From IMG/VR virus record IMGVR_UViG_3300021399_000115, positions 68,320 to 132,319 of that record: a stretch of DNA of 64,000 nt; one strand, given 5' to 3'. This document shows, in pieces, positions 1-64,000 of this stretch. The notes below the pieces were generated by a model, which had not been told where the DNA came from, ran no database searches, and worked only from the letters and a program-made list of their open reading frames with translations. Numbering within the stretch: position 1 is the first letter of the stretch; each line of letters starts with the position of its first letter. Made by a program: the position numbers and the translations under genes. Source of the stretch: a virus (lineage: Duplodnaviria > Caudoviricetes).

Positions 1-1123
1 GTTCATCATAGTCATTTACACTAATGTCCGGCAATGTAAAAACGTACATCATAATTATTAAATCTTTGACTGTGTATTTTTTGTTAAGATAGTTTGGATT
101 TACCTCAGATAAAGAATTGAATTTCTTTTGGATATCATTTTTGATGGTTACAACAGCCGAAGTCTCATTCTCAATTTCAATTTTTTTAACATAGAAAGAA
201 TCAACCACAGCTGCGAAATCTGCTTCTTTAATTAGCCCGTCATTACGAGCAATCATTCCCTGAAGGTTGCTCATTGGGTCTTCATTCAATCTCTTAACGA
301 CTCGGTTCGCAACATTATACTGATTGTAGGAAGCGGAATCAGTCCTTTTCATTTGAGTTTTTTGATCTTTCTGGAAGATAAACTGATTTGCTTTTTCCGT
401 AGAATAGTTAACAAATCTGATTTCCATCGGATAATCAAAATCCTTATCAAAGTTATATATCTCTGCCATTCCGAGCCAGCGGTGATAACCATCAATGATA
501 TTGAACTTATCGTTTACCAGGCTATATATCTTGAGGGTGTTATTGCTAAAACTGAATTCCGATCCCTGTGGGATATTGAGTGTGATGTCGTCTGGGATGT
601 AGCGCCCGGTTTTGAACGCTTCCTTGATCTCCTGGACGGACTTCTTATTTATAAATACTCTCATGATTTCCGTGTTGCCGGATTTGATGTGGCGAAATGT
701 TCGCTGTTCGTTCTCATCGTAGTTGATTAATCGAGCGTCCTTCATCGCCATAAGTTCCTGAAATGATGTGCGACCGATCCACTGATCCTCGCTTATCTGG
801 ATGATATCCTTAAATATGAATGGGAAAGTAATTGTTTTATTTTCTACCTTTTCGCTACTTAGTACTTCTATCTCATTGTCGGTAAAGTACAACCCAAGGC
901 GACTTCTTTTAATAAAATATAAGAATGCAAATACTTCAAAAGTTGATGCCTCTGCTATGTCTTTTTTGAATGTGAAATAATCGGTAGTAGCCTCAATAGG
1001 AATATTAAACTTGGAGTAAATCTGTCTATATAACTCCATCTTTTCTTTTCTGTTGGTTATATCCATTAACTTCTCATTTAGATAATTATTAAGTTCTGCT
1101 CTGCTTGCTTCGCCGTTTATCAT
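1..1123 (-). CDS. DGQHR/DndB-like ParB-superfamily protein, SPbeta YopQ-like (runs off window edge)
   Basis: Missing from ORF track (no stop in window). ATG at 1123 after an AAAGGAG RBS; hand translation gives ...RYIPDDITLNI...FNIIDGYHRWLGM (DGxHR motif); directly downstream of a tyrosine recombinase as in SPbeta yopP-yopQ. Confidence 0.7.
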   Translation of the reverse strand, partial: MINGEASRAELNNYLNEKLMDITNRKEKMELYRQIYSKFNIPIEATTDYFTFKKDIAEASTFEVFAFLYFIKRSRLGLYFTDNEIEVLSSEKVENKTITFPFIFKDIIQISEDQWIGRTSFQELMAMKDARLINYDENEQRTFRHIKSGNTEIMRVFINKKSVQEIKEAFKTGRYIPDDITLNIPQGSEFSFSNNTLKIYSLVNDKFNIIDGYHRWLGMAEIYNFDKDFDYPMEIRFVNYSTEKANQFIFQKDQKTQMKRTDSASYNQYNVANRVVKRLNEDPMSNLQGMIARNDGLIKEADFAAVVDSFYVKKIEIENETSAVVTIKNDIQKKFNSLSEVNPNYLNKKYTVKDLIIMMYVFTLPDISVNDYDE

Positions 1124-1184
1124 AATTGGTCTCCTTTCTCTTATTTAATAATACAACATAATGGTATTGGTTGCAAGTGCATTT

Positions 1185-2147
1185 TTATTCATCATCAATG
1201 ATATTTCCAAGGAAATTACCCATAAGTGTAGCTGCCTTCTGGGAGGCGGTATTTTTCTGACCACGAATATAGATTTCTGTTGTTTTAGGAGATGCATGCC
1301 CCATACATTCCTGAGTAAGATACAGATCTTTTGTCTTTGCATACAATTCAGTGCCAAAAGTTCCACGAAGTTTGTGTGGTGTTTTTCCCGTATATTTCTC
1401 CACCATAGATACAATAGATGTGGTAGACAGTCTATTATGTCTTTTAGAGATAAATGCCGCCGGCTCACTAGTTACCATAGTCTCCCTATATTTAAACCAC
1501 TCTTTTACACTGGCAATCGTAGATTCCGGACAATAGATTTTACGATTTTTATCTCCTTTTTCCGCAACAGTTATTGAATTATCCTCAAAATTAAAATCCT
1601 TTACATCAAGTTTATACAGAGCCGCACGACGAATTCCGGTACCGAGAAACACCGCAAGGATTGCCTTATTTCTTGCTTTCTGCCAATCCGGATCATCGGA
1701 CTCGTTAACCATACGAAACGCATTAGCACATTGTCTCTTGGTAAGAAATCCATTTTCCCTCTTGTCAATCTGTTCCTGAGTTTCAATTGGTTTCGGTCTT
1801 TCCACGAACTGCATATAGTCCTTTGTATTAAGTTCGTTTGCATATAAATATTTTGACAACTTTTTCATAGCCGCATATGATGTGATTCTATTGGAAGAAG
1901 AATAATCCTTTAGTGTTGCCAGATGTCTTACATAGTTCTCCAATTTAATTTCCGAGGGATCGGCAATTTCTTCCTCATCTAAAAATCTAATTGCCTTATA
2001 CACATAGTTCCATGCGGACGTATATGTCATATTAGTCAACAGATAATAATAGAATCCAGTCAAGAACTTGTAACCACTTTTTTCAATTTTTCTAAGTGCA
2101 AGCTGTTCGTAATTTTTATCGTACTGTTTCTTTCCCATTTCGCTCAT
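1185..2147 (-). CDS. Tyrosine recombinase (YopP-like position)
   Basis: Complete catalytic set: TGIRR (R), EKGDK (K), PHKLR (HxxR), MGHAS (H), TTEIY (Y). Confidence 0.92.
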   Translation of the reverse strand: MSEMGKKQYDKNYEQLALRKIEKSGYKFLTGFYYYLLTNMTYTSAWNYVYKAIRFLDEEEIADPSEIKLENYVRHLATLKDYSSSNRITSYAAMKKLSKYLYANELNTKDYMQFVERPKPIETQEQIDKRENGFLTKRQCANAFRMVNESDDPDWQKARNKAILAVFLGTGIRRAALYKLDVKDFNFEDNSITVAEKGDKNRKIYCPESTIASVKEWFKYRETMVTSEPAAFISKRHNRLSTTSIVSMVEKYTGKTPHKLRGTFGTELYAKTKDLYLTQECMGHASPKTTEIYIRGQKNTASQKAATLMGNFLGNIIDDE

Positions 2148-2377
2148 GATATCACCTCTTCCAAATTTTCTACAATTTCTTCCAATGATGAGAGTACATC
2201 TTCCAATATACCTATTGCTTCTTCTGACTGCTCACCGCGCTCACTGCACTGGAGACCTTCCGGCATATTATCAAATGCGTCCTGTTCTTCATTTAATATA
2301 TCTTCGAGTTCGCTTGTTACTTTGTCATTAATAATGTTAATTACCGCACTGATTTTTGCTCTTCTTGCTTTATTCAT
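2144..2377 (-). CDS. Conserved small acidic phage protein
   Basis: RBS GGAG; EEQDAFDNMPEGLQCSERGE motif typical of Firmicute phage hypotheticals. Confidence 0.75.
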   Translation of the reverse strand: MNKARRAKISAVINIINDKVTSELEDILNEEQDAFDNMPEGLQCSERGEQSEEAIGILEDVLSSLEEIVENLEEVIS

Positions 2378-2392
2378 AGCATTCTCTCCTTA

Positions 2393-2560
2393 TTAATAAT
2401 TGTTTTCTATAAATTTGCCTTCTGCTTTACAAAACGGACACCACAAATCTTTGATATGGTTTTTCTCGCGTTTATATCCTTTACTTCTCATAATTGGAAA
2501 CTGTTTTCCGCATTCACTACATTTAAGATATGATGTAAACATATTAGTTCGTTTTCGCAT
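2393..2560 (-). CDS. Zn-ribbon protein with ribosomal L33-like pattern (55 aa)
   Basis: Below ORF-track cutoff. RBS GAGGTG; MRKRTNMFTSYLKCSECGKQFPIMRSKGYKREKNHIKDLWCPFCKAEGKFIENNY, two CxxC pairs spaced as in Zn-binding L33. Confidence 0.65.
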   Translation of the reverse strand: MRKRTNMFTSYLKCSECGKQFPIMRSKGYKREKNHIKDLWCPFCKAEGKFIENNY

Positions 2561-2571
2561 AACACCTCACC

Positions 2572-3177
2572 TCACTTTATTGTTTTATCAAATTTTTCAT
2601 CAGCATAACTACCAAACAACCAATTATCATGAAACCAATATCCACCTTTTAAAGCCACGGTATAAATCATATTATAAAAATATGGTGTGCTCCATGTAAC
2701 GTAATACTTTCTGTCTTCTTCTTTTTCTACTATCTGTTTCCTATCAAAATATCCTTGTTTTACTTCCTTAACTCCTTCCTTATACGGAATAATAACTTTT
2801 GCAAATCTAAGATTGTTATCAATCGCCTCTTGAAGCCAAACAGCATCGTTTTCTGCTTTCGCTTCTTCTATTTCTCGCTTGATTTTATCTTGTTCAGAAG
2901 CGTATTTCTCTCTTGATGGGACATAAATCACACATCCTGTTTTAGCATTTACCCATGCGGTAGTGTTCTTTATACCAGTTACCGGATCAGTGAAAAATTC
3001 TCGTCTAACTCTTTTCCCCGTTACAGTATCATAATAATTTCCATTACGCCATTCAATTCTATCCGGAAGTCCAGCGTTCATAGCCGGAGTTATTTTAGCC
3101 GTCTTTGCCGCATCCTTGATTAAATTTCCTCCGAGCCAACCTACTGCCAAAAATGCTCCTAAAATTCCCATAATCAT
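2572..3177 (-). CDS. Hypothetical protein with N-terminal membrane anchor
   Basis: Hydrophobic N-terminus MIMGILGAFLAVGWLGG; RBS AAAGGA. Confidence 0.7.
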   Translation of the reverse strand: MIMGILGAFLAVGWLGGNLIKDAAKTAKITPAMNAGLPDRIEWRNGNYYDTVTGKRVRREFFTDPVTGIKNTTAWVNAKTGCVIYVPSREKYASEQDKIKREIEEAKAENDAVWLQEAIDNNLRFAKVIIPYKEGVKEVKQGYFDRKQIVEKEEDRKYYVTWSTPYFYNMIYTVALKGGYWFHDNWLFGSYADEKFDKTIK

Positions 3178-3359
3178 TTTTCCTTTCTTATAATATTATC
3201 TCAATGCGCCAAGGATTCCGGCAGCCAGTGTACCACAAACAAACACAAGTATTGGGCCAGCAGAACTACCGTCGGTTGTCAAGCGAACTCCAGCATAAAT
3301 TCCAAATAAACAAATGATTACAATTAACATCAGAAACGCTCCCATAATACCAACCTCCC

Positions 3360-3944
3360 TTACGCTGCCGCAATCTTCATACGCTTCTCAAAAGTTGCTT
3401 TGTACTTGATAAATGCTTCTACCTCATTATACCCAATTGCATTCATGATTTCAATGCGTTCATCCTCATCCAGAATCCTGGTTACTTTAATATCGGAAGT
3501 AATAACCCAAACTCCCTTACCTACCTCACGGAAAAAATAGTATCCGTTATCGGGAACTTTATCTGTAAAACACTTTTTGGGTAATTCACTTACTTCCTTA
3601 TTATAGTCGGTGCTTGCATTGTACTTGACCTCACACCAAACTCGCTTACCAGACTTCCAACGAGGCTTGTAATAACCGGTATCCGTCCCATCATAGGACT
3701 TTAACCACGGAGCATCCGGAACATCTGCACCAATATGCCAACCGCCCCTCGCTGCAAATCCCTTGGTCGGATGAAATTCGGCTTTCATCCACGTATTGAA
3801 CGGCACCGGCGTGTTTTTGTCGATAAACAGTGGAAATAATTCACCTTGCTCATTCATCTCAAAAAGCTTGTAACCAGTCGCCGTTTTTGTAATCATATTA
3901 TTTTTTTCGCCCATCATATTACCACATTCCTTTCTATTTGTCAA
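3360..3944 (-). CDS. Hypothetical phage protein (true start probably downstream of 3944)
   Basis: Long ORF with GYKLF...LFPLFID...RGGWH...RVWCEV motifs; the TTG start in the track overlaps a -35 box. Confidence 0.75.
   Translation of the reverse strand: MTNRKECGNMMGEKNNMITKTATGYKLFEMNEQGELFPLFIDKNTPVPFNTWMKAEFHPTKGFAARGGWHIGADVPDAPWLKSYDGTDTGYYKPRWKSGKRVWCEVKYNASTDYNKEVSELPKKCFTDKVPDNGYYFFREVGKGVWVITSDIKVTRILDEDERIEIMNAIGYNEVEAFIKYKATFEKRMKIAAA
3916..3944 (-). promoter_or_regulatory. sigma-A type promoter
   Basis: Minus strand TTGACA-N17-TAATAT with extended -10 TG. Confidence 0.65.
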
Positions 3945-3963
3945 TACCTTATTTAATAATTAA

Positions 3964-4773
3964 TCAAATGTGTCGAGTGTTCTCTTCGCTTTCCACTAGG
4001 GCAACGAACTCATTCCAAAGCGGATCCGCTTTCGGATTGTAGCTAGAACCATGCTCAAGAAACAGCACATGCTTCAGATCCTGACAAGCTCGGCAGCTGT
4101 CGCAATGCTGTTCGCCGTCAACCGCACATCTGCAAATATGCGTTTCAATTCCGGCGGATCTCAATGCCTTGTACATTTCCATCACATGATCGCAATGACC
4201 ATAATTCAGACCAAACCCAGGCACCAGACTCTTGACAATGTTGAATCCCTCAACATCATCAAATGCGTTCTCGGCAACGGGGTTCTTGGTGTATGCCCAC
4301 ATACGAGTGGACGGGCAGTTAGCCTTAATACGTTTCCACATAGCAATGTATTCCTCGGAGAAGAAATCTCCGGTGATGTGAACACGAACAAAGTCAAGCG
4401 GTTTTCCGTATTTACCCCAGTTAATCTGAGCGGTGATAGCATTCTCAAGCCAGTCCATATGCTGACGAGCAGCTACTGTTCTCCAGGCATTTGCGTTGTA
4501 AACACCGCTCATTGCATATCTACCGGAGCAACCGTAGCAATGTTCACACTGAAGAGGGCAAGTTCCTTTCATAGTGCAAGATTTGCCGTTGAATTCAACG
4601 TGCCATTCTTTTGTACCGGCCAGTGTGCTCCATCCATAGCAATGAGTCTTGGATCCCCATGTGAGCGGAAGGGATACCCACTGTCCCCACGGTGCAAGGA
4701 TTTTGTTGCCTTTAGTTCTGTACTCGATACCATAGCTTCCAAAGAATTCTTTCTTTCTCATCATTATACGCAC
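3964..4773 (-). CDS. Phage Gp88-like (radical-SAM-like) protein
   Basis: CPLQCEHCY (CxxxCxxC), RVHITGDFFS, MWAYTK and C-terminal CxC..CxxCxxC, characteristic of the GP88 family. Confidence 0.75.
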   Translation of the reverse strand: MRIMMRKKEFFGSYGIEYRTKGNKILAPWGQWVSLPLTWGSKTHCYGWSTLAGTKEWHVEFNGKSCTMKGTCPLQCEHCYGCSGRYAMSGVYNANAWRTVAARQHMDWLENAITAQINWGKYGKPLDFVRVHITGDFFSEEYIAMWKRIKANCPSTRMWAYTKNPVAENAFDDVEGFNIVKSLVPGFGLNYGHCDHVMEMYKALRSAGIETHICRCAVDGEQHCDSCRACQDLKHVLFLEHGSSYNPKADPLWNEFVALVESEENTRHI

Positions 4774-4819
4774 ACTCCTTAATAATTAATTGATAATGGA
4801 TTTTTGTTTTCTCTATATA

Positions 4820-4849
4820 AAAAGGAACCAGCCGAAGCCAGTTCCTTTT
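4820..4849 (-). terminator. Hairpin terminator
   Basis: AAAAGGAAC...GTTCCTTTT inverted repeat just after the stop of 4854..5141. Confidence 0.55.
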
Positions 4850-4853
4850 GTTG

Positions 4854-5141
4854 TTAGCTATTGATTATGCTACGTACAGCACGGGGGTTGTTCTCATTGT
4901 ATGGAATTACCTTAATCACATTATGTTCAAGATTCCATTTGGATATTGTCACGGGGTACGGAGCAGATGTTTTCCATCCGCGAGGATTCATATGGGGAAG
5001 TACCTCACATAAATACCAGGTAGAATATTCTGCCTTGACAACAATCGGCAGATAGATATCTTTGTAGGTATCCGTCCCCATGAAGTAGTCAAGTTTCGCT
5101 CTTGCTTTCTGATTAACTCTCAGTGTTTTTAATAATTTCAT
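4854..5141 (-). CDS. Hypothetical protein
   Basis: ORF with GAGGAGG RBS. Confidence 0.7.
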   Translation of the reverse strand: MKLLKTLRVNQKARAKLDYFMGTDTYKDIYLPIVVKAEYSTWYLCEVLPHMNPRGWKTSAPYPVTISKWNLEHNVIKVIPYNENNPRAVRSIINS

Positions 5142-5557
5142 TTATCTTCCTCCTCAGTAATTATTTTCTATTCCTCAAGTAAATGTTTGTGTACTTCTTA
5201 TATAATGTCTTCGCTTTTACCTTGTTGCCCATAGGATAAGACCGGTGAGTTTCCTTATAGTCTACATAATCCGATGTTTCATAAACATGAACCACATATA
5301 CCGTTGCTCCGTAGTGTTTGCCAACCATCAATTCACACACCATTTTCCCGTCTGTAGTTGCGCAAGATTCTATTGTCTTGGTCATTGTATCACGCTCCAT
5401 TCTTTAATAATCACTGTTCAATAGCTACGCAAGACCACTCTGGATGAGCGGCGAGAATTGCCTCTACATGATCATCGCCCTGGAGTGTATCAACCCAAAA
5501 CATTACGCAGCCGATTTCGTCTACAATCGCGGTTCTGAATTCCATTTGTACCCCTCC

Positions 5558-5722
5558 TTAATCGACAACACATACATCATAATCAGTACCCCAGCACATA
5601 CCATCATTATCATCGTCCTTTTCATCTCTGGCACATGCAATCTTTTTCGCTTCTTCTTCGTTTTCTGCTTCAACGAAATAACGGTGTTTTTCTTTATAGG
5701 TTATTACTACTTCGTACTTCAT
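5558..5722 (-). CDS. DpnD/PcfM-like small protein
   Basis: MKYEVVITYKEKHRYFVEAENEEEAKKIA after a GGAGATGATAAT RBS; start corrected from the track. Confidence 0.55.
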   Translation of the reverse strand: MKYEVVITYKEKHRYFVEAENEEEAKKIACARDEKDDDNDGMCWGTDYDVCVVD

Positions 5723-5726
5723 ATTA

Positions 5727-6068
5727 TCATCTCCATTCTTCATCATCATAGTCATCAGCTTCTTCAATAGACACAATTCTAAGTTCGTCCTTCGCCCAGT
5801 CGAGAGCATCATCCATAGCCACTTCCTTATTGGTTGCATCAACAATGTACTCTTCGTCACAACCTACAAAGCCAAAGTTAACCGTGACTCTGTAGTCCTT
5901 AACGAATGAATCATCGTCATCATCTACATCAACAGAAATGACGTCGAGGTTTTCACTTGCAAGATATAAGGCGATTTCCTTTGCCTTGTTTTCGTTGTCA
6001 GCTTCCACATAAAACTCGTCATCTGCTCCGAGAAAACTGAAATTTACTACTACTCTGTAATTCTTCAT
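5727..6068 (-). CDS. Acidic protein with two internal DpnD/PcfM-like repeats
   Basis: YRVVVNF..GADDEFYVEADNENKAKEIAL and YRVTVNF..GCDEEYIVDATNKEVAMDDAL. Confidence 0.7.
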   Translation of the reverse strand: MKNYRVVVNFSFLGADDEFYVEADNENKAKEIALYLASENLDVISVDVDDDDDSFVKDYRVTVNFGFVGCDEEYIVDATNKEVAMDDALDWAKDELRIVSIEEADDYDDEEWR

Positions 6069-6395
6069 ATTGTCGTTCTCCTTTGTATTTAATATTTCAT
6101 TTTCTCTACGACTACGTATTCATCACCGTAAAGTTCTTTTAATCCATTAACTACCTCGGCAGCTTCCAGTGTATTCTTATGGATAATCCTACATTTATAA
6201 AAATAACTCACTGCACCGGCTGTATACGGCTCATGCCACCAATGACCGTGACTATCTTTCCAGATGCTAACACAACCCCATAGCCCGTTTCCCTCGTATG
6301 ATTCGGGGAATATGCATAAGTACTTCCAAATCTTCATATACGGATCATACTCTCTACGGATGATTACCTTCTCTATACTCATACTATCATCTCCA

Positions 6396-9300
6396 ATCAA
6401 ACTTGATCTTTATTCTACGTAAAACTCCATCCTTAATGACCTGCTGTCAAAATCACTAAACATATCTTTAGGAAGGACAATTTCATAATCTCCAGCCTTG
6501 GTATAAATCCGATCTCCTTTAATATAAACTTCCCTTCCTCGAGACCATATTCTACCAATATCATTCCAGATTTTGTCTATAACTTCCTCTGGGAATCTAT
6601 GATAATATTTTGTATCCAAATCCACGGTAGCATGAGGAATAATGATTTTCTTTATATGATATCCCATCAGCTCAAGACCTTTAATAATATTCTTGATTTG
6701 TTTGATATCATAACCTTTTTCTTCATAGACATATCCATTCTGGTATGTCTCGCTTCTCAATGTGATATTATCAATATCCGCAATTACTGGCTTTTTATTA
6801 AGCAAGTAATTATTAAAATAAACTTTCATACTATCATCTCCTATCAAACGTGTTTTTTATTTAATTTCATTTCTAATTATGTTCAATATTTCTTTTCTAT
6901 ATTTTTCATAATACATATCCAGATAATATTCCATTTCTTCATCATTTTTAACCAGCTCAGTCAGCTTGTACATTTTGCCCTGGTTTATAAAATGACATGA
7001 ACTTACATACCATTCATTATCATCAATATTGAATCCATAACAAAATTCCATGAATATATCTTTTTTTGGTATTTTGAAATAATCATTTACAGATACACAA
7101 CCACCCATATCAAGTTCCGCAAGAACATCAATTTTATTGAGCAATTCATATTTCGTCTTGATGTTGAATAACTCAATACCAAGTGATTCTAAATGTGAAT
7201 CACAATGATGATATCCATATTTAACCATCCCATCTTTAATAATTCCCACATAAGATCTTGTTGACATATAATTCTCTCCCTTCATCAAAACTGTGTAATG
7301 CCTTCACGCAACTCAATCATCTTAACCTTCATGCCAAGTTTTTCTTCGTATTTATTAACTAAGTTTCCATGATAACCAATAAACAGCCCAGGGTATTTAG
7401 TAATCAGATACAACGTGTTTTCTTCTACATGAAATACTGTTGTGTCTTTATAAACACTGCTAAGACAAAGTGCTTCACTTTTCCATTGCTGGATAATATC
7501 TGTCATATTATCGTCTCCCTTCATCAAACGTGTCTTTTATTTCTGATATAATTCTTTATGTAATTCATTGTAATTATTGCTGCTTCTTACAAAGTTTCCA
7601 TCTTTATCAATTAAGACGTAATAAATATTTCCAAACTTATCTTCGCTTCTTATAATTTCTCCGTAGTTTTTTCTTTTTGTTATCAATCTTGTTATCATAT
7701 TATTCTCCCTTCATCAAAGCTGGTTTTATTTCCATCTAAACCCAGTTCTGCTTCGCTGCGTTCTACTGAGTCTTCCATACTCAGTATTGAATTCTTCTTT
7801 AAACTTCTGAAGCTGCCTATACATCTGCTCTTCAGATTCACAAAGTCTCATTCTTTCTGCCATCGTCTGAAATTCTCCAGCCCAATCTAAGTTTGTTCTC
7901 AGCTCTATTTCTTTTGGCATGTTATCACTTCCCTTCATTTCGCCTTGTAACTATCAATAATGTTTTTATATTCCACCAATAAATCCCTTACTTCTCCGAC
8001 TGCTTTTGCAAGTTTTTCATCAGGATATTTCATAGCAGCTTCATATAATTTCTGCATCACTTCCTGGTATTCTCTTACGTTTTTCATTACATCATCTCCA
8101 TTCAAAGTTAATTTTTATTCGTACACTCTATAGTTCTGCCGACCATGCTTAAATCCGTTAAAATCAATGTAGTTTTCCATCCATTTACAAGCATCATCGA
8201 ATGATGTGAAATAATTGTTACTAAACTTTCCGTTATGCCACTCTTCCCATCTCACTTTCTTTCTTCCAGTCCTTGTGCGTTCTACGAATTTGAAAATTGC
8301 AAACTCAGTTCCGTCTGGCAGACTATAAAAAGCTCGATCAACACATGCAACCTCACCAAGTTCCCAATCATTTTCACCCCATGTGCCAGGAGTAAATTCT
8401 ATTTTCAGTTTATATTTCGGATAATCGTATTTCATGTAACCACCTCCGTTAGTTAATCAACATATCATGCAGTGCATCTCTACACTCTTCATCCGTGAGT
8501 TCCCTTATCTGGTCGCGACCGTACACAAAATTGCCATGTTTATTATGGACGGTATAATCATACGTGCCGTTATCATAGCGGTATATTTTGCTTATAACGC
8601 CGATTTCACCATAAACATGGGTGTTATAGCAACCGTCCGGCATGTCAACAATTACCTTTACTAATGAGCCTATTGACATTTTGCTATTCTCCTCTCTTTA
8701 AACAATCTCAACTACCTTGCCAACCCTTGCGTTTTCAAAGTATCCATCACTTATCTGCCCTTCCATTTCCTCGTCGCATTCTTCCCAGGTGTTACGAGTA
8801 ATGTGAATAAGTGAATAATCATGTGTACCGGTTTTATCGAAGTTATCGGCCTCGAAAATCCGAACACCGTCTGCCTTATTTGACCAATCCCACTTGACTG
8901 ATGGGCCAAAACTTTCACGCTGCCGATGACCATCCGCACCGTATACTTTCCATGTACGAGTTATTGCCATAGAATCATCTCCCTTCATCAAACCTATCTT
9001 TCATCGTAGATAACCTTGCGACCTTCTTTAATTACAATTCTGTAATTCTCTTTGTGCTTGTATTTATCGAAGTATTCCAGATTGTTGCTACCTTCCTTTC
9101 TATGGAATGCACCGTTCCAGTTGTTATAAACATACATCGTATACTTGTATTTCACTAAATCACCTCGCTTTAATCGCAAATCCTACAATTCTAAATGGGA
9201 CGGTATGATCATAATGCTTCTTAAACTTTTCAATACCATCATGTGCTTCTGCTTCTGTCTTATATTCACTGCCGATTGTTACTTCCCAATCTTTTTTCCC

Positions 9301-12300
9301 GTTTGTCAAAAACGCAATTGCTTTATACATATTTTTAACCTCTCTTTCATTACATCCAGTAATCAATTGCCTCGTCATCGTCCAAGCGCAAAGTGTTAAT
9401 CTCTTTTTCAATTGCAAACACATTTCCGCGAGGAAAGTGTTTCTGTAAATCTTCCTTTGCCTGGTCGATGAACTCTGCTTCAAATAAGCCGTAATTATAA
9501 GTGAATCGACCGATTGTAATAAATAATTCGTACACCTATATCACCTCACATTCATGCGGTTCCCATTGCTCTATACACTTCATCATATGTAGAGTTCGTG
9601 ATTTTCGCTACAAATTCACACGCTGCTACGGTGTCCATGTATAATTTCCCGCGCTCCGTTGAGAGTTCTTTTAATGCGTTAATAAGTTCTTCATAAGTAA
9701 ACGTAAATTCTTTCATACTACCATCTCCTTTTAAATAACCGTTTTATTAGTGATAAAACCCATACAAACATCTGAGTTCTTCCAACATGTCATCATCATC
9801 GGCAAGACTCACCTTGTAAGCCGGAATATCATACTGCTCATGTCCAATATCCTGGATTGTGATGATGTCGTTATTAATTTCCATTACAACGCCCATATAG
9901 TAGGCATCGTCCGATTTATCCCAGAATGTTACAATATCGCCCGTCTGCATAATTCCATCTCCCTTCAAATCGTTGTTTGATCAAACTCGGTTTTCATTGT
10001 TAGTCAATCCAGATTCTTTCTTTTACAAGTTCAGACGTATCCATGTCTTCCAGTTCTCCATAGAATTCCCTCACCTTAGCCGCTGTTTCCACATCACCGG
10101 ATTCCTTTAATAAGTCAGCGACAAAATAAACCATGTTATCCATATAAGAGCGGCTCGGAATGTCGATGTATCTTTCATTAGCGCGAACCGCTTTTTTAAT
10201 TCCTTTTGCTGTAATCATCCATGTTATCTCCTTGTATAAGAGTTACCGGTTCCAAATTCGCCGAGTACATTTGTCTTGTACATTATCGGGCTAAGCGTAT
10301 GATGCTTAAACTTGGGAACGGTTTCATCATACTCTTTAATAAAATTTTCAAGTGTGTCATGGCTACTTTCCATCAGGCGGTCAAATAGTAACTTGCCTTC
10401 CGGATAGTTAGTAATTGACAGTGACAATTCCGTTGGTGGCATCCCGTTATACTCGTCAAGCGGAACTTCGAAATAAAGTCCCGTTACAATCCGGCGTTCT
10501 GGGTCAATCATCGCCGTGGCATCAAGCCACATGTCAACATAAGTGCTATCTAAATCCAAACCAAGAAAATCCAGAACTCTGTTTCTCATTGAATAGCCGG
10601 GATGAAAATCAACCACCACTCGTTTCTGTTCCTCGTCATAAACCCACAACGTATCCATGTCGATTTCCAATGAGTTGATTTCTGTTTCTCTAAATGTCAT
10701 AGTATCATCTCCTTTTATCTGTATGCTTGAATTGTAAGATACACTCTTGTTCCGTCGTTGAGGTCAATTACTACTCCTCTATCCATTGTGAGAAGATCTG
10801 CTTCCTCGAATGTCTGGACATCTTCTACCTCTGGGAAAAGAACGTCTTCATCATAATCGGCTTCGATGTAGCTATTATTCTTAATAGCTTCTACGATAGA
10901 TTCTTCAATTTCCTTTTCGTAATCCATGCTTATTCCTCCCATGTTTCGACTTCGCTATCCCAGCTATTTACAATGTTCTTAATTACTCCGGCGGTTTCCA
11001 GTCGTTCGAAGTAATCAAGCAAATCTCCCTGAAGATCTCCATATACCATTCCGTAAATGATTGCAGAACTATCGGTGTCATTGTTTTCTACTTTCTGCTT
11101 TTCGCTCTCGGGGATTTCTCTGACCCCATATCTCTCAAGGAAATCCTCAAAGATTTCAATGAGGTCGTTGATGTTGTCTAGTGTAAAGTACTTATTTGCG
11201 TTTGCCATAGTTACCACCACTCCTTATAATCTTTAAGAACCTCGTCTATAGTTGCCTTATTCTGCCGGCGAAATCCACCCTTGGGAGTGCCAACATGACA
11301 CGTTACTCCGTTATCAAACACCATCCGCTGCCGCCACATGTAGTGACGGTCGGCGGTATGTTTGACATCGAGGAGTTTGTGTGGGTTTCTGTTATTTCGG
11401 TAGGTCGTTACTCTCATGTGGCGGTCTCCTTTCGTTTAATAATTCATCGGACATTCACTCCATCCAATGTTGTCACAGTAGTACGGAATTCCGTCAAGTA
11501 CTACAACATCTGACATACTAAGTGATCTTCCGCAATATTGATTCGGACGTTCGTCTGTATTGAATATAACAAACAGTCTTTCAAGCGCACCGTTTACCGT
11601 TTCGCTTGATATTTTTCCGCGCCAAACAGGAACGTAATCAGCCATCTGCCAGTTATGGTTCATAGCGAAATCAAAATCTCTGAATGTGTAGCTCACGCTC
11701 ATCGGCGCCATGTAGATTATGTATTCTCTCACTTTCATATGATTAATCCTCCCTTGCACAAATAGTGTAAAATTCTGCATCGAGAATAATTTCGCCGGTA
11801 TCCATATCTTCAAGTGAGATATTTGCTGGGTCATCAATGTCACCGTAAATCGCAATTTCTACCTTATGACCAAAATGAGATTTAAGGATGTTCCACAGTA
11901 ATTCGTTATCCATCACCATTTCTCCTCTCCGTTCAATAAACGCTGTACATATTCTTCTCTCCAGCTACAATATTCTTCCCACGGTACTGTCGGGAAATGT
12001 TCATCTGCGTCATTTCGGTACACCTGGCAGTTTCTCCAGTTGCTGCAAATCATGGTGGGTATATCGTCCATCTCGGAGTCCGGCATCGCTTCCTCTCCGT
12101 ATGGACAATTCTCACATTCCGTGGGATAGAACTGAAGTTCATTGCAACCATCAATATATTTCTGACGGCGGTACGATTTGTTTTTCTCGTACCATGTCAG
12201 CCGTTCCATTTCCTTTTCCACTTCGTGGGCTTCGTCTTCCCAGCGACTACGGTTATATTCGGGTACGCAATTCGGAATACTACAATTCATAATTCTCATG

Positions 12301-12817
12301 ATACCATCTCCCTTCTTAATAGTTCATCATCAAGCAACCAAGGGGATAATGCCCCTTGACCGCATAGATTTCAATCATGTCACCAGAATCCTCAAGCCGA
12401 ACTCTCCGGCGGTCGGAAGTACCGAGGAATCCAATCGACTCAAGGTACTGGAGAATGTCCTTTTCGTTTGCGTCCTCAGTGATATTGAGGTCGTCTACCT
12501 CAACGCACTGGTTGTTTACAAAGTAACCGTCGTCTGCGTTTCCCCAGACGTCGAAGTAGTTGATTAACGACCATTTGTTAGCTTTGATATTTATCATGGT
12601 ATCATCTCCCTCTCCGCTACGTCGTTTTCAAGATCATTTAACACATCAAGTGCAACTTCCATACGATCAATTTCATAAATTGCGTATGGATAATTTGCCT
12701 TGTAATGATTAAGTTTCTCGGTTAATAAACTAACCGTCTGCTGAACATCTGCGAGTTCAATGTCGGTGGAATAAATAAATTCCATTGTGGCAGCCTCCCT
12801 TCAAATCCGACTTTTAT
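6396..12817 (-). repeat. Dispersed quasi-palindromic intergenic sites AT(A/G)AA-N6/7-TTT(G/A)A
   Basis: Sites at 6396-6413, 6843-6860, 7523-7540, 7713-7729, 8101-8118, 8987-9004, 9730-9747, 9964-9981, 9980-9997, 12800-12817, plus a half-site at 7284-7289. Confidence 0.85.
11436..11738 (-). CDS. YodL-domain protein
   Basis: LERLFVIFNTDERPNQYCGRSLSMSDVVVLDG..YYCDNIGW matches the YodL pattern; start MKVREY after RBS GGAGG. Confidence 0.8.
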   Translation of the reverse strand: MKVREYIIYMAPMSVSYTFRDFDFAMNHNWQMADYVPVWRGKISSETVNGALERLFVIFNTDERPNQYCGRSLSMSDVVVLDGIPYYCDNIGWSECPMNY

Positions 12818-13428
12818 CAAATCCACTCGTCAACATGGAATGCTCTGTCGGCGAGATACACATCGTCGGTTACCGCATCTCTATTCGCTCCCACAACCAT
12901 TTCAGTTGCATCAAGGATGCTCATCATGTGAGTCGGAACAATCATCAGTTCATGGATGCTGCTCGGAAGAATGTAAAAGTCTCCGAGTTTCTCTTTGATA
13001 GCAGCCAACACATACTTATTCAGGAGTATCCCGGCTCCGTTTGCAAGTTCATCATTAGTGAGTATAATCATCGGTTCATCCCAGGCGGTGAACTCATCTA
13101 CGTGTTTCATGAAATCACCGAAGCCTGCAACGGTAAGCTGTGCATCCAACATGGTGCCAAGTCTTGCTTTCTCCGCAATATTTGCTTTCGCTATTGCAAT
13201 CTGGCGAGGAGTGACTTCCGCCGGGAACGCAAGCGCACCATCAAGGTTGTATGCAATATAGAAGTAAATACCATTTTTTACTTCGATCGGCTCAATAGCA
13301 TCATTTTTGCGGTTCTTGTAGCTGCGCGCTACAATGATGAGATTCTCGTTGGTAGCGGTTTCCATCATGTTTGTGAGTTCTTTGTGCATCGGGTTGCTTT
13401 CGTCAATGTTAATAACTTTGTTAATCAT
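12817..13428 (-). CDS. DUF5688-like protein
   Basis: ILTN...NGAGIL...LGDFYILPSSIHELMIVP...EMV...N motif. Confidence 0.7.
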   Translation of the reverse strand: MINKVINIDESNPMHKELTNMMETATNENLIIVARSYKNRKNDAIEPIEVKNGIYFYIAYNLDGALAFPAEVTPRQIAIAKANIAEKARLGTMLDAQLTVAGFGDFMKHVDEFTAWDEPMIILTNDELANGAGILLNKYVLAAIKEKLGDFYILPSSIHELMIVPTHMMSILDATEMVVGANRDAVTDDVYLADRAFHVDEWI

Positions 13429-13445
13429 GGTCGTTTCTCCCTTCT

Positions 13446-16443
13446 TTAATAAATTGATAAGTCAAGTGGCATAAACCAGTGCCACTCACCGCCCTGGCGA
13501 TTAATCCGTTTCCTTCGGACTATCCAAGTTCGTATAGTACAACAGTTGTTTGTCGCTATAGCGTACTCATACTGCCCGTGTTGGACAGTATTTTCGCGGT
13601 TTGCCTTGTAGGCGTTGTATATCCGCCGCTGAAATTCAAGTGTCATCGTTCGTCACCTCCCAGCTCTCTTCTAAACCGGAAGCGCTGAACTCATTGTTAT
13701 CATCTCGAAGCCAGATCTCTTCCTTTCTCATGGTTACCATCTGATATTTTCCCGAAGCAATCAGCTTAGCCATTCGCTTCTGTGCATTTGCCTTTGTTTT
13801 ATAAAGGCGGTCATCGGCTACTCCCCAAGTAGTTTTGTCTTCCCACATATGAAGTTGATAGTAGGTGACTTCCTTTACGGGATACGTGGACAGCTGCTGT
13901 TTAATAGTCATAATATCCTCCTTAATGATCGGTCCCGCGACCGACCGAGTAAACGTAACCGGTTTCTTTATCCACAATCTCCATACGGAGTGCGTCACAT
14001 CTGCCGTCCTCATCTTTGCAACACCAAGTTCCATTGAATTCACACTCAATGGGTGCATTGGCCGCGGAGATTAAGTAAATGCGGTCGATTTCCACATCAT
14101 AGCAATCATCCATATCCATGGTATTAAAAATCTGATTGCCGGTATAAATCTGTGGGTCTTTAAGTTCTCCGTCGATTTTGTAGGTTACTAAATACCTTAA
14201 CATTCTATCACCCTACCTTCCTGATGATGTTGTTAACAACCACAACACGCTCAACCGTGAACTTGGTTATCTCATCATGATTTGCCTTGGCAATTAATCT
14301 GTAGTTCTTAGCGATTAAATTCGCTGCGAACTCCGATGAGTGAACCGGGACATATTCCCGTCGGTTTCCGTAATCAATTACGACACGCCAATACATCAGT
14401 ATTCCTCCCTTCCGAGGTTAATCTGGGTGATGAGAACGTCGATGATTAAATCGACCGTTTTGTTCTCGAGATCACTCATTAGAATTCCGTTTGCAAGACT
14501 GATATAACCATCGGCTATTTCAAGTTCTTCCTGGTGTTTAAGGAAGATATCAGTGATTGCTTCGTCAAGTTCTCCCTTGATTGTATCTTTCAGTTCTTTA
14601 TATTTATCGTTAGTCATAATATTTGCCTCCTTAATCACTGCAAAATCTCAGCCTGTTATCATAGTACGTAACAGCCGCCTGAAGTCTATTCCAAGTGGAC
14701 GGCTCGTTTCTGTTGCACTCCGGAATTTTTCCGGCTTTAATAGACAAATCAACAAGATTACGGAACGCTGCGACGTTCTCATCATCGTTCCATTTGAGCG
14801 AACCGTACTCTGTGGCGAAGTCGGTAATCGCATCATACAGTTTTCTGTTCTTCATAACGATCTCCTTTAATAAATCATCCAAACACTGCTCTCAGCATTT
14901 TCTGACGTGCCTTTTCGTAACGCACGTTGTTTCCCTCGTTTGCCTTAGCCGCAGATTCCACATCATAAATAATGGAATCAATAACCACTTCACTCACCAG
15001 AAAATCCCTGGCGAGTAACCGGAACTGCTGTTTCCATTTGATTTTCGCCGGGTTGCTGTAGGCTTTACAATATAGAGTGTCTACGCAAGTCATCGGTCTT
15101 GCTCCTCTGTTACGGGCAATCTGCTTAGTAGTAATCATTCAAGCCTCCCCCTTCTGAATGTGTCAAATACCTTCTCCGCATTACATGTTTTAATAAATTC
15201 CTTATAGATGGAGAGTTCCTTTTCCAAGCTATCAACAGTTTCCTCAAGCGAGTCAATTCGCTTGTTAATATTCTCCTGGATCATGTTCCGCAATATCGGA
15301 ACTGTGTCACCCGGGATTTCCGTTGTAGCTTCTGCTCCATGGTGTCCGTCCTCGGTGGTAATCCACATGAACAGCTTTGCCATGTCGGCATGTGGATCAA
15401 GAGTACGAAGCAATAGCTGACGGATGGCTAATCCGAGAGAATCTGTTTGATACTCATTCATTAACTCCCAAGGGTCGGGACCATCGGTATCTTTCTGCGA
15501 ACTCTCATAAGCGGCGGAGTTCTCTTCCGGCAACCATTCAACTGAGTAACCGACAGTTAACTTCGCATCGTTATAACCGGAGCGGTTCTTCGGCGTGATA
15601 GAATCGTACACCGGAGTTGCGGTCAATGGGTTTTCCTTTTGGATTTGAGCAATCTGCCCAAACTGATCTTTAGTATGAAGTTCCCACATGGTTTTTTCTC
15701 CTTATGCTACCTTATTGATGGCTTCATTAAGTTTATCGGCTATCCATGTAGCTCCTATATCTTCATATTTATCTTTTACTAGCAAACGAAGATAAGCAAT
15801 GGCATTTTCCTTTGTTGTGAAATAATGTCCCTGTCCCCATGAATCACGATCTGGGCGGTATGCCCATGCAGCTACCCACGGTGTACATATATTGTCTGGC
15901 CAGTGGACAAGAATATAGTTGAGTTCTGGGAGATTAAGAATGATTTCTTTCATGGTGTGTTCTCCTTTAATAAATAATTATAATCAAGGACTTCTCTTTG
16001 TCAAGAGTATTTTTTGCCCTTCGTGATGCTCCTTACCGGTTTGCAGAACGGACACGGTTTGCCTTTGGGATATGGAGTGTCAAGAATAAGGCATCCGCCG
16101 AATTCTTTTGCAAAGCACTTACGCTCGTCATTACATTTTGTTGTTTTTTCTGCTTTCATTAGATTGCTCCTTTCGCTTTGAGAAAATGTTTAAACACAGT
16201 TGTGATGTGAGTGTCGTTACAGTCATATTGTTTGTACCACTCACAGATTTCTTCCGGGCGGAATAATGCGTTTTTGAGAACGTTCGCCGCCCAGGTGGTG
16301 AAGTCCTTTGTGTACCAATGATTGGATTTGCCTTCCGCAAGGAAATAGCGGAATTCTTTATCCTTGACATAGAGCGAATATCTACGCTCAATTTCCGGTA
16401 ACAAGTTTTTTAGCTTCATTGTATCATCTCCTTGATTAATCAT
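13446..16443 (-). other. Cluster of small hypothetical genes (13446-13646, 13922-14203, 14208-14396, 14396-14638, 14631-14882, 14875-15138, 15135-15689, 15702-15953, 16159-16419)
   Basis: Co-oriented ORFs with overlapping stops and starts and SD motifs; no recognisable family. Confidence 0.65.
15977..16004 (-). promoter_or_regulatory. sigma-A type promoter
   Basis: Minus strand TTGACA-N16-TATAAT upstream of 15953. Confidence 0.6.
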
Positions 16444-16508
16444 TCTCCCTTATGGTTACATTGAAGCCGGAGAGCGTTATTCTCACCGGCTTTATCTAAC
16501 TACAAGGA

Positions 16509-17387
16509 TTAGGCAACCTTGATTCGTTTTCCCTTGGAATCAAACTTAACTGTCTGCCCGGTTTCTTCTACAATAAAATCCTGAAGGTATAATGTGAGGG
16601 ACGCTCTCCATCCTCTTTCGGGATATGCCGCAGCTCCTTTCGCTATTAGAAGATTGGGATTTGTTTTCCTCATGAATCCGCCGAGGAGATCAATAACATC
16701 CGGATAAGCCTGGATAATATTTGCTACCGGTATCATTATCCTCGAGCTAAGTCCGTTTCCCTCTTCCATGTAGCCGGCTTTATCCAGTACACGGAATGTA
16801 TCTTTAAGAATGTCAACCCCTTTCTCTTTTGCAATTCCGTATGTAGCGCTGTAAGACCCCAGCACTCTTGCATGTCGCTGACCGCTTACCTCGACAATCT
16901 CAACTCTATTCTGTTTGCAGAGATCTTCGACAGCAATAGCAATCTGATCATTGTCAAGAACTCTTGCCTTGTGCATCTGTACCGGTTTTACGGTTTCAAG
17001 ACAATCATTCTGATGAAGGAATAATCTTGCTTCAAAAATCCGTCTCTCTTCCGGATCTGCCGGACCGTCTATAATTACGCAGTTGAGAGACGTAATCCCT
17101 TTCTGTTTGGCAGCGGTCAATCTCCCTAATCCATCCACTACTGAGAATTTGTATTCTTCCGGATGCGGAACTACACGAAGAGGATCCATCTGGTTGTCAT
17201 CCCATTCCCTTACAAGACGGGATACCTTGTTTTTGTTACGAGTTTCGATTCGCTGGTATTCGGGATCAATAGTCAGCAGAATCGTATTGATGTATGCGTT
17301 TTTCTTAGTGCCGCAAATTGACACGTTGTTCATAACAGAGATATACAGTTCCTTTTCCAGATTTACAGTTGTTGCCATATTTACCAC
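16509..17387 (-). CDS. ParB/Srx-superfamily protein (DUF6551-like)
   Basis: IDPEYQR...VVDGLGRLTAA motif. Confidence 0.75.
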   Translation of the reverse strand: MVNMATTVNLEKELYISVMNNVSICGTKKNAYINTILLTIDPEYQRIETRNKNKVSRLVREWDDNQMDPLRVVPHPEEYKFSVVDGLGRLTAAKQKGITSLNCVIIDGPADPEERRIFEARLFLHQNDCLETVKPVQMHKARVLDNDQIAIAVEDLCKQNRVEIVEVSGQRHARVLGSYSATYGIAKEKGVDILKDTFRVLDKAGYMEEGNGLSSRIMIPVANIIQAYPDVIDLLGGFMRKTNPNLLIAKGAAAYPERGWRASLTLYLQDFIVEETGQTVKFDSKGKRIKVA

Positions 17388-17409
17388 CTATATCCTTTCT
17401 CTTTAATAA

Positions 17410-20400
17410 TTAGTTAATAGCCCAAGTACCAACCTTGTTTCCCTTGAGGTTAAGAATCATATCAGTTACTTCCCGGAGCAGTGCCGGCTCCAACACTTCC
17501 TCATCACACATAGTGTCCATAAAGAAGTTGACGGCGGTCTTTTTAACTGCCCAGTAAATATCATTGTATGTTTCCATTAGCTTGAAGTATGGTTTCTTCA
17601 AGCAGTAATTTAATAACTGATTAGCCACATTTACCACCTCGCTTTCCCTTGAGGCTAATTGCGTTACGCTGAAACTCTAACCCAATGCCGACTGCTCCGA
17701 CAAGACAGCCGAGGATAAATCCTAAGCCGAATAGTGCCATAATATTCTCCCTTCTTAGTTAATCCAAGTTTTTGTCTTGCAGTCAAACGTCGCACCGTTT
17801 CCGTCCTGGTACGGATTGTCCTTTGAATAGCGGAAAATCCACAAGCGGTGACCGCTTACTGTGCGGATTTCCATTGTGCCATTATCCATTGCATAACGTT
17901 CCCGGTATCCACCGGCTTCGTATGCATCCTTTTTCGTTACTATCTGTGTAGGCATAGACTCATCTCCCTTCTTAATAATTAACGCGGAATGTATGGACAC
18001 GCTCCGCATCATCAATCAGTTCCTTGTACGTATGAGAACGGATTGTAATTGTTTTATCTGTGTACTTTACGAGACTCCATGTCTCATATTTACTAAGAAG
18101 GTGTGCTACTCGCGGATTTGCCTTGATGTGGGACTGGTAAATCCGGTTAAAGTAATCACGGGCGACCTCATGATAGATGCGGTTTCGCTCTGCGGTACGT
18201 TTCGGGACGTCGGTATAGTCATCCATCAGATTGTATTTCCGTTTGGGATTGCCGGAATGTACACGGTACCCAGCCAACCAAGGCAGAATAACCACGTCCG
18301 TAAAGCTACACCCAAGGTTCTCGTTTACTAGCTTGAGAATGTTTGCCTTGGTATAGGACAAACCGGTTCTCTTACGTTCAATAGGGTGAATGTATGTATT
18401 GCAATCTCCGTTTCCATTGTGAATCTCAAAGCAGAAATCTACAATGATCATGTCCGAGCAAGTGTAGTAATAATCATGGTGGTTTCCTTTCTTCACAGCT
18501 CCCGGCGGTGCGTCATACCAGTGGTAATTCTCGCAGCCGGAAAATAACTCCAGATAGAATTCCCTTCCGTCATCGGTGCGGAATGCCGTACGGATACGGC
18601 AATTTTCTACATCGTTTACGTTGGTGCCTTCACATCCGGCGCCTTCGAAGTATAATGTTTTCATAGTGTCATCTCCCTTCTTAAATAAATAAGTCTGCGT
18701 ATCCGACGTATCTTGCATCGACCACGCGGTCATCGTAACAGTTACGCGGAGTTCCGTTGTCATCCATGATGGTGGCAACAAAATCTCCAGTAAACCAATC
18801 ACCGGAATCGTCAATCCACGACCAGGATCGACCGGCTCCGTCCTCAAAGGTAATTTCGTATTCCCCATCTGCCTTGGGGAGTACTTCCACTACTTCCCCC
18901 ATGTGGGGGTAGATTGTGGCGGAGACCTGGACTGTAATGGTGAGCGCCAAAAGTCCGGCGAGAATTGTTTTCTTCATAGTATTTCCCTCCATAATTATTT
19001 TTGCGGTTCATAACCACATCTATGGATACAAGGATAATGATTTCCCTAGCGGATTTCCCTTGCATCCACAGTCTGGTCGTGAACTAGATCTCCTTGAATC
19101 CGGCATCGCGGAGAGCGATGTACTTCTCCGCGAAATCCGGATAAGTGACAGACCACCGGTTTCCGTTCCAGATGCGGTAGCTTGCATCTGTGTTGATGGA
19201 GAACCGGACTATGGATTTCCCTTTGGACATAGTGAGGATCACTTCTCATCACCTCCAATCCCAAGGGTAAGGGTAAGGGAATCCCCTTCCTTATATCCCA
19301 ACTGTCCAAGGGTTACCTTCGGGACATAGATTGTCCCAATGATCGGAGCGGAAAACTCCGACTCTAACTGCTCGGAGAATCTCACCGTATTCTTGGTGAT
19401 TTTCTCGGGTACAAGGTTTACGGTTACGTTTGTGTTTTTAGCCATGGTTGGCTCCTTTCTCCCACACTATCGCAGTGGGCGCATCATTTGTTTATCTGTA
19501 ATACCGGGAATCTATCCTATCATACAGAACAGTCCCGTCCGGGTTAATGTAGGTTTCTCGAACGAGTTCCCCACATGTTTCCCAGGAGTCCCCGTACTCT
19601 TTTATTAACTTCCCGAGGTTATCCCCAAGATAATTAGTCTCTTTCATTTTCCACCCGCTCATAAACTCTTCGTAGACAGAAAGATCACCGTCCTCAAAGA
19701 GTTCGTGGTCGTAATCATCTGACCGAATATAATCTATCCCCACTTTGTTCCTTTCCGGGCGATAGTAGGCATATCTTTCGACAAGTTCTTTCCCGTCGTA
19801 GAAAGACTCTACACGAACATTATTCTTTTCCTCAATGATTTTTTTCATTATTACTCCTTCTCCCCGTCAAGCCGATAGGACAGCGTTATCTTTAATAGTT
19901 CATCTATGAGGACAAGACACGCTTCTCCTCATAGTCAACCATTAAACTACTCGACCCAGTAACCGCGATCGCGGTACGAGTTCGCCTGGGATTCTGTGAG
20001 TCGCATAACATGGAACTCACAAGTAAGTTTATTAGTTACTGTGAACCAGAATTTTGGCTCATGGCGTCGGAAAATACTCATACCATCACCCCCCCCCTCA
20101 ATCTTCCGGTTCGTTGGAGTCGTAATAGATGATGTCGCCGCGCTCTGCATACCCGTTGTTAGTAATATCGCGGACTATTGATCTGATATGTTCCGGGTAT
20201 TCCGGTGTGTCTCCCCAAACGGCCACCCGTTCGGAATACGTGTTTTTAGTTTTGTCCCATTCATCAATCATAATATACATAGTTTTCCTCCTCGTAATTT
20301 AACCCCTCGCATAACCCCAACACACCCGGAATCTGCACGTAGCTAAACTCCAAGCGGTTACCACGGTATACGGACAGGGTAAGTCTGCATGTTACAGTTT

Positions 20401-21837
20401 TCAACATGGTTTTTTCAACAGCAAGGGGAGCATGAGAACGGATTCCCACACTCCCCGGTTTGGACGGAGTTAGTCAACCTTTATTCTCCACCGGAACTTC
20501 TCCCCATGAGGGTCGGGTTCTGCGGTGGACGGTTCGACCTTGACAAAGTACCACGTTTTGAGGACATGATTCTTGCCGATGGTGACATCTACCGTGAGCC
20601 GGTAGACTCCGTCCGTAAGCTGTTGAAGGGTGAGCATGATAAACACCTCCCCCTTGTGCGTGGATTCATAGCCGGATTGTAACCGGTGGGGGATAAACCG
20701 TATCGGTTACGGACTATGCGCACATACCGATTGCCGAAGTGTTTCGGTAGCCGGTATCTGCGCATAGGCAGATAGGGACGGTTAGTCCGCGAGTTTATAC
20801 TCCGCGTCATCATCCCGGGATATTTCCTCATACTTGGTCTCTTGGTTAAAGATCGGTTCAACATCCACGCCCGGGGATTGAACCCGGCGCGAGTCCTACT
20901 GTGTGGAAGTGATATTACCGTCCGTATGCCGGCATCTTAAGCCAGTCATACCGGGTTTTACGTGTGGTGGCAAAGTATGCCGTACACACAAAGTTATTTG
21001 CGGACTCCTTAGCAGCCTTCGCAGCCTCCTTCTTAGCCTTAAGAATCTTTGCTTCCATCGATCTGTTTGCCATGATATTTTCCTCCTACTGGTTATTTGC
21101 AGAATCAGCCGGGACTATTCCCGTTGCCCGCCACCCGCGACGCGGACGCTTCTGCTATGAGTGGCATGAGGGGAGGCTTACGCCGCCTCCACCTCTTTTT
21201 TCTCCTCGTACACATGGAGGGTCAGATAACCTTCCTCGTCTGCGTCAAAGCATCCCTTCTCGAATACAGCGTACTCGATGAACGCCCGGATAACCATGTC
21301 CTTGAAGGTGTTCTTCGTCCAGTCGCCCAGCAGGTGTCCGGCTTCCGCAGACTTCCCGGTAGCCTTCTTTCCGCCAACTAACCAGTCACTTATACCGTCA
21401 CCGAGTTTCTCGATACCACGTTCTGTGCCACCAAGTCCAAGTTCCGCAAAGAACTCACTCAGTGCCACAATATAGGCGTCCCGGTCGGTCTTGCGGTTCT
21501 TGTAGCCCTCATAGAGGCTGTCCGGAACCAGTTTCGTAGCCTTCGCCTGAGCAAGACGGAGAGCCTTGCAACCCTCTTTGTAGTCATCCTCAGCCTCGGC
21601 AAGTAAGTTCTGTGCGTCCATGAGCGGATTGGCAGAAATCGCCTCATCCCAGTTCGAGCCGGCTTCAACCATTGCCTGCCGACGGTTCTTGATTTTGGTT
21701 ACTTCCTCTTCGCAGAGTGCGACAGCCTTCTTCAGGGTAGCTCTGGTGGTCTTTCCGGTGCGGATTGCATGATAGTAACTGCTCATTGCCTGAAGTGCTT
21801 CCTCTGTGATGTTCTGAATGTTAATATTTTTTGCCAT
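17410..21837 (-). other. Cluster of hypothetical genes at the start of the leftward arm (17410-17637, 17755-17955, 17972-18664, 18681-18977, 19084-19242, 19239-19445, 19492-19848, 20098-20280, 21178-21837)
   Basis: ORFs with SD motifs; 18681-18977 has a signal-peptide-like N-terminus (MKKTILAGLLALTITVQVSA); 19084-19242 ends in TAG. Confidence 0.65.
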
Positions 21838-23542
21838 GGTGTGTTCCTCCTTATATTTTTTCTTGGCAATCTCCGGGCGAGTCCCGGCACTTATTCAATT
21901 TCATCAGCTTTAAAGCTGGACACAATGTCTACCGGTCGGTAGGCACTCTGCCCAACCTTAAAATGGCCATGAATAAGGGTGGTATCCCACTAGCGACTCC
22001 ACACCGCCCGAGGACAGTGTTTCTCAGTCTCCCACCTATTCTGTGCATATTCATAGCCCAGTCGGGTGGTTACGATTCCTCCGGGACTCCTTCCGGGTTT
22101 TCTCCTCTATCTGTGCGTCCACTTCAAAGCTACGCAGTTTTCACCTCCTCTCTATGGTGCGTAGCTTCCCAGTTTCTTCTTACCGCCCGTAACGCTCGGT
22201 TGAACGTGTGAGCCATTATTGAGCATTGCCCACTTGTAGGCGGCGAGGGTATAGCTTGCCTTCAATATGATGACATAGTGATCGCTCTATGGATAACCTA
22301 TATCATGTTTCCGTCCGGAGTGCGGGATACGGACGGGGACCCACTGCCGGGTTACCGTTCCGACGCCGAGTTTCCCCGTCGCCTTTAGTAACCATTCTGT
22401 CCCGGTTCGCCTTGTATAACGCACATAGGCTAACTGCGATGCTGGCAAGGCATAATATGAGCCAAAAACCTCCTCTCATGAAACCATTAACAGTAACTTT
22501 GTATCACTAGTGGTTAGACTTGCGATACCAAACCGGCTTTTATACCGTAACCACTTGGGCTTGTTCCCTTGCGGTATGGTCATATAATACACCAAAAAAG
22601 ACCTAGGAAAATATTTTTTAATTATAGTTAAAATCTATTAATACCGGGGGTATTTCAGCAGAAAATGTAACAAATTTGTTCCCTGGCACCCTAGCAAGTT
22701 CACCCACAGACTACCTAAAAAATACGATAATCACCATATTCCAACCATTTATCGTCCATATTATCGAAATTTATTACATACAATCGAATTCTATGATTTA
22801 ACCAATACTCATTTTTCAAATACAATATTTGCTCTCTGCAATCCAATTATCCCAATGGTTTTAAGTAATAAAACAGCATTCCCAATAGCTACGATTATCC
22901 GCCTTAATTACATCCAAAATTTAGCCACTCCCCCAACCATTACAGCAAATAATATACTGATCTAATATTTCACCCCTACCACCCCACAAAGGGCGCCAAT
23001 ACCATCCGTGGTGCGGATAAAGTCCGGTATGCGCCCGCTCACAACCTAATTGCGGATAACCAACCTAATATCTTCAATACCCAACTTCATTATACATAAT
23101 CCCTAATTTACTATTACCTATTGCCGAGTCCTCGGTCGCTTACGCTCCTATTGCGGATCACAACCTCTACTTGCGACCGAAACAAGTAAATTCCCGGAGC
23201 GGATAACCAACCCCCACATACCTCCCCAGCAAAATCTCCGCAGCTAATCAACACCCACATCCATATTCCTCAGCTAATAAACCCACGTACCTAATTACGT
23301 AAGAAAACCTAGTGGTTAGTCATAATCTTTATTGCGAGAAATCAAGATCCGTACTTTATTTAGAATTAATCTTTAAATATCAATAAAAAGATTATATTCG
23401 CAAGTTTGACTGCAGCGAAGCGTCGCAGACAATACTTGCAGCGAGGCCCAACCTAGAATAATAAACTTCATTAGAATCAGCCGAGCTAAGCGTATCTTCG
23501 ATAGAATACATACTTTATCTTCTTACATTTAATAATTAACTA

Positions 23543-23571
23543 TTGACAGAACACAATACTTCCGGTATACT
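23543..23571 (+). promoter_or_regulatory. sigma-A type promoter
   Basis: TTGACA-N17-TATACT. Confidence 0.75.
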
Positions 23572-23795
23572 CCATTTAATAAATAATCATTTTACCAGTT
23601 ATGGAATATCTCTATGCTGTTTTTTTTATTTATTGCTTTTTGACACCCCACTTATAAGGATTTGAATTTCAAACCCAGAAAAACACTGACTTTATGATTT
23701 CATTTATTGCTTTTGGGATATTCACACCTTTGGTGTTACTTTTAAACCAGATAAATACTGGTTCAAAATGCAATAATAAAAAATTACATGGGTAT

Positions 23796-23957
23796 AAAGG
23801 TGTTAAAATGGGTTTTTCGCATCATTTTTTTCCAGTGTTTTCCTACAAAAAAAATTCTGCCCCCTTAAAAGAAAAGGTATAAAAAAGGTGTTAAAATTAA
23901 CTTTACCGTAGGTACAACCTACAAAATCATGAATTCTGCGCGAAAAGGTGTTAAAAT
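23796..23957 (+). repeat. Three exact 14-bp direct repeats AAAGGTGTTAAAAT
   Basis: 23796-23809, 23884-23897, 23944-23957, immediately upstream of the helicase-like gene. Confidence 0.85.
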
Positions 23958-23972
23958 TATTAGGAGGAAATT

Positions 23973-25214
23973 ATGAAGTATAATTGTGAAGTATTTGTTG
24001 TTGATGAGATAATGGGACGAGGTAAATCCTGGGCGGCAATAAACTATATTAATTCCCATGATGACGAAAGATACCTATATATTACTCCATATCTCCAGGA
24101 AATTAACGAACGTATAATTCCGAGCTGCCGAGATAAAAATTTTGTAATGCCGGAGGATAAATACGGCACCAAGACCCGCCACCTCAAAATGTTGATGAAT
24201 CGCGGTAAAAATATTGCTTCCACTCACGCGTTGTTTAGTTTGTTTGATCAGGAGCTGATTGATATTTGCCGAAGCCAAAACTATACATTAATTATGGACG
24301 AAGTAAGTAACGTAGTGGAAAAATATGATATAAAATCCGACGATGCCGCTACACTATTAGAAAAATATGTAGATGTAGATCCTACCACCAGACTTCTTAA
24401 TTGGAAACCGTCCAAGAAAAATTATAACGGCGGAAAATTTTCCAAAGAAAAAAGGCTGTGTGATCTCGGCTGTCTGGCAAAATATGATGATGAAATTGTT
24501 GTATGGCTATTCCCAATCCAGGCATTTAATGCGTTTAACAAAATATATATACTCACTTATATGTTTGAAGCGCAAATCCAAAAGTATTACTATGATTATT
24601 ATGAGTTAGAATATTCCTATTTGTATGTAAATGGAGATGATGTAAGCAATTATAGATTTTCCGCTACTCCGGAAGATACAGTATTAACTACCGATTATAA
24701 ATCACTCATCCATATATGTGATAACGCCAAGCTGAATGCAATCGGCAATCTAGACACTGATCTAAGCAAAAGTTGGTATATGCGAAATTGCCAATCCGAG
24801 AATGTGGTTATAAAACGACTCAAGGACAATATGTTTAATTACTTCCATAATATTATGAAGTCGCCGACTTCTAATAATTTATGGACTTGTTTCAAGGATT
24901 ACAAAAAGTATATCTCCGGCAAAGGTTATGGGCGCGGATATATCCCAAGTAATCTAAGAGCTACAAATGATTACAGAGATCGTAACGTGATTGCTTATCC
25001 TATTAATAAGTATATTAATGTGTTTATTAAAAATTACTTCACTATGAACGGCGTTACTGTTGATGAAGACGGCTATGCACTTTCCGAAATGCTACAGTGG
25101 ATTTGGAGATCGGCAATTCGAGACGGTAAAGAAATTTGGATTTATATTCCCAGTCGCCGAATGAGGGAACTGTTAATAGCCTGGATTGATGAAGTTAGCG
25201 CCATCGCTAACTAA
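23973..25214 (+). CDS. SF2 helicase-like P-loop protein (SPbeta YonV-like)
   Basis: VVDEIMGRGKS (Walker A), LIMDEV (Walker B), QWIWRSAIR. Confidence 0.75.
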   Translation: MKYNCEVFVVDEIMGRGKSWAAINYINSHDDERYLYITPYLQEINERIIPSCRDKNFVMPEDKYGTKTRHLKMLMNRGKNIASTHALFSLFDQELIDICRSQNYTLIMDEVSNVVEKYDIKSDDAATLLEKYVDVDPTTRLLNWKPSKKNYNGGKFSKEKRLCDLGCLAKYDDEIVVWLFPIQAFNAFNKIYILTYMFEAQIQKYYYDYYELEYSYLYVNGDDVSNYRFSATPEDTVLTTDYKSLIHICDNAKLNAIGNLDTDLSKSWYMRNCQSENVVIKRLKDNMFNYFHNIMKSPTSNNLWTCFKDYKKYISGKGYGRGYIPSNLRATNDYRDRNVIAYPINKYINVFIKNYFTMNGVTVDEDGYALSEMLQWIWRSAIRDGKEIWIYIPSRRMRELLIAWIDEVSAIAN

Positions 25215-25400
25215 GTGGTGTTCCCTCACAGTAACACATGTGCTAAATTTGGAATTTTTTGGACATAACAATACAAACCGGGACCATGTGAATTTGTGCA
25301 GTTATTTTCACACTTGAGACAAATCGTTCCAAAATATCCACGATTTTTCACATTTTCACATCTGGCGGTTTATTATCTTATATTTATTTATTAAATCCGC

Positions 25401-25429
25401 TTGACATAAGTAAATCGCTATGCTATAGT
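25401..25429 (+). promoter_or_regulatory. sigma-A promoter with extended -10
   Basis: TTGACA-N17-TATAGT preceded by TG. Confidence 0.75.
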
Positions 25430-25471
25430 TAACCTATACTGAGACAACCAATTACCTAGGAGGTACCAACT

Positions 25472-25522
25472 ATGAGAATTTTCCGCTATCAACTGCCGCC
25501 GCCGTATTAGTAGCAAATATAA
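25472..25522 (+). CDS. Candidate leader peptide MRIFRYQLPPPY-TAG-TAG-CAA-ATA-TAA
   Basis: AGGAGG SD 8 nt upstream, just after the promoter. Confidence 0.45.
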
Positions 25523-25572
25523 CCGACTAATTAATTATTAAATTCCGTATTATCATTAGGAAGGAATATATT

Positions 25573-26643
25573 ATGAGCGCCGAACTAATCCCCATTACTT
25601 TGCTCACACCACATCCACTAAACAGCTACTACTTTGATGATATCACCGGCGACAACTGGGAAGACTTTTTGCAATCTATAAAAACTTCCGGGATTACTAA
25701 CGCAATAACTATAGATAATAACAATGTGATAATCTCTGGGCATCAACGTGTCCGGGCATGCGAAATTTTGGGAATTGCCTCCATTCCATATATTCGTATA
25801 ACATATTCAGACGAAGAACTCGGGGGCGATTATCCAAAAGACGTAAAGGATTTGATCGAATCAAATCTCAAACAGCGAGTATCAGGGAATAATAATCCTA
25901 TTAAGTTAGGCAAGTGTTTGAAATTCCTTGAAGGATATTATGGAATTCACCATGGGAATAATCAGATATCGTGGACTTCTAATAATTATAAGTCCTCAAA
26001 AACTCAAAAGGAACTTGCCGAAGAATATAATATGTCTATTCCTTCATATCATAATTATAAGAAACTCGCGGATGCCATCCCCGAAATTGAGGAACTTATT
26101 ACTACCGGAGTTATAACCTCTACTACGGCTCTTGCGATTATGAGGCAGCTGCCACAGGATCAACAGAAAAAATTAGCTGGCGAACTTATTACGGACGGTA
26201 CCTACATATCTCAAAGACAAGCCGAAGAAAAAATAAAAAAATTACAAGAAGAATCCAATTTAAAAAATTCTCAGATAAAAGAAATGGAATCTAAAATTGC
26301 GGCATTAGAATCTGTGAATTCTTATAATCAATCTAGTGCTTCATCTAATGAAATTGAATACCTTCGTAGCGAATTAGCTACTTATAAAAAGGAAGTTGAA
26401 ATTCTACGTAGTCGCAGTACATCTGCCGAGGGTCGCGATGCAAATGTAGCATACGCATTCTGGCAAGCAACCAAAACTTATATAGACACCGTTCTTGCGC
26501 CAATGCTATATGATGATTTGGTTATTAACAATCAAGACAACTTATGCGGTACCCATATAATCGACGCTTGCACTAAAGTTATTTGCGCTGCGGAGGACGT
26601 TCTTAAGCGTTTTAAAGCACCTACTATAATTGATGTTGAGTAA
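25573..26643 (+). CDS. ParB N-terminal domain protein with HTH and coiled coil
   Basis: LTPHPLN...IISGHQRVRAC...LIESNLKQR; KTQKELAEEY HTH. Confidence 0.85.
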   Translation: MSAELIPITLLTPHPLNSYYFDDITGDNWEDFLQSIKTSGITNAITIDNNNVIISGHQRVRACEILGIASIPYIRITYSDEELGGDYPKDVKDLIESNLKQRVSGNNNPIKLGKCLKFLEGYYGIHHGNNQISWTSNNYKSSKTQKELAEEYNMSIPSYHNYKKLADAIPEIEELITTGVITSTTALAIMRQLPQDQQKKLAGELITDGTYISQRQAEEKIKKLQEESNLKNSQIKEMESKIAALESVNSYNQSSASSNEIEYLRSELATYKKEVEILRSRSTSAEGRDANVAYAFWQATKTYIDTVLAPMLYDDLVINNQDNLCGTHIIDACTKVICAAEDVLKRFKAPTIIDVE

Positions 26644-26690
26644 CTAACAACTATATGTAATTAATTATTTATTAAATTTGGAGGAATACT

Positions 26691-27737
26691 ATGAGCACAA
26701 CTGAAAGCACCTTCACACCGGCGACTACTGCTACTTCTTCTCTTACTCATGATGAACTTGCTACATTCCGTGAGATTTTGGGAGTTCCGGAAAAGAATGC
26801 CGTTATTGAATCACTCACTCAGACAAAAGAAGCAATCAAATCTCTCAACTCAACAGTATCTGAATTAAAAAAATTTTCGGAGAATATACAGGACATGATG
26901 CTTGTTCTTGGACACCAGACTAATGCATTTAATAGAATTGCCGACGGGATAAGTACCTTTGCGAAATCAAATGCTGATATCGCTAAGTGCGTTCAGGATT
27001 TATGTTTTTCTCAGAAGCATCAGGAATTAGCGCTCAATAAGCTGGTTGAATCAAACAAAACCGCTTCAGACACTATCTCCAAGGCTATCTATGTAAATGC
27101 CGCCAAAACTGAGAAGGCATTCTCATCAGCTAATAAACCTACAGATGTTAATGGATTATTCTACTCCACCTTTGATGAGAATGATAAAACTATGTGGATC
27201 AAAAGGATTGATGGGATTGCTTGCACAAAGTGTCTGGAAACCGGTTGCAAAACTACCGATGAATTCTATGAGATTCTTTATTCTGACATGAAAAGGGTCG
27301 ATCATTATGATGTGGGGGAGCTTCTCTCCCAGTATAAAAAGATTGATTCTACCGCAGATATTATCAAGATGTGTGCGAACTCTGACGCTCTTCGTCTTAG
27401 TGTGGAGAAACGTATCAATAATATTCACTATAAGAATTATGTTAAATCTGTAGAAGGTATTAAAGCGAAAGCGCCGAAAGTAAGCTATGCGGAATCACAC
27501 AGATGCCCCGGCGACATTTCTGCGCTGATCAAAAAAATTACCGGTGCTTCTCGTCCGTCCGGAGTTCAGTACCGTAAAATTCTTCGCCAGATTTTGCAAG
27601 CTACCAATATGAGTGAGGCAGATATTGTTTCTCAGATTCATGATGAGTTCAACATTGATAGCTGCAACGTATGGTTCGCGGTTAGTAAATACCCCGCCAT
27701 GGTAAATGCACTCCAGGAACTTGCGACGGCGAAGTAA
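26691..27737 (+). CDS. Hypothetical coiled-coil protein
   Basis: 348-aa ORF with GGAGG RBS. Confidence 0.75.
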   Translation: MSTTESTFTPATTATSSLTHDELATFREILGVPEKNAVIESLTQTKEAIKSLNSTVSELKKFSENIQDMMLVLGHQTNAFNRIADGISTFAKSNADIAKCVQDLCFSQKHQELALNKLVESNKTASDTISKAIYVNAAKTEKAFSSANKPTDVNGLFYSTFDENDKTMWIKRIDGIACTKCLETGCKTTDEFYEILYSDMKRVDHYDVGELLSQYKKIDSTADIIKMCANSDALRLSVEKRINNIHYKNYVKSVEGIKAKAPKVSYAESHRCPGDISALIKKITGASRPSGVQYRKILRQILQATNMSEADIVSQIHDEFNIDSCNVWFAVSKYPAMVNALQELATAK

Positions 27738-27743
27738 GGAGGA

Positions 27744-28517
27744 TTGATTATAATGAGTAAATATTATATAGCTAATAACATTCAGTTTTTGCGGGGAATC
27801 GGGCAATTTGCCCCTACCCCGTCTGCGGCCACTCATATGAAGCTGGCGGATGCCCAGAAGGCAGTCAATCGTTCGCCGGATTCTTATATGTGGTATAAAA
27901 CCAGAAACACATCCAGAGGAAATGATTATGTCGTTACCACAAGAATGAAATTTTTGAGTAATGACGATACCGCCGTTAATGACGTCAAAAAAGCACGAGC
28001 GTTTGCGACTGCTGAGGAAGCATATTCCCATATGGAATCTGTGCTGGATTATATAGATCGAGATTTACGAATCGTTATTGATGATAAATTCCGTCACGCA
28101 AAACAGATGGGCAGACCCACTACAGTTAAGAAACTTGTTTCTGGTTCTGATAAATTCTCCGGAATGGATTCATCGGAACGAGTACTTATTCCCAAAGCTA
28201 TTAAAGAAGAAGTGTACCGTAGGTCTAATAATACATGTGAGATTTGCGGAAAACCATTGAGCAGATTTTCATACTCTATCGACCACATAATACCGCTGTC
28301 TCGCGGCGGTACAAATAATATAGACAATCTCCGCGCCGTACACCCGACCTGTAATAAGCTCAAGGGGAATTTCACTGACATCGAAATGAAAAAGGTAGTT
28401 ACTAATGTGTATGAAAATATAGCCGGCGAAATACCATCACAGCAGTCCCCGCAAATTTCCAGTGTGGATTTGGTAAGGGGCTGCGTCCGCCATATGATTA
28501 AGAAGTACAAACAATAA
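27744..28517 (+). CDS. HNH endonuclease
   Basis: CEICG...SIDHIIPLSRGGTNNIDNLRAVHPTCNKLKG. Confidence 0.88.
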   Translation: MIIMSKYYIANNIQFLRGIGQFAPTPSAATHMKLADAQKAVNRSPDSYMWYKTRNTSRGNDYVVTTRMKFLSNDDTAVNDVKKARAFATAEEAYSHMESVLDYIDRDLRIVIDDKFRHAKQMGRPTTVKKLVSGSDKFSGMDSSERVLIPKAIKEEVYRRSNNTCEICGKPLSRFSYSIDHIIPLSRGGTNNIDNLRAVHPTCNKLKGNFTDIEMKKVVTNVYENIAGEIPSQQSPQISSVDLVRGCVRHMIKKYKQ

Positions 28518-28531
28518 GGGGAGGGATTTCT

Positions 28532-28885
28532 ATGCTATTAAATAAGGAAGCTTTTCTTGCGACTATATCTGCTATGGAACAAACAATACGTTTTGATGAT
28601 GCTATCAATGAAGCCGGACGCGAGTTCTCCGACGGTTATTATGTTGATTGGTGTCCGCAGAATTGTGTGTTTAAATTAGCCGATGTTCTTGAGGCAATGT
28701 TTGATGATAAACTGGAAGTCATAAGTTGGTTTTGTTTTGAATTGAATTTCGGCAAGTATTATGGTGGCGAATTTAAAAATGTTGTTGACGGAGAAGAATA
28801 TCCGCTCAATACTGCCGGAGCTTTATATGATTACTTGATAATGATGAGGGATAAAAACAAGGGGAGGGATCCTATTGATAACTAA
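28532..28885 (+). CDS. Hypothetical protein
   Basis: RBS GGGAGG; ISWFCFELNFGK...LYDYL, resembles the next gene. Confidence 0.75.
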   Translation: MLLNKEAFLATISAMEQTIRFDDAINEAGREFSDGYYVDWCPQNCVFKLADVLEAMFDDKLEVISWFCFELNFGKYYGGEFKNVVDGEEYPLNTAGALYDYLIMMRDKNKGRDPIDN

Positions 28886-29207
28886 ATCAGATTTTGTAGC
28901 GGCAATTGAGTCAATGGCGCGGGTGGATGATTATCAGAACGCCAAAAACAGTTTATACAAAAAACATAATGTGGACGGTTATTTAATTGAACCGGATAAT
29001 AATGAGGTGGTCCTTAAGCTACTGAAACTACTTATTCCAGAAGATACAGACTTCGACGCGGTGACTACGTTTTGTCTGGAGAAGAACTACGGACACGGCA
29101 AAACCAACCAGGAATATACCGATCCTCACGGTATCAAGCATTCTATGAAATCGCCCGAAGAGCTGTATGATTATCTATTTGGTTTATCCACTGAGGGGGC
29201 GGTATAA
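28875..29207 (+). CDS. Hypothetical protein, probable paralog of 28532-28885
   Basis: Shared K..F.A.I.SM start, FCLEKNYG and LYDYL end. Confidence 0.7.
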   Translation: MITKSDFVAAIESMARVDDYQNAKNSLYKKHNVDGYLIEPDNNEVVLKLLKLLIPEDTDFDAVTTFCLEKNYGHGKTNQEYTDPHGIKHSMKSPEELYDYLFGLSTEGAV

Positions 29208-31874
29208 ATCAGCGAGTACGGAGTTGAAATTAAAAATATAGAAGCTAGTACAAATTATGAGTATAATTTGGGTCTGCGTGATCATTTTGAATACAAACGG
29301 GCGATGTTGGTAAATAGCTTGTTCCTCGACTTCTTAATTGAGAATGGGTTATTCGTTAGCAATAGCGGAGCGACCCGGGATGTAATCGGTATGGAGTTCA
29401 ACTTCAAGACTAGATCTTATCGGGATGAAATCGACCACTTATATAAAACACTGAAAACTGCCCGTAACGAATACAGAAGTGCCGTGGTCAAAGATGACGA
29501 ATATTTGATTGCCAAGGCTAAAAACAAAATTGCTAAACTCAATCAGTTGTTCGAAGCTACCTACGAGAATAAGGATCAATACACTCGGCGAATGAAAGAT
29601 CGGGTTCGTAGTGACTACTATAATAATGGTGTTGACGTAAAGTACGTGTCGCGGAAAAAAGACGGTACTATATATAAGGAAGAAGTCATCCATTACAAAA
29701 TGCTCTTCCGTTCCACAGGTAAAGCTAAAAAAGGCAGCTGTATGTTTATCCGTGATGAGTTGTTTGACAAAGCGCGGAATTTTCTCTATATGGGGATTAA
29801 GCTACCTGCAACCAATGCCCCAATTGTAGAGATATCCGCTTATGCCCCGTTGGTTGCCAGTGGTATTGTCGGTTATGCTACTATCAATCCACGCAATATA
29901 TTAGTGCTTAATGATGTCAAGCGGTATTTTACGCGAGATGTTGTTAGTATAGAAACAGATAAACATCGCCATTGTTATGCGAGATGGTTGGATGAGTATG
30001 AACTAAGTAACGAATTGTTTGACGGTCAGGCGTTGATTGATGATTCAGTGTTTCCAAAGTGGGCGAATGGTTATGTGTTGTTAAGACATCATTTTACCAA
30101 GATGGCGGCATTCCATACCAACATAAAACAATTCTTCAGAGATTGGTGTGAGGAACACGGTGAGGATTATTCTACGTACACCGTCAAGGATATCTGGGGT
30201 AATGATCATTATGTTAAAGATATAGAGTTAATTACTACTAATAATGCAGTTAAGTGGATTAAGTTTAATCTTTCATATGATTATTGGTGTAAATGGGTGG
30301 AATCCAATGACTGTAAATTTGGCGTGGTGAAGTACTCTCATCCTAGCAAATTAGGTAACTATCAGAGAATGAGCTATCAAATGCTGAACTCTCTGGATGA
30401 AACCACCATGGAGAGTGTATGTGCTGAAACCGTTAATTATATCAAACAGCTTAAAAATAATAATGAAGTATTTTTCGATTATCTCCGCCATAATATTAAC
30501 TTCGCTAATGATTATAATGTGTTGTTAGCGTTGTGCGAGTGGAATCCGGAGTTTGTAAGATGTTCATATTTTAGGGAACGCAAAAGTCGAATCATACGTG
30601 AATATGTAAATAATGCCAAAAGTGGTAGGCTGATTCAGAATGCGGATAACCTTGTTATTGTAGGTTCACCGTATGCAATGTTATTATATGGTGCAACCGG
30701 GAATCCGGATGACGTTGACCTTGATACTACGCTGCTTAAAGAGCAAGGCACGATTCAATGTTATACCAGCCGATTTGATGACGGCGAATATCTGGCGGGA
30801 TTTCGCAGTCCATTCAATGGCAAATTTAATATGTCATATTTACATAATCATTATGATGATAGGATGAAAAAATACTTTAAGTTTAGTGATCAGATTATTG
30901 CTATTAATATGATTGGTACAGATTGTCAAGATCGTAACAATGGGAGCGATCAGGATAGTGACTCAATGTATGTTACTAATCAACCGGACATTGTCCGTCA
31001 TGCGGAGTATTGCTATAGAACCTATCCTACTATTGTTAATAATATTCCTAAGGACACTAACAAATACAATAATACTATGGACGATTATGCGGCGATTGAT
31101 AACGCACTGGCAAAATCGCAGCTTGATATAGGGTTATCATCCAACCTCGCCCAGCTTGCCCAGACTTATTCATATACGTTCCATGATAGGAAATATGACG
31201 ACTATGTGGCAATCCTTAGCGTTATAGCCCAGGCGGCTATTGATTCCGCGAAGCGCCAATTTGATATTTCTATTTCGGACGAGATTGCACGTATTCAAAA
31301 GGACATGGACATAGACACAAACGGTTATCCGAAATTTTGGCTTAGTATAAAGAAGAATTTTAACAAAGAAAAGATAAATCCGGACCTTCATTGCCCAATG
31401 AATTATTTAGCAGACCTAAAACTCAACAAGATGAGTTATAAGCAAGATGCGGTCGGTTTATGGGATTTTATGGAACATATCAAATACAAAGGTGATAGAA
31501 AACAAAGTCGCAAGGTCGAGGAGTGGATTGAGAAGTATTCCATTAGATATTATGCGAGTATTAGAGAAGAATACATATATACTGGAGAATATGACAAGGA
31601 ATTTCTTCTTATTAGAAGTGACTTTGATGAGTTAATAAATGATATTAGGCAAATTCGCCTATCTACTAATTACAGAGATTTGGTATGTTACCTGATTAAC
31701 CGGGCATTCCTTCTTTCGACGGCGGTTAAAAATAATTCTGCTAAGCTATCGAGAAAAACGGATAAGAATAGATCAATACTTCTAAAGGTGTTATATGAAG
31801 TTAATCCAAAGCTATTTTTGTCTTGTTTTAAAAGGGAATTACCGCAGGATGTGGGGTCACATAAGAAAAAGTAA
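29208..31874 (+). CDS. yonO: YonO-type single-subunit double-psi-beta-barrel DNA-dependent RNA polymerase
   Basis: Catalytic DxDxD in NGSDQDSDSMY; RSTGKAKKG, FRSPFN and AIDSAK motifs; followed by HU as in SPbeta yonO-yonN. The frame is open back to ATC at 29208 with SD GAGGGGG 8 nt upstream. Confidence 0.85.
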   Translation: MSEYGVEIKNIEASTNYEYNLGLRDHFEYKRAMLVNSLFLDFLIENGLFVSNSGATRDVIGMEFNFKTRSYRDEIDHLYKTLKTARNEYRSAVVKDDEYLIAKAKNKIAKLNQLFEATYENKDQYTRRMKDRVRSDYYNNGVDVKYVSRKKDGTIYKEEVIHYKMLFRSTGKAKKGSCMFIRDELFDKARNFLYMGIKLPATNAPIVEISAYAPLVASGIVGYATINPRNILVLNDVKRYFTRDVVSIETDKHRHCYARWLDEYELSNELFDGQALIDDSVFPKWANGYVLLRHHFTKMAAFHTNIKQFFRDWCEEHGEDYSTYTVKDIWGNDHYVKDIELITTNNAVKWIKFNLSYDYWCKWVESNDCKFGVVKYSHPSKLGNYQRMSYQMLNSLDETTMESVCAETVNYIKQLKNNNEVFFDYLRHNINFANDYNVLLALCEWNPEFVRCSYFRERKSRIIREYVNNAKSGRLIQNADNLVIVGSPYAMLLYGATGNPDDVDLDTTLLKEQGTIQCYTSRFDDGEYLAGFRSPFNGKFNMSYLHNHYDDRMKKYFKFSDQIIAINMIGTDCQDRNNGSDQDSDSMYVTNQPDIVRHAEYCYRTYPTIVNNIPKDTNKYNNTMDDYAAIDNALAKSQLDIGLSSNLAQLAQTYSYTFHDRKYDDYVAILSVIAQAAIDSAKRQFDISISDEIARIQKDMDIDTNGYPKFWLSIKKNFNKEKINPDLHCPMNYLADLKLNKMSYKQDAVGLWDFMEHIKYKGDRKQSRKVEEWIEKYSIRYYASIREEYIYTGEYDKEFLLIRSDFDELINDIRQIRLSTNYRDLVCYLINRAFLLSTAVKNNSAKLSRKTDKNRSILLKVLYEVNPKLFLSCFKRELPQDVGSHKKK

Positions 31875-32037
31875 AATGCTTAAAACCTCAGTAAATACGT
31901 GGAATTTTGTGATTTCCCCATTCAAGCATTTATGAGGGATCGCAAACCCTTATGTTTACTACATTTACGCTATATTGCCGAGAATGGCGTAAATTCAATT
32001 ATACAATTATATTAAGGAAAAAAAGGAGAACTATATT

Positions 32038-32313
32038 ATGAAGAAACTTGATTTTGTAAAACTTTGCGCAGCTAAATGTAATCTATCTCAGAAAGATATG
32101 AGGGAAGTTCTTGTCGGTGTCGGCGAGGCTATTGTAGAGGCTATGAAGACCGAGGACGGTGTTACTCCGTTTACCGGTATGAAGTTCTACACGGTTCACA
32201 AAGACGCTTATACCGGACGCAATCCGCAGAATGGCGAGCCTCTTGCTATTCCGGCTAAAGAAGCGCCGAAGGTAAAATTTGGTGCAAGCGTAAAGGAAGC
32301 TGTTAACGCATAA
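32038..32313 (+). CDS. hup: HU-family DNA-binding protein (YonN-like)
   Basis: GRNPQNGEPLAIPAKEAPKVKFG...KEAVN. Confidence 0.92.
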   Translation: MKKLDFVKLCAAKCNLSQKDMREVLVGVGEAIVEAMKTEDGVTPFTGMKFYTVHKDAYTGRNPQNGEPLAIPAKEAPKVKFGASVKEAVNA

Positions 32314-32334
32314 TTTTTTATTTGATTATTTATT

Positions 32335-32368
32335 AAAGGGAGTGAAACAACACTCCCTTTATTTTTTT
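32335..32368 (+). terminator. Rho-independent terminator
   Basis: AAAGGGAGTG-AAACAA-CACTCCCTTT followed by a T-tract. Confidence 0.8.
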
Positions 32369-32405
32369 GTAAAACCAAAAATATATTATAAGGATGTGAA
32401 ATTAT

Positions 32406-32591
32406 TTGATTAAAATTTCTGCTGATGAGGCAAAATTTTTAAGAAGCAAAAATCGCGGTCATGATGTCCATATGAGTAGCGCAACGCATCATTCTAAAGC
32501 TAAACGCTACTATTTGACTACGTCCCCCAAATCGATGCGGTTGCTTGATGAGTACAGAAACTCCAAAACCGTTACTACGTTTACAAGATAA
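32406..32591 (+). CDS. Small basic hypothetical protein
   Basis: TTG start, 61 aa. Confidence 0.6.
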   Translation: MIKISADEAKFLRSKNRGHDVHMSSATHHSKAKRYYLTTSPKSMRLLDEYRNSKTVTTFTR

Positions 32592-32614
32592 TATTCCGCA
32601 AGGGGGTTTGAGCC

Positions 32615-33823
32615 GTGAGCGATGCAAAACTATTTCTCGACACTAATGTGTTGATTGAGAATCCGGACTACTTTGATGAGATGCCGTTTATCATTTCTGA
32701 TAAAACGCTGTTCGAACTTGAAGAAATCAAAAGTAGTCGTTCCAAAGCAGATGATGTTCGTTCTGCTGCGCGTAAAGCAATTCGATTCTTAAACGAGCAT
32801 AAAGACCAATATGATGTCATTGTCTATAATAATTCCATCAAGGAATTAATCAATTCTTACAATATACCCGAAACACCGGATAATATTATTTGCGCGTGTG
32901 CAAGATGGTATACTTCTGCAACAGTAACCCCGATTAAATTTATTACGTTTGATGTGGGATGTCGCGTAATTGCCGAGAAAGTGTTTAATTTAGACGTTGA
33001 AGAGTTTGAGCATCAAGACGAAATTTATAAGGGTTATGTGAAGATTACCGGAGACACCGAGTATATTAATAACTATATGAATAACTTAGACTATTCTAAA
33101 TGGTATACAAATGAGTATATCATTATTAATAATACAGATGACGGCTCTATTAAGGAAATGAGGTTTGACGGTACGATGTTTGTGCCGTTAAAGTTACCAC
33201 CGTCAAAATATATAAAAGGAAAGAACTCTCTCCAGAGGTGTGGATTGGATTTACTTAATAATCAGAATATTACTATATGTGCGTTGCTAGGCACGCCCGG
33301 TGGCGGAAAGGATTATTTAAGTGTAAGGTATGGGGTTTATGCCGTACAAGAAAAAGGTTATCAACAGGGAATTACTGTTTGTAGAGAACCCATTTCATCA
33401 GGAAGGGAGAGTGGATATTTACCAGGTACATTAGATGAGAAAATCGGGTTGTATTTTAAGCCAATTGAGGAGCAGTTAAATGGGAAAGAATTTGAATTTA
33501 ATACTCTTCAACAAAGAGGTCAGCTGGAAGTAATAACTCCGCATTATATTAAAGGTAGGACTTTTATTTCTCAATATATAATATGTGAGGAAAGTGAAGA
33601 TCTTACCGAAAAACAGATTAGGTTAATCGGTACTCGTCTTGGAGAAGAAAGCCGAATAATATTTAGTGGGGATTACAAGCAGAGTGAAATACTAAATACC
33701 AAAGAGAATTCGCTAATTAAGATGTGTAATTTCTTTAAAGGAAATCCGAGATTTGGTTGTATATATTTGGAAGAAGACGTTAGGTCTACTACTTCCAAGA
33801 TGTTTGCAAATATGTATTTTTGA
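32615..33823 (+). CDS. phoH: PIN-PhoH (PhoH2/YlaK-type) protein
   Basis: PIN: FLDTNVLI...ELEEIK...DNII; PhoH: GTPGGGKD, GYLPGTL, IKGRTF, GDYKQ. Confidence 0.9.
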   Translation: MSDAKLFLDTNVLIENPDYFDEMPFIISDKTLFELEEIKSSRSKADDVRSAARKAIRFLNEHKDQYDVIVYNNSIKELINSYNIPETPDNIICACARWYTSATVTPIKFITFDVGCRVIAEKVFNLDVEEFEHQDEIYKGYVKITGDTEYINNYMNNLDYSKWYTNEYIIINNTDDGSIKEMRFDGTMFVPLKLPPSKYIKGKNSLQRCGLDLLNNQNITICALLGTPGGGKDYLSVRYGVYAVQEKGYQQGITVCREPISSGRESGYLPGTLDEKIGLYFKPIEEQLNGKEFEFNTLQQRGQLEVITPHYIKGRTFISQYIICEESEDLTEKQIRLIGTRLGEESRIIFSGDYKQSEILNTKENSLIKMCNFFKGNPRFGCIYLEEDVRSTTSKMFANMYF

Positions 33824-33859
33824 TTAATAAATAATATGAATTAAAAGGAGAAAACAATT

Positions 33860-34165
33860 ATGGAAATCAGAACGATTAAACAAGATGCAACTACAGAAAC
33901 CGAAAACACCCCTAATGGCAAGGTTATTAAAAAGAGTTATATTGCCCGTCAGCTTCTGAAAGAGGGTCACAGAATTATTGATATTAAAGCGGATTCCGCA
34001 GACCCCGAGAAGAAAAGATCGGTCTTCGTTTTTGAATCGACACCTGAGTTTCAGGCGTCTCTGGACAAGATTATGGAGGCTCGTAAACGCGATCGTGAGG
34101 CTGATTTCGAGGAACGTGTTCGTCGCGAAGTCGAAGCTCGTCTTAAAGCAATGAGCGAGGAATAA
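33860..34165 (+). CDS. DUF5659-like small protein
   Basis: IARQLLKEGHRIIDIK...RSVFVFE. Confidence 0.6.
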   Translation: MEIRTIKQDATTETENTPNGKVIKKSYIARQLLKEGHRIIDIKADSADPEKKRSVFVFESTPEFQASLDKIMEARKRDREADFEERVRREVEARLKAMSEE

Positions 34166-34191
34166 TTAATAACTAACGGGGGATTATATAC

Positions 34192-34806
34192 ATGAACGAA
34201 TTTATTTTACCAGTAAATGGTGGACAATCCGATGTTTATGATGAACTTATGAGAGAATTTTTAAATAATAGAACATTAGTCTTTAATGATGATGTAGATG
34301 ATAATGTGATTGAAAATTACATCATGCATATCCTTAGGTGGAATAAGGAAGATATAGGTCTTCCCCCAGAACATAGAAAGAAAATCGTATTATTCATCAG
34401 TTCGCCGGGAGGGAATACGTTTAGTGCAAACATCATGATTGATGTGATTACTAATAGTATTACTCCGGTCGTGGGTGTTGGATTAGATCTCGTTGCTTCT
34501 GCTGCTTATGTGCTGTATTTGGCTTGTCATGAAAGATACGCATTCCGGGACTCAGCGTTTTTGCAGCATGAAGGTGATATGACCATTGAAAATTCTCGAA
34601 GTAAATTTAAAAATACCGCAACGTTTTTTGAGGAAATGGATAATCGCACAAAAGACTTTATCCTTTCCAGAACAAATATGACAGAGGAATTCTATGAAAA
34701 AATGTACGAACAGGAGTTTTGGTTCTTTGCACAAAAAGGAAAAGAACTGGGCGTCGTGCATAAAATCATAGGCGAAGATTGTACCCTTGATGAGGTACTT
34801 GCATAA
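34192..34806 (+). CDS. clpP: ClpP-like protease
   Basis: LFISSPGG, VASAA (Ser), FLQHE (His), KELGVVHKI. Confidence 0.85.
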   Translation: MNEFILPVNGGQSDVYDELMREFLNNRTLVFNDDVDDNVIENYIMHILRWNKEDIGLPPEHRKKIVLFISSPGGNTFSANIMIDVITNSITPVVGVGLDLVASAAYVLYLACHERYAFRDSAFLQHEGDMTIENSRSKFKNTATFFEEMDNRTKDFILSRTNMTEEFYEKMYEQEFWFFAQKGKELGVVHKIIGEDCTLDEVLA

Positions 34807-34818
34807 TATATTGATATA

Positions 34819-34858
34819 ACTGCGGAGATTTCGGGATGGGGATTTCCGCAGTATTTTT
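34819..34858 (+). terminator. Rho-independent terminator
   Basis: ACTGCGGAGATT...GATTTCCGCAGT followed by ATTTTT. Confidence 0.65.
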
Positions 34859-34875
34859 AAGGAGATACAGGGATT

Positions 34876-35181
34876 ATGGAAGAATTATTACAAGCATTGA
34901 TGAGTAATCCGGATGAAATTAATTCCGTGGTTACCGGGGTTATCCAGGCAGCAAAACCGATTATTTATTCCGCCGCAGGAGAACTCTTTGGTATGTATAA
35001 GGATTTGGTCAGCAACGATGAGTACTATGCGGTTGAGGCCACTAATTACAAGAAGAAATATGATGCGTTGACCAAAGCCGGTTTTAAGCCGACTCAAGCA
35101 ATGGATATATTACTTGCTACTATTAGAAGCACCAGAGATTACGCTGCGAAAACTTCCGGAGCTTCAGTGAAACTTAATTGA
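34876..35181 (+). CDS. Hypothetical protein
   Basis: 101-aa ORF with SD. Confidence 0.7.
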   Translation: MEELLQALMSNPDEINSVVTGVIQAAKPIIYSAAGELFGMYKDLVSNDEYYAVEATNYKKKYDALTKAGFKPTQAMDILLATIRSTRDYAAKTSGASVKLN

Positions 35182-35215
35182 TTATTTATTAAAGGATTAA
35201 AAGGAGAAATAAATT

Positions 35216-35437
35216 ATGCAGAATTATAAATATAAAAAACTTGTTAACTCTAAGTTCAACATCAAGGGCACTCTTTCGGCGGATGGTACCGCCCTTGAAT
35301 ATATCAACGGAGACGCTGAGTCTAAGACAATTTCTATTCTGGATTGTTTTAAGCCGTTTCGCGGCGAGGCTATTGATGTGAGTATTTCTACTAAGGACGA
35401 GATGGATTTAACGGATTCCTTCGAAGATGAGGAATGA
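35216..35437 (+). CDS. YonK-like protein
   Basis: Size, IKGTL...F.GE.I..SI pattern and position upstream of a YonJ-like gene, as in SPbeta. Confidence 0.6.
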   Translation: MQNYKYKKLVNSKFNIKGTLSADGTALEYINGDAESKTISILDCFKPFRGEAIDVSISTKDEMDLTDSFEDEE

Positions 35438-35454
35438 TTCGCGGGAGGTAATTA

Positions 35455-36672
35455 ATGATAGAATCAATTACCAAACGTTTACCTGGAGAAACAGAACTCC
35501 AATACATTACCCGGTTGGGTGATAAAAAATACGATGGACTTATTGATATGACTTGGCCTGAACTGGCCGAGTGTATTAATAAGGAACTCAATGATAACCC
35601 GGACGAGTACGTGACAGATTCAGTTTTTAGGAAGAAGTATGCGCTAGTTCGCAAATTCCGCGAGGATTTTGGTGACGCTACTCAATCGGCGGATGCTGAG
35701 GAGCTGCGAGAACTTCGCCGAGAGCTGGAGAAAGAGCGGGTTAAAGTTCGCGATGAGCGCAATGAGTATAGGCGATTACTTCGTGAACAAGCGAGGAAAG
35801 AATCCTATATGGAGCAGTTTATTCGTTCTATTAAAGAAGCTGCGGATTCTCACGCTCTGGAGTATGAGGACAATGCCCGTTTTCATGGTACTATTACTTC
35901 TGATAAAGATATGATTATCCCGTTATCCGATGTCCATGCTGGCATTAATATTAATAACTTTTGGAATGAGTATAACGAGGATGTGTTGAAGAAACGGTTA
36001 AATCACTATCTTGACCGTATATTCGAAATACAGCTCACCAATGGTTGTCAGAACGCCTACGTACTACTATCTGAGATGTTATCGGGAATTATTCATTCCA
36101 CGCTTAGGATTGAGAATAACCAAGATTTGATTGACCAGTTTCTTATGGTGATGGATTATATTGCTGATTTTATTGCGGCTATCAGCTATAGATTTAATGA
36201 AGTAAATGTATATGTGGCGCCCGGGAATCACTCACGAATTACTCCCAACATTAAAGAAAGTCTCGACCATGAGAATTTTGATAATCTGGTGATTCCGTTC
36301 TTGAGTGCTAAACTTCAGAATTTTAAGAATGTCACTTTCCACACTAATGACATTGAACAAGGTATTGCGATGTTTGCCGTTCGTGGTATGAACGTGGCGT
36401 TTGTCCATGGCGACAAAGATACCCCGGATAATGTTATTGATAACCTTATTCAGCTGACGGGGATTAAGTTTGGGCTAATTTTGCTCGGTCATCGACACAC
36501 CAATGCATATATGACTAGGAGCAACGTTAAAGTTGTGCAAACCGGCTGCTTGTCCGGCACCGATTCGTTTGCAATAAGTAAGCGATTAAATAACTACCCT
36601 GAGCAGACCGTTCTTGTTATTGATGAGAATGAAGGTCTTGATTGTATATATGATGTTAAGTTCAAGGATTGA
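35455..36672 (+). CDS. Calcineurin-like metallophosphoesterase (YonJ-like)
   Basis: LSDVHAG, PGNHSR, VHGD, GHRH motifs. Confidence 0.85.
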   Translation: MIESITKRLPGETELQYITRLGDKKYDGLIDMTWPELAECINKELNDNPDEYVTDSVFRKKYALVRKFREDFGDATQSADAEELRELRRELEKERVKVRDERNEYRRLLREQARKESYMEQFIRSIKEAADSHALEYEDNARFHGTITSDKDMIIPLSDVHAGININNFWNEYNEDVLKKRLNHYLDRIFEIQLTNGCQNAYVLLSEMLSGIIHSTLRIENNQDLIDQFLMVMDYIADFIAAISYRFNEVNVYVAPGNHSRITPNIKESLDHENFDNLVIPFLSAKLQNFKNVTFHTNDIEQGIAMFAVRGMNVAFVHGDKDTPDNVIDNLIQLTGIKFGLILLGHRHTNAYMTRSNVKVVQTGCLSGTDSFAISKRLNNYPEQTVLVIDENEGLDCIYDVKFKD

Positions 36673-36709
36673 CTTTACTTAACTGCTATGATTAAAAGGA
36701 TGGATTATT

Positions 36710-37267
36710 ATGAGAAATATTGAAATTATCAGAGACGTTGATTGTTTCTTTAATGATTATTGGGACGATGAACTGAGATTTGCAATTATCGCCGATTATG
36801 ACGATGCTAGGGACTTTATCAATATTGGAATCCGCTTCGGTTGCGAACTCGGTGATTGTTCCGAATTCACGGAAGAAGATAATGGGCCGTATATTATTAG
36901 CATTGATGAACGTACTATTTGGGTACAGCCCGCGTTTACCGATCCCGAGAAATATGTGGGTGACAAGACATTTGTCTTCTGTGAAGCAGACTATTACTTT
37001 ATTGATGCGGAGTACGCATATGATTATATCGAGGATTATCCTCGCACCGAGAGTGATGTCTTCCCGATGATTATTGGCGAGCCTGAGAATCTGGGCGTTT
37101 ATAAGTATACGAACCATGATTGTGCACTTTGCCCGGATGATGACAGATGCGGATTCTGCTTCTGCTTTGATGACGAGGACGGGCATCATCAGTTTAGGTA
37201 CCGCGGGAATAGTGTTTTGTCTGATGAAACTATGGAACACATTATCAATACACAATTTTTGAATTAA
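36710..37267 (+). CDS. Acidic hypothetical protein
   Basis: 185-aa ORF with SD; Cys cluster near the C-terminus. Confidence 0.65.
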   Translation: MRNIEIIRDVDCFFNDYWDDELRFAIIADYDDARDFINIGIRFGCELGDCSEFTEEDNGPYIISIDERTIWVQPAFTDPEKYVGDKTFVFCEADYYFIDAEYAYDYIEDYPRTESDVFPMIIGEPENLGVYKYTNHDCALCPDDDRCGFCFCFDDEDGHHQFRYRGNSVLSDETMEHIINTQFLN

Positions 37268-37363
37268 TTATTTGGCCGACGAGGCCGTTATTCCTAATAC
37301 ATGAAAAACTTGTGGATGCGCACCATGGTATTGGCTAAGTTTAAGGTTATACGCCAATAATAT

Positions 37364-37435
37364 AGCGAGATAGAGCAGAGGAAGCTCGCCACTTTCATAG
37401 GGTGGAGGTCTCCGGTTCAAATCCGGATCTCGCAA
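37364..37435 (+). tRNA. tRNA-Met(CAT)
   Basis: Cloverleaf: AGCGAGA/TCTCGCA (1:72 mismatch, as in initiators), anticodon arm CCACT-TTCATAG-GGTGG, T arm TCCGG-TTCAAAT-CCGGA; no encoded CCA. Confidence 0.88.
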
Positions 37436-37438
37436 TTT

Positions 37439-37534
37439 GCGGATAAACATAGGTACTGATCATGCCTATGGGGACATTTATCATCCGAGTGTCCTATTCC
37501 GCTGGTTTTAATAATCGGGTGGAGAAGGGATGAT
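37439..37534 (+). ncRNA. Three-way-junction element, copy 1 (loop complementary to downstream initiation region)
   Basis: Outer stem GCGGA/TCCGC; hairpins CATAGGTA/TGCCTATG and GGACATTT/GAGTGTCC; loop ATCATCC pairs with GGATGAT at 37528-37534. Confidence 0.6.
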
Positions 37535-37538
37535 GATT

Positions 37539-38063
37539 ATGAGTGAAAGAAAAATAATTGCTAAAGCTATTGATATAGAAACTGGTGAAGAATTAGCTGA
37601 TATTTATGAGGGTGATAAAATTATTTCCCCAAAAGAACCAAATGATTAGATTGAAAATTATAATGGAGATAAAAGATTCGTGAAGTTATTCGATGGTATT
37701 AGTGAACTACGTAAAGCAATAAATAATGATGGTGTATTTTCAACTGCGGTTAGTTTAGCGGATTATGTTTGTTACGATGATTGTGTAATACGTATGGGCG
37801 GACATAAAAATGGAAGAGTTATGAGCGTTCATGATTTGTCCGATGCATTAGATATTCCCTATAACACATTAAGAAAACATATTAGTGCGTTATATAAAAA
37901 TGGTGTTTTAGCGTTATGTAAAACTGGGACTAGGGGTAATCCAGATTTATTAAATGATTGTATAATTGCTAATCCTAGCGTGTATTTACGAGGAACAAAA
38001 GTTAATAAAACAGTTTTATCTATATTCGAAGAGAGTGGATGGGGTAATTATACAAAAGAATAA
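37539..38063 (+). CDS. RepL-like winged-helix DNA-binding protein; first TAG-recoded gene
   Basis: ATG 37539 (or 37530) is in frame with ORF 37680 through one TAG; HTH VHDLSDALDIPYNTLRKHISALYKNG and IANPSVYLRG. Confidence 0.7.
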
Positions 38064-38141
38064 TAAGACACTAAGAGATTTATTTGCCCTGGAAATAATT
38101 AAATTATTTAGCGATTATATGGAATTTTATATAAAAATGAG

Positions 38142-38247
38142 TTGGTCAAATTTGGTCAGCGTGGCAAAAAATGGTCAGTAAATTATTTATTAGGTTCACT
38201 GGTTTTTTGAACGTTTGCCGATTTAATCGGTTGATCAAATTTGGTCA
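38142..38247 (+). repeat. Direct repeat TTG(G/A)TCAAATTTGGTCA x2
   Basis: 38142-38158 and 38231-38247, with an extra TGGTCA near 38172. Confidence 0.7.
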
Positions 38248-38315
38248 AGCCAAATTATTATAGAAAATAGTCGTCAATTAAAGTTGATGACCGGCAAATT
38301 TAAGGAGGTGAGTTT

Positions 38316-38417
38316 ATGCGCCTAAGTGACAAAATTATTTGCAACCTTGTAGCCGTCATTGGCGGTTGGAGTATGACGGTTGCATTTTGCAACGTTGTTA
38401 AATTAATAACACATTGA
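38316..38417 (+). CDS. 33-aa hydrophobic peptide
   Basis: SD AAGGAGGTG; MRLSDKIICNLVAVIGGWSMTVAFCNVVKLITH. Confidence 0.55.
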   Translation: MRLSDKIICNLVAVIGGWSMTVAFCNVVKLITH

Positions 38418-38498
38418 TTCGTTCATGTTGGTACGCGGGAGAGTAACTATTACTCTTCTGCTTCGGGTTCGATTCCTGGGGTGAAATTTATTATTTTA

Positions 38499-38567
38499 GA
38501 GTATGTGGTGTAATGGTAGCACACTTCGCCTGGGACGAAGGGGAGACGTTCGAGTCGTACATATTCT
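38499..38567 (+). tRNA. tRNA-Pro(TGG), slightly degenerate T stem
   Basis: GAGTATG/CATATTC acceptor, D arm GTGT-AATGGTA-GCAC, anticodon arm CTTCG-CCTGGGA-CGAAG, TTCGAGT loop. Confidence 0.7.
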
Positions 38568-38622
38568 ATTTGCCAGTGATAAATATGGTAAAATCAATAT
38601 GATTAAAAGGAGGTAAAAGGTT

Positions 38623-39981
38623 TTGTCTGCAACCAGAATAGTGAAAAAAGGTTAGAAAAAGCCGGTTTCACCGAAGGAAGCCGGTAAAACTACAAACCTA
38701 AAAGAAATAGATAAGACGATTGATTAGTTATGCGAATTGTTTGATACGCTTAAACCTAGTGATTAGATAAAAGCACTCGAAGCGATGGGCGTTGGGAGTA
38801 AATTCTTTACGTGTCAGCATTGTGGTCACGTTAAAACAAAAGATAAATTCTATGTTTCTACTGCTCCCGGACAAGCATCTGGATTAACGGACGGATGTAA
38901 GCAATGTGCGGAAGAAATTGCACTGCCAGTTGTTAATGGAGAAAAATAGCAACCAACCAAACAAACGGTTGACGACGCTATGTATTTTTTAAACAAACCA
39001 ATGTTGGAAACTGTATGGGAAGCATCTCTTCTCGAAGCTGCTAACGGAGCATCTGGGAAAGGCAAAAGTAATGTTTATACTTCATATTGCAAAAATATCC
39101 AGATGGTTAATTATTATACAATGACTTATAGAGAGTCTGACAATTATACCGGTGGCGCAATGTCTCTTGAAGATATGACGGAAAATGCTTTACCAAAGGA
39201 CTAGGAAATTATTGAACAATTTGAAAAAAATAAAAATGACACTTTGCGGTTATTGGGGTATCTTCCTTTTGATAAAGAAAAGCTATCCGACTAGCCGTTT
39301 TTATATTCGTAGTTAATAGGTTTTTTAGATTCATCTGAAGAAGGCAACGATGATATGATGAGAACTGCTTCTATTATATCCATCGTTCGTGGTTTTTTAT
39401 AGGCTTCAAATATTGATGACATGGTTGCTCAGTTATCGCAAGATTTTAGGAATGCTGAAAAGAATATAGCCACTATCAAAGCCCTTCAATAGATGAAAGC
39501 GCAAATTTTGAGTAGCGTGAATAATCTTGCCAAAGAGAGCTGCATTTCTTTAAAGAACAGTAAACATTCTATCAGAGGCGAAAACACTTGGACCGGAAAA
39601 CTTAAAAAGATATAGGAATTAAATTTAAGAGATGGGCAAGTAAACGGTTTTGATATTGGAACTTGTCGAGGTATGTAGCAAGTACAAGAAATCGCCGATG
39701 CCTCTCTTATGAAGCAATTGGCTCTTGATGAGTCAGAATGGTCAGATATGGTTGCGATTATGAGAAAAACCATCCAAGAACTTCGTGAAGAATGTAATTC
39801 ATATAAAGAGATTAATAGAATACTTCTCTAGGAGAATCTTGATCTTAAAGATTATTTAGAAGAAAAAGGAATTGATATTAGTAATCAATATAGGAATTTA
39901 AGAGATCTATATTCTGTTTTTGCCAATGATGAAAACGAGGAGGACGACGAAAATGAAGACGCTGATTTCTCCAGTTTATGA
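38623..39981 (+). CDS. Zn-finger protein upstream of terminase (YonG-like; possible small terminase), TAG=Gln
   Basis: TTG start with AAGGAGG; one frame to TGA 39979-81 with about 12 in-frame TAG; CQHCG...CKQC. Confidence 0.75.
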
Positions 39982-42010
39982 TTTTGGCTATTTGGATTAT
40001 GACAAGGACTTTTATAAAGATTACGGTGTATTTGTCAAGCCAATTGATTATCCTATGTCTAGTAGAAAAATTGAGTCTTTGTTAGCAATTGCAGAAATGC
40101 AGAAGTATTATCAATGTAATCCTGTTAGATTTATTGATAATTTTTTCAATATTGAGTTATTAGATATGTAGTCGCTCGCCGTATAGAGAACATGGTTTAC
40201 TCCAAATTCTCTCCTTGTTTGTACGCGAGGTTTTGGTAAATCGACAGTAATTGATCTGGAGTTAATGTCTAAGGGGATGTTATTCAATAATTATTGGGCA
40301 TATATTGCTAGTGGGTCCGGTAGTTAGGCACAGAATACTTTCACTACTCTTGAAAAATTAGCAAATGATAATATTGATACCTTTACAGGTTCTACTGGAA
40401 AGATATTTAAGGATGAGATTGTCATTAGCAATGCGTCTGGAGATGGTTTTAGCCATTCTTCCGACGGCTTTAAATATACTTTGTATAATGGTTCTTTTTC
40501 CCAAACGTTAAATGCTAATATAGATGCACACCGTGGCTACAGAGGCACGATTGTGTTTGATGAAAGTGGATTTTTATCTGATGAATTGATGAACGTTTAT
40601 GGAGCGTTTGCTGCTGTAAATAAAAATCTTAAAACTGGTAAGGACGCTAGTGGTAAATCTATAGACCCAATTAGATAGAGATGCTTTCCACAAGGAATTG
40701 GATATCAAAAAATATATATTAGTTCCGCAAGTAGTACGGATACTGCATTCTATAGGTTATATAGAGAATTCGCGAAAAATATGATAATGGGTAATCCGGA
40801 GTATGTTGTTCTTCATATGGATTGTGAGTTGGCATTTAAACCTACAATTAGAGGAGAACTTGTTGCTCCTCTTCTATCTCGCTCAACAGTTGATTATGAA
40901 ATGAGAACAAATCCCGAAAAGGCTAGACGAGAATATTATTGTCAATTTACCACAGAGGCTGGAGCTGATGCTATTGTAAAGCGCGGAGTCATTACTCGTA
41001 ATGAAGAAACGAGAAAACCAGTTCATAGTAATGATACCGGTAATAGGAAATTTTGGATTTGTTATGATCCAGCTAGGATGAGAGATAATTCTGTAGTTTT
41101 AGTTGCTGAGCGTTACGAATCTCCACTTCCTGATGGGTCGAAGGAATATAAAGCGAGAATTGTTAATTTAGTTAATCTGTTAGACGTAGGTAAAAAAATA
41201 AAATCACCTATGCAAACACCGGATCAAGTTGAATATTTAAGACAAATGATTCTTGATTATAATGGTGGTGCTGATAATTATGATAATATTCTTGGGATTT
41301 ATATAGATGCCGGTTCTGGTGGGGGTGGTCCAATTATTGCGGATATGTTAATGCAAAACTGGGTCGATAAAGCCGGGGTTGAACACAGAGGTTTTATAGA
41401 TAAGGAATATTCTGAGGAGTACGTTAAAAGATTTCCGGACGCGGTTTAGGGAAAACTCCATATGATGAATCCAAGTGCTTATAAATCGTAGATGTACGAA
41501 GCACTTATAGAAATGTTAAATTAGAATAAAATTAGTTTTACCGCTAATTACGATCATAAAGGATATCTTACTGTTTTTGATGTTGATTAGAAAATGATTG
41601 ATGAAGAGACAAAAAAGATAACTGAAAAATTAAAGAAACAAAAGATTGTAGGGAAAGAGTTTGAAGAAAAGTTAAAAGAGGAACTTAATAAACTACAATC
41701 GGTAAAAACGAAAACTATTAAGTTGGATTGGCGAGATGAAATTGGTCTTGTTAATATAGATATATTAAAAGAAGAATTGGTAAATATGGTGAGGAAGAAG
41801 AGAGATACAGGCAAAGATTCTTTTGAATTAACACCGGAAAAGGCAAATAAAATGCACGATGATCGCGCATATACTTGCGCTTTGCTTGGATGGGCTTTGC
41901 TTCAAGAACGTAGAAGTGATATTTTGAAGAAGCCTAAAAATCAAGATCCACAATAGCTATTTTCTCAATTTACATTCCGTCAACCAAAAAAAGTAACCAG
42001 ATTTAAATAA
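39953..42010 (+). CDS. terL: Terminase large subunit (YonF-like), TAG=Gln
   Basis: Four track ORFs share one frame joined by 9 TAG; ELLDM*, TRGFGKS (Walker A), IVFDESG (Walker B), ISSAS, YDPAR, YIDAGSGGGG, HDDRAY nuclease motifs. Confidence 0.92.
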
Positions 42011-42025
42011 TAAAGGAGGTGCCGC

Positions 42026-43609
42026 ATGGCAACAAGAAAGAAAACCGCTGACCGCGGCCCCAAAAATAATGAAACTAAAATAACTACAATCCCCACGGAT
42101 GTGGAAGATTTTTCATATAAGCGTGAACGTGCGCAGACAATGACATTCGCCAAGATGGAAGAAATTCTTCAGCGTAACGCCACTAGGTCTGTAAACAGAA
42201 CTTTCACGCAATACACTAAAGACCTCGTAAAAACATATATTTAGTCGCCGGCTAACAATCAAGATACTCTTAGAGAAATTTCGAGATTCTTAGTTAGAAA
42301 TTCTATGTTGTATCAAAAAATGATTATGTATATGGCGGCGATGCCGTTGTTCTATTATACAATTACTCAAGCAAATGATTTGTCCGAAGAAATAGATGTG
42401 GATAAGGCACTTAAAGGTTATCAAAAAGTACTTGAGACTTTTGATAAATTTAGCCTAAAAAAAGACATGTATACGGCATTGTATCTTGCAATTCGTGACG
42501 GATTTTATGCTGGGTATGTTTATGAGAATAAATAGGGAAGAACTTTTTTAATGCCGTTAGACGTTCAATATTGTAGAATAGTCGGGAAAAATGAGTACGG
42601 AGAATGGGTTGTATATTTTAATGCCGCCTTTTTTGACGCCGCCAACAACAGTGAGTTTGTTCTCGGCGTTGACGGACAGGGAAGTTACGCAACCTGGGAT
42701 GAAGTATTTATCAATGGTTATCGCTTATATAAGGATGGTGGACGTGATTATCAATGGTTTAGATTGCCTCCCGAAAAATGTTGTGTTTTGTTAATTGGCC
42801 CAGAGGATGAGTTCTCGTTCCCATTACCATATTTTCTTCCGCTGTTTACGGATTTATTAGATTTGCTTGATTTGCAGCAGATTCTTCAATCTAAAACAGA
42901 ACTTGAGAATTATGCTTTGATTGTGAATAAGATACCGTTAGTGGATAATGGTAACAGTGGGGATGTTGATGATTTTGCTATCTCAATGGAGATGGTTAAT
43001 TATTTTCGACAGCTTGAGGAACAGTCAGTGCCGGATTTGGTCGGTGTTATTACTGCCCCGTTCGACATTGATAAAATTATGTTTAATGATACGTCACATG
43101 CGTCAGATACAGATGCGTTAGCGAAATCTATAAATAATCTTTTTTCCAACAGCGGACTAACACAAACAGTTGTGTCTGGCGGAAATTCTACTTCTAACTT
43201 GGCGATTAAGTTTGCACAGCTTGCAGATCAATCAAACGTTTGGGTTTGGGTAAATAGGCTTGAGTCTTGGTTAAACTTTTATATTGCGGAGAATATATCT
43301 AGGGGGTATATCTTTGAAATATTGAGAATAACCTGGTTTAATGAGGATGACTACATCCAAAGATATAAAGACTCCGCGACACTTGGCGGCCCAGCTTTGG
43401 ATTATTTGTCCGTTGTTGAGGGAACGCCATATAAAGCAATCAACAAGATTAGGTTTGAGAACGCTATTGGCATTAAGGATATGATGAAGCCACTACAATC
43501 AAGTTATAATACTTCCAGTAATACTGTTGGGAGACCTAGGTCAGATGATGATGATTTAAGCGGTAGCGCTGAAAGAAGTAGAAATACTGGTAGTACAATA
43601 GCTGAATAA
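42026..43609 (+). CDS. Portal protein (YonE-like), TAG=Gln
   Basis: Three ORFs in one frame joined by 2 TAG; 527 aa; immediately after terL. Confidence 0.8.
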
Positions 43610-43625
43610 TTATTTATGATTTTTA

Positions 43626-43660
43626 AGAGCGGGAGATTAGTCCCGCTCTATTATTTTATT
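43626..43660 (+). terminator. Rho-independent terminator
   Basis: AGAGCGGGA-GATTAG-TCCCGCTCT followed by ATTATTTTATT. Confidence 0.7.
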
Positions 43661-43696
43661 TAATGAATTTAGCGCGGTAATGCGTTAATGTTTTAT

Positions 43697-43768
43697 AGGG
43701 GCGTAGCATACCAGCTAGTGCGCGCGGCTCTAACCCGCGAGGACCGGGGACGGCACCTGGCGCCCTTG
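43697..43768 (+). tRNA. Amber suppressor tRNA (anticodon CUA), probably Gln-inserting
   Basis: Acceptor AGGGGCG/CGCCCTT + G73; D stem GCAT/GTGC; anticodon arm CGCGG-CT-CTA-AC-CCGCG (CTA 43730-43732); T stem CCGGG/CCTGG with non-canonical loop GACGGCA. Confidence 0.88.
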
Positions 43769-43772
43769 TTCA

Positions 43773-43881
43773 CACAGAATAATATAAGGAGTTGCAAACC
43801 TTATATGGAGAGATGTCCTAGCTCTCTCTTATTCTGTGATTATGATAATTAAAAAAGAATAAATAAGGAGATAAAAGGATA
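43773..43881 (+). ncRNA. Three-way-junction element, copy 2
   Basis: Outer stem CACAGAATAA/TTATTCTGTG; hairpins TATAAGG/CCTTATA and GGAGAG/CTCTCT; loop TGTCCT can pair with AGGATA at 43876-43881. Confidence 0.6.
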
Positions 43882-44106
43882 ATGAAAAATTTTTACCCAA
43901 ACACAACTGAGTGTATAGAAAAATATAACCAAATATCAGATAAGGTATTTAATGGTGATGAATCTACTACTGATGTAGAGGATGAATTTCTTCTAAATTT
44001 TTGTCTGTATCTTGCGTAGGCACTGGTTGCCGACACTGGATTCAGTGAAAAGGCTCGTGAAGAACTTACGAAAACTGCTGACATAATTAATGATGTTTGT
44101 AGGTGA
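43882..44106 (+). CDS. Small acidic hypothetical protein, one TAG
   Basis: SD AAGGAG; 74 aa when TAG is read through. Confidence 0.55.
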
Positions 44107-44110
44107 TATT

Positions 44111-44293
44111 ATGGGAAATAAACAATTTTTTATTCATACATCTGATGAGGAAACTGCTGAGAAATTGCGTCAACTTGGTTACGAAGAACTTCCGAAAGAA
44201 GGGAGTCAGTGGGTATTTATTAATAATACTAATTTGACGTTTTCCGATGATGACGGTATGAAGTTAAATTTTACGAATAAAATAACATTTTGA
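44111..44293 (+). CDS. Small hypothetical protein
   Basis: FIHTSDEETAEKLRQLGY; SD AGGTG. Confidence 0.6.
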   Translation: MGNKQFFIHTSDEETAEKLRQLGYEELPKEGSQWVFINNTNLTFSDDDGMKLNFTNKITF

Positions 44294-44340
44294 TACTCTC
44301 CTATTCTTTGGAGAGAAATTCTAAAAAGAAAGGAGGAAGT

Positions 44341-46050
44341 ATGTTGAAGAAGAAAATTCTGACATTAGAGAATTTAATTGAATTTTGTGAATAGCAGAAT
44401 TTTAATTCTTTTGATTCGAAAGAGACCGGGTATCAGCTAAGTGTACAAGTACCGGCGGTATTTGATAAGGAAGATTCAGAAGATGATTCTTTGTTAATTG
44501 GTACGGTTAAGCTGATGCATTGCGGACGCAACAAAAACCGGTCAAATTTAACAGAAGAAGGTTTGAAGAATAGCGCTTCTACTGTTGCGTATAAACCGAT
44601 TCTTGCAAATTTTACAGATGTAAACGGAGAATTGGATTTTACTTCTCACGATTTTGAGTTTAATGATGATGGTTCTATTACATACTATGAAAAACAAGTG
44701 GGATGCTTTACCGCAGATAAACCTTATATTGAATAGGATTCTGAACATGAAGACAGAAAATATTTGTTTGCGAAATGCGCAATTCCGAGAAACTACACTG
44801 CTGCTGCCGATATAATTGAACGTAAGGGCGGGACAAAACTTTCCGCTGAATTGGGCGTCAATAAGATGTCTTATGATTCAAAGGAGAAGGAGCTTGTCCT
44901 TGAAGATGTGGTTGTGTTAGGTGCCACATTACTCGGAGTAGATCCCGTTTCCGGAGAAGAAATTGGTGAAGGCATGGAGGGCGCCAGATTAGATATTGCT
45001 GATTTTAGCGCCGAAAATAATTCTGTTATGTTTAATAAGGCAGAATTGATTGATGAGATTACGCAAGCTGTTATGAATAAGCTTGATAATCATATAAATA
45101 ACGACCAAAGAAAGGAGGAACATGGTTTGGAATTTGATGAAAACAAAGCAGATGAGACTATTGAGGAAGAAAACATCGAATTGAATGAAACCATTGATGA
45201 GGAAACTCAGGTTACCGAGACAGAAGCTTCTGAAAAAGTGGATGAAGAAGTTACCGAAGAAACTCCCGAAGTGGTTGATGAATTTGATGGAGAAGATGAT
45301 TCGGATGGCGAAGGCACTTCTGATGACGAAGACACCACCGACGATTCTGAGGAAGAAGAACCGGAAGACGCCGTAACTGATGACGGTGTTCTAAACAATG
45401 GTCAGCAGAAGGAATATAGTATTAACAAAACTGTGTCTTTTAACGGTGAAGTAAAGACGTTCTCTTCTACTCTGATGGAGAAACTTAACGCACTTTATGA
45501 GCTTGTGAATTCCACTTACGGAGAAAGCGATAATGCCTGGTATGACGTGGACGCACTGGAAGATGAGAAAATCGTGTATATGCATGATTATTGGAATGGG
45601 AAACATTACCGTCAGTCTTATCAAGTAAAGAAGGATGTTTATTCCTTAAAGGGTGACCGCACGGAGGTGTTCTGCACGTATTTAAGCAAGGACGAACAGG
45701 CACAGCTTGAGTCTATGAAGAGTAATTATTCTGATATTTCTGATAAACTTGCTAAATATGAATCTGAACCCGAGAAGGTTGAAGTTCTTAATTCCGCAGA
45801 TTATACAAGTATTGCCGGTACTCAGGAATTTGAAGACCTTAAGAAACGTGAGAATTATTTTAATCTTACGGTTGATGAGGTCAAAGATAAGGCTGACGCA
45901 ATTCTGCTTCAGTATGCAAAGGCCGGTAAGTTAAATTTTGCGGCAGATACTTCCGAGAAGAAAGAAGAACCGAAGAAAGATTTCTTTGCATTCGCAAAGG
46001 TAGAACATAACAGTTCGTTTTTAGATGGACTTCTTAATTCTAGGAAATAA
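44341..46050 (+). CDS. Prohead protease/scaffold (YonD-like), TAG=Gln
   Basis: ATG with AGGAGG; 2 TAG; MHCGRNKN, DFTSHD, KLSAEL, GATLLG...GMEGA then a long acidic scaffold-like region. Confidence 0.8.
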
Positions 46051-46077
46051 TTATTTATTATAGAGGAGATTTAGGAT

Positions 46078-46260
46078 ATGAGAAATGAGAGATATTATTA
46101 CTGTTATTCGTATCCGTTAAAGTCTTTCATTATGGATAATGGAGAAAAGTATGTTCTAAAAGCAGTTCATAATGAGAGCAAGAAAATGTATTGGGTTTTT
46201 GAAAGAAATCAAAAATTAGATAGATTATTGACAGAGTGGCAATCAAGAAAAAAAGATTGA
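46078..46260 (+). CDS. DUF5659-like small protein
   Basis: YYCYSYPLKSFI...H...KKMYWVF...LDRLLTEW. Confidence 0.6.
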   Translation: MRNERYYYCYSYPLKSFIMDNGEKYVLKAVHNESKKMYWVFERNQKLDRLLTEWQSRKKD

Positions 46261-46294
46261 CCGCTTATTTTTTTGTAGAAAAGGGGAAATAATT

Positions 46295-47488
46295 ATGGCT
46301 AGGTTATCACAAGAAGATTTTGAGGAAAAGTTTTATAATATTTTTGACAGGGACGAATGGGCAGTAATTGGTAAGTACGTTAACAATAATACTAATATAA
46401 AAATATTGCATAAACCATGCGGGACCGTTGTTGAACGAACATGGGCTAGTTTGCAAAGAAAAACTTGTAATTGCCCAGTATGTCATTCCAGTAAAAACAC
46501 AAAAACAGTTGTTAAATGGGTCAATGATATTGCCACTACAAATCTTGCGCTATTTTCTTTATTACTTAATAAGGAAGATGGGTATAACTATAGAGAACAT
46601 AGTAATCAGTATGCGTGGTTTGTATGCCCAAAGTGTGGAAAACATCACTACAAGATAATAAATAACGTGGCAAAGCAAGGATTATCATGCGAGTGTTGTT
46701 CTGAAAATATATCGTATGCGGAAAAGTTTTTTATCTGTTTACTTAAACAGTTAAATATTGATTACGTATATCAGTATACACCCGACTGGATTAAACCGTT
46801 GAGATATGATTTTTATTTTTGTTTAAATTCCAATCAGTATATTGTGGAACTAGACGGAGGATTGGGACACGGGTTTGGTAGTTTTAATCCTAGTGATTTT
46901 GATGATTGTGTTGAAAGAGATAATATTAAGAACGAACAGGCTAAATTACATAATCATATATTAATTAGGATTGATTGTAATTATAACATAGTCGGAAACC
47001 GCTATCAATATATCAAAGATAATATAGTAAAACAGTGTGGTGACATACTGGATTTAAATAAGGTTGATTTTGGTGAATGTAATAGAATTGCTCTTCTCAA
47101 AAATTGTGAGTATATTTCTGAATTATGGAATTCTGGAATACAAGGCTATCAAAACTTACAAAATTATATACCTGTTGGTCGCGCCACAATCAGAGATTAT
47201 TTAAAAAACGCATCTGAGATTGGATTAATTTCTGAATCTTATGATGAAATATTAAAAATTAATAGGATTTATAGCAATAAGAGACTTCAAAAATCTAAAG
47301 GTAAAGCTGTGATGTGCAATGAGACCGGTGAGATTTTTGCAAGTATATCTGAGGCGTCTAGGCAATATAAAAAATATCATGCTTCAAGTTTGCTTAATTA
47401 TTTTATTAAAAATCGAAAATATTGCGGAACACTTCCAGATGGAACCTGTTTAACCTGGCGACTAATTGAAGACAAAAGCGCTAGTTGA
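46295..47488 (+). CDS. Free-standing homing-endonuclease-like protein (Zn-ribbon + PD-(D/E)xK/Vsr-like + NUMOD1-like)
   Basis: HKPCG..CPVC, WFVCPKCG..CECC, RYDFY...VELDGGLGH...D..K...LIRID, C-terminal VMCNETGEIFASISEA; AT-rich; no TAG. Confidence 0.75.
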   Translation: MARLSQEDFEEKFYNIFDRDEWAVIGKYVNNNTNIKILHKPCGTVVERTWASLQRKTCNCPVCHSSKNTKTVVKWVNDIATTNLALFSLLLNKEDGYNYREHSNQYAWFVCPKCGKHHYKIINNVAKQGLSCECCSENISYAEKFFICLLKQLNIDYVYQYTPDWIKPLRYDFYFCLNSNQYIVELDGGLGHGFGSFNPSDFDDCVERDNIKNEQAKLHNHILIRIDCNYNIVGNRYQYIKDNIVKQCGDILDLNKVDFGECNRIALLKNCEYISELWNSGIQGYQNLQNYIPVGRATIRDYLKNASEIGLISESYDEILKINRIYSNKRLQKSKGKAVMCNETGEIFASISEASRQYKKYHASSLLNYFIKNRKYCGTLPDGTCLTWRLIEDKSAS

Positions 47489-47555
47489 TAATAGAGGGTT
47501 AAACCTCTTATCATTTTGATATTTATATTTATTAAGAAAGGAGAAAAAGATAATT

Positions 47556-48164
47556 ATGGCTATTTTTAGTAATTTAACTGAACTTGCCGGCGGTACTCAT
47601 GGGATTTTCGAATCCTCCCTGCTCAAAAGTACAATTTCCGGACACCTCTGGGATTGCCTTGTAGTAACCGAGACCGGCACCGGTGCAAACATCACAAGAA
47701 CACCTATCAACGTAGATAATGCCGTTGCGGTGAAAGTTGGGGACTTCACTCATAATGATAAAGGTCTCCAGGAGCGTTATGCGACAATCGCCGGTGTTAA
47801 GGATAAAGTCGGAATCGTTGGTTCTCCCGCACTTATTAAAGATGCGAGAAGCCAGTATGAAGCATCCGAGGGATTCTTCTACAATAAAGCTGGACAGGAC
47901 TCTAAGGTTTATGAGGTAGTTGGCGACAAATATGATGGAGACATTTTTGGAGTATCTCTCAACATGTTTACCGAAGCTTCTCAGACTAATGTAAGAGAGG
48001 ACGCATATGTTGTTCTTGATGGAACAGGAAAATATGTTGCTCAGGCAGCCGCTCCGACAATGGCAAACTTTGGTTTTGTTGGTCGTGTTCATAGCATTTA
48101 TACAAACAATGATTATACTCTTGTTCGTATTTATGTGATTCAGAACGTGGATAATAATAACTAA
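47556..48164 (+). CDS. Capsid-associated/decoration protein (YonC-like)
   Basis: Position just upstream of the major capsid gene; strong SD. Confidence 0.6.
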   Translation: MAIFSNLTELAGGTHGIFESSLLKSTISGHLWDCLVVTETGTGANITRTPINVDNAVAVKVGDFTHNDKGLQERYATIAGVKDKVGIVGSPALIKDARSQYEASEGFFYNKAGQDSKVYEVVGDKYDGDIFGVSLNMFTEASQTNVREDAYVVLDGTGKYVAQAAAPTMANFGFVGRVHSIYTNNDYTLVRIYVIQNVDNNN

Positions 48165-48189
48165 TGGTAAGGAAGAGAGGTGAAAAGAA

Positions 48190-49293
48190 ATGAAAGATAT
48201 TACATGCTTTAGCAATAATGTTGTTGCAAAATTTGATAATAACTATGAGAATATGCTTCAGTTCAACGATCTTATGATGGACGCCACAAATGGTGTTTAT
48301 GAAAAATATTCTAAGGCTCAGACTTCTGAGATTATTCGTAACTAGTTTAATAAGATTCTTGGTATTGACTTTAAGAATGCCAAACGTATGGAGCGTAGAC
48401 AGGCTTGGAGAGCACATGGCATTGAGATCTGTTCTGTAATCGAAAATGTCCTTGCTGACAAGATGGTTTCCGGCTGGGATTCTACGAATGCTCGTTTTAT
48501 GAACTATGTAGAGGATGTTAATATTGCTCGCGGTGATATGAATTATTTCACAGCTAATAATACTGCTCTTCTTCAGGTTAGCAAATGGGCTGGCAATCAC
48601 CATGACATAGTACGTCAGAAAGTCCTTCCGGGAAAAGGATTCTCGATTGATACTTATCCGTATGTAATTAAAGTTTATACTGATTTTGAGATGTTTATGC
48701 TTGGCAAGGTTGATTTCTCCGAAATGGTAGACCTTATGTATAGAAGCATCGAAAAACATCGTTATTCTGCGCTTTATACTGCATTCATGAGCCTTGACTC
48801 TTATCTTCCGGCTGATATGAAAGCTAGTATTGCAATTACTGAGGCTACTAAAGATTCTATCATTGATAAAATTGAGGCAGTTAAAGCTACAACCGGTAAG
48901 GATGTTATGCTTGTAGGTACTCGTGTTGCAATGCAGAAACTTCAGAATACCGTGAATTACAAAATGTGGAGTAATGATATGAAACAGGAACTCCATGAAA
49001 AAGGTATGCTTGGAATGTGGGAAGGCTATGATTGTCTTGTTCTTGACAGAGTAAATGAGGAAGGCACTCGTACCTCTATCTTTACCGCTAATGATAATAA
49101 GAAGATTTTCATCGTTCCGATTGATGACTCTTTCAAACCGATTAAGAGAGTTAATGAGGGCGACGTAGAATACTTCGAACGTGGAATGGACGGCTCTCTT
49201 CAGGATCGTACAATTGAAGCTGAGATCTGGTACTACGAGGGAATCGGCGTTGTTATTGATGAGCTGTTTGGTGTGATTATTGATAACGCTTGA
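48190..49293 (+). CDS. Major capsid protein (YonB-like), TAG=Gln
   Basis: ATG 48190 with GAGGTG SD, one TAG (IIRN*FNK), 367 aa; position after protease and decoration genes. Confidence 0.75.
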
Positions 49294-49325
49294 TTTTTTC
49301 TTAATGGATTAAAAGGAGTATTGAG

Positions 49326-50003
49326 ATGATTGTAAATGAATTATCTAAAGAGCTGGGAGTGAAGAATAAGGAGTTAATTGATTTCTTAAAAAGCAAAGGT
49401 TATAAAATTTCTAGTCATATGCAGTCTGTTGACGAAGCTATGATTAAAGACGCTAGGGATAATTTTGCGAAACCTGTTTCAAAGACTCCTACTGCTACTG
49501 TTGCGAAAACTACTGCTTCTACAAAGCAGCGAAAAACAGTACCTCCCAAAGTTGTAAAGAAATTTGCACCTGATGACTTGATCCCATGTAGAAGTATTGT
49601 CCCATGGTATCTTGAAACCGTAGGTCTTGATAAGATGACGACATATAAATGGCCTCATTTTGGAGACATCGAATATGTTGCTTATAGAGATCTTCAGTCA
49701 TGGCGTAGAAAACCGGTAATTATGGATGCTATGATTATGATTGAAGACCCGGATATTTGTGACCAGTGGAAACATGATATTGGAAATGTTTATCAGAAAT
49801 ATTTAGGTGTAGATTACCCAGAAGAGTTTTTCGAAAAATCAGACGAGGAGTTTGAAAAGATGTTAAACGAATCTTCGGATACGTTTAAATCTGTTATTGA
49901 ATATACCGCAATGGATATGATTCGTAATGAAAACTATCCGTCTTTGCAGAAACTCGTCATTATTGATAATATTCTGGGCACCGGAATTAAAGAGTTTATC
50001 TGA
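49326..50003 (+). CDS. YonA-position protein with N-terminal IF2_N-like domain
   Basis: VNELSKELGVKNKELIDFLKSKGYKISSHMQSVDE resembles the IF-2 N-terminal repeat. Confidence 0.7.
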   Translation: MIVNELSKELGVKNKELIDFLKSKGYKISSHMQSVDEAMIKDARDNFAKPVSKTPTATVAKTTASTKQRKTVPPKVVKKFAPDDLIPCRSIVPWYLETVGLDKMTTYKWPHFGDIEYVAYRDLQSWRRKPVIMDAMIMIEDPDICDQWKHDIGNVYQKYLGVDYPEEFFEKSDEEFEKMLNESSDTFKSVIEYTAMDMIRNENYPSLQKLVIIDNILGTGIKEFI

Positions 50004-50018
50004 TAAAGGAGGTATCCC

Positions 50019-50483
50019 ATGACCTCTGAATTTGATGAAATATATTCTCGCTTTTACCTGCGCGTAAAAGATTACGAGACATCGGGATTAGAAGAAAAAT
50101 TAGTAAAGCAAATGTTACTCGGCTACTTGAAGTCTACGCTATCCAAACCAATGGTGCGTAGGCTTTTTTAGTCGGTAACGCTGGATGAAGATATAGAAGA
50201 GATAGAATACGAATTGCGGAATTCTCTGGACGAGGATTCTGATAAAGATTTTGTGGAGGAAGTATTGGCTTTGGGGATGGTTGAACGGTGGCTAGATCCC
50301 AAATATCATTCTACGCTGTTGACATCACAATTAATATCGAACAGCGAATAGAAGTTCTATGCATAGTCAACTCAAATGAACGAGCTTCATACTATGTACA
50401 CCAAAGCCCAAACTGATCTTCGAAAGCTTATCCGAGATTATGGATATAGTTTATCTGTTATCAATGGGGTTGATACCGTATGA
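50019..50483 (+). CDS. Putative head-tail adaptor, TAG=Gln
   Basis: Absent from the track; AAGGAGG SD; 154 aa with 3 TAG (..SE*KFYA*STQM..). Confidence 0.7.
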
Positions 50484-50812
50484 AAACTCGGTATGGCGAC
50501 TACTCTTCTGCTCAGATTCATTCTACTAAAATTTCTTTGCGTAAGGCAATTTTCTTCCTGTTGCTTTATGTGGATCCGAATACTAAGGAAGAATATCCCA
50601 ATATTGATGTTGTGGAGGCATTCCATAGCTTACAATATAAATTAAATGGTTTAAATGGTATTTTGTGCGAACCGCCGGAACTGGTGCTTACAATGAGCAT
50701 ACTTGAGTCGGCGAAATCCGAGTACCTAAGTGAAAGTTTTGATTTTAAAAATTACCGGAAGCTTATCCTAGATGCCGGTGCGGAGATTATGAAAATAAAG
50801 GAAGGTGATTGA
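50480..50812 (+). CDS. Hypothetical virion-region protein
   Basis: 110-aa ORF overlapping the previous stop (ATGA). Confidence 0.7.
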   Translation: MKTRYGDYSSAQIHSTKISLRKAIFFLLLYVDPNTKEEYPNIDVVEAFHSLQYKLNGLNGILCEPPELVLTMSILESAKSEYLSESFDFKNYRKLILDAGAEIMKIKEGD

Positions 50813-50813
50813 T

Positions 50814-53526
50814 ATGATTACCTACAGAGATTTTCAGGCAATGCACAATAATATTAGTGTACCGGGGAGGGCGAGGAAGTAGCAAAGTGATAGTGTGGTA
50901 CTTGGGTCATGGTGGCAAGATATATAGGCATAGTATTGCTATATCTATGACTACTATCATGATTTAAAATCTGACGAGCCATTAAAATTGGATGATTTAC
51001 ATCCTGAGAGTGATTCTCAAAAAACACCGCTTCCTATTAAATTTATTCGTCACACGAAGCAAACATACGATAAAGATAGCGTGACCTTTTGGTTACAAAT
51101 GTAGCCTGGATAGGAATGTAATCTTGATTATTATGATGCGGTATTAGGTAATCGTTACGACAGCCTTTTCCCAATCGGCTGCTTCGCGGATATAATGTAG
51201 GAAGATGGGAAATACTATAAATGGCTTGTAGTGGATAAAGCTAATTACAATGGGAATCAATTCCCAACATTTGAAATATTAAGATGTGATAAAGTTTTTC
51301 AATGGATTTATGATGGGCATCGGTATTAGTGTGCCGGTGTACTTAGAAGTCAGAATTCGTATGTATGTGCGCTTCATAAGGGAAACCTTATGTCGAAAGT
51401 TTTCTAATTGCGAGAAGTTCCTTAGAGTCAATAATCTACAGCAAATGATTGAAATATATTAATTTGCGAAAGCATAAAAAATATTGAATTGGATAACTCG
51501 CAGCGAAGTCTTGATGAGAGAAACGTTCAACGATCAAGTCCTCAAGTGAGGTAATGGAAACCACCTAAGTTGAAAGATATGGTGTTGATATGATCTGCTC
51601 TTATGTGAAAGTATAAGAAAAATGACTAATACAGGTAAAAAACAGGACAGGGATTGGCCTCCTTTCTTAGTACTCCTAATGCTAAGATTACTGTTTTTTA
51701 TATAGATTAATAATTATTCTTAGGAGGGATAATATGGGTAAATTATTTACATATAAAGATTTTTCAGAATCTCAAAAATTAGATATTGTCAATATGTATA
51801 AAGACGGTAAATCAACTGTTTATATTGGAGAAAAATATAATGTTGGACACAAAGTAATTGCAAGAGTATTAGATTTATATAATATTCCTAGAGTGGGAAA
51901 TGGATAGAGAAAATATTCAATAGACGAAAAATATTTTGATATTATTGATACTCCTAATAAAGCATATATTTTGGGTTTCTTATACGCCGATGGGTCTAAT
52001 TATACTCCAAAACAAACAGTTAGTATATCATTAGAAGAACATGATAAATATATTCTTGAAAGAATGAGGGAGGAATTAAAATATGAAAAGCCTCTTGATT
52101 TCCTTGATTATAGTAAAAAACATGACTTCGGATATAATTATGCAAATCAATATAGATTAAGTATTTTTAGCAAACATATAAGCGATGTTTTATCCGAGAA
52201 AGGTGTTGTGCAAAGTAAAAGTTTAATATTAGAATTTCCCAATTGTGTTCCAGAAAATTTATTAAAATTCTTCATCTTGGGGTATTATGACGGTGATGGG
52301 TCTTTCTGTCCACATTACACTAAAATCGGAAAATTCTAGCCGTTAGTTACTTTTACTTCCACGGAGAATTTCTGTATAGATTTACAGAAATATCTACAAA
52401 AAGAATTACAAATTCCTTGTGGAAATATATATGATGCCTCATGTCATAATGGAATTACAAAAGTATTGTCTTTTAGTGGTGCAAAGCAAGTAAAAACATT
52501 TTTAGATTGGCTTTACACCGATGCTGATATGTATCTAAAAAGAAAATATGAAAAGTATTGTAATAATTTTGAAGATGTAGTCATTCCCTTATCTGTTTAA
52601 CGAACTGATAAGGTAACATTCAGAACAACTCTGGCTTGTGGCTAAGGAAATTTGGCCACGTTAAACGCCCGAAATTGCGGGGAACCCCTTAGAGCTTTAA
52701 TGACCAAGTATATTTAGGAATAAGTATATGGCAATCAGTAACAGGATTGGTATGGTAACACTATTAGAGATTGGGCAATCAAACGCAGCGAAGCTTCCAG
52801 AACGGAAGAACGTTCAACGACTGTAATGGGCGGCATTATTGCATGGTACAGTCTAATCCCATTTTTTAAATATTACGAAAGTAAGGGTATATATGTGATT
52901 TCAAAATCCAATCCGTGGAAGATTAGCAAAAATTTGCTGTCCCAATGACTAGAGAAACGGAAACATTATTTTATAATATTCGAATGCTGATAGACTCAAA
53001 GGTTGAGTCGGAGCCGCGGGCATGGCTCATATCTAAAGTGAATCGCATATCCCCAAACGGAATATGTAGAGTTACTTTAACATAGGATAATTTTGATTAG
53101 CATAAAGACTACGTGGAGAAAGACGACAATGGAAATATTGTCGGAATGTGGGCTAATTACTTTACAAGTAACGTTGAACCGAAACCAATTCCAGTAGATG
53201 ACATTATCCCATCTCCCACTACAATTGCTACAATTACATGCTCCGGGAAACAGCAGATTCGTATAGGCGGCTCTGCCAAAACATTCACCGTGGTATTTGC
53301 CGACGAAGACGGTACGTCGATAGATGCACTTCCCGGTACTTGGGATTTTTCTATAGATGGGAATTCCGTTCCGCAAGAATTGCTGACGTTATCTGCAACA
53401 GATAATCATGTTAAGGTTAAGTTCTTGGGAGACGATTCGTATATCGGCAAAATACTTACTGTAACCTATAAAGTTGATGGCGAAGATATAATCGCTTCGC
53501 TGCCAATTGAAATCATTGCGTTGTAA
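50814..53526 (+). CDS. Virion (head-closure-like) protein split by two group I introns: exon 1 50814-51362, exon 2 52624-52643, exon 3 52896-53526; TAG=Gln
   Basis: Joined reading ...GVLRSQNSY|NNSGLWL|DFKIQSVED**KFAVPM-type continuity (ED-TAG-CAA-K) in frame with ORF 53113; many in-frame TAG. The exon 1/2 junction is uncertain by 1-2 nt. Confidence 0.75.
51636..51726 (+). ncRNA. Three-way-junction element, copy 3 (inside intron 1)
   Basis: Outer stem TAAAAAACAG/CTGTTTTTTA; hairpins AGGGA/TCCTT and TCTTAGTA/TGCTAAGA; loop CTCCTAA pairs with TTAGGAG at 51720-51726. Confidence 0.65.
51734..52600 (+). CDS. LAGLIDADG homing endonuclease, TAG=Gln
   Basis: KAYILGFLYADG and FILGYYDGDG motifs; N-terminal HTH; 288 aa through 2 TAG. 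Confidence 0.88.
52644..52895 (+). mobile_element. Group I intron 2 (ORF-less, 252 nt)
   Basis: P1 GTGGCT|AAG-GAAA-TTTGGCCAC with U-G at the splice site; P AATTGCGGGGAA, Q AAACGCAGC, R GTTCAACGACTG, S GTACAGTCT; terminal G at 52895; P10 GAAATT/GATTTC. Confidence 0.9.
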
Positions 53527-53539
53527 GGAGGTATGAGTT

Positions 53540-54106
53540 ATGGAATTAACAACTGAACAACTTCAGGAACTTCGTGCCTATAAATCTACAATGGATGATA
53601 ACAATATACGTTTTAAAGAAATTATTAAAAAAACTCTCATAGATGATCCTTTGATTATTTATTTATTAAACAACAAGGAACTTGAGGATGAGAATGCAGA
53701 CCCAAGCGATTATTTAGATGTTAATATACTTCCGTACTATATGATTCATCCTACTCAGCACAATGTTTAGAATTTTATTTGTTATGAGGTGCAATTTAAA
53801 GAAACGCCTAGATATAATGACAGCCTTATGTATGTAGATATTATTTTCTATATACTTTGTGAAGAAAAGAACGGTACTGAAAAACTTACCGGTATTGCTC
53901 GCCACGATTTAATTGCTGCCAGAATAAAACATTTATTTAATTGGACAAATAAATTTGGAACACAATGTCATGTGCTATCAGATTTACCGTCTGTCACGGA
54001 TAATGACTATGCTACTCGCACTATAACATTCGAAATGGTTATGGGCAAAGATATTGTTAAAACCAAAGATAATGTTTCGCGCGTGGTAAATAAAATAGGT
54101 GGTTAA
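53540..54106 (+). CDS. Putative tail-completion protein, TAG=Gln
   Basis: Two ORFs in one frame joined by a TAG; position in the neck/tail module. Confidence 0.65.
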
Positions 54107-54107
54107 T

Positions 54108-54902
54108 ATGAGTGAGTTCAAGTTCAATCCTCTAAAGATGTACTTTGGACTACCGTATGAAGTCGGTAATGGCATGACACTGCATATCCCAACAATTGGA
54201 GATATTCTCTATTTGCCGGATGCTGACATTACGTTTTACGGCTCATTAAACATATGGGTTAGTAATCCAACGACATATCGGCTTCAACTTTGGAATGCTG
54301 GGATTGATTGGAACAAAATAACAGATTATCAGTTATTCCTTATGTTATATAAAGGTCAAACTCCTGAGGTTACAAAATTATTGTTTGGAGACATAGACTG
54401 GGGAAAATTCGACTTATATGCCAAAAATGTTTAGCAAGAGGACGAAAACGGCAATCTGGTTGATTCATAGGTAGTAACGCTTTATGATGCTGCGGATGAT
54501 ATAGAAATTAGCGAAGAGGATTATACTACAATTTCAGAGTATTATCGCACTGCTTTCAACATTCATCCTAAGGTTGAAAAAGCCAAAGGTAAAGCGACAA
54601 AGGAGGCAATCATTTGGGAGGATGAGCAGAATTTGGCTCGTCAAAAAAAAGATGGGGACGCTCCTACTTCCGCGCTGTTGCCGTTAGTTTCTGCATGCAT
54701 TAATCACCCAGGCTTTAAGTACAACCTTGAGTAGCTTAAGGATATTAATTATGTTGTGTTTATGGATTCTGTGCAGCGTTTACAAATCTATGAAAATACA
54801 CGGGCGTTATTAGCCGGTAGTATGAGTGGATTTGCGGATATGTCTAAAGTTCCGAAGGAATCATTTAATTTTATGAGAGATTTAAATAGTGATAATAAAT
54901 AA
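54108..54902 (+). CDS. Conserved tail-region protein (YomV-like position), TAG=Gln
   Basis: Frame continues through 3 TAG to TAA 54900-02; HIPTIGDI...INHPGFKY...FMDSVQRLQ. Confidence 0.7.
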
Positions 54903-54972
54903 CTTGGTATAACCCGAAATAATCGGTTAATACAATAAATATAAAAATATATTATGAAAGGAGAAATGTATT

Positions 54973-55785
54973 ATGGCATTCAAGCTCGATGATCTTATTA
55001 TTGACCGTATCTAGGTCGCAACTGCTGAAGACTTTGACGGCAACGTTCTCTATACACTCACCCAGCTTTAGGAAGCTACTCTTAATATTTCCGCAGAATC
55101 TAATGATGTTACCGATAAAGACGGCAACCTCGTGAAACGTTTCTGGAGAGCAAAAACCGGTGAGTTTACAGCAACTAACGCTTTTATTAACCTTAATATT
55201 CTCGGATCTGAAGCTGGTTCTGGAAAGGTTGAAGCTAGTGCAAACCATAAGATTACCGCACCGGGAATCACAATTGCTAAGGCATCTGATGGCCCGACCG
55301 TTACACTTAAGTATGTAACCGGTACGCCGAAGGTGTATGGTATGGAAAACAACGGTACTCTCGGTATTGCATTCCAGACCGGCGGTAGTGCTACTGCTTC
55401 CACATTTACTTATGATGATGGAACCGGTGTACTTACTCTTCCGCTTAGCAACGATTATACTCAGTATCTGATTCGTTATGACCGTGAACTTGATGGCACC
55501 GCTGCAACGGCTGGTGCTGTTGAGATGATTAATAAAGCTGATAAGTTCCCGGGAACTATCCGTCTTATCCTTAAGGTTCTTTGTGTCGATCCTTGTTCCG
55601 CAGACACACTCCGCGCAGCATATATCGACATTCCGTCCTTCTAGGTATCGCCGGAAAGCGAAGTGTCACTGAGTTCCGACAATCAGACTATCGACTTTAA
55701 TGGACAGCTTCAGGTTTCTTATTGCGACGCTGATAAGAGACTCTATAGCATCTATGTTGTTGAAGATGACGAGGAAGACGAATAA
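54973..55785 (+). CDS. Probable major tail protein, TAG=Gln
   Basis: MAFKLDDLIIDRI*...; 270 aa through 3 TAG; strong SD, T/A/G-rich, followed by a terminator. Confidence 0.7.
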
Positions 55786-55809
55786 TTTATTATCGTTTAA
55801 CTATCAAGA

Positions 55810-55840
55810 GCCGTCGGGGTCAAATCCGGCGGTTTTATTT
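55810..55840 (+). terminator. Rho-independent terminator
   Basis: GCCGTCGG...CCGGCGGT followed by TTTATTT. Confidence 0.65.
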
Positions 55841-55841
55841 A

Positions 55842-55925
55842 AAAATAAATAGGTTGGTTTTGCAACCCAACTGACAAGAGCGGGAAACTCCTATCCCGCT
55901 CTTTTATTTTGTCTAAATTTAGGAG
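55842..55925 (+). ncRNA. Three-way-junction element, copy 4
   Basis: Outer stem AAAATAAA/TTTATTTT; hairpins GGTTGG/CCAACT and GAGCGGGA/TCCCGCTC; loop CTCCTA pairs with TAGGAG at 55920-55925. Confidence 0.6.
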
Positions 55926-55942
55926 ATTCATTATAAGGAGAA

Positions 55943-57217
55943 ATGAAAATGGGAAAGAAAGAAAAATATTATTTTGATAAATGGTGTAACGATCATTCTA
56001 GATTCGATTTATTAAATAGGTGGGATTATGAAAAGAATGCTTTTAGTCCAGGCGAATTATCAATGGGTTCTGAAAAAGATGTTTGGTTAAAATGTCCAAG
56101 GGGTATTCATGAAAGTGAATCACATAAAATATATCCACTTGGGAGGTTAAATGGAGAACATCAAGAACTGGCATGTAGAGCATGTTCTAGTTTTGCCCAA
56201 CATGTTATAGATAAATATGGCATTGATTATTTAGAAAAAATTTGGAACGAAGACAATGGTTTCACCCCATGGGATATTAGCTTTAGGTCTAAGATTGATA
56301 TTAAAATAAATGATTTGGATAATGGTGGAGTAAAAACAATTGTTCCAGAAAGATTTTTTAGGCCAAAAGGTAAATGGATTCCAAACGATGCCGCTGTAAA
56401 AAAAGAAAAATCTTTAGGAGTCATATACCCAGACAGCATTCTTTATTGGTCAAATAAAAATGAAATGACTCCATATGATTATTATTGTAATTCAAATAAA
56501 AAAGTGTATTGGAAATGCAATAATGGGAAACATGATGATTACTTAAGGGAAATTGCTCAGTCTAAAATTAAACATTTTGAATGTCCTGAGTGTGCCAGAT
56601 TAGGGATTGGTCTTATTGACTTAGTAGGAAAACAATATGGGGAATTAACCGTAACGGCTTTTGATAAATCCGTTGACGGAGTACCGTATTGGTTTTGTCA
56701 TTGTTCATGTGGAAACGATGTAAGTATCAGAGGTAGTGTTTTACGAAAAGGTGACGCCAAAACCTGTGGCGGTGGCTGGCATTATACCGGAGAAAATAAT
56801 CCCAACTGGAAAGGCGGAGAAAAAACACTAAATCAAAGGATTAGAAGTAGTAAACCGTATAAACATTGGAGAGATTCAATTATTAAAAAATATGGATCCG
56901 TTTGTTATATTACCAATACAGTTACAGATAATCTGGAATTACATCATATATATCCCATGTCAACATATCCAGAATATATGTTTGAAGAGTGGAACACCAT
57001 TATATTGGATAAAAAATATCATAATATGTTTATATATGGTTCGTTTCATCATAAGTATGGAGCAAAAAACAATACCCCAGAGCAACTTCAGGAGTATATA
57101 AATGAGATAAGAAAGAAACACGGTATTGATAAACCGTTTGACATATATAGTTATATTGACGTTATGAAATTAAATACTATAGATACAGATATCGAAAAAC
57201 CTATTATTAATTTTTAA
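55943..57217 (+). CDS. Free-standing HNH homing-endonuclease-like protein with Zn-ribbon repeats
   Basis: WDYEKN..P...VWLKC repeats, WFCHCSCG, GENNPNWKGG, LELHHI...N....H; no TAG. Confidence 0.8.
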   Translation: MKMGKKEKYYFDKWCNDHSRFDLLNRWDYEKNAFSPGELSMGSEKDVWLKCPRGIHESESHKIYPLGRLNGEHQELACRACSSFAQHVIDKYGIDYLEKIWNEDNGFTPWDISFRSKIDIKINDLDNGGVKTIVPERFFRPKGKWIPNDAAVKKEKSLGVIYPDSILYWSNKNEMTPYDYYCNSNKKVYWKCNNGKHDDYLREIAQSKIKHFECPECARLGIGLIDLVGKQYGELTVTAFDKSVDGVPYWFCHCSCGNDVSIRGSVLRKGDAKTCGGGWHYTGENNPNWKGGEKTLNQRIRSSKPYKHWRDSIIKKYGSVCYITNTVTDNLELHHIYPMSTYPEYMFEEWNTIILDKKYHNMFIYGSFHHKYGAKNNTPEQLQEYINEIRKKHGIDKPFDIYSYIDVMKLNTIDTDIEKPIINF

Positions 57218-57231
57218 GGAGGAAAAGAATA

Positions 57232-57711
57232 ATGGCTAAAAAGAAATTTGAACGAAGCTGCAGTATTTGCTCAAGCAAGTATCAGTTCTGCCCTAATTGT
57301 TCAGATTTTGATAAGCTTCCTCGCTGGATGGACGCTTATTGTTCTGAGAGATGCAAGGAAATATACAACATTACTGCGGGCTTTTTAAATCATTGGCTTG
57401 AACCAGAGGTTGAAGCGGCTAGACTTAGTGAACTTACGCTTGATAAAGAGTATATTGAAAAACTTCCGGATTGGATAAAAGATGCAATTAATCAGCTTTA
57501 GCAGATTGATACTACTAATGCTAAAGCAATTATGTCGGCATTAAAGAACGAATCGCCGGAAGTTAAACTGGCTGCTGAGGAAGTAAAGCATGAAGAACCG
57601 GAGAAAACCTCAGAAGACAATACAATTGTCAATGAAGATAAACCTCTGAATGATAATAGAAATAAGAATTATCAGAATAAAAAGATTAAGCCAAAATTTG
57701 CGGCAAAATAA
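57232..57711 (+). CDS. Cys-rich (Zn-binding) hypothetical protein, one TAG
   Basis: CSIC..YQFCPNC...YCSERC; frame continues through TAG to TAA 57709-11. Confidence 0.65.
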
Positions 57712-57840
57712 ATTAGTGAATGTGATTATAAAATACGGAGTGAACCGGCATGACCGGATCACATATTAGGGGACGACTACACATTCATTTTGTGGCTGTC
57801 CCCTTTTTTTACGATTTTTTCAAGGAAGGAATTAAAAGGA

Positions 57841-58077
57841 ATGAGAGATATTAATGATATACATTCAGAAATAACGGGAAAAGATTATTATCCATAGGAC
57901 GGTGTTCGAATAGTCAATGTGAAGCAAGCTACTTTATATTTAAAACACGGATGTGAACTTCTTGATTTATATATTAGTGTAGATTTTAACACGGGGGATC
58001 CAATATTATGTTTTATTTTCAATCGAGAACAAAGTAAAAAGTATTTTGACCTTTGGTGTAAACATGAACTTACGTAA
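57841..58077 (+). CDS. Small conserved protein (DUF5659-like), one TAG
   Basis: Absent from the track; RIVNVKQATLYLKHG...FIFNRE...FDLWCKHEL. Confidence 0.65.
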
Positions 58078-58087
58078 GGAGAATATT

Positions 58088-59221
58088 ATGCGAGAAGTAT
58101 ATTTAGATAATGCAGCTACAACAAAACCATATCCTGGAGTGATTGAACAGATGCTTAATGCGTATTCCAAAGTTTATGGGAATCCATCTTCTACTCATAG
58201 GGCTGGGATTGTGGCGAGGAATTTAATTGATGTTTCGCGAACTGACCTAGCTACAACGATTAATTGTATGCCGGAAGAAATATATTTTACATCCGGTGGG
58301 ACCGAGAGTGATAATTGGGTATTAAATATATTAGAGCCAGGAGATCATTTAATAACTAGCGTAATAGAGCATCATGCTATTTTAAATAAGTGCTGGGCAC
58401 TTGAGAAAAAAGGTGTTAAAGTAACATATGTAGGAGTTGATAAGTTCGGGGCTATTAATCCGCAAGATGTAGCCAATGCCGTAACTCCTAATACAAAGCT
58501 AATATCTATAATGACCGCCAATAATGAAATTGGGACAATTCAGCCTATTGAAGAAATTGGCAGAATTGCTCGTAAAAATAATATAATCTTTCACACTGAT
58601 GCTGTTCAAGCATACGGTCATATTCCCATTGATGTAAACAAACTACATATTGATATGATGAGTGTAAGTGCTCATAAAACTCATGGTCCTAAGGGGATTG
58701 GGTTTTTATATGTGCGGAACAGAATAGATATACCGCCGCTTATTTATGGTGGTGGTCAAGAGTCTGGAAAGCGTTCAGGAACAGAAAATGTATTGGCGAT
58801 TGCTGGATTTGGTTGCATTTCTGACGCTATAAACAATTTAGAGAATAGTAGAGATATCGCACATATCCTTTATTTACGCAATTATCTTTACTCAAAATTA
58901 ATAAGTGAATTTGATAACGTAACCATCAATGGTGATATTGGCAATCGGCTACCTGGAAATTTGAACGTATGTTTTAAAGGATGTCGCGGAGAGCAAATAT
59001 TAAGAATGCTAGACATGAGCGGAATTTATGTTTCTACCGGGTCTGCATGTAATTCTGACTCTAATGAGCCGTCATATGTGCTGAAAGCGATTGGTTTATC
59101 TGATGATGATGCGAACGCTTCTATTCGATTTTCACTAGATTACGAAACAACACAATCAGACATTGACTATGTTATTGATAATTTAAAACTAATAAATGCT
59201 AAAGGAGTTAAAAGGAAATAA
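58088..59221 (+). CDS. iscS: Cysteine desulfurase (IscS/NifS)
   Basis: YLDNAATT, FTSGGTESDN, HTDAVQ, SAHKTHGPKG (PLP Lys), STGSAC (catalytic Cys); no TAG. Confidence 0.95.
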   Translation: MREVYLDNAATTKPYPGVIEQMLNAYSKVYGNPSSTHRAGIVARNLIDVSRTDLATTINCMPEEIYFTSGGTESDNWVLNILEPGDHLITSVIEHHAILNKCWALEKKGVKVTYVGVDKFGAINPQDVANAVTPNTKLISIMTANNEIGTIQPIEEIGRIARKNNIIFHTDAVQAYGHIPIDVNKLHIDMMSVSAHKTHGPKGIGFLYVRNRIDIPPLIYGGGQESGKRSGTENVLAIAGFGCISDAINNLENSRDIAHILYLRNYLYSKLISEFDNVTINGDIGNRLPGNLNVCFKGCRGEQILRMLDMSGIYVSTGSACNSDSNEPSYVLKAIGLSDDDANASIRFSLDYETTQSDIDYVIDNLKLINAKGVKRK

Positions 59222-59226
59222 ATATT

Positions 59227-59481
59227 ATGAGAAAACAATTGGAAAAAACTATAAATAAATATGTAATAGCCTCTATTGACACAGAGGGTAAAACTGTATA
59301 TCTACGTTCATTGCACGACCATAAGTGGGAAATTGTAACTAATATTGAACTGGCTACTAAAACATATGATCGAGATATTGCAATTACTGTTCTTAGAAAC
59401 TATATGGAAGACTTTCAAACAAATACTGAGTTTGTGGTTATACCATTAACCATAGAATATTACTTGGTTGATGAAAGCTAA
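59227..59481 (+). CDS. Hypothetical protein
   Basis: 84-aa ORF. Confidence 0.6.
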   Translation: MRKQLEKTINKYVIASIDTEGKTVYLRSLHDHKWEIVTNIELATKTYDRDIAITVLRNYMEDFQTNTEFVVIPLTIEYYLVDES

Positions 59482-59506
59482 ATTTTAAAGAAGGGAGTGA
59501 TCTGTT

Positions 59507-60538
59507 ATAGGACGTAAAACAGTGTATAACAATATAACAACGCCGGAATTAATCGAACAGATTCTTCCGGAGAATAAGCAACTAGGTGACGACTTTATAG
59601 AATATCTTCAATCTATAGATAGATCACCTAATACTATTGAACAGTATAAAAGTGATTTAAAAATATTTTGGGTGTGGAATTTAGAATATAACAACAATAA
59701 ACCATTTATCAAAATAACAAAACGAGAATTTGCAAAGTTTCAGAATCATTGTCTTAACAACTGGGGATGGAGTTCCAACAGAATTCGCCGGGTAAAATCT
59801 GTCATTTCTTCAATGAGTAACTTTATAGAAAATATTTTGGATGAAGAAGAGGAATTTGAAGGTTATCGAGCAATTATTAGAAAAATCGAATCTCCGGTCA
59901 AAGAGGCGGTTCGTGAAAAAACAGTATTTGAACCGGAAGAAATACAACTACTACTCTCCCATCTTGTTGAACAAGAGAAATACATGCAAGCTTGTATCCT
60001 TGCACTGGCAATGTATTCCGGAAGGCGAAAGGCTGAATTGCCGAGGTTTAAAGTGTCATATTTTGACGAGGAAAATGTATTTCTCGGCTCATTGTATAAA
60101 ACGCCTGAGAAGGTAAAAACCAAAGGCCGCGGTTCTCGTGGTAAGATGTTGGAATTATATGTGTTGAAAAAGGAATTTGATCCTTATTTAAAATTGTGGC
60201 TTGATTACAGAAAGGAAAATGGGATTATCAGTGAGTGGTTATTTCCATCCGCAAATAATCCAGATGAACCGATTAAACCGGAAAGTCTCGACAACTGGGT
60301 GGACACGTATAGCAGATTTTTAGGAAAACCCTTCTACTGGCACAGCCTCCGGCATATGTATTGCACTACATTATTAAAGAAAAATTTACCGTCTTCTGTT
60401 GTACAAGAAATAATCGGCTGGGATAGTGCAGATATGGTTAATTTATATAATGATGCAACTATTGAGGATACGCTCTCTCAGTATTTTGATGAGAACGGAA
60501 TTAAGGATGTCAAACAGAGTTCTTTATCGGATATGTAA
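59507..60538 (+). CDS. Tyrosine recombinase (YomM-like position)
   Basis: SGRRKAEL, KTKGRG, WHSLRH, IGWDS, MVNLY; probable ATA start at 59507 (ATA GGA CGT AAA ACA GTG) with AAGGGAG SD. Confidence 0.9.
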   Translation: MGRKTVYNNITTPELIEQILPENKQLGDDFIEYLQSIDRSPNTIEQYKSDLKIFWVWNLEYNNNKPFIKITKREFAKFQNHCLNNWGWSSNRIRRVKSVISSMSNFIENILDEEEEFEGYRAIIRKIESPVKEAVREKTVFEPEEIQLLLSHLVEQEKYMQACILALAMYSGRRKAELPRFKVSYFDEENVFLGSLYKTPEKVKTKGRGSRGKMLELYVLKKEFDPYLKLWLDYRKENGIISEWLFPSANNPDEPIKPESLDNWVDTYSRFLGKPFYWHSLRHMYCTTLLKKNLPSSVVQEIIGWDSADMVNLYNDATIEDTLSQYFDENGIKDVKQSSLSDM

Positions 60539-60550
60539 TGGAGAAACTGA

Positions 60551-60988
60551 ATGGAATACAAAATAATAATAGACCAATAGTTGGTTGATGAATACAACAA
60601 ATATTATTTCAAGCAATACCCTCGCGCTAGAAAACCGGCAATAGACAAACCGCGCCATCCACTTCTTAACACCTGGATGATATTACCTAGGGTACAAATG
60701 AATAATATTAAGCAGAAATGGAAATTTTTCACTATATGGATATGTAGGAAATTAGGTTATTCCGGTTTAATGTTGGATAAATTCACGGTTGATGTAGTAA
60801 CATATATGCCGACTCGACGGAGATCGGATTGCGACAACACGGTACCAAAGTTTATATTGGATGGATTTACAGAGGCTAGATTTATTGTGGATGATGATTA
60901 TAAACACCTTACTTCTCTCACATTACGTATGGGCTATGACAAAGAAAATCCGCGTACCGAAATAACGGTAACTACTATAGACAATTGA
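60551..60988 (+). CDS. RusA-like Holliday junction resolvase, one TAG
   Basis: RRSDCDN..KFILDG.....IVDDD...NPRTEI; ATG 60551 in frame through a TAG. Confidence 0.8.
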
Positions 60989-61011
60989 TTATTAATCGAG
61001 GTGACGAATTA

Positions 61012-61392
61012 ATGGGGTATATTTATTTTAATCCTAATCCAGCCGGAAAAATGGTTGGTGATTGTGTTATTAGAGCTATATCGCGAATTGAAGGAAAAGG
61101 ATGGAATGATATTTTTATCGAACTTATGGCAGAAGCTTATAAATTATCTGATATGCCCTCTTCTAATTATGTATGGGGTTCATATTTAAAATCAAAAGGA
61201 TACACAAGGTAGAATCTTCCGGACACATGCCCGGATTGTTATACGTTGAGACAGTTCGCATAGGAACATTCTGATGGACATTATATTGTAGCTACCGGAA
61301 CCCATGCCGTTGCGGTAGACATGGGTAGCATATATGATAGCTGGGATAGTTCCGACGAAATTGTAACATATTATTGGTAGAAGGAGGAATAA
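61012..61392 (+). CDS. Conserved phage protein with papain/C39-like Cys-His-Asp pattern, TAG=Gln
   Basis: NPNPAGKMVGDCVIRAI...THAVAV....YDSWDS; 3 TAG. Confidence 0.7.
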
Positions 61393-61395
61393 TCT

Positions 61396-61965
61396 ATGGA
61401 TGCTTTTAATGGATTTTAGAATGGTTATCAGTAGAATAATTATCAATAGCCTTACCCTCAGAGGAATTGGCAACAGTATTATCAAGTTCCGCAGACAATG
61501 ACTAATCTGGTTTATCAACAGCAGCCGCAGACCGGAAACATGATATGGGTTAAAGGCAGAACTGCTGCCGACGGATATAATAATCTGTAGCCCGGAATTC
61601 CTGTGGCTTTGTGGGACGAGGATGAAAAAGTTATTTATATCAAATATATAGATCAAATGGGGAAACCACAGATTACTGTATTGGATTACGCCGAAAGAGG
61701 CGTTGACAATTCTGAAAAAGACGTAGAAACTCCGGAGTATGTGACAAAGCAATAGTTAGATGACATTACCTCACAACTCTCTTCTATCACCAAACAATTG
61801 GAATCTTTTTAGGATTTTGTTACCAAAGATTAGTTAACTTAGGTAAATAATCAACTTAGTAATCTTGATAAGTAGGTTACCGGTATTGAAGATAGGATAA
61901 CTAGTTTTGGTAAACCATAGAATAATTCCAATTCTAATTCTAATTATAGGAAGGGGAATAAATAA
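61396..61965 (+). CDS. Gln-rich protein (10 in-frame TAG)
   Basis: AAGGAGG SD; CAG TAG and CAA TAG runs; MIWVKG...ALWD....IYIK..D..GKP...YVTK. Confidence 0.8.
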
Positions 61966-62246
61966 TGGCTAATAGTTTATTTAATAGATTTGGCGGATAT
62001 ATGCCGAGTCGTCAGCCTTAGAATAATTCCGGTAATATATTAAATCAGTTTGCTTAGGCGAGCAGAAATCCGGGAATTGTTTTAGATATAATGTTGAATA
62101 ATGGTAAAATCAGCCAGCAACAGTACAATGATTTACAACAGTTTCGGAATAATCCGGAGATGATTTGTAAATATTTGATGAATAACGGGAGAGCGAATGA
62201 AATAAATTACGCTCAGCAAATTGCTACCAATATGTAGCAACAGTAA
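61965..62246 (+). CDS. Small Gln/Asn-rich protein, 3 TAG
   Basis: TAATG coupling; MANSLFNRFGG...NGKISQQQYN. Confidence 0.75.
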
Positions 62247-62430
62247 CTTGATAATTGGAATACAAAGCATTAATTATATATATTCTTTAAAACGTTATAT
62301 AAAATTACCAATATGTGGTAAGGCTTAATTGTTTCTTAATGATATTATGTTTGGATTAAAAGGATTAAATGGATGGAGTATTTTAATATTACAACTAATT
62401 AATAATTTTATCCAAAGGAGGAATGCTACA

Positions 62431-63192
62431 ATGCTCAATGGTGAAGGATTCAGCGCTGCAGATCTCGCAGCAGTAGTTGGAAACAACAATGATGGTTTTG
62501 GTGGAAATAACAACGGTGCTTGGTGGTTACTGATTCTTCTTCTCTTTGCTAATAACGGCTGGGGAAATGGATTTGGAAATAACGTCGGTGCGTCCGGCGG
62601 ATACGCAACATAGGAATAGCTTCAGACCGGATTTGACCAGATGGCTGTTATGAATAGTCTGAATGGTCTTACTTCTGCCGTCACTACCGGTTTCGGTAAT
62701 GCGGAAATTTCTCGCGCAAATACCCTTGCAAGTATTACAAATCAGATGAACACTATCGCTATGAATCAGTAGCAGTGTTGTTGTGATAATAGATTGGCAG
62801 TAGCTAATCTCGGTGCCCAGATTGCATCCGAAGCATGCGCAGATCGTCAGTCTGTAAATGACGGAGTTCGTGATATTATGGCAATGAACACTGCTAATAC
62901 TAACGCACTTCTTAATACCATTAATGGTGGAATCCAGTCCATTCAGGACAAACTTTGCCAGCAAGAAATTGAAGCACTCAAAACACAGAACGCAAATCTC
63001 CAGACGCAGCTCAATCTCGCCAATCTTAAAGGTTCGCAGGACGCACAGACAGCGGCTATTCTTGCTAATAATGAAGCACAGACAGCCGCACTTGAAAGAT
63101 ATCTTGCCCCCTCACCCATCCCTGCATACATTGTTCCTCAGCCGTTTGGCTGCAATTGTGGGAATAACTACGGATGTGGATGCGGTAACTAA
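62431..63192 (+). CDS. Gly/Asn-rich membrane segment + QQQCCC coiled-coil protein, 3 TAG
   Basis: AAGGAGG SD; SAADLAAV..GG..GAWWLLILLLF..GWG...NQ*QCCCD...PSPIPAYIVP..GCGCG. Confidence 0.8.
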
Positions 63193-63230
63193 TTAATAAT
63201 TAATTGTTTAGTTGTAAGGGGGAATTATTT

Positions 63231-63701
63231 ATGGCTGAGTATAGCGCAGCTCTCCAGTAGACCGTAAATCCTGGAGAAACAATTATCTTTACAGAAGCGC
63301 CCATTCCTTGTACTCGCGGATTAGTACGGCATAGGGATGATACGGGAAGTTTTCTTTTAAGTGGATATATCCCTAATAGTTGGCGCGGATGTTGTTGCAA
63401 CAGAGCAAATGCGGCAAATTATTTAGTTGATTTTGGATGTAATATTGCCGTACCTACAGGCGGAACTCCTGGGCAAATATCCGTTGCAATTCAAATTGAT
63501 GGATCTACTATAGCTTCTTCAATAATGTCGGCAACCCCGGCAGCTGTAGAAGAATTTTTTAATATATCTAGAGCAGTTAATGTACCTGTATGGCGAGGAT
63601 GCTGCGAAACGGTATCGGTTAAAAATATTAGTGATCAGCCTATTTTAGTGTAGAACGCTAATATTATTTTTTCTCGCCCGGATTTGAATGTTACGCGATG
63701 A
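63231..63701 (+). CDS. BclA C-terminal-like beta-sandwich protein, 2 TAG
   Basis: MAEYSAALQ*TVNPGETIIF...YLVDFGCNIAVP...CCETVSVKN....ILV*NANI. Confidence 0.65.
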
Positions 63702-63713
63702 GGAGGGAAGATA

Positions 63714-64000
63714 ATGTAGGAATTTGATAATATCAAAGATATGATTTATTGCGAGATTGATGAAATTTCTCGTCAAGGAAAACTCGACATGAATACGGTA
63801 AAAATTCTCGGAGAACTTGTAGATATTCTGAAAGATTGTGGCACAATCGAGATGTTCGAAGAGAATGGATATACGACACCGGATGATGATTATTCTTTGG
63901 CAAGCGGATATAACCGTAATGGCGGCGGTTATTCTCAGAGAAGACCAATGTATTATTATAACAACGGTGGAAACAGTTATCGCGGCGGGAGAAACGGCGG
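63714..64000 (+). CDS. Hypothetical protein (truncated); codon 2 is TAG
   Basis: GAGGAGG SD, ATG TAG GAA TTT..., then open to the edge with a Y/G/R-rich tail. Confidence 0.65.

Follow-up and report, generated by a model that had tools for sequence, protein, structure and literature searches.

A repeated intercistronic block in a hypervariable island of large gut phages: a probable translation-initiation linker and short-homology junction

In the analyzed window, a stretch of 64,000 nt of phage DNA, genes of a hypervariable island are separated by copies of one block which leads from an upstream stop codon to the next start codon. Both in related phages and in other metagenomes, these blocks are the places where single genes have been added, lost, exchanged for others, or put in a different order. 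Comparison of the sequences leads us to suggest, with a probability of about 0.6, that the repeated sites are a translation-initiation linker which doubles as a junction for short-homology shuffling and do not belong to an integron. Such a linker would separate the small orphan genes of an early-gene island in a family of phages of 160–202 kb.

Structure of the block and its transcriptional context

A preliminary description of this DNA reported ten copies of the pattern AT[AG]AA-N6-7-TTT[GA]A and proposed a scan against shuffled sequence. The pattern has 16 matches on both strands of the 64-kb window, ten of which lie on the minus (coding) strand at 6397–12817, and 31 matches (23 minus and 8 plus) in the full record of 132,319 bp. 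The scan revealed a clear enrichment: 10 matches were observed on the minus strand of 6089–12817 versus a mean of 0.54 (sd 0.74, maximum 4) in 1000 dinucleotide-preserving shuffles of this strand, and 10 in the arm 1–23000 versus a mean of 1.25 (maximum 5) in 300 shuffles. Nine of the reported spacers fit the pattern exactly (sites at 6397, 6844, 7524, 7714, 8102, 8988, 9731, 9981, and 12801), and the tenth (CAACGA, about 9965–9980) is only a near-match, its left arm being TCAAA. One match on the minus strand (6813–6829), which covers the ATG of the gene at 6410–6829, is a chance match.

The pattern is the 5' half of an intercistronic block of approximately 30–35 nt, which consists of a stop (ATAAAA), 5–7 nt, (G)TTTGA(T), an extended Shine-Dalgarno (SD) sequence GAAGGGAGATGAT, 7–9 nt, and ATG; the motif runs on into a conserved TTTGA(T)-(GA)AGGGAGATGAT. 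As had been described, nearly all of the sites overlap or abut the upstream stop and precede a ribosome-binding site. The upstream stop codon is the TAA of the left arm in five of nine sites, whereas in two others this TAA is a second stop right behind the true one, in one the stop is a TAG within the spacer, and in one it lies 5 nt further upstream. In eight of the nine sites, TTT[GA]A begins 19–22 nt before the ATG. The TAA is found in an A-rich context, and the other frames of the linkers often hold stop codons as well.

Neither a stable nor a common fold was found in the blocks, whose minimum free energies (MFEs) are not below those of mononucleotide shuffles (z-scores of 45-nt blocks: -0.30 to +1.55 with RNA parameters and -0.70 to +1.08 with DNA parameters), and no Rfam family matches them. 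They also lack a sigma-70-like promoter, since in no listed minus-strand site do both hexamers fall within a block (the promoter-like scan gave 52 sites overall versus 45.3 +/- 6.6 in shuffles). Pairing with the 3' end of 16S rRNA, for which the general anti-SD sequence was used, explains neither the fixed A-run nor the invariant TTTGA(T), and both may have another function.

Individual blocks, all on the minus strand, can be followed along the arm. The block ATAAAGATCAAG-TTTGAT-TGGAGATGATAGT (6383–6413), matched by nhmmer, precedes the ATG at 6382. The block at 6830–6860 (spacer AAACACG, ATG at 6829) is the 3' limit of a cassette (6857–7267) which is common to the related genome G003 and the metagenome runs X4 and X6. 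At 7268–7289 there is a short form, TTTGATGAAGGGAGA, without the ATAAA arm; the stop of the gene at 7285–7506 is the TGA within its TTTGA. The ATG codons at 7506, 7698, and 8087 are preceded by ATAAAAGACACGTTTGATGAAGGGAGA (7507–7540), by a block with the 6-nt spacer ACCAGC (7699–7729), and by a block with the spacer AATTAAC (8088–8118), respectively. A TTTAA variant, GTTTAAAGAGAGGAG (8680–8705, ATG at 8679), forms the 5' limit of the cassette 8449–8679, which is also present in G003. Further upstream in the coding direction are ATGAAAGATAGGTTTGATGAAGGGAGA (8971–9004, ATG at 8970), in which the upstream gene ends at the TAG of the spacer, TAATAAAACGGTTATTTAAAAGGAGA (9717–9749, ATG at 9716), the double block ATGAAAACCGAGTTTGATCAAACAACGATTTGAAGGGAGA (9951–10002, ATG at 9950), and TGATAAAAGTCGGATTTGAAGGGAGG (12786–12819, ATG at 12785).

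The hypervariable island, defined by gene turnover relative to related phages, extends over 5557–10325 (minus strand). For the 18 ORFs at 5558–10218, which were called with a simple home-made caller, tblastn gave matches for 0/18 in G001, the closest relative, 1/18 in G002, and 2/18 in G003, whereas 18 of 26 ORFs in a comparison stretch (10224–18664) had matches in G001. The enclosed genes had been described as unrelated to each other, and indeed no paralogous pair was detected among 29 called ORFs at 5500–13500 (blastp, E-value ≤ 1e-5 over at least half of the shorter protein). An AT-rich composition at 6.4–7.7 kb, also noted before, is evident from GC contents of 0.335 (6001–7000) and 0.325 (7001–8000) versus 0.397–0.454 on the near flanks.

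All ORFs of the array are on the minus strand and form promoterless single-ORF units in one orientation. A consensus sigma-70-type promoter (TTGACA-16-TATAAT, 12/12; 15977–16004, minus strand) is the putative start of their transcription unit, and between 16000 and 4790 no strong terminator was found on the minus strand besides an intrinsic-terminator-like hairpin with a T-run at 4816–4849 (-16.6 kcal/mol in context). The island may thus lie within one long leftward transcript, and in this case each ORF would rely on its own linker for translation. In such a linker the TAA would end the upstream ORF, and an unstructured A/U-rich stretch, (G)TTTGA(T), and the SD sequence would then lead to the next ATG.

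Conservation of the block in related phages

A hidden Markov model (HMM) built from 10 blocks of the window detected 28 sites at E ≤ 1 in four genomes (12 in G000, 8 in G001, 4 in G002, and 4 in G003), all on the coding strand and nearly all inside the corresponding islands; a reversed-sequence control gave no site. The loci of relatives contain 14 further sites, again all on the coding strand, four of which are in L079 (the same record as G002). The block marks a matching hypervariable island of orphan ORFs in related phage records of 160–202 kb from animal-gut metagenomes. Its non-SD positions are conserved among genomes whose shared proteins are 30–70% identical, and complete spacer alleles recur unchanged between unrelated genes in different genomes. 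For example, ATAAAAGACACGTTTGATGAAGGGAGA also precedes other genes in G002 and G003 (with a TTTAA variant in G001), the spacer and TTTGAT of ATGAAAGATAGGTTTGATGAAGGGAGA recur between unrelated genes in G001 and G003, and the spacer of TAATAAAACGGTTATTTAAAAGGAGA is likewise found between unrelated genes in G002 and L105. In the double block, 51 nt are kept at 92% identity in G001, where the downstream genes differ. Elsewhere in the window, a large protein encoded at 29268–31874 is shared with Enterocloster phages, Clostridium phage c-st, and a Bacillus phage.

It is possible, but in our view unlikely, that the block is an RNA-level operator whose A-run, spacer, and UUUGAU are bound or cut by a factor co-regulating the island in the manner of T4 RegA/RegB, gene exchange being a by-product of selection for intact genes. 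RegA/RegB targets are A/U-rich or GGAG-centered and occur in the translation-initiation regions (TIRs) of many early phage mRNAs, and the block is a similar type of site. Its strict strand specificity and fixed distance to the ATG are consistent with an operator, as is the conservation of the non-SD positions in such divergent genomes; the restriction to one island would suit a regulon, and single-strand-binding factors usually have unstructured targets. However, homologs of RegA (PF01818) and RegB (PF10715) were found in 0/4 records, a weak blank as control genomes gave no match either, and the lack of an Rfam match also argues against this explanation. Moreover, an operator by itself leaves the 8–15 nt microhomologies at the junctions, described below, unaccounted for.

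Gene turnover and crossover positions

The cassettes 6857–7267 (G003), 7285–7506 (G002), and 8449–8679 (G003) are found at 87–96% identity in far more distant genomes. In L105, four island ORFs are present in a different order, and the same cassettes occur in different neighborhoods on contigs of four other animal-gut metagenome runs, all runs being examined as assembled contigs. The single-gene cassette system previously proposed for this array therefore stands as far as gain, loss, replacement, and reordering at the sites are concerned, but not with regard to its integron-like recombinase mechanism.

The crossovers are scattered over the entire block (stop and A-run, TTTGA, SD sequence, and start codon), without a fixed position. 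A two-gene indel relative to G001 (12315–12795) has its crossover in the 8-nt SD sequence GAAGGGAG; its left junction is the block at 12786–12819, and its right partner is an ordinary TIR, ATTAAGAAGGGAGATGGTATC (12300–12323, minus strand), without the ATAAA/TTTGA motif. For the gain or loss of 7285–7506 in G003, the crossover lies within the 15-nt TTTGATGAAGGGAGA of the short block form at 7268–7289. On a contig of run X3, 8113 is joined to 7534 inside AATAAAA, with 7 letters in common, and the partner site of the joint 6839/5547 in X6 is without the motif. The cassette 6857–7267 spans TTTGA to TTTGA in G003, X4, and X6. Contig joints and piece ends are mostly located +2 to +34 nt from an ATG or at start codons, and in most of the joints, which are replacements, the pieces share 0 letters or have unknown or extra letters between them. 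None of the mapped crossovers requires exchange within the spacer. With regard to the earlier suggestion that breakpoints in relatives fall inside the sites, the cassette limits do fall in blocks, but they are spread over the block and some partners are motif-less.

Thirteen pure indels between G000 and G001 have junction overlaps of 7, 6, 8, 5, 6, 16, 1, 11, 15, 3, 8, 0, and 5 nt, that is, at least 5 nt in about 9/13 and at least 7 nt in 6/13. In our judgment, these lengths are far beyond those that random joints would give. The SD sequence is within the overlap in 4/13 of these indels, and the junction is within about 20 nt of a start codon in 9/13. Whole-gene indels outside the island also show microhomologies of 5–16 nt, several of them in SD sequences.

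Ends of high-scoring segment pairs fall in the 44-nt zone before start codons in 46/104 (G001), 23/54 (G002), and 27/56 (G003) cases versus 8.6% of random positions, these homology boundaries being intervals rather than exact crossover points. Across the three relatives, breakpoints were found in 11/22 motif-bearing TIRs and 53/162 other TIRs, a difference which is not significant (Fisher's test, p = 0.15), and thus it is not proven that the block itself promotes recombination rather than that selection retains only those recombinants whose joints lie at gene boundaries.

These numbers bear on a second alternative, passive boundary mosaicism, in which recombination is illegitimate or random, selection keeps the joints between genes, and the block is a strong translation signal only. 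TIRs without the motif would then be breakpoints as commonly as those with it, in line with the Fisher's test, and single-gene replacements occur all along the arm; the predominance of contig joints with 0 shared or extra letters and the several G000–G001 indels overlapping by 0–3 nt point in the same direction. On the other hand, purely passive mosaicism does not fit well with the overlaps of the majority of pure indels given above, with the fact that complete gene turnover is seen in just that island in which the shared linkers are densest and longest, or with the persistence of identical block alleles between unrelated gene pairs in different genomes. We consider it distinctly unlikely.

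In the preferred reading, the linker is itself the junction. Because many gene boundaries carry the same 8–35 nt, which relatives have in common, recombination between linkers would delete, insert, replace, or reorder ORFs, and every product would again be a working expression unit. The exchange is most likely achieved by ordinary short-homology recombination rather than by an integron-like enzyme system.

Recombination proteins and comparison with known systems

Recombination between linkers may be driven by homology or microhomology, and one candidate enzyme is an AAA_24 protein. This protein is present in all four records, in which no RecT, RecA, ERF, or Rad52 family protein was found; Sak4-type annealases presumably belong to the Pfam family AAA_24.

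The preliminary description had placed tyrosine recombinases at 1185–2147 and about 59507, and both assignments are confirmed. The ORF at 1185–2147 (minus strand) encodes a generic Xer-like recombinase of 320 aa, and that at 59522–60538 (plus strand) encodes a recombinase homolog. Each has a Pfam Phage_integrase domain, and the R..HxxR..H/W..Y motifs are readable in both; the catalytic motif of tyrosine recombinases is defined by R, HxxR, H/W, and Y. The recombinases score far below the cut-offs of the IntI models. The protein at 1185–2147 (TIGR02249, 64.6 bits with a cut-off of 265; NF011946, 40.6 with a cut-off of 435) is not an integron integrase, and its best matches are generic Xer models, likewise under their cut-offs. 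Its gene is in a syntenic position a few kb downstream of the island in all relatives examined. G000 and G001 share 32% identity in the recombinase but 87–92% in its flanks.

One could imagine that the island is a dedicated cassette-exchange platform in which the linker edges ATAAAA and TTTGAT are recognized by the phage Xer-like recombinase or the AAA_24 protein, single ORFs being cut out and re-inserted in register. Although very unlikely, such a platform, if real, would be a phage counterpart of the integron, with sites built into the translation-initiation region.

The core site of a tyrosine recombinase consists of two inverted binding arms around a 6–8 bp overlap in which strand exchange takes place, and each integron cassette ends, on its 3' side, in an attC site, a long imperfect inverted repeat which folds as single-stranded DNA. 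The repeated pattern had been read as such a core, with two arms and a 6–7 bp overlap serving a phage tyrosine recombinase in an integron- or Tn916-like manner. Cassette limits do coincide with the motif, as in 6857–7267, several boundaries coincide with one or the other spacer edge (7534/8113, 9975–9978, and 7289), and a syntenic recombinase with apparently complete catalytic motifs would be at hand. However, the proposed core architecture does not hold: complementarity between the arms ATAAA and TTTGA is limited to AAA/TTT (3 bp), the left arm is a stop context, and the right arm is set by its fixed distance to the ATG. Crossovers in the SD sequence and at start codons, partners missing one or both arms, spacer alleles which are intact rather than chimeric, and the dependence of the sites on strand and frame context also argue against site-specific exchange, as do the divergence of the recombinase between well-conserved flanks and the IntI scores. 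Finally, no attC-like fold was detected, 45-nt blocks having MFEs of 0 to -1.9 kcal/mol with DNA parameters and 100-nt contexts being mostly no better than shuffles. This mechanism therefore appears extremely improbable.

The alternative offered earlier, that the sites are operators bound by a recombinase-fold repressor like SPbeta MrpR/YopR, fits poorly and can practically be set aside: the protein at 29268–31874 has relatives in the phages named above and a 15-bp MrpR element recurs, according to PMC10516654, in about ten SPbeta promoter regions, but the blocks are asymmetric, strand-specific, and away from promoters, promoter-like (sigma-70) sites are flanked by a different repeat, TTAATTATTAA, and both recombinase homologs keep their catalytic motifs, whereas MrpR is reported there to lack crucial residues. 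In that source, the SPbeta repeated element (SPBRE) is a DNA operator in promoter regions which is bound by MrpR (PMC10516654). Like the block, it is a short, much-repeated intergenic element, and it comes from a large Firmicutes phage with tyrosine-recombinase-fold proteins; in contrast, the block is an intercistronic, strand-specific sequence joined to an SD sequence.

Integron arrays resemble the island in their unrelated, promoterless single-ORF units of the same orientation, their recurrent boundary site, and a tyrosine recombinase nearby. The island differs from them in lacking an IntI-type integrase and long imperfect palindromes that fold like attC; its crossover position varies, and its recurrent site is the translation-initiation region itself.

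Exchange between related phages via short conserved stretches flanking unrelated DNA is also known from the relaxed recombination, over short or diverged homology, that produces mosaic genomes in temperate coliphages, where Rad52-like recombinases act on longer homologies than in this case (De Paepe et al. 2014, PMC3945230). In the present phages, an AAA_24 protein was found instead of RecT, ERF, or Rad52, and the homologies are 5–35 nt.

A close parallel is provided by the promoter-early stem-loop (PeSL) elements, which are described by Arbiol et al. (2010, PMC2839356) as mobile regulatory cassettes in hyperplastic regions of T4-type phages, with about 100 conserved bp containing a sigma-70 promoter and a terminator stem-loop (see also Comeau et al. 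2014, PMC4122927). A further trait of PeSL cassettes is that exchange between neighboring motifs gives rise to mini-circles. Both PeSL and the block are repeated, conserved intergenic motifs that begin at the stop codon of the upstream gene and extend through the SD sequence to the start codon. Both cluster in hypervariable regions rich in ORFans and bound indels and replacements between relatives, although boundaries at motif-less TIRs are also common here. In both cases exchange is ascribed to homologous recombination between copies, which would give ready-to-express units. Unlike PeSL, the block is only about 30–35 nt long, has neither promoter-like hexamers nor a stable hairpin, probably lies inside a long operon, and comes from phages with Firmicutes-type ribosome-binding sites.

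Uncharacterized small genes form long runs in large gut phages, and their turnover is poorly understood. A repeated boundary motif beside a recombinase gene, as in this case, need not mean an integron. The recognizable, conserved linker flags a hotspot of gene turnover, and this linker is common to the whole family of 160–202 kb phages. If the proposed reading holds, the PeSL idea, in which a regulatory sequence also acts as a recombination junction, would extend beyond T4-like phages to a linker that serves translation only, and the block would be of practical help in defining, within phage genomes from metagenomes, which accessory genes can be exchanged and where they end.

Gene turnover in a long arm of small genes

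A viral record of 132,319 bp (G000), with an estimated completeness of 68%, ends in the 64 kb that make up the window. With our own simple gene caller, which supplied the ORF sets throughout, 188 of the 232 ORFs of the whole record were found on the minus strand, and about 65 small ORFs are packed tightly on that strand in positions 1-23,000. The motif AT(A/G)AA-[6-7 nt]-TTT(G/A)A, which a preliminary description had taken for the core sites of an integron-like cassette array, is repeated within this arm; the "coding strand" of that description is the minus strand.

No deposited phage genome matched 5700-13500 in a DNA search at near identity, and the protein of 12817-13428, used alone as query against viral contigs, found no relatives. 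Relatives were obtained by scanning viral contigs for 16 bases taken from the repeated block described below and by an alignment-based scan. The former returned 38 stretches, and tblastn identified three large records among them as relatives: G001 (202 kb), G002 (185 kb) and G003 (161 kb), the last two with terminal repeats. Two further records, L078 and L105, were added with others by the alignment-based scan.

The closest relative is G001, whose shared proteins are mostly 75-96% identical to those of G000. The arms of the two genomes are collinear over 23337 to 10325 and again over 5557 to 1. Between 10325 and 5557, a stretch which we call the island, similarity is confined to two pieces of blocks, one of 51 nt (92%) and one of 28 nt (96%), and 0/18 island ORFs have a G001 match vs 18/26 ORFs in 10224-18664. 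Single island ORFs recur at high identity in G002 and G003, which are more distant from G000 than G001 is: ORF 6857-7267 in G003 (92% protein, 95.5% DNA), 7285-7506 in G002 (93%) and 8449-8679 in G003 (87%). L105 carries four island ORFs in changed order, and L078 has other ones. In contigs from four other animal-gut metagenome runs, compared at the level of assembled contigs and over the parts of the stretch that these cover, single cassettes are joined to different neighbours. Judged by these recurrences, the genes of the array are indeed exchanged one by one as separate units, as had been proposed.

Ten proteins were scanned against Pfam (seven from the island and three from the flank 11436-13428). 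None of the seven island proteins matched; the two matches, a YodL-like protein (11436-11738) and DUF5688 (12817-13428), both lie in the flank. PHROGs families of unknown function were matched weakly by 2 of 10 island ORFs. The 113-aa ORF at 5727-6068 (minus strand) consists of two similar halves, as read from its sequence, and in one contig of another animal-gut metagenome (X3) 135 nt within it are exchanged for 168 other letters. The rightward arm (plus strand) carries tRNA-Met and tRNA-Pro genes (37363-37436 and 38497-38569) and two HNH/homing-endonuclease-like ORFs (46295-47488 and 55943-57217). An 868-aa protein (29268-31874, plus strand; phrog_8308, without a Pfam match) is 51% identical to a protein of an unannotated human-faecal phage record and 22-26% identical to proteins of Enterocloster phages, Clostridium phage c-st and a Bacillus phage. 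One Enterocloster phage match is annotated "RNA-dependent RNA polymerase", and we presume that the protein may be a YonO-like phage RNA polymerase.

Anatomy of the repeated block

The pattern occurs 16 times in the window, and ten of these matches are minus-strand sites in 6397-12817. When that stretch was shuffled 1000 times with dinucleotides preserved, the mean was 0.54 matches and the highest count 4. The repeated motif and its enrichment are thus confirmed. Nine of the ten spacers described were exact and the tenth belongs to a site with a deviant left arm; an extra match at 6813-6829 covers a start codon and is due to chance. The stop codon of the preceding gene adjoins each site, and 6-8 kb is AT-rich, both as described. 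The "inverted arms", on the other hand, have only AAA/TTT in common.

When the sequences upstream of every start codon were compared, conservation extended beyond the motif, which forms the 5' half of a longer block: a stop codon (A-TAA-AA), 5-7 nt, (G)TTTGA(T), (GA)AGGGAGATGAT, 7-9 nt and ATG. Its 3'-most conserved segment is a long Shine-Dalgarno (SD) sequence, and TTT[GA]A begins 19-22 nt 5' of the next ATG in 8/9 sites. The left "arm" is a stop codon in A-rich context, whose TAA is the real stop in five of nine sites. At 7289 the TTTGA-SD part is present and the left arm absent, and the TGA within TTTGA serves as the stop of the upstream gene. The sequence TTTGATGAAGGGAGA has four exact copies inside 1.7 kb.

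An HMM built from the ten window blocks detected 28 sites (E<=1) in four genomes, all on the coding strand and nearly all within the corresponding islands (0 sites in a reversed-sequence control), and blocks of this style are also present in L078 and L105. Rather than being peculiar to G000, the block is therefore characteristic of one island throughout the family.

No sigma-70-like promoter was seen inside the blocks in a promoter scan. A perfect consensus promoter is located at 16004-15977, and from 16000 to 4790 the minus strand has a single strong terminator-like hairpin, at 4849-4816. The array would thus be transcribed as part of one polycistronic unit, about 11 kb long, and each of its ORFs would need an initiation region of its own. 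In 1-24000, the blocks match no Rfam family; the only Rfam match there is an HDV-like ribozyme of F. prausnitzii (RF02682) at 21095-21165 (minus strand; 46.2 bits vs a gathering score of 44, E=9e-6, full model).

We propose, with a probability of roughly 0.6, that the block is a translation-initiation and intercistronic linker in the first place and a short-homology recombination junction in the second. Such a linker would end the upstream ORF and start the next one within a single polycistronic unit, and short-homology recombination between linkers would move whole ORFs in register. The block would act as a junction because it is shared among gene boundaries.

Neither the invariant (G)TTTGA(T) nor the fixed A-run belongs to the part able to pair with the 3' end of 16S rRNA, given an anti-SD sequence that we assume and that may differ from the host's. 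They may act as a standby or enhancer element or be targeted by a regulator or nuclease, or they may simply form a conserved core which keeps the linkers recombining. The main rival to the linker is an RNA-level operator at the blocks, which we consider unlikely. No RegA or RegB homologue was matched, although the control was also blank.

Another alternative raised earlier was that the motif is an operator of a recombinase-fold repressor such as MrpR/YopR. This model suits a second repeat better. TTAATTATTAA, which contains the inverted repeat TTAAT-T-ATTAA, occurs on the coding strand 22 times in both G000 and G001 and twice in G003, with 0 copies in G002; copies in the window lie at about 3963, 4789, 17982 and 23539 (minus strand). 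In G000, five copies are 2-10 nt upstream and six are 5-21 nt downstream of a sigma-70-like -35/-10 pair, and ten directly precede an SD. About half of the copies flank such promoter pairs, and several promoters are bracketed by two copies. TTAATTATTAA is a candidate operator or promoter-cassette repeat and a closer analogue of the SPbeta repeated element bound by MrpR (PMC10516654) than the motif is.

Positions of exchange

As the preliminary description had suggested, the gain and loss boundaries of genes were compared with the positions of the blocks. These homology boundaries are intervals and not exact crossover points. When alignments were extended without gaps from start and stop codons, small indels in translation-initiation regions (TIRs) led to many extents of zero, and this analysis was used only qualitatively beside printed alignments.

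In a two-gene indel relative to G001 (12315-12795), the crossover falls within GAAGGGAG, 3' of TTTGA, and its partner site, ATTAAGAAGGGAGATGG, has neither arm. G003 lacks gene 7285-7506 and has an intact block, ATAAAAGACACGTTTGATGAAGGGAGA, directly 5' of its 6857-7267 homologue, which places the exchange inside TTTGATGAAGGGAGA, a 15-nt repeat; its partner site, at 7289, lacks the left arm. In G003 and in two metagenome data sets (X4 and X6), the limits of cassette 6857-7267 are 7285-7289 (TTTGA) and 6835-6843 (TTGAT/SD). Boundaries were also located where the block begins on its 5' side (7540/7541, 9004 and 9747), in AATAAAA (7534/8113, seven shared letters), in the SD (6839, 7711, 8985, 9956, 12609 and 12794) and at start codons (5547/5548, 8435, 9534, 9714, 9948 and 11737), so that offsets overall range from +2 to +34 nt from ATG.

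Whole block alleles, including the "variable" spacer (AAAGACACG, AAAGATAGG and AAAACGGTTA), are kept in different genomes, and the gene pairs around them have no mutual similarity at E<=0.1. Strand exchange inside the spacer would yield chimeric spacers; the spacer alleles are found whole instead. The boundaries thus do fall at the blocks, but they are spread in a way that goes against the recombinase core-site mechanism proposed for them.

Ends of high-scoring segment pairs show a strong enrichment within the 44 nt upstream of start codons (46/104 for G001, 23/54 for G002 and 27/56 for G003, vs 8.6% of random positions). Breakpoints occur at 11/22 TTTGA-block TIRs and 53/162 other TIRs, a difference which is not significant (p=0.15) and which, with three relatives, had little power.

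In the membership tests that were run, an integron fails on three counts: the recombinases, generic proteins of Xer-like type, score far under IntI cut-offs, the blocks have no attC-like fold (neither a stable nor a shared structure was obtained as RNA or DNA), and the crossover point is not fixed. Both tyrosine-recombinase genes described earlier were found. The product of 1185-2147 (minus strand) is only 32% identical to the syntenic G001 recombinase, the flanking genes being 87-92% identical, and by this comparison the gene looks like a replaced allele. The second recombinase gene (59522-60538) adjoins a gene for a class-V aminotransferase/cysteine-desulfurase-like protein (58046-59221, plus strand; Pfam E=1e-84), and 2-1123 (minus strand) has a weak DGQHR-domain match (24 bits, under cut-off); a DNA-modification link of these two proteins is only a guess. 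Paralogy as the origin of the repeats was rejected, the enclosed genes being unrelated to each other as described (0 paralogue pairs among 29 ORFs compared).

Short direct repeats and whole-gene indels

Recombination between the blocks might involve a phage protein. The four records all lack proteins of the RecT, RecA, ERF and Rad52 families. An AAA_24 (PF13479) protein of about 312 aa is over cut-off in all four; in G000 it lies outside the window (C1:56905-57483, minus strand). We take this family to include Sak4-type annealases, and it is possible that the protein is a phage recombination or annealing protein. Coliphage recombinases acting on short, diverged sequences are documented (PMC3945230).

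A similar logic is found in the promoter-early stem-loop (PeSL) cassettes of T4-type phages. According to two reports (PMC2839356; PMC4122927), PeSLs are conserved intergenic motifs which run from the stop codon to the SD and start codon, cluster next to the ORFans of hyperplastic regions and give rise to indels when they recombine with one another. By comparison with PeSLs as described there, the present block is about threefold shorter and lacks a promoter or stem-loop. Word searches of the literature, which do not prove absence, found no paper on SD-centred intercistronic linkers as shuffling junctions.

The whole G000-G001 comparison contains 13 pure indels, whose junctions overlap by 7, 6, 8, 5, 6, 16, 1, 11, 15, 3, 8, 0 and 5 nt. 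An SD sequence lies within four of these overlaps (ATAAGGA, AGGAGAGTATAATGAT, ATTACTGAGGAGGAA and GAAGGGAG), and 9/13 indels have their junction close to a start codon. Short direct repeats, several of them ribosome-binding sites, are thus where whole-gene indels of this phage family come about as a rule; the island linkers are the longest and most densely repeated sequences of this kind.

Follow-up and report, generated by a model that had tools for sequence, protein, structure and literature searches.

Three-way-junction RNAs that precede homing endonuclease genes in a TAG-recoded phage and may pair with their ribosome-binding regions

Within the 64,000-nt stretch of a 132-kb phage genome analyzed here (the window; IMG/VR record IMGVR_UViG_3300021399_000115, positions 68,320 to 132,319), four RNAs of 62 to 75 nt occupy the untranslated stretch between a highly structured RNA gene and the open reading frame (ORF) after it. 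The RNA gene is a group I intron core or a tRNA, among these an amber-suppressor tRNA; the ORF in most cases encodes a homing endonuclease. TAG is a sense codon in the late genes of this genome. The RNAs fold as three-way junctions, their base pairs covary among relatives, and across the set the loop of the second hairpin is complementary to the ribosome-binding site (RBS) region of its own downstream gene. Because the one loop matches the ribosome site of the next gene, throttling of enzyme output is the most likely role, and we favor, with a probability of about 0.6, a pseudoknot formed in cis between the loop and the RBS that would restrain translation of the nuclease. The loop would pair with the Shine-Dalgarno or start codon region 10 to 45 nt downstream, and the resulting pseudoknot would compete with the 30S subunit; we infer, by analogy with known systems, that this pairing forms in the cell and represses translation.

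All four structures, predicted originally as divergent copies of one RNA in which an outer stem encloses two hairpins, are present on the plus strand where they had been placed. The three-way junction is the minimum free energy (MFE) fold at sites 1 to 3 and is only marginal at site 4, the least certain member. It is the MFE fold in 12 of 13 elements tested, with z-scores from -2.3 to -6.2 (those of the sites computed against dinucleotide shuffles). A strict descriptor scan of the plus strand of the 132-kb genome returned only four three-way-junction loci, three of which are sites 2, 3, and 4; the 5-pair outer stem of site 1 caused it to be missed. That the sites are copies of a single RNA is not borne out, since no sequence paralogy was found among them and the covariance models do not match across types; they fall into at least two sequence types, which may be related or convergent. 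The covariance-model check that had been proposed recovers relatives of both types, here called A and B, with covarying pairs, as expected of real structured RNAs, and, in line with the original reading, none of the four sites matches an Rfam family. The pair counts given below for the two types come from alignments fitted to their covariance models.

Type A elements trail tRNAs and include site 2 and, as a distant member, site 1. The latter (37439..37502; MFE -24.6, z -3.70) lies directly downstream of a tRNA-Met gene (anticodon CAT; 37363..37436; ARAGORN, and 52.7 bits with the Rfam tRNA model) and consists of an outer stem (37439-37443/37498-37502), hairpin 1 (37448-37470; loop 1 at 37456-37462, containing a 6-nt palindrome), and hairpin 2 (37471-37495; loop 2 at 37480-37486). 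Its orthologue in the sister phage G001 (L002 4861-4925) folds the same way despite an indel, and the site 2 model matches it (E 7e-4). The gene that follows site 1 (37530..38063) contains one in-frame TAG and encodes a 177-aa protein; the RepL-like helix-turn-helix identity suggested for it shrinks to a weak signal, with HTH_20 (21 bits) and Rrf2 (19.9 bits) both under Pfam cutoffs.

Site 2 (43773..43838; MFE -23.4, z -4.60; 96.2 bits with model R1) follows an amber-suppressor tRNA (43696..43769; anticodon CTA). The T-loop of this tRNA is atypical; ARAGORN calls the gene only at a lowered threshold (-ps95), and the Rfam tRNA model does not report it at E<=5. Its outer stem (43773-43781/43830-43838) encloses hairpin 1 (43782-43806; loop 1 at 43790-43798, with a 6-nt palindrome) and hairpin 2 (43807-43829; loop 2 at 43814-43822), and a 74-aa ORF follows (43882..44106). 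In two relatives (L013 and L007), an HNH gene separates the three-way junction from the homologue of this ORF. The predicted tRNA adjacency is confirmed, with the stem of site 1 beginning at 37439 after a tRNA end at 37436 and that of site 2 at 43773 after a tRNA end at 43769. More widely, tRNA-linked members with a tRNA call start 2 to 6 nt past the tRNA end (the Met and suppressor loci of the window, L002, L013, L016, L007, L001, the Thr locus of G002, and the Leu locus of L156). In the type A alignment (A4; seven sequences), 88.6% of 166 pair cells are paired, compared with 40 to 61% for slid partners, and both-sided changes occur in 15 of 24 pairs, a level reached in 0 of 500 shuffles. The junctions hold 0 to 2 unpaired bases and have no conserved core.

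Site 3 represents type B, which is widespread (26 matches, 18 distinct) and conserves its junction bases. It lies at 51635..51701 (MFE -18.2, z -2.61; 99.3 bits with model R3), just 3' of a group I intron core (51348..51617; RF00028, 62.1 bits), and combines an outer stem (51635-51645/51691-51701) with hairpin 1 (51649-51664; loop 1 at 51654-51659) and hairpin 2 (51665-51687; loop 2 at 51673-51679); its junction bases are conserved on both sides, and its orthologues in G001 and G002 share the fold. Among the 18 distinct sequences (alignment A8), 97.8% of 370 cells are paired, compared with 41 to 60% for slid partners; both-sided changes occur in 16 of 21 pairs (0 of 500 shuffles as high), and one G-U pair is invariant in all 18. 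The downstream gene (51734..52600; 288 aa, two in-frame TAG codons) is a LAGLIDADG homing endonuclease, as proposed (Pfam LAGLIDADG_3, 24.8 bits against a cutoff of 22.5; phrog_4645, E 7.7e-51). A weak second group I-like match (52634..52911; RF00028, 27.1 bits, E 0.0023, under the gathering score) sits between this gene and the downstream exon.

At site 4 (55842..55910; R2 score 12.2 bits, E 1.2), the MFE fold comprises the two hairpins only (z -4.64), and the three-way junction with its 7-bp A/U outer stem (55842-55848/55904-55910) has a free energy of -21.8 kcal/mol, compared with -23.5 for the MFE fold. Hairpin 1 (55852-55872; loop 1 at 55858-55866) carries a 6-nt palindrome identical to that of site 2, and hairpin 2 (55876-55903; loop 2 at 55886-55893) doubles as an intrinsic terminator, being the top-scoring terminator-like hairpin in the region. 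The gene behind it (55943..57217), free of in-frame TAG codons and more likely to start at its second ATG (55949), is the HNH endonuclease that had been predicted, here with a DUF4379 zinc finger (Pfam, 60.7 bits) and matches to PHROG HNH families. Site 4 and this gene form a single insertion or deletion relative to G001, where both are absent. This agrees with the prediction that the elements travel with mobile genes, and the Pfam-named ORFs behind elements are all LAGLIDADG, HNH, or GIY-YIG (GIY-YIG/NUMOD) homing endonucleases.

The covarying complementarity between loop 2 and the RBS, central to the original prediction, holds as an element-specific property of the set and clearly at sites 1 and 3, is marginal at site 4, and fails at site 2. 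At site 1, loop 2 is complementary to two stretches, 37515-37521 (with one G-U) and 37528-37534, the second overlapping the start codon at 37530; the longest match is 7 nt (P = 0.027 by length and 0.002 by energy against shuffled loops). At site 3, the partner (51720-51726) overlaps the Shine-Dalgarno region 7 nt 5' of the start codon (P = 0.022 by length against shuffled loops), and the loop sequences of three orthologues all differ, each being complementary to the flank of its own RBS. Two Shine-Dalgarno-like boxes follow site 4 (55920-55925 and 55935-55940), of which the first is complementary to 55888-55893 in loop 2 and the second is likely the working one; the longest match is 6 nt (P = 0.109 by length and 0.016 by energy). 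The proposed pair at site 2 (43814-43819/43876-43881, with one G-U) does not rise above chance (P = 0.50 by length and 0.045 by energy against shuffled loops), and in site 2 and its orthologue alike the match is 4 nt, again at chance level (P = 0.5 to 0.7).

Across 17 elements with distinct loops and an ORF behind, own loop/RBS pairs total 111 matched bases, compared with 75.3 ± 3.8 for permuted partners (0 of 20,000 permutations as high), and the own partner ranks first in 14; an earlier set of nine elements gave P = 0.0025 by energy. These values should be read with the elements and loops having been partly picked with the hypothesis in mind. A match of at least 6 nt is present in 17 of the 20 elements with a close ORF (at least 150 aa, within 60 nt after the element), compared with one of seven without (Fisher P = 0.0017); for newly found type B loci alone, the table reads 9/2 versus 1/3 (P = 0.077). 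Of 12 type B elements with an ORF, 11 have a matched stretch that ends 1 to 12 nt 5' of the start codon. Among 11 unrelated loci of three-way-junction shape from three phage genomes, no match reaches 6 nt. The match fails in the suppressor-linked copy of G002 (4 to 5 nt) and is weak in L001 (5 nt). Where a tRNA-linked element precedes an HNH gene, the box with the best match is 19 to 31 nt upstream of the start and a second, weaker one serves as the actual Shine-Dalgarno site, so the picture of a loop covering the RBS is incomplete. Pairing over 6 to 9 nt by loops of 7 to 11 nt is sterically demanding.

An unlikely alternative is that the element is a processing, insulating, or stabilizing module at the boundary between the tRNA or intron and the message, acting as a nuclease cleavage site, a shield for the new 5' end of the message, or a block on mispairing of the tRNA or ribozyme with downstream sequence, with the loop/RBS match as a secondary adaptation. 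The 2- to 6-nt spacing behind tRNAs, the group I core shortly before at least eight type B copies, and the persistence of the fold without an endonuclease gene or a loop/RBS match all fit, as does the equivalent place held behind phage tRNAs by theta ribozymes, for which trailer processing is proposed in the available part of PMC10879173. However, known cleavage motifs and ribozyme models do not fit, the same suppressor tRNA in L006 has no three-way junction, and the other tRNAs of three phages have no comparable structure behind them: a fold of this shape follows six of 22 ARAGORN tRNAs, only three of them strong and starting within 4 nt. Type B also occurs away from any tRNA or intron (L102, L123, and L136), and such a module leaves the element-specific loop/RBS covariation unaccounted for. 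Another candidate for this niche is a novel small ribozyme whose self-cleavage would trim the tRNA trailer, the role proposed for theta ribozymes (PMC10879173, in the part available), and an HDV-family match lies elsewhere in the window (21095-21165, minus strand). Yet the junctions offer no known catalytic core, those of type A having only 0 to 2 unpaired bases and no conserved core, a nested double pseudoknot of the HDV kind cannot be drawn because the hairpins abut, and no ribozyme family in Rfam matches the sites at E<=5-10; nothing in the predicted structures points to self-cleavage, which we consider extremely improbable. It is also quite improbable that unrelated structures have been read as one pattern, with site 4 a terminator pair and the matches a general likeness between pyrimidine-rich loops and purine-rich RBSs. 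Site 4 lends itself to this, given its terminator-like hairpin 2, the stem of which also occurs in the terminator that follows the portal gene, and its outer stem outside the MFE fold; type A models match sites 4 and 3 only at E 1.2 and 2.1, sequence paralogy is lacking, and the match at site 2 does not exceed chance. For sites 1 to 3, this reading is nevertheless largely refuted by the covariation of two independent families, the permutation result, the background junctions with no 6-nt match, and the joint change of loop and RBS flank among site 3 orthologues.

Loop 1 raises a further alternative. It contains a palindrome of at least 6 nt in 10 of 13 elements, compared with none of 13 for loop 2, and hairpin 1 is almost the same in L013 and the window despite a portal protein identity of only 60%, which fits spread by co-conversion. 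The element could thus act as DNA, as a binding or cutting site for a dimeric regulator or endonuclease, or as homology arms that gene conversion driven by the endonuclease keeps uniform. This we regard as very improbable: G-U pairs, which would be mismatches in duplex DNA or on the opposite strand, are tolerated and one of them is invariant in type B, the stems vary in sequence while retaining pairing, as a protein site would not, and the palindromes differ between copies. In several type A copies, loop 1 is 9 nt long, with two bases, the 6-nt palindrome, and a final A. Retroviral dimerization-initiation hairpins form kissing loops through a 6-nt palindrome flanked by purines, which these copies resemble; several palindromes here are A/U-only, however, and one orthologue's is broken, and the likeness is offered as a lead only.

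Riboswitches and leader pseudoknots of the SAM-II or preQ1 type hide the Shine-Dalgarno sequence, and the proposed blocking of initiation by a loop or tail paired with the RBS would be analogous. Unlike these, the RNAs described here have no evident ligand pocket, with type A junctions nearly devoid of unpaired bases, and no Rfam riboswitch family matches any of the sites. Theta ribozymes, minimal HDV-like ribozymes, adjoin tRNA-Met, tRNA-Sup, and tRNA-Leu in recoded gut phages, with proposed tRNA-trailer processing, according to the part of PMC10879173 available to us. Our elements likewise stand directly behind tRNAs, particularly Met and amber-suppressor tRNAs, in a TAG-recoded gut phage, but are plain three-way junctions where theta ribozymes form a nested double pseudoknot with a catalytic core; the sites match no HDV-type model, and type B copies occur without tRNAs.

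The closest parallel to the favored loop-to-RBS pseudoknot comes from T-even phages, in which, as far as the available part of a review describes (PMC2988022), RNA structures sequester the RBS of intron-borne and free-standing endonuclease genes (I-TevI, I-TevII, I-TevIII, segB, and mobE) and limit their translation on long early transcripts, with the stated rationale that intron folding is protected and the nuclease limited. In both cases, a cis-acting RNA structure precedes both kinds of endonuclease gene; segB of the T-even phages is within a tRNA cluster. The T-even RBS is part of a simple local hairpin and is released by a late promoter located in that hairpin. The RNAs described here would instead reach the RBS from a separate three-way junction, through a hairpin loop 10 to 45 nt away; their architecture is conserved, in type B together with the junction bases, they are found with three nuclease families and in many uncultured phages, and no internal promoter is known. 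Since the three-way junction is retained without an endonuclease gene at site 2 and in six type B copies, it has a role, present or past, beyond hiding the RBS. Where a nuclease gene does follow, loop-to-RBS pairing would keep nuclease translation low on abundant tRNA or intron transcripts.

An outer stem around two hairpins is the minimum-free-energy (MFE) fold at three of the four sites for which a three-way-junction (3WJ) RNA had been proposed, 37439-37502 (site 1), 43773-43838 (site 2) and 51635-51701 (site 3), all on the plus strand, with z scores against dinucleotide shuffles of -3.70, -4.60 and -2.61. Site 4 (55842-55910) agrees in part: its two hairpins are present in the MFE fold (z -4.64) and its outer stem is not, the junction with seven A/U outer pairs evaluating to -21.8 versus -23.5 kcal/mol for the MFE structure. 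Hairpin 2 of site 4 is also the top terminator-like match of the region, with a stem common to the terminator behind the portal gene. When the plus strand of the whole genome was scanned with a strict descriptor, four junctions were returned, sites 2, 3 and 4 and one in coding sequence; site 1 is absent from this set because its outer stem has five pairs. The four loop and downstream motif pairs lie at the positions originally reported, and the reported tRNA adjacency is likewise borne out, site 1 beginning 2 nt after a tRNA-Met and site 2 beginning 3 nt after a suppressor tRNA.

The original prediction regarded the four sites as copies of one RNA, which holds for the architecture and not for common descent. 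By short-word BLAST against the whole 132-kb genome, no sequence paralogy was found among the four sites, the sole shared stretch being a terminator stem common to 43626-43649 and 55877-55902. Covariance models separate a tRNA-trailing type A (site 2, with site 1 as a distant member; models R1 and R2) from a junction-conserved type B (site 3; model R3). R2 gives site 3 an E value of 2.1 and site 4 one of 1.2, and R3 matches none of sites 1, 2 and 4 at E<=0.1; as the models of one type miss the other, descent is not demonstrated. The two terminator-like hairpins at 43626-43649 and 55877-55902 have the same 8-bp stem, and the hairpin behind the portal gene of the sister phage G001 (locus L002, ~12030-12055) has this stem with the loop inverted, as if a palindromic hairpin had been flipped. 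A further G/C-rich hairpin, with a loop resembling a tRNA T-loop, follows a virion structural gene at 55811-55833 and in G001 at ~151760-151790, with a T-run behind it in the window and not in G001; this hairpin may be a terminator or what is left of a tRNA.

The sites lie in a recoded genome. The window is the final 64 kb of one virus contig of 132,319 bp (G+C 38%), and from ~37.5 kb onward whole ORFs require TAG as a sense codon, with 12 in-frame TAG codons in the frame 38623-39981 and two in the portal gene (42026-43609). ARAGORN places tRNA-Met at 37363-37436, tRNA-Pro at 38497-38569 and, at a lowered threshold only, a tRNA with anticodon CTA (amber suppressor) at 43696-43769, a tRNA with an atypical T-loop that neither ARAGORN at its default settings nor the Rfam tRNA model detects. 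No GenBank phage matches 37000-45000 or 50000-58000 by Megablast. Parts of 37300-44300 occur in 20 public runs, all as contigs, from which RNA ends cannot be read, one of them RNA (share 0.05), and comparison of four DNA contig runs with 37400-57300 revealed no difference inside the four sites among the matches listed. Elsewhere in the window, the minus strand matches the HDV ribozyme family of F. prausnitzii (RF02682) at 21095-21165, with 46.2 bits against a gathering score of 44, and 137 nt at 21931-22067 match positions 2115-2256 of the bacterial 23S rRNA model (65.8 bits); the latter may be a fragment acquired by the phage or may imitate the site where a ribosomal protein binds.

Relatives of the type A element were gathered by a portal-based search of IMG/VR and metagenomes; a portal-based IMG/VR locus search with alignment added one locus, without the element. 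In G001 (L002), sites 1 and 2 are conserved blocks, and the tRNAs before both sites and the ORF after site 1 have strongly diverged from the window. A covariance model seeded by site 2 and two relatives (R1) finds copies in the relative loci L016 (identical to the copy in L020), L007 and L001 and also matches the G001 orthologue of site 1 (E 7e-4). Site 2 scores 96.2 bits as a member of type A, and site 1 scores 51.3 bits with R2, the seed of which holds its orthologue; sites 3 and 4 do not belong to this type. Checked for covariation across these relatives, the type A stems do covary: with seven sequences, few of them independent, 88.6% of 166 pair cells are standard pairs versus 40-61% with the partners slid, and both partners change in 15 of 24 pairs, values reached by none of 500 shuffles. 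Pattern scans of IMG/VR with the site 1 and site 2 hairpins returned only G001, to which a degenerate pattern adds L019 and L020; scans of genome contigs gave 0 and 10 matches, the 10 being chance hairpins in which only hairpin 1 aligned.

The position of type A behind a tRNA is strict, with 2-6 nt between tRNA end and junction in each copy. An amber suppressor precedes the element in the window and in L002, L013, L016, L007 and L001, and tRNA-Met precedes site 1. In three relatives the suppressor tRNA is itself split by an anticodon-loop insert of ~200-230 nt (L002 12108-12425, L013 6988-7275 and L016 4247-4531), which in L013 matches a group I model with 34.4 bits (E 4e-7 in a 551-nt search). 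Another phage, G002, has a further strong junction 4 nt after tRNA-Thr (-32.5 kcal/mol, z -6.17); no second structure is supported behind its suppressor-linked 3WJ (z -0.01). Such a junction is missing behind most of the other tRNAs in the three phages. In L006 (2206-2350) the suppressor tRNA is the same as that of the window and the element is absent; a different short spacer keeps only the first bases of the site 2 outer stem and forms no junction, and is a natural deletion or replacement variant.

For type B, the orthologues of site 3 in G001 and G002 have the same junction fold built from different stems, with conserved junction bases. A scan of IMG/VR for two junction motifs returned at least 107 loci, and 33 of at least 111 pattern matches fold as a junction, five of the distinct ones being a coding-sequence artefact. 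The covariance-model searches covered the fetched loci (1.0 Mb), in which R3, seeded by site 3 and its closest relative, gives 26 matches at E<=0.1, 24 of them further to the seed and 18 distinct; site 3, itself in the seed, scores 99.3 bits. Standard pairing is seen in 97.8% of 370 cells of the type B alignment versus 41-60% when slid, and both sides change in 16 of 21 pairs, with none of 500 shuffles as high. All 18 distinct sequences have a G-U pair at the base of hairpin 1, which is sensible only as RNA of this strand. Both family alignments were fitted to models, which favours structure, and the MFE folds of the individual sequences independently agree with them. RNAalifold on a MAFFT alignment of type B, in which the hairpins were misaligned, recovered nothing but the outer stem, and the model-based alignment was used instead. 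A 13-nt motif of hairpin 1 of site 3 (window 51649) recurs with at most two mismatches at three intergenic places in G002 (L016 4641, 5520 and 13473), one of them outside any junction.

The original prediction also held that loop 2, the loop of the second hairpin, is complementary to the downstream initiation region and co-varies with it. Among 11 elements, with loops delimited by us and two of the original sites having been picked for complementarity, we took the longest Watson-Crick match of loop 2 to the next 60 nt, with p values from shuffled loops. Matches of 7 nt are seen at site 1 (p 0.027), its orthologue (p 0.023) and site 3 (p 0.022), of 9 nt in L013 (p 0.005), of 8 nt at the tRNA-Thr junction of G002 (p 0.009) and of 6 nt in L007 (p 0.022) and at site 4 (p 0.109), with a weak match of 5 nt in L001 (p 0.21). 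Nothing exceeds chance at site 2 (4 nt, p 0.50), its orthologue (4 nt, p 0.72) or the suppressor-linked copy of G002 (4 nt, p 0.79). Across nine independent elements, loops match their own partners better than permuted ones (p 0.0025 by energy, 0.006 by length). In the 17 elements with distinct loops, the paired total is 111 with their own partners versus 75.3 +/- 3.8 when permuted (0/20,000), and the own partner ranks first in 14. The complementarity is element-specific, and the part of the claim that concerned site 2 is not supported.

The match follows the gene. With type B added the set comes to 27 elements, and 17 of 20 elements having an ORF of at least 150 aa within 60 nt show a match of at least 6 nt, compared with one of seven lacking such an ORF (Fisher p 0.0017), and in this exception the loop matches the start codon of an ORF that starts 64 nt away; for the newly found type B loci alone, the table is 9/2 versus 1/3 (p 0.077). 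In 11 of 12 type B elements followed by an ORF, 1-12 nt lie between the matched stretch and the start codon, the usual Shine-Dalgarno position, and three site 3 orthologues have three different loop sequences, each complementary to the flank of its own ribosome-binding site (RBS). At sites 1 and 4 and the tRNA-linked HNH loci there are two boxes, the first of which, ~10 nt behind the junction, best matches loop 2, and the second of which is probably the functional ribosome site. Junction-shaped loci unrelated to the element, 11 in three phage genomes, have matches of at most 5 nt, and a search of the genome for trans targets of loop 2 gave only 7-10-mers in coding sequence without pattern. In two loci, L145 and L152, an ORF follows with no loop 2 match, and that of L145 looks from its translation like a Clp protease. 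L145 also holds a 'drum' RNA (RF02958, 44.3 bits) at 4328-4424, ~280 nt upstream of its type B junction, which is without an endonuclease gene.

The proposal that the element travels with mobile genes is supported, since LAGLIDADG, HNH and GIY-YIG genes are found behind it. A LAGLIDADG gene follows site 3 and an HNH/DUF4379 gene follows site 4, and in comparison with G001, site 4 and its HNH gene differ together, replacing (~55846-57214) some ~112 nt. Type A copies of L013, L007 and L001 precede HNH/DUF4379 genes like that of site 4, each inserted so as to separate the junction from the 75-aa gene that stands immediately behind site 2 in the window. Of ten proteins tested behind type B, LAGLIDADG_3 is above the Pfam cut-off in six and GIY-YIG with NUMOD1 in one, the rest being one HNH_3 just below cut-off, one DUF723/DUF7487 and one without a match. 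A group I core precedes the type B copy in the window, G001 and G002 and, by eye, in L068, L112, L124, L146 and twice in L159, where the order is exon, core, junction, LAGLIDADG gene, ~150 nt and next exon. One type B copy, that of L156, lies 3 nt after tRNA-Leu in a tRNA array, and other type B copies lie elsewhere.

Around these introns, the LAGLIDADG gene of the window is flanked by two group I-like matches, an Rfam group I intron at 51348-51617 (62 bits) and a match at 52634-52911 (27 bits), and G001 has two tandem cores upstream of its LAGLIDADG gene (L039 1847-2078 and 1538-1815, minus strand, 33 and 80.6 bits). The intron host gene (50805-51347 and ~52912-53526) has strongly diverged around the intron between the two phages. 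In G001, an ORF after tRNA-Pro (L002 6025-6198) looks from its first residues like a GIY-YIG endonuclease, with an ordinary terminator-like hairpin and no three-way junction in between, and the element is therefore not in front of every such gene in these phages.

These comparisons show that the fold and the loop/RBS complementarity are under selection. We infer, from the position of the matched stretch and from a T-even precedent, that pairing of loop 2 with the RBS region forms a pseudoknot and lowers initiation of homing endonuclease genes. According to PMC2988022, I-TevI, I-TevII, I-TevIII, segB and mobE of T-even phages are repressed by RNA structures in which the RBS is hidden, one reason being to keep ribosomes out of the intron. 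A nuclease gene behind a strongly transcribed tRNA or in an intron would need such a brake on translation. The 3WJ may thus work like the T-even hairpins, yet it lacks their defining feature: in the T4 type, the Shine-Dalgarno sequence or start codon is within the local stem, whereas here 10-45 nt separate the RBS from the 3WJ, of which loop 2 is the only part that matches it. An internal late promoter gives the T4-type genes shorter, translatable transcripts (PMC2988022). A scan for sigma-70-type promoters, a consensus that may not be the phage's own, gave 86 sites versus 78 +/- 7.7 in shuffles, with none between a 3WJ and its RBS among the matches listed.

The main rival to RBS masking is that the 3WJ would serve in processing, or as an insulator, at its boundary with the tRNA or intron. 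The strict 2-6 nt spacing after tRNAs is in its favour, as are the persistence of copies lacking a nuclease gene and the parallel with theta ribozymes, which in recoded gut phages sit behind tRNA-Met, tRNA-Sup and tRNA-Leu according to PMC10879173; the two roles are not mutually exclusive. Theta ribozymes share the niche of the 3WJ and differ in fold. HDV-like and theta ribozymes form a nested double pseudoknot, in which the 5' strand of P1 begins at the cleavage site and pairs with a 3' strand located between hairpins P3 and P4, and they cleave themselves by means of a catalytic cytosine in J4/2. In type A and at site 3 only 0-1 nt separates the two hairpins, too little for a P1 strand, so that an HDV-like fold is not present, and HDV-family models do not match the sites. 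A hammerhead, which has conserved catalytic core bases in unpaired junction strands, does not fit either, the junction strands here being 0-4 nt long and no Rfam hammerhead model matching.

Other candidates were dropped: a tRNA-like mimic for want of T-loop or CCA features, a phi29 pRNA relative on the absence of an Rfam match, and a riboswitch because type A has no pocket-forming junction. That the element is not assignable to a named Rfam family agrees with Rfam 15, which gives no match for the four sites at gathering score or, over 37000-57000, at E<=5, none for the L013 copy at E<=10 and none for 14 type B loci at gathering score. A full-text literature search returned no description of the motif, and a type of it may be listed in the supplements of the IMG/VR catalogue of 8,495 candidate structured RNAs (PMC10690425).

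Loop 1, on which the original prediction is silent, may hold a further function. Perfect palindromes of at least 6 nt, five different ones, occupy this loop in 10 of 13 elements; of the other three, a 4-nt G/C palindrome is present in two, and in the third a single change interrupts the palindrome. No loop 2 among the 13 contains a 6-nt palindrome. For single elements, among copies that are related, the shuffle p is only 0.05-0.19, and the strength of the finding comes from different palindromes at orthologous places (site 1 and G001; site 3, G001 and G002). By our reading of the type B table, elements with an endonuclease gene behind them have palindromes more often than the others. The obvious candidate explanation is a kissing-loop dimer, of the kind that retroviral dimerisation loops form. 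The palindromic loop and the copies without a nuclease gene together suggest a function beyond RBS masking. It could be speculated, as an unlikely reading, that the 3WJ is a portable 'insulator-switch' that lets endonuclease genes settle behind essential structured RNAs, with palindromic loop 1 kissing between copies and release of the RBS from loop 2 depending on transcript concentration or on tRNA or intron processing. If true, behind a suppressor tRNA the timing of downstream expression would be tied to the phage's genetic-code switch.

Known cases of RBS masking in homing endonuclease genes come from a small number of T-even phage genes, with an individual hairpin at each. The elements described here point to a recurrent, modular RNA architecture that apparently does this job for LAGLIDADG, HNH and GIY-YIG genes alike, whether in an intron, in a tRNA cluster or behind a suppressor tRNA; it is found in many uncultured phages and is absent from Rfam. 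Searches for it could reveal endonuclease cassettes and what remains of them, and it could offer a small natural device, with a loop/RBS pair that can be programmed, for throttling translation. Together with theta ribozymes, it brings to two the kinds of structured RNA at tRNA trailers in code-switching phages.
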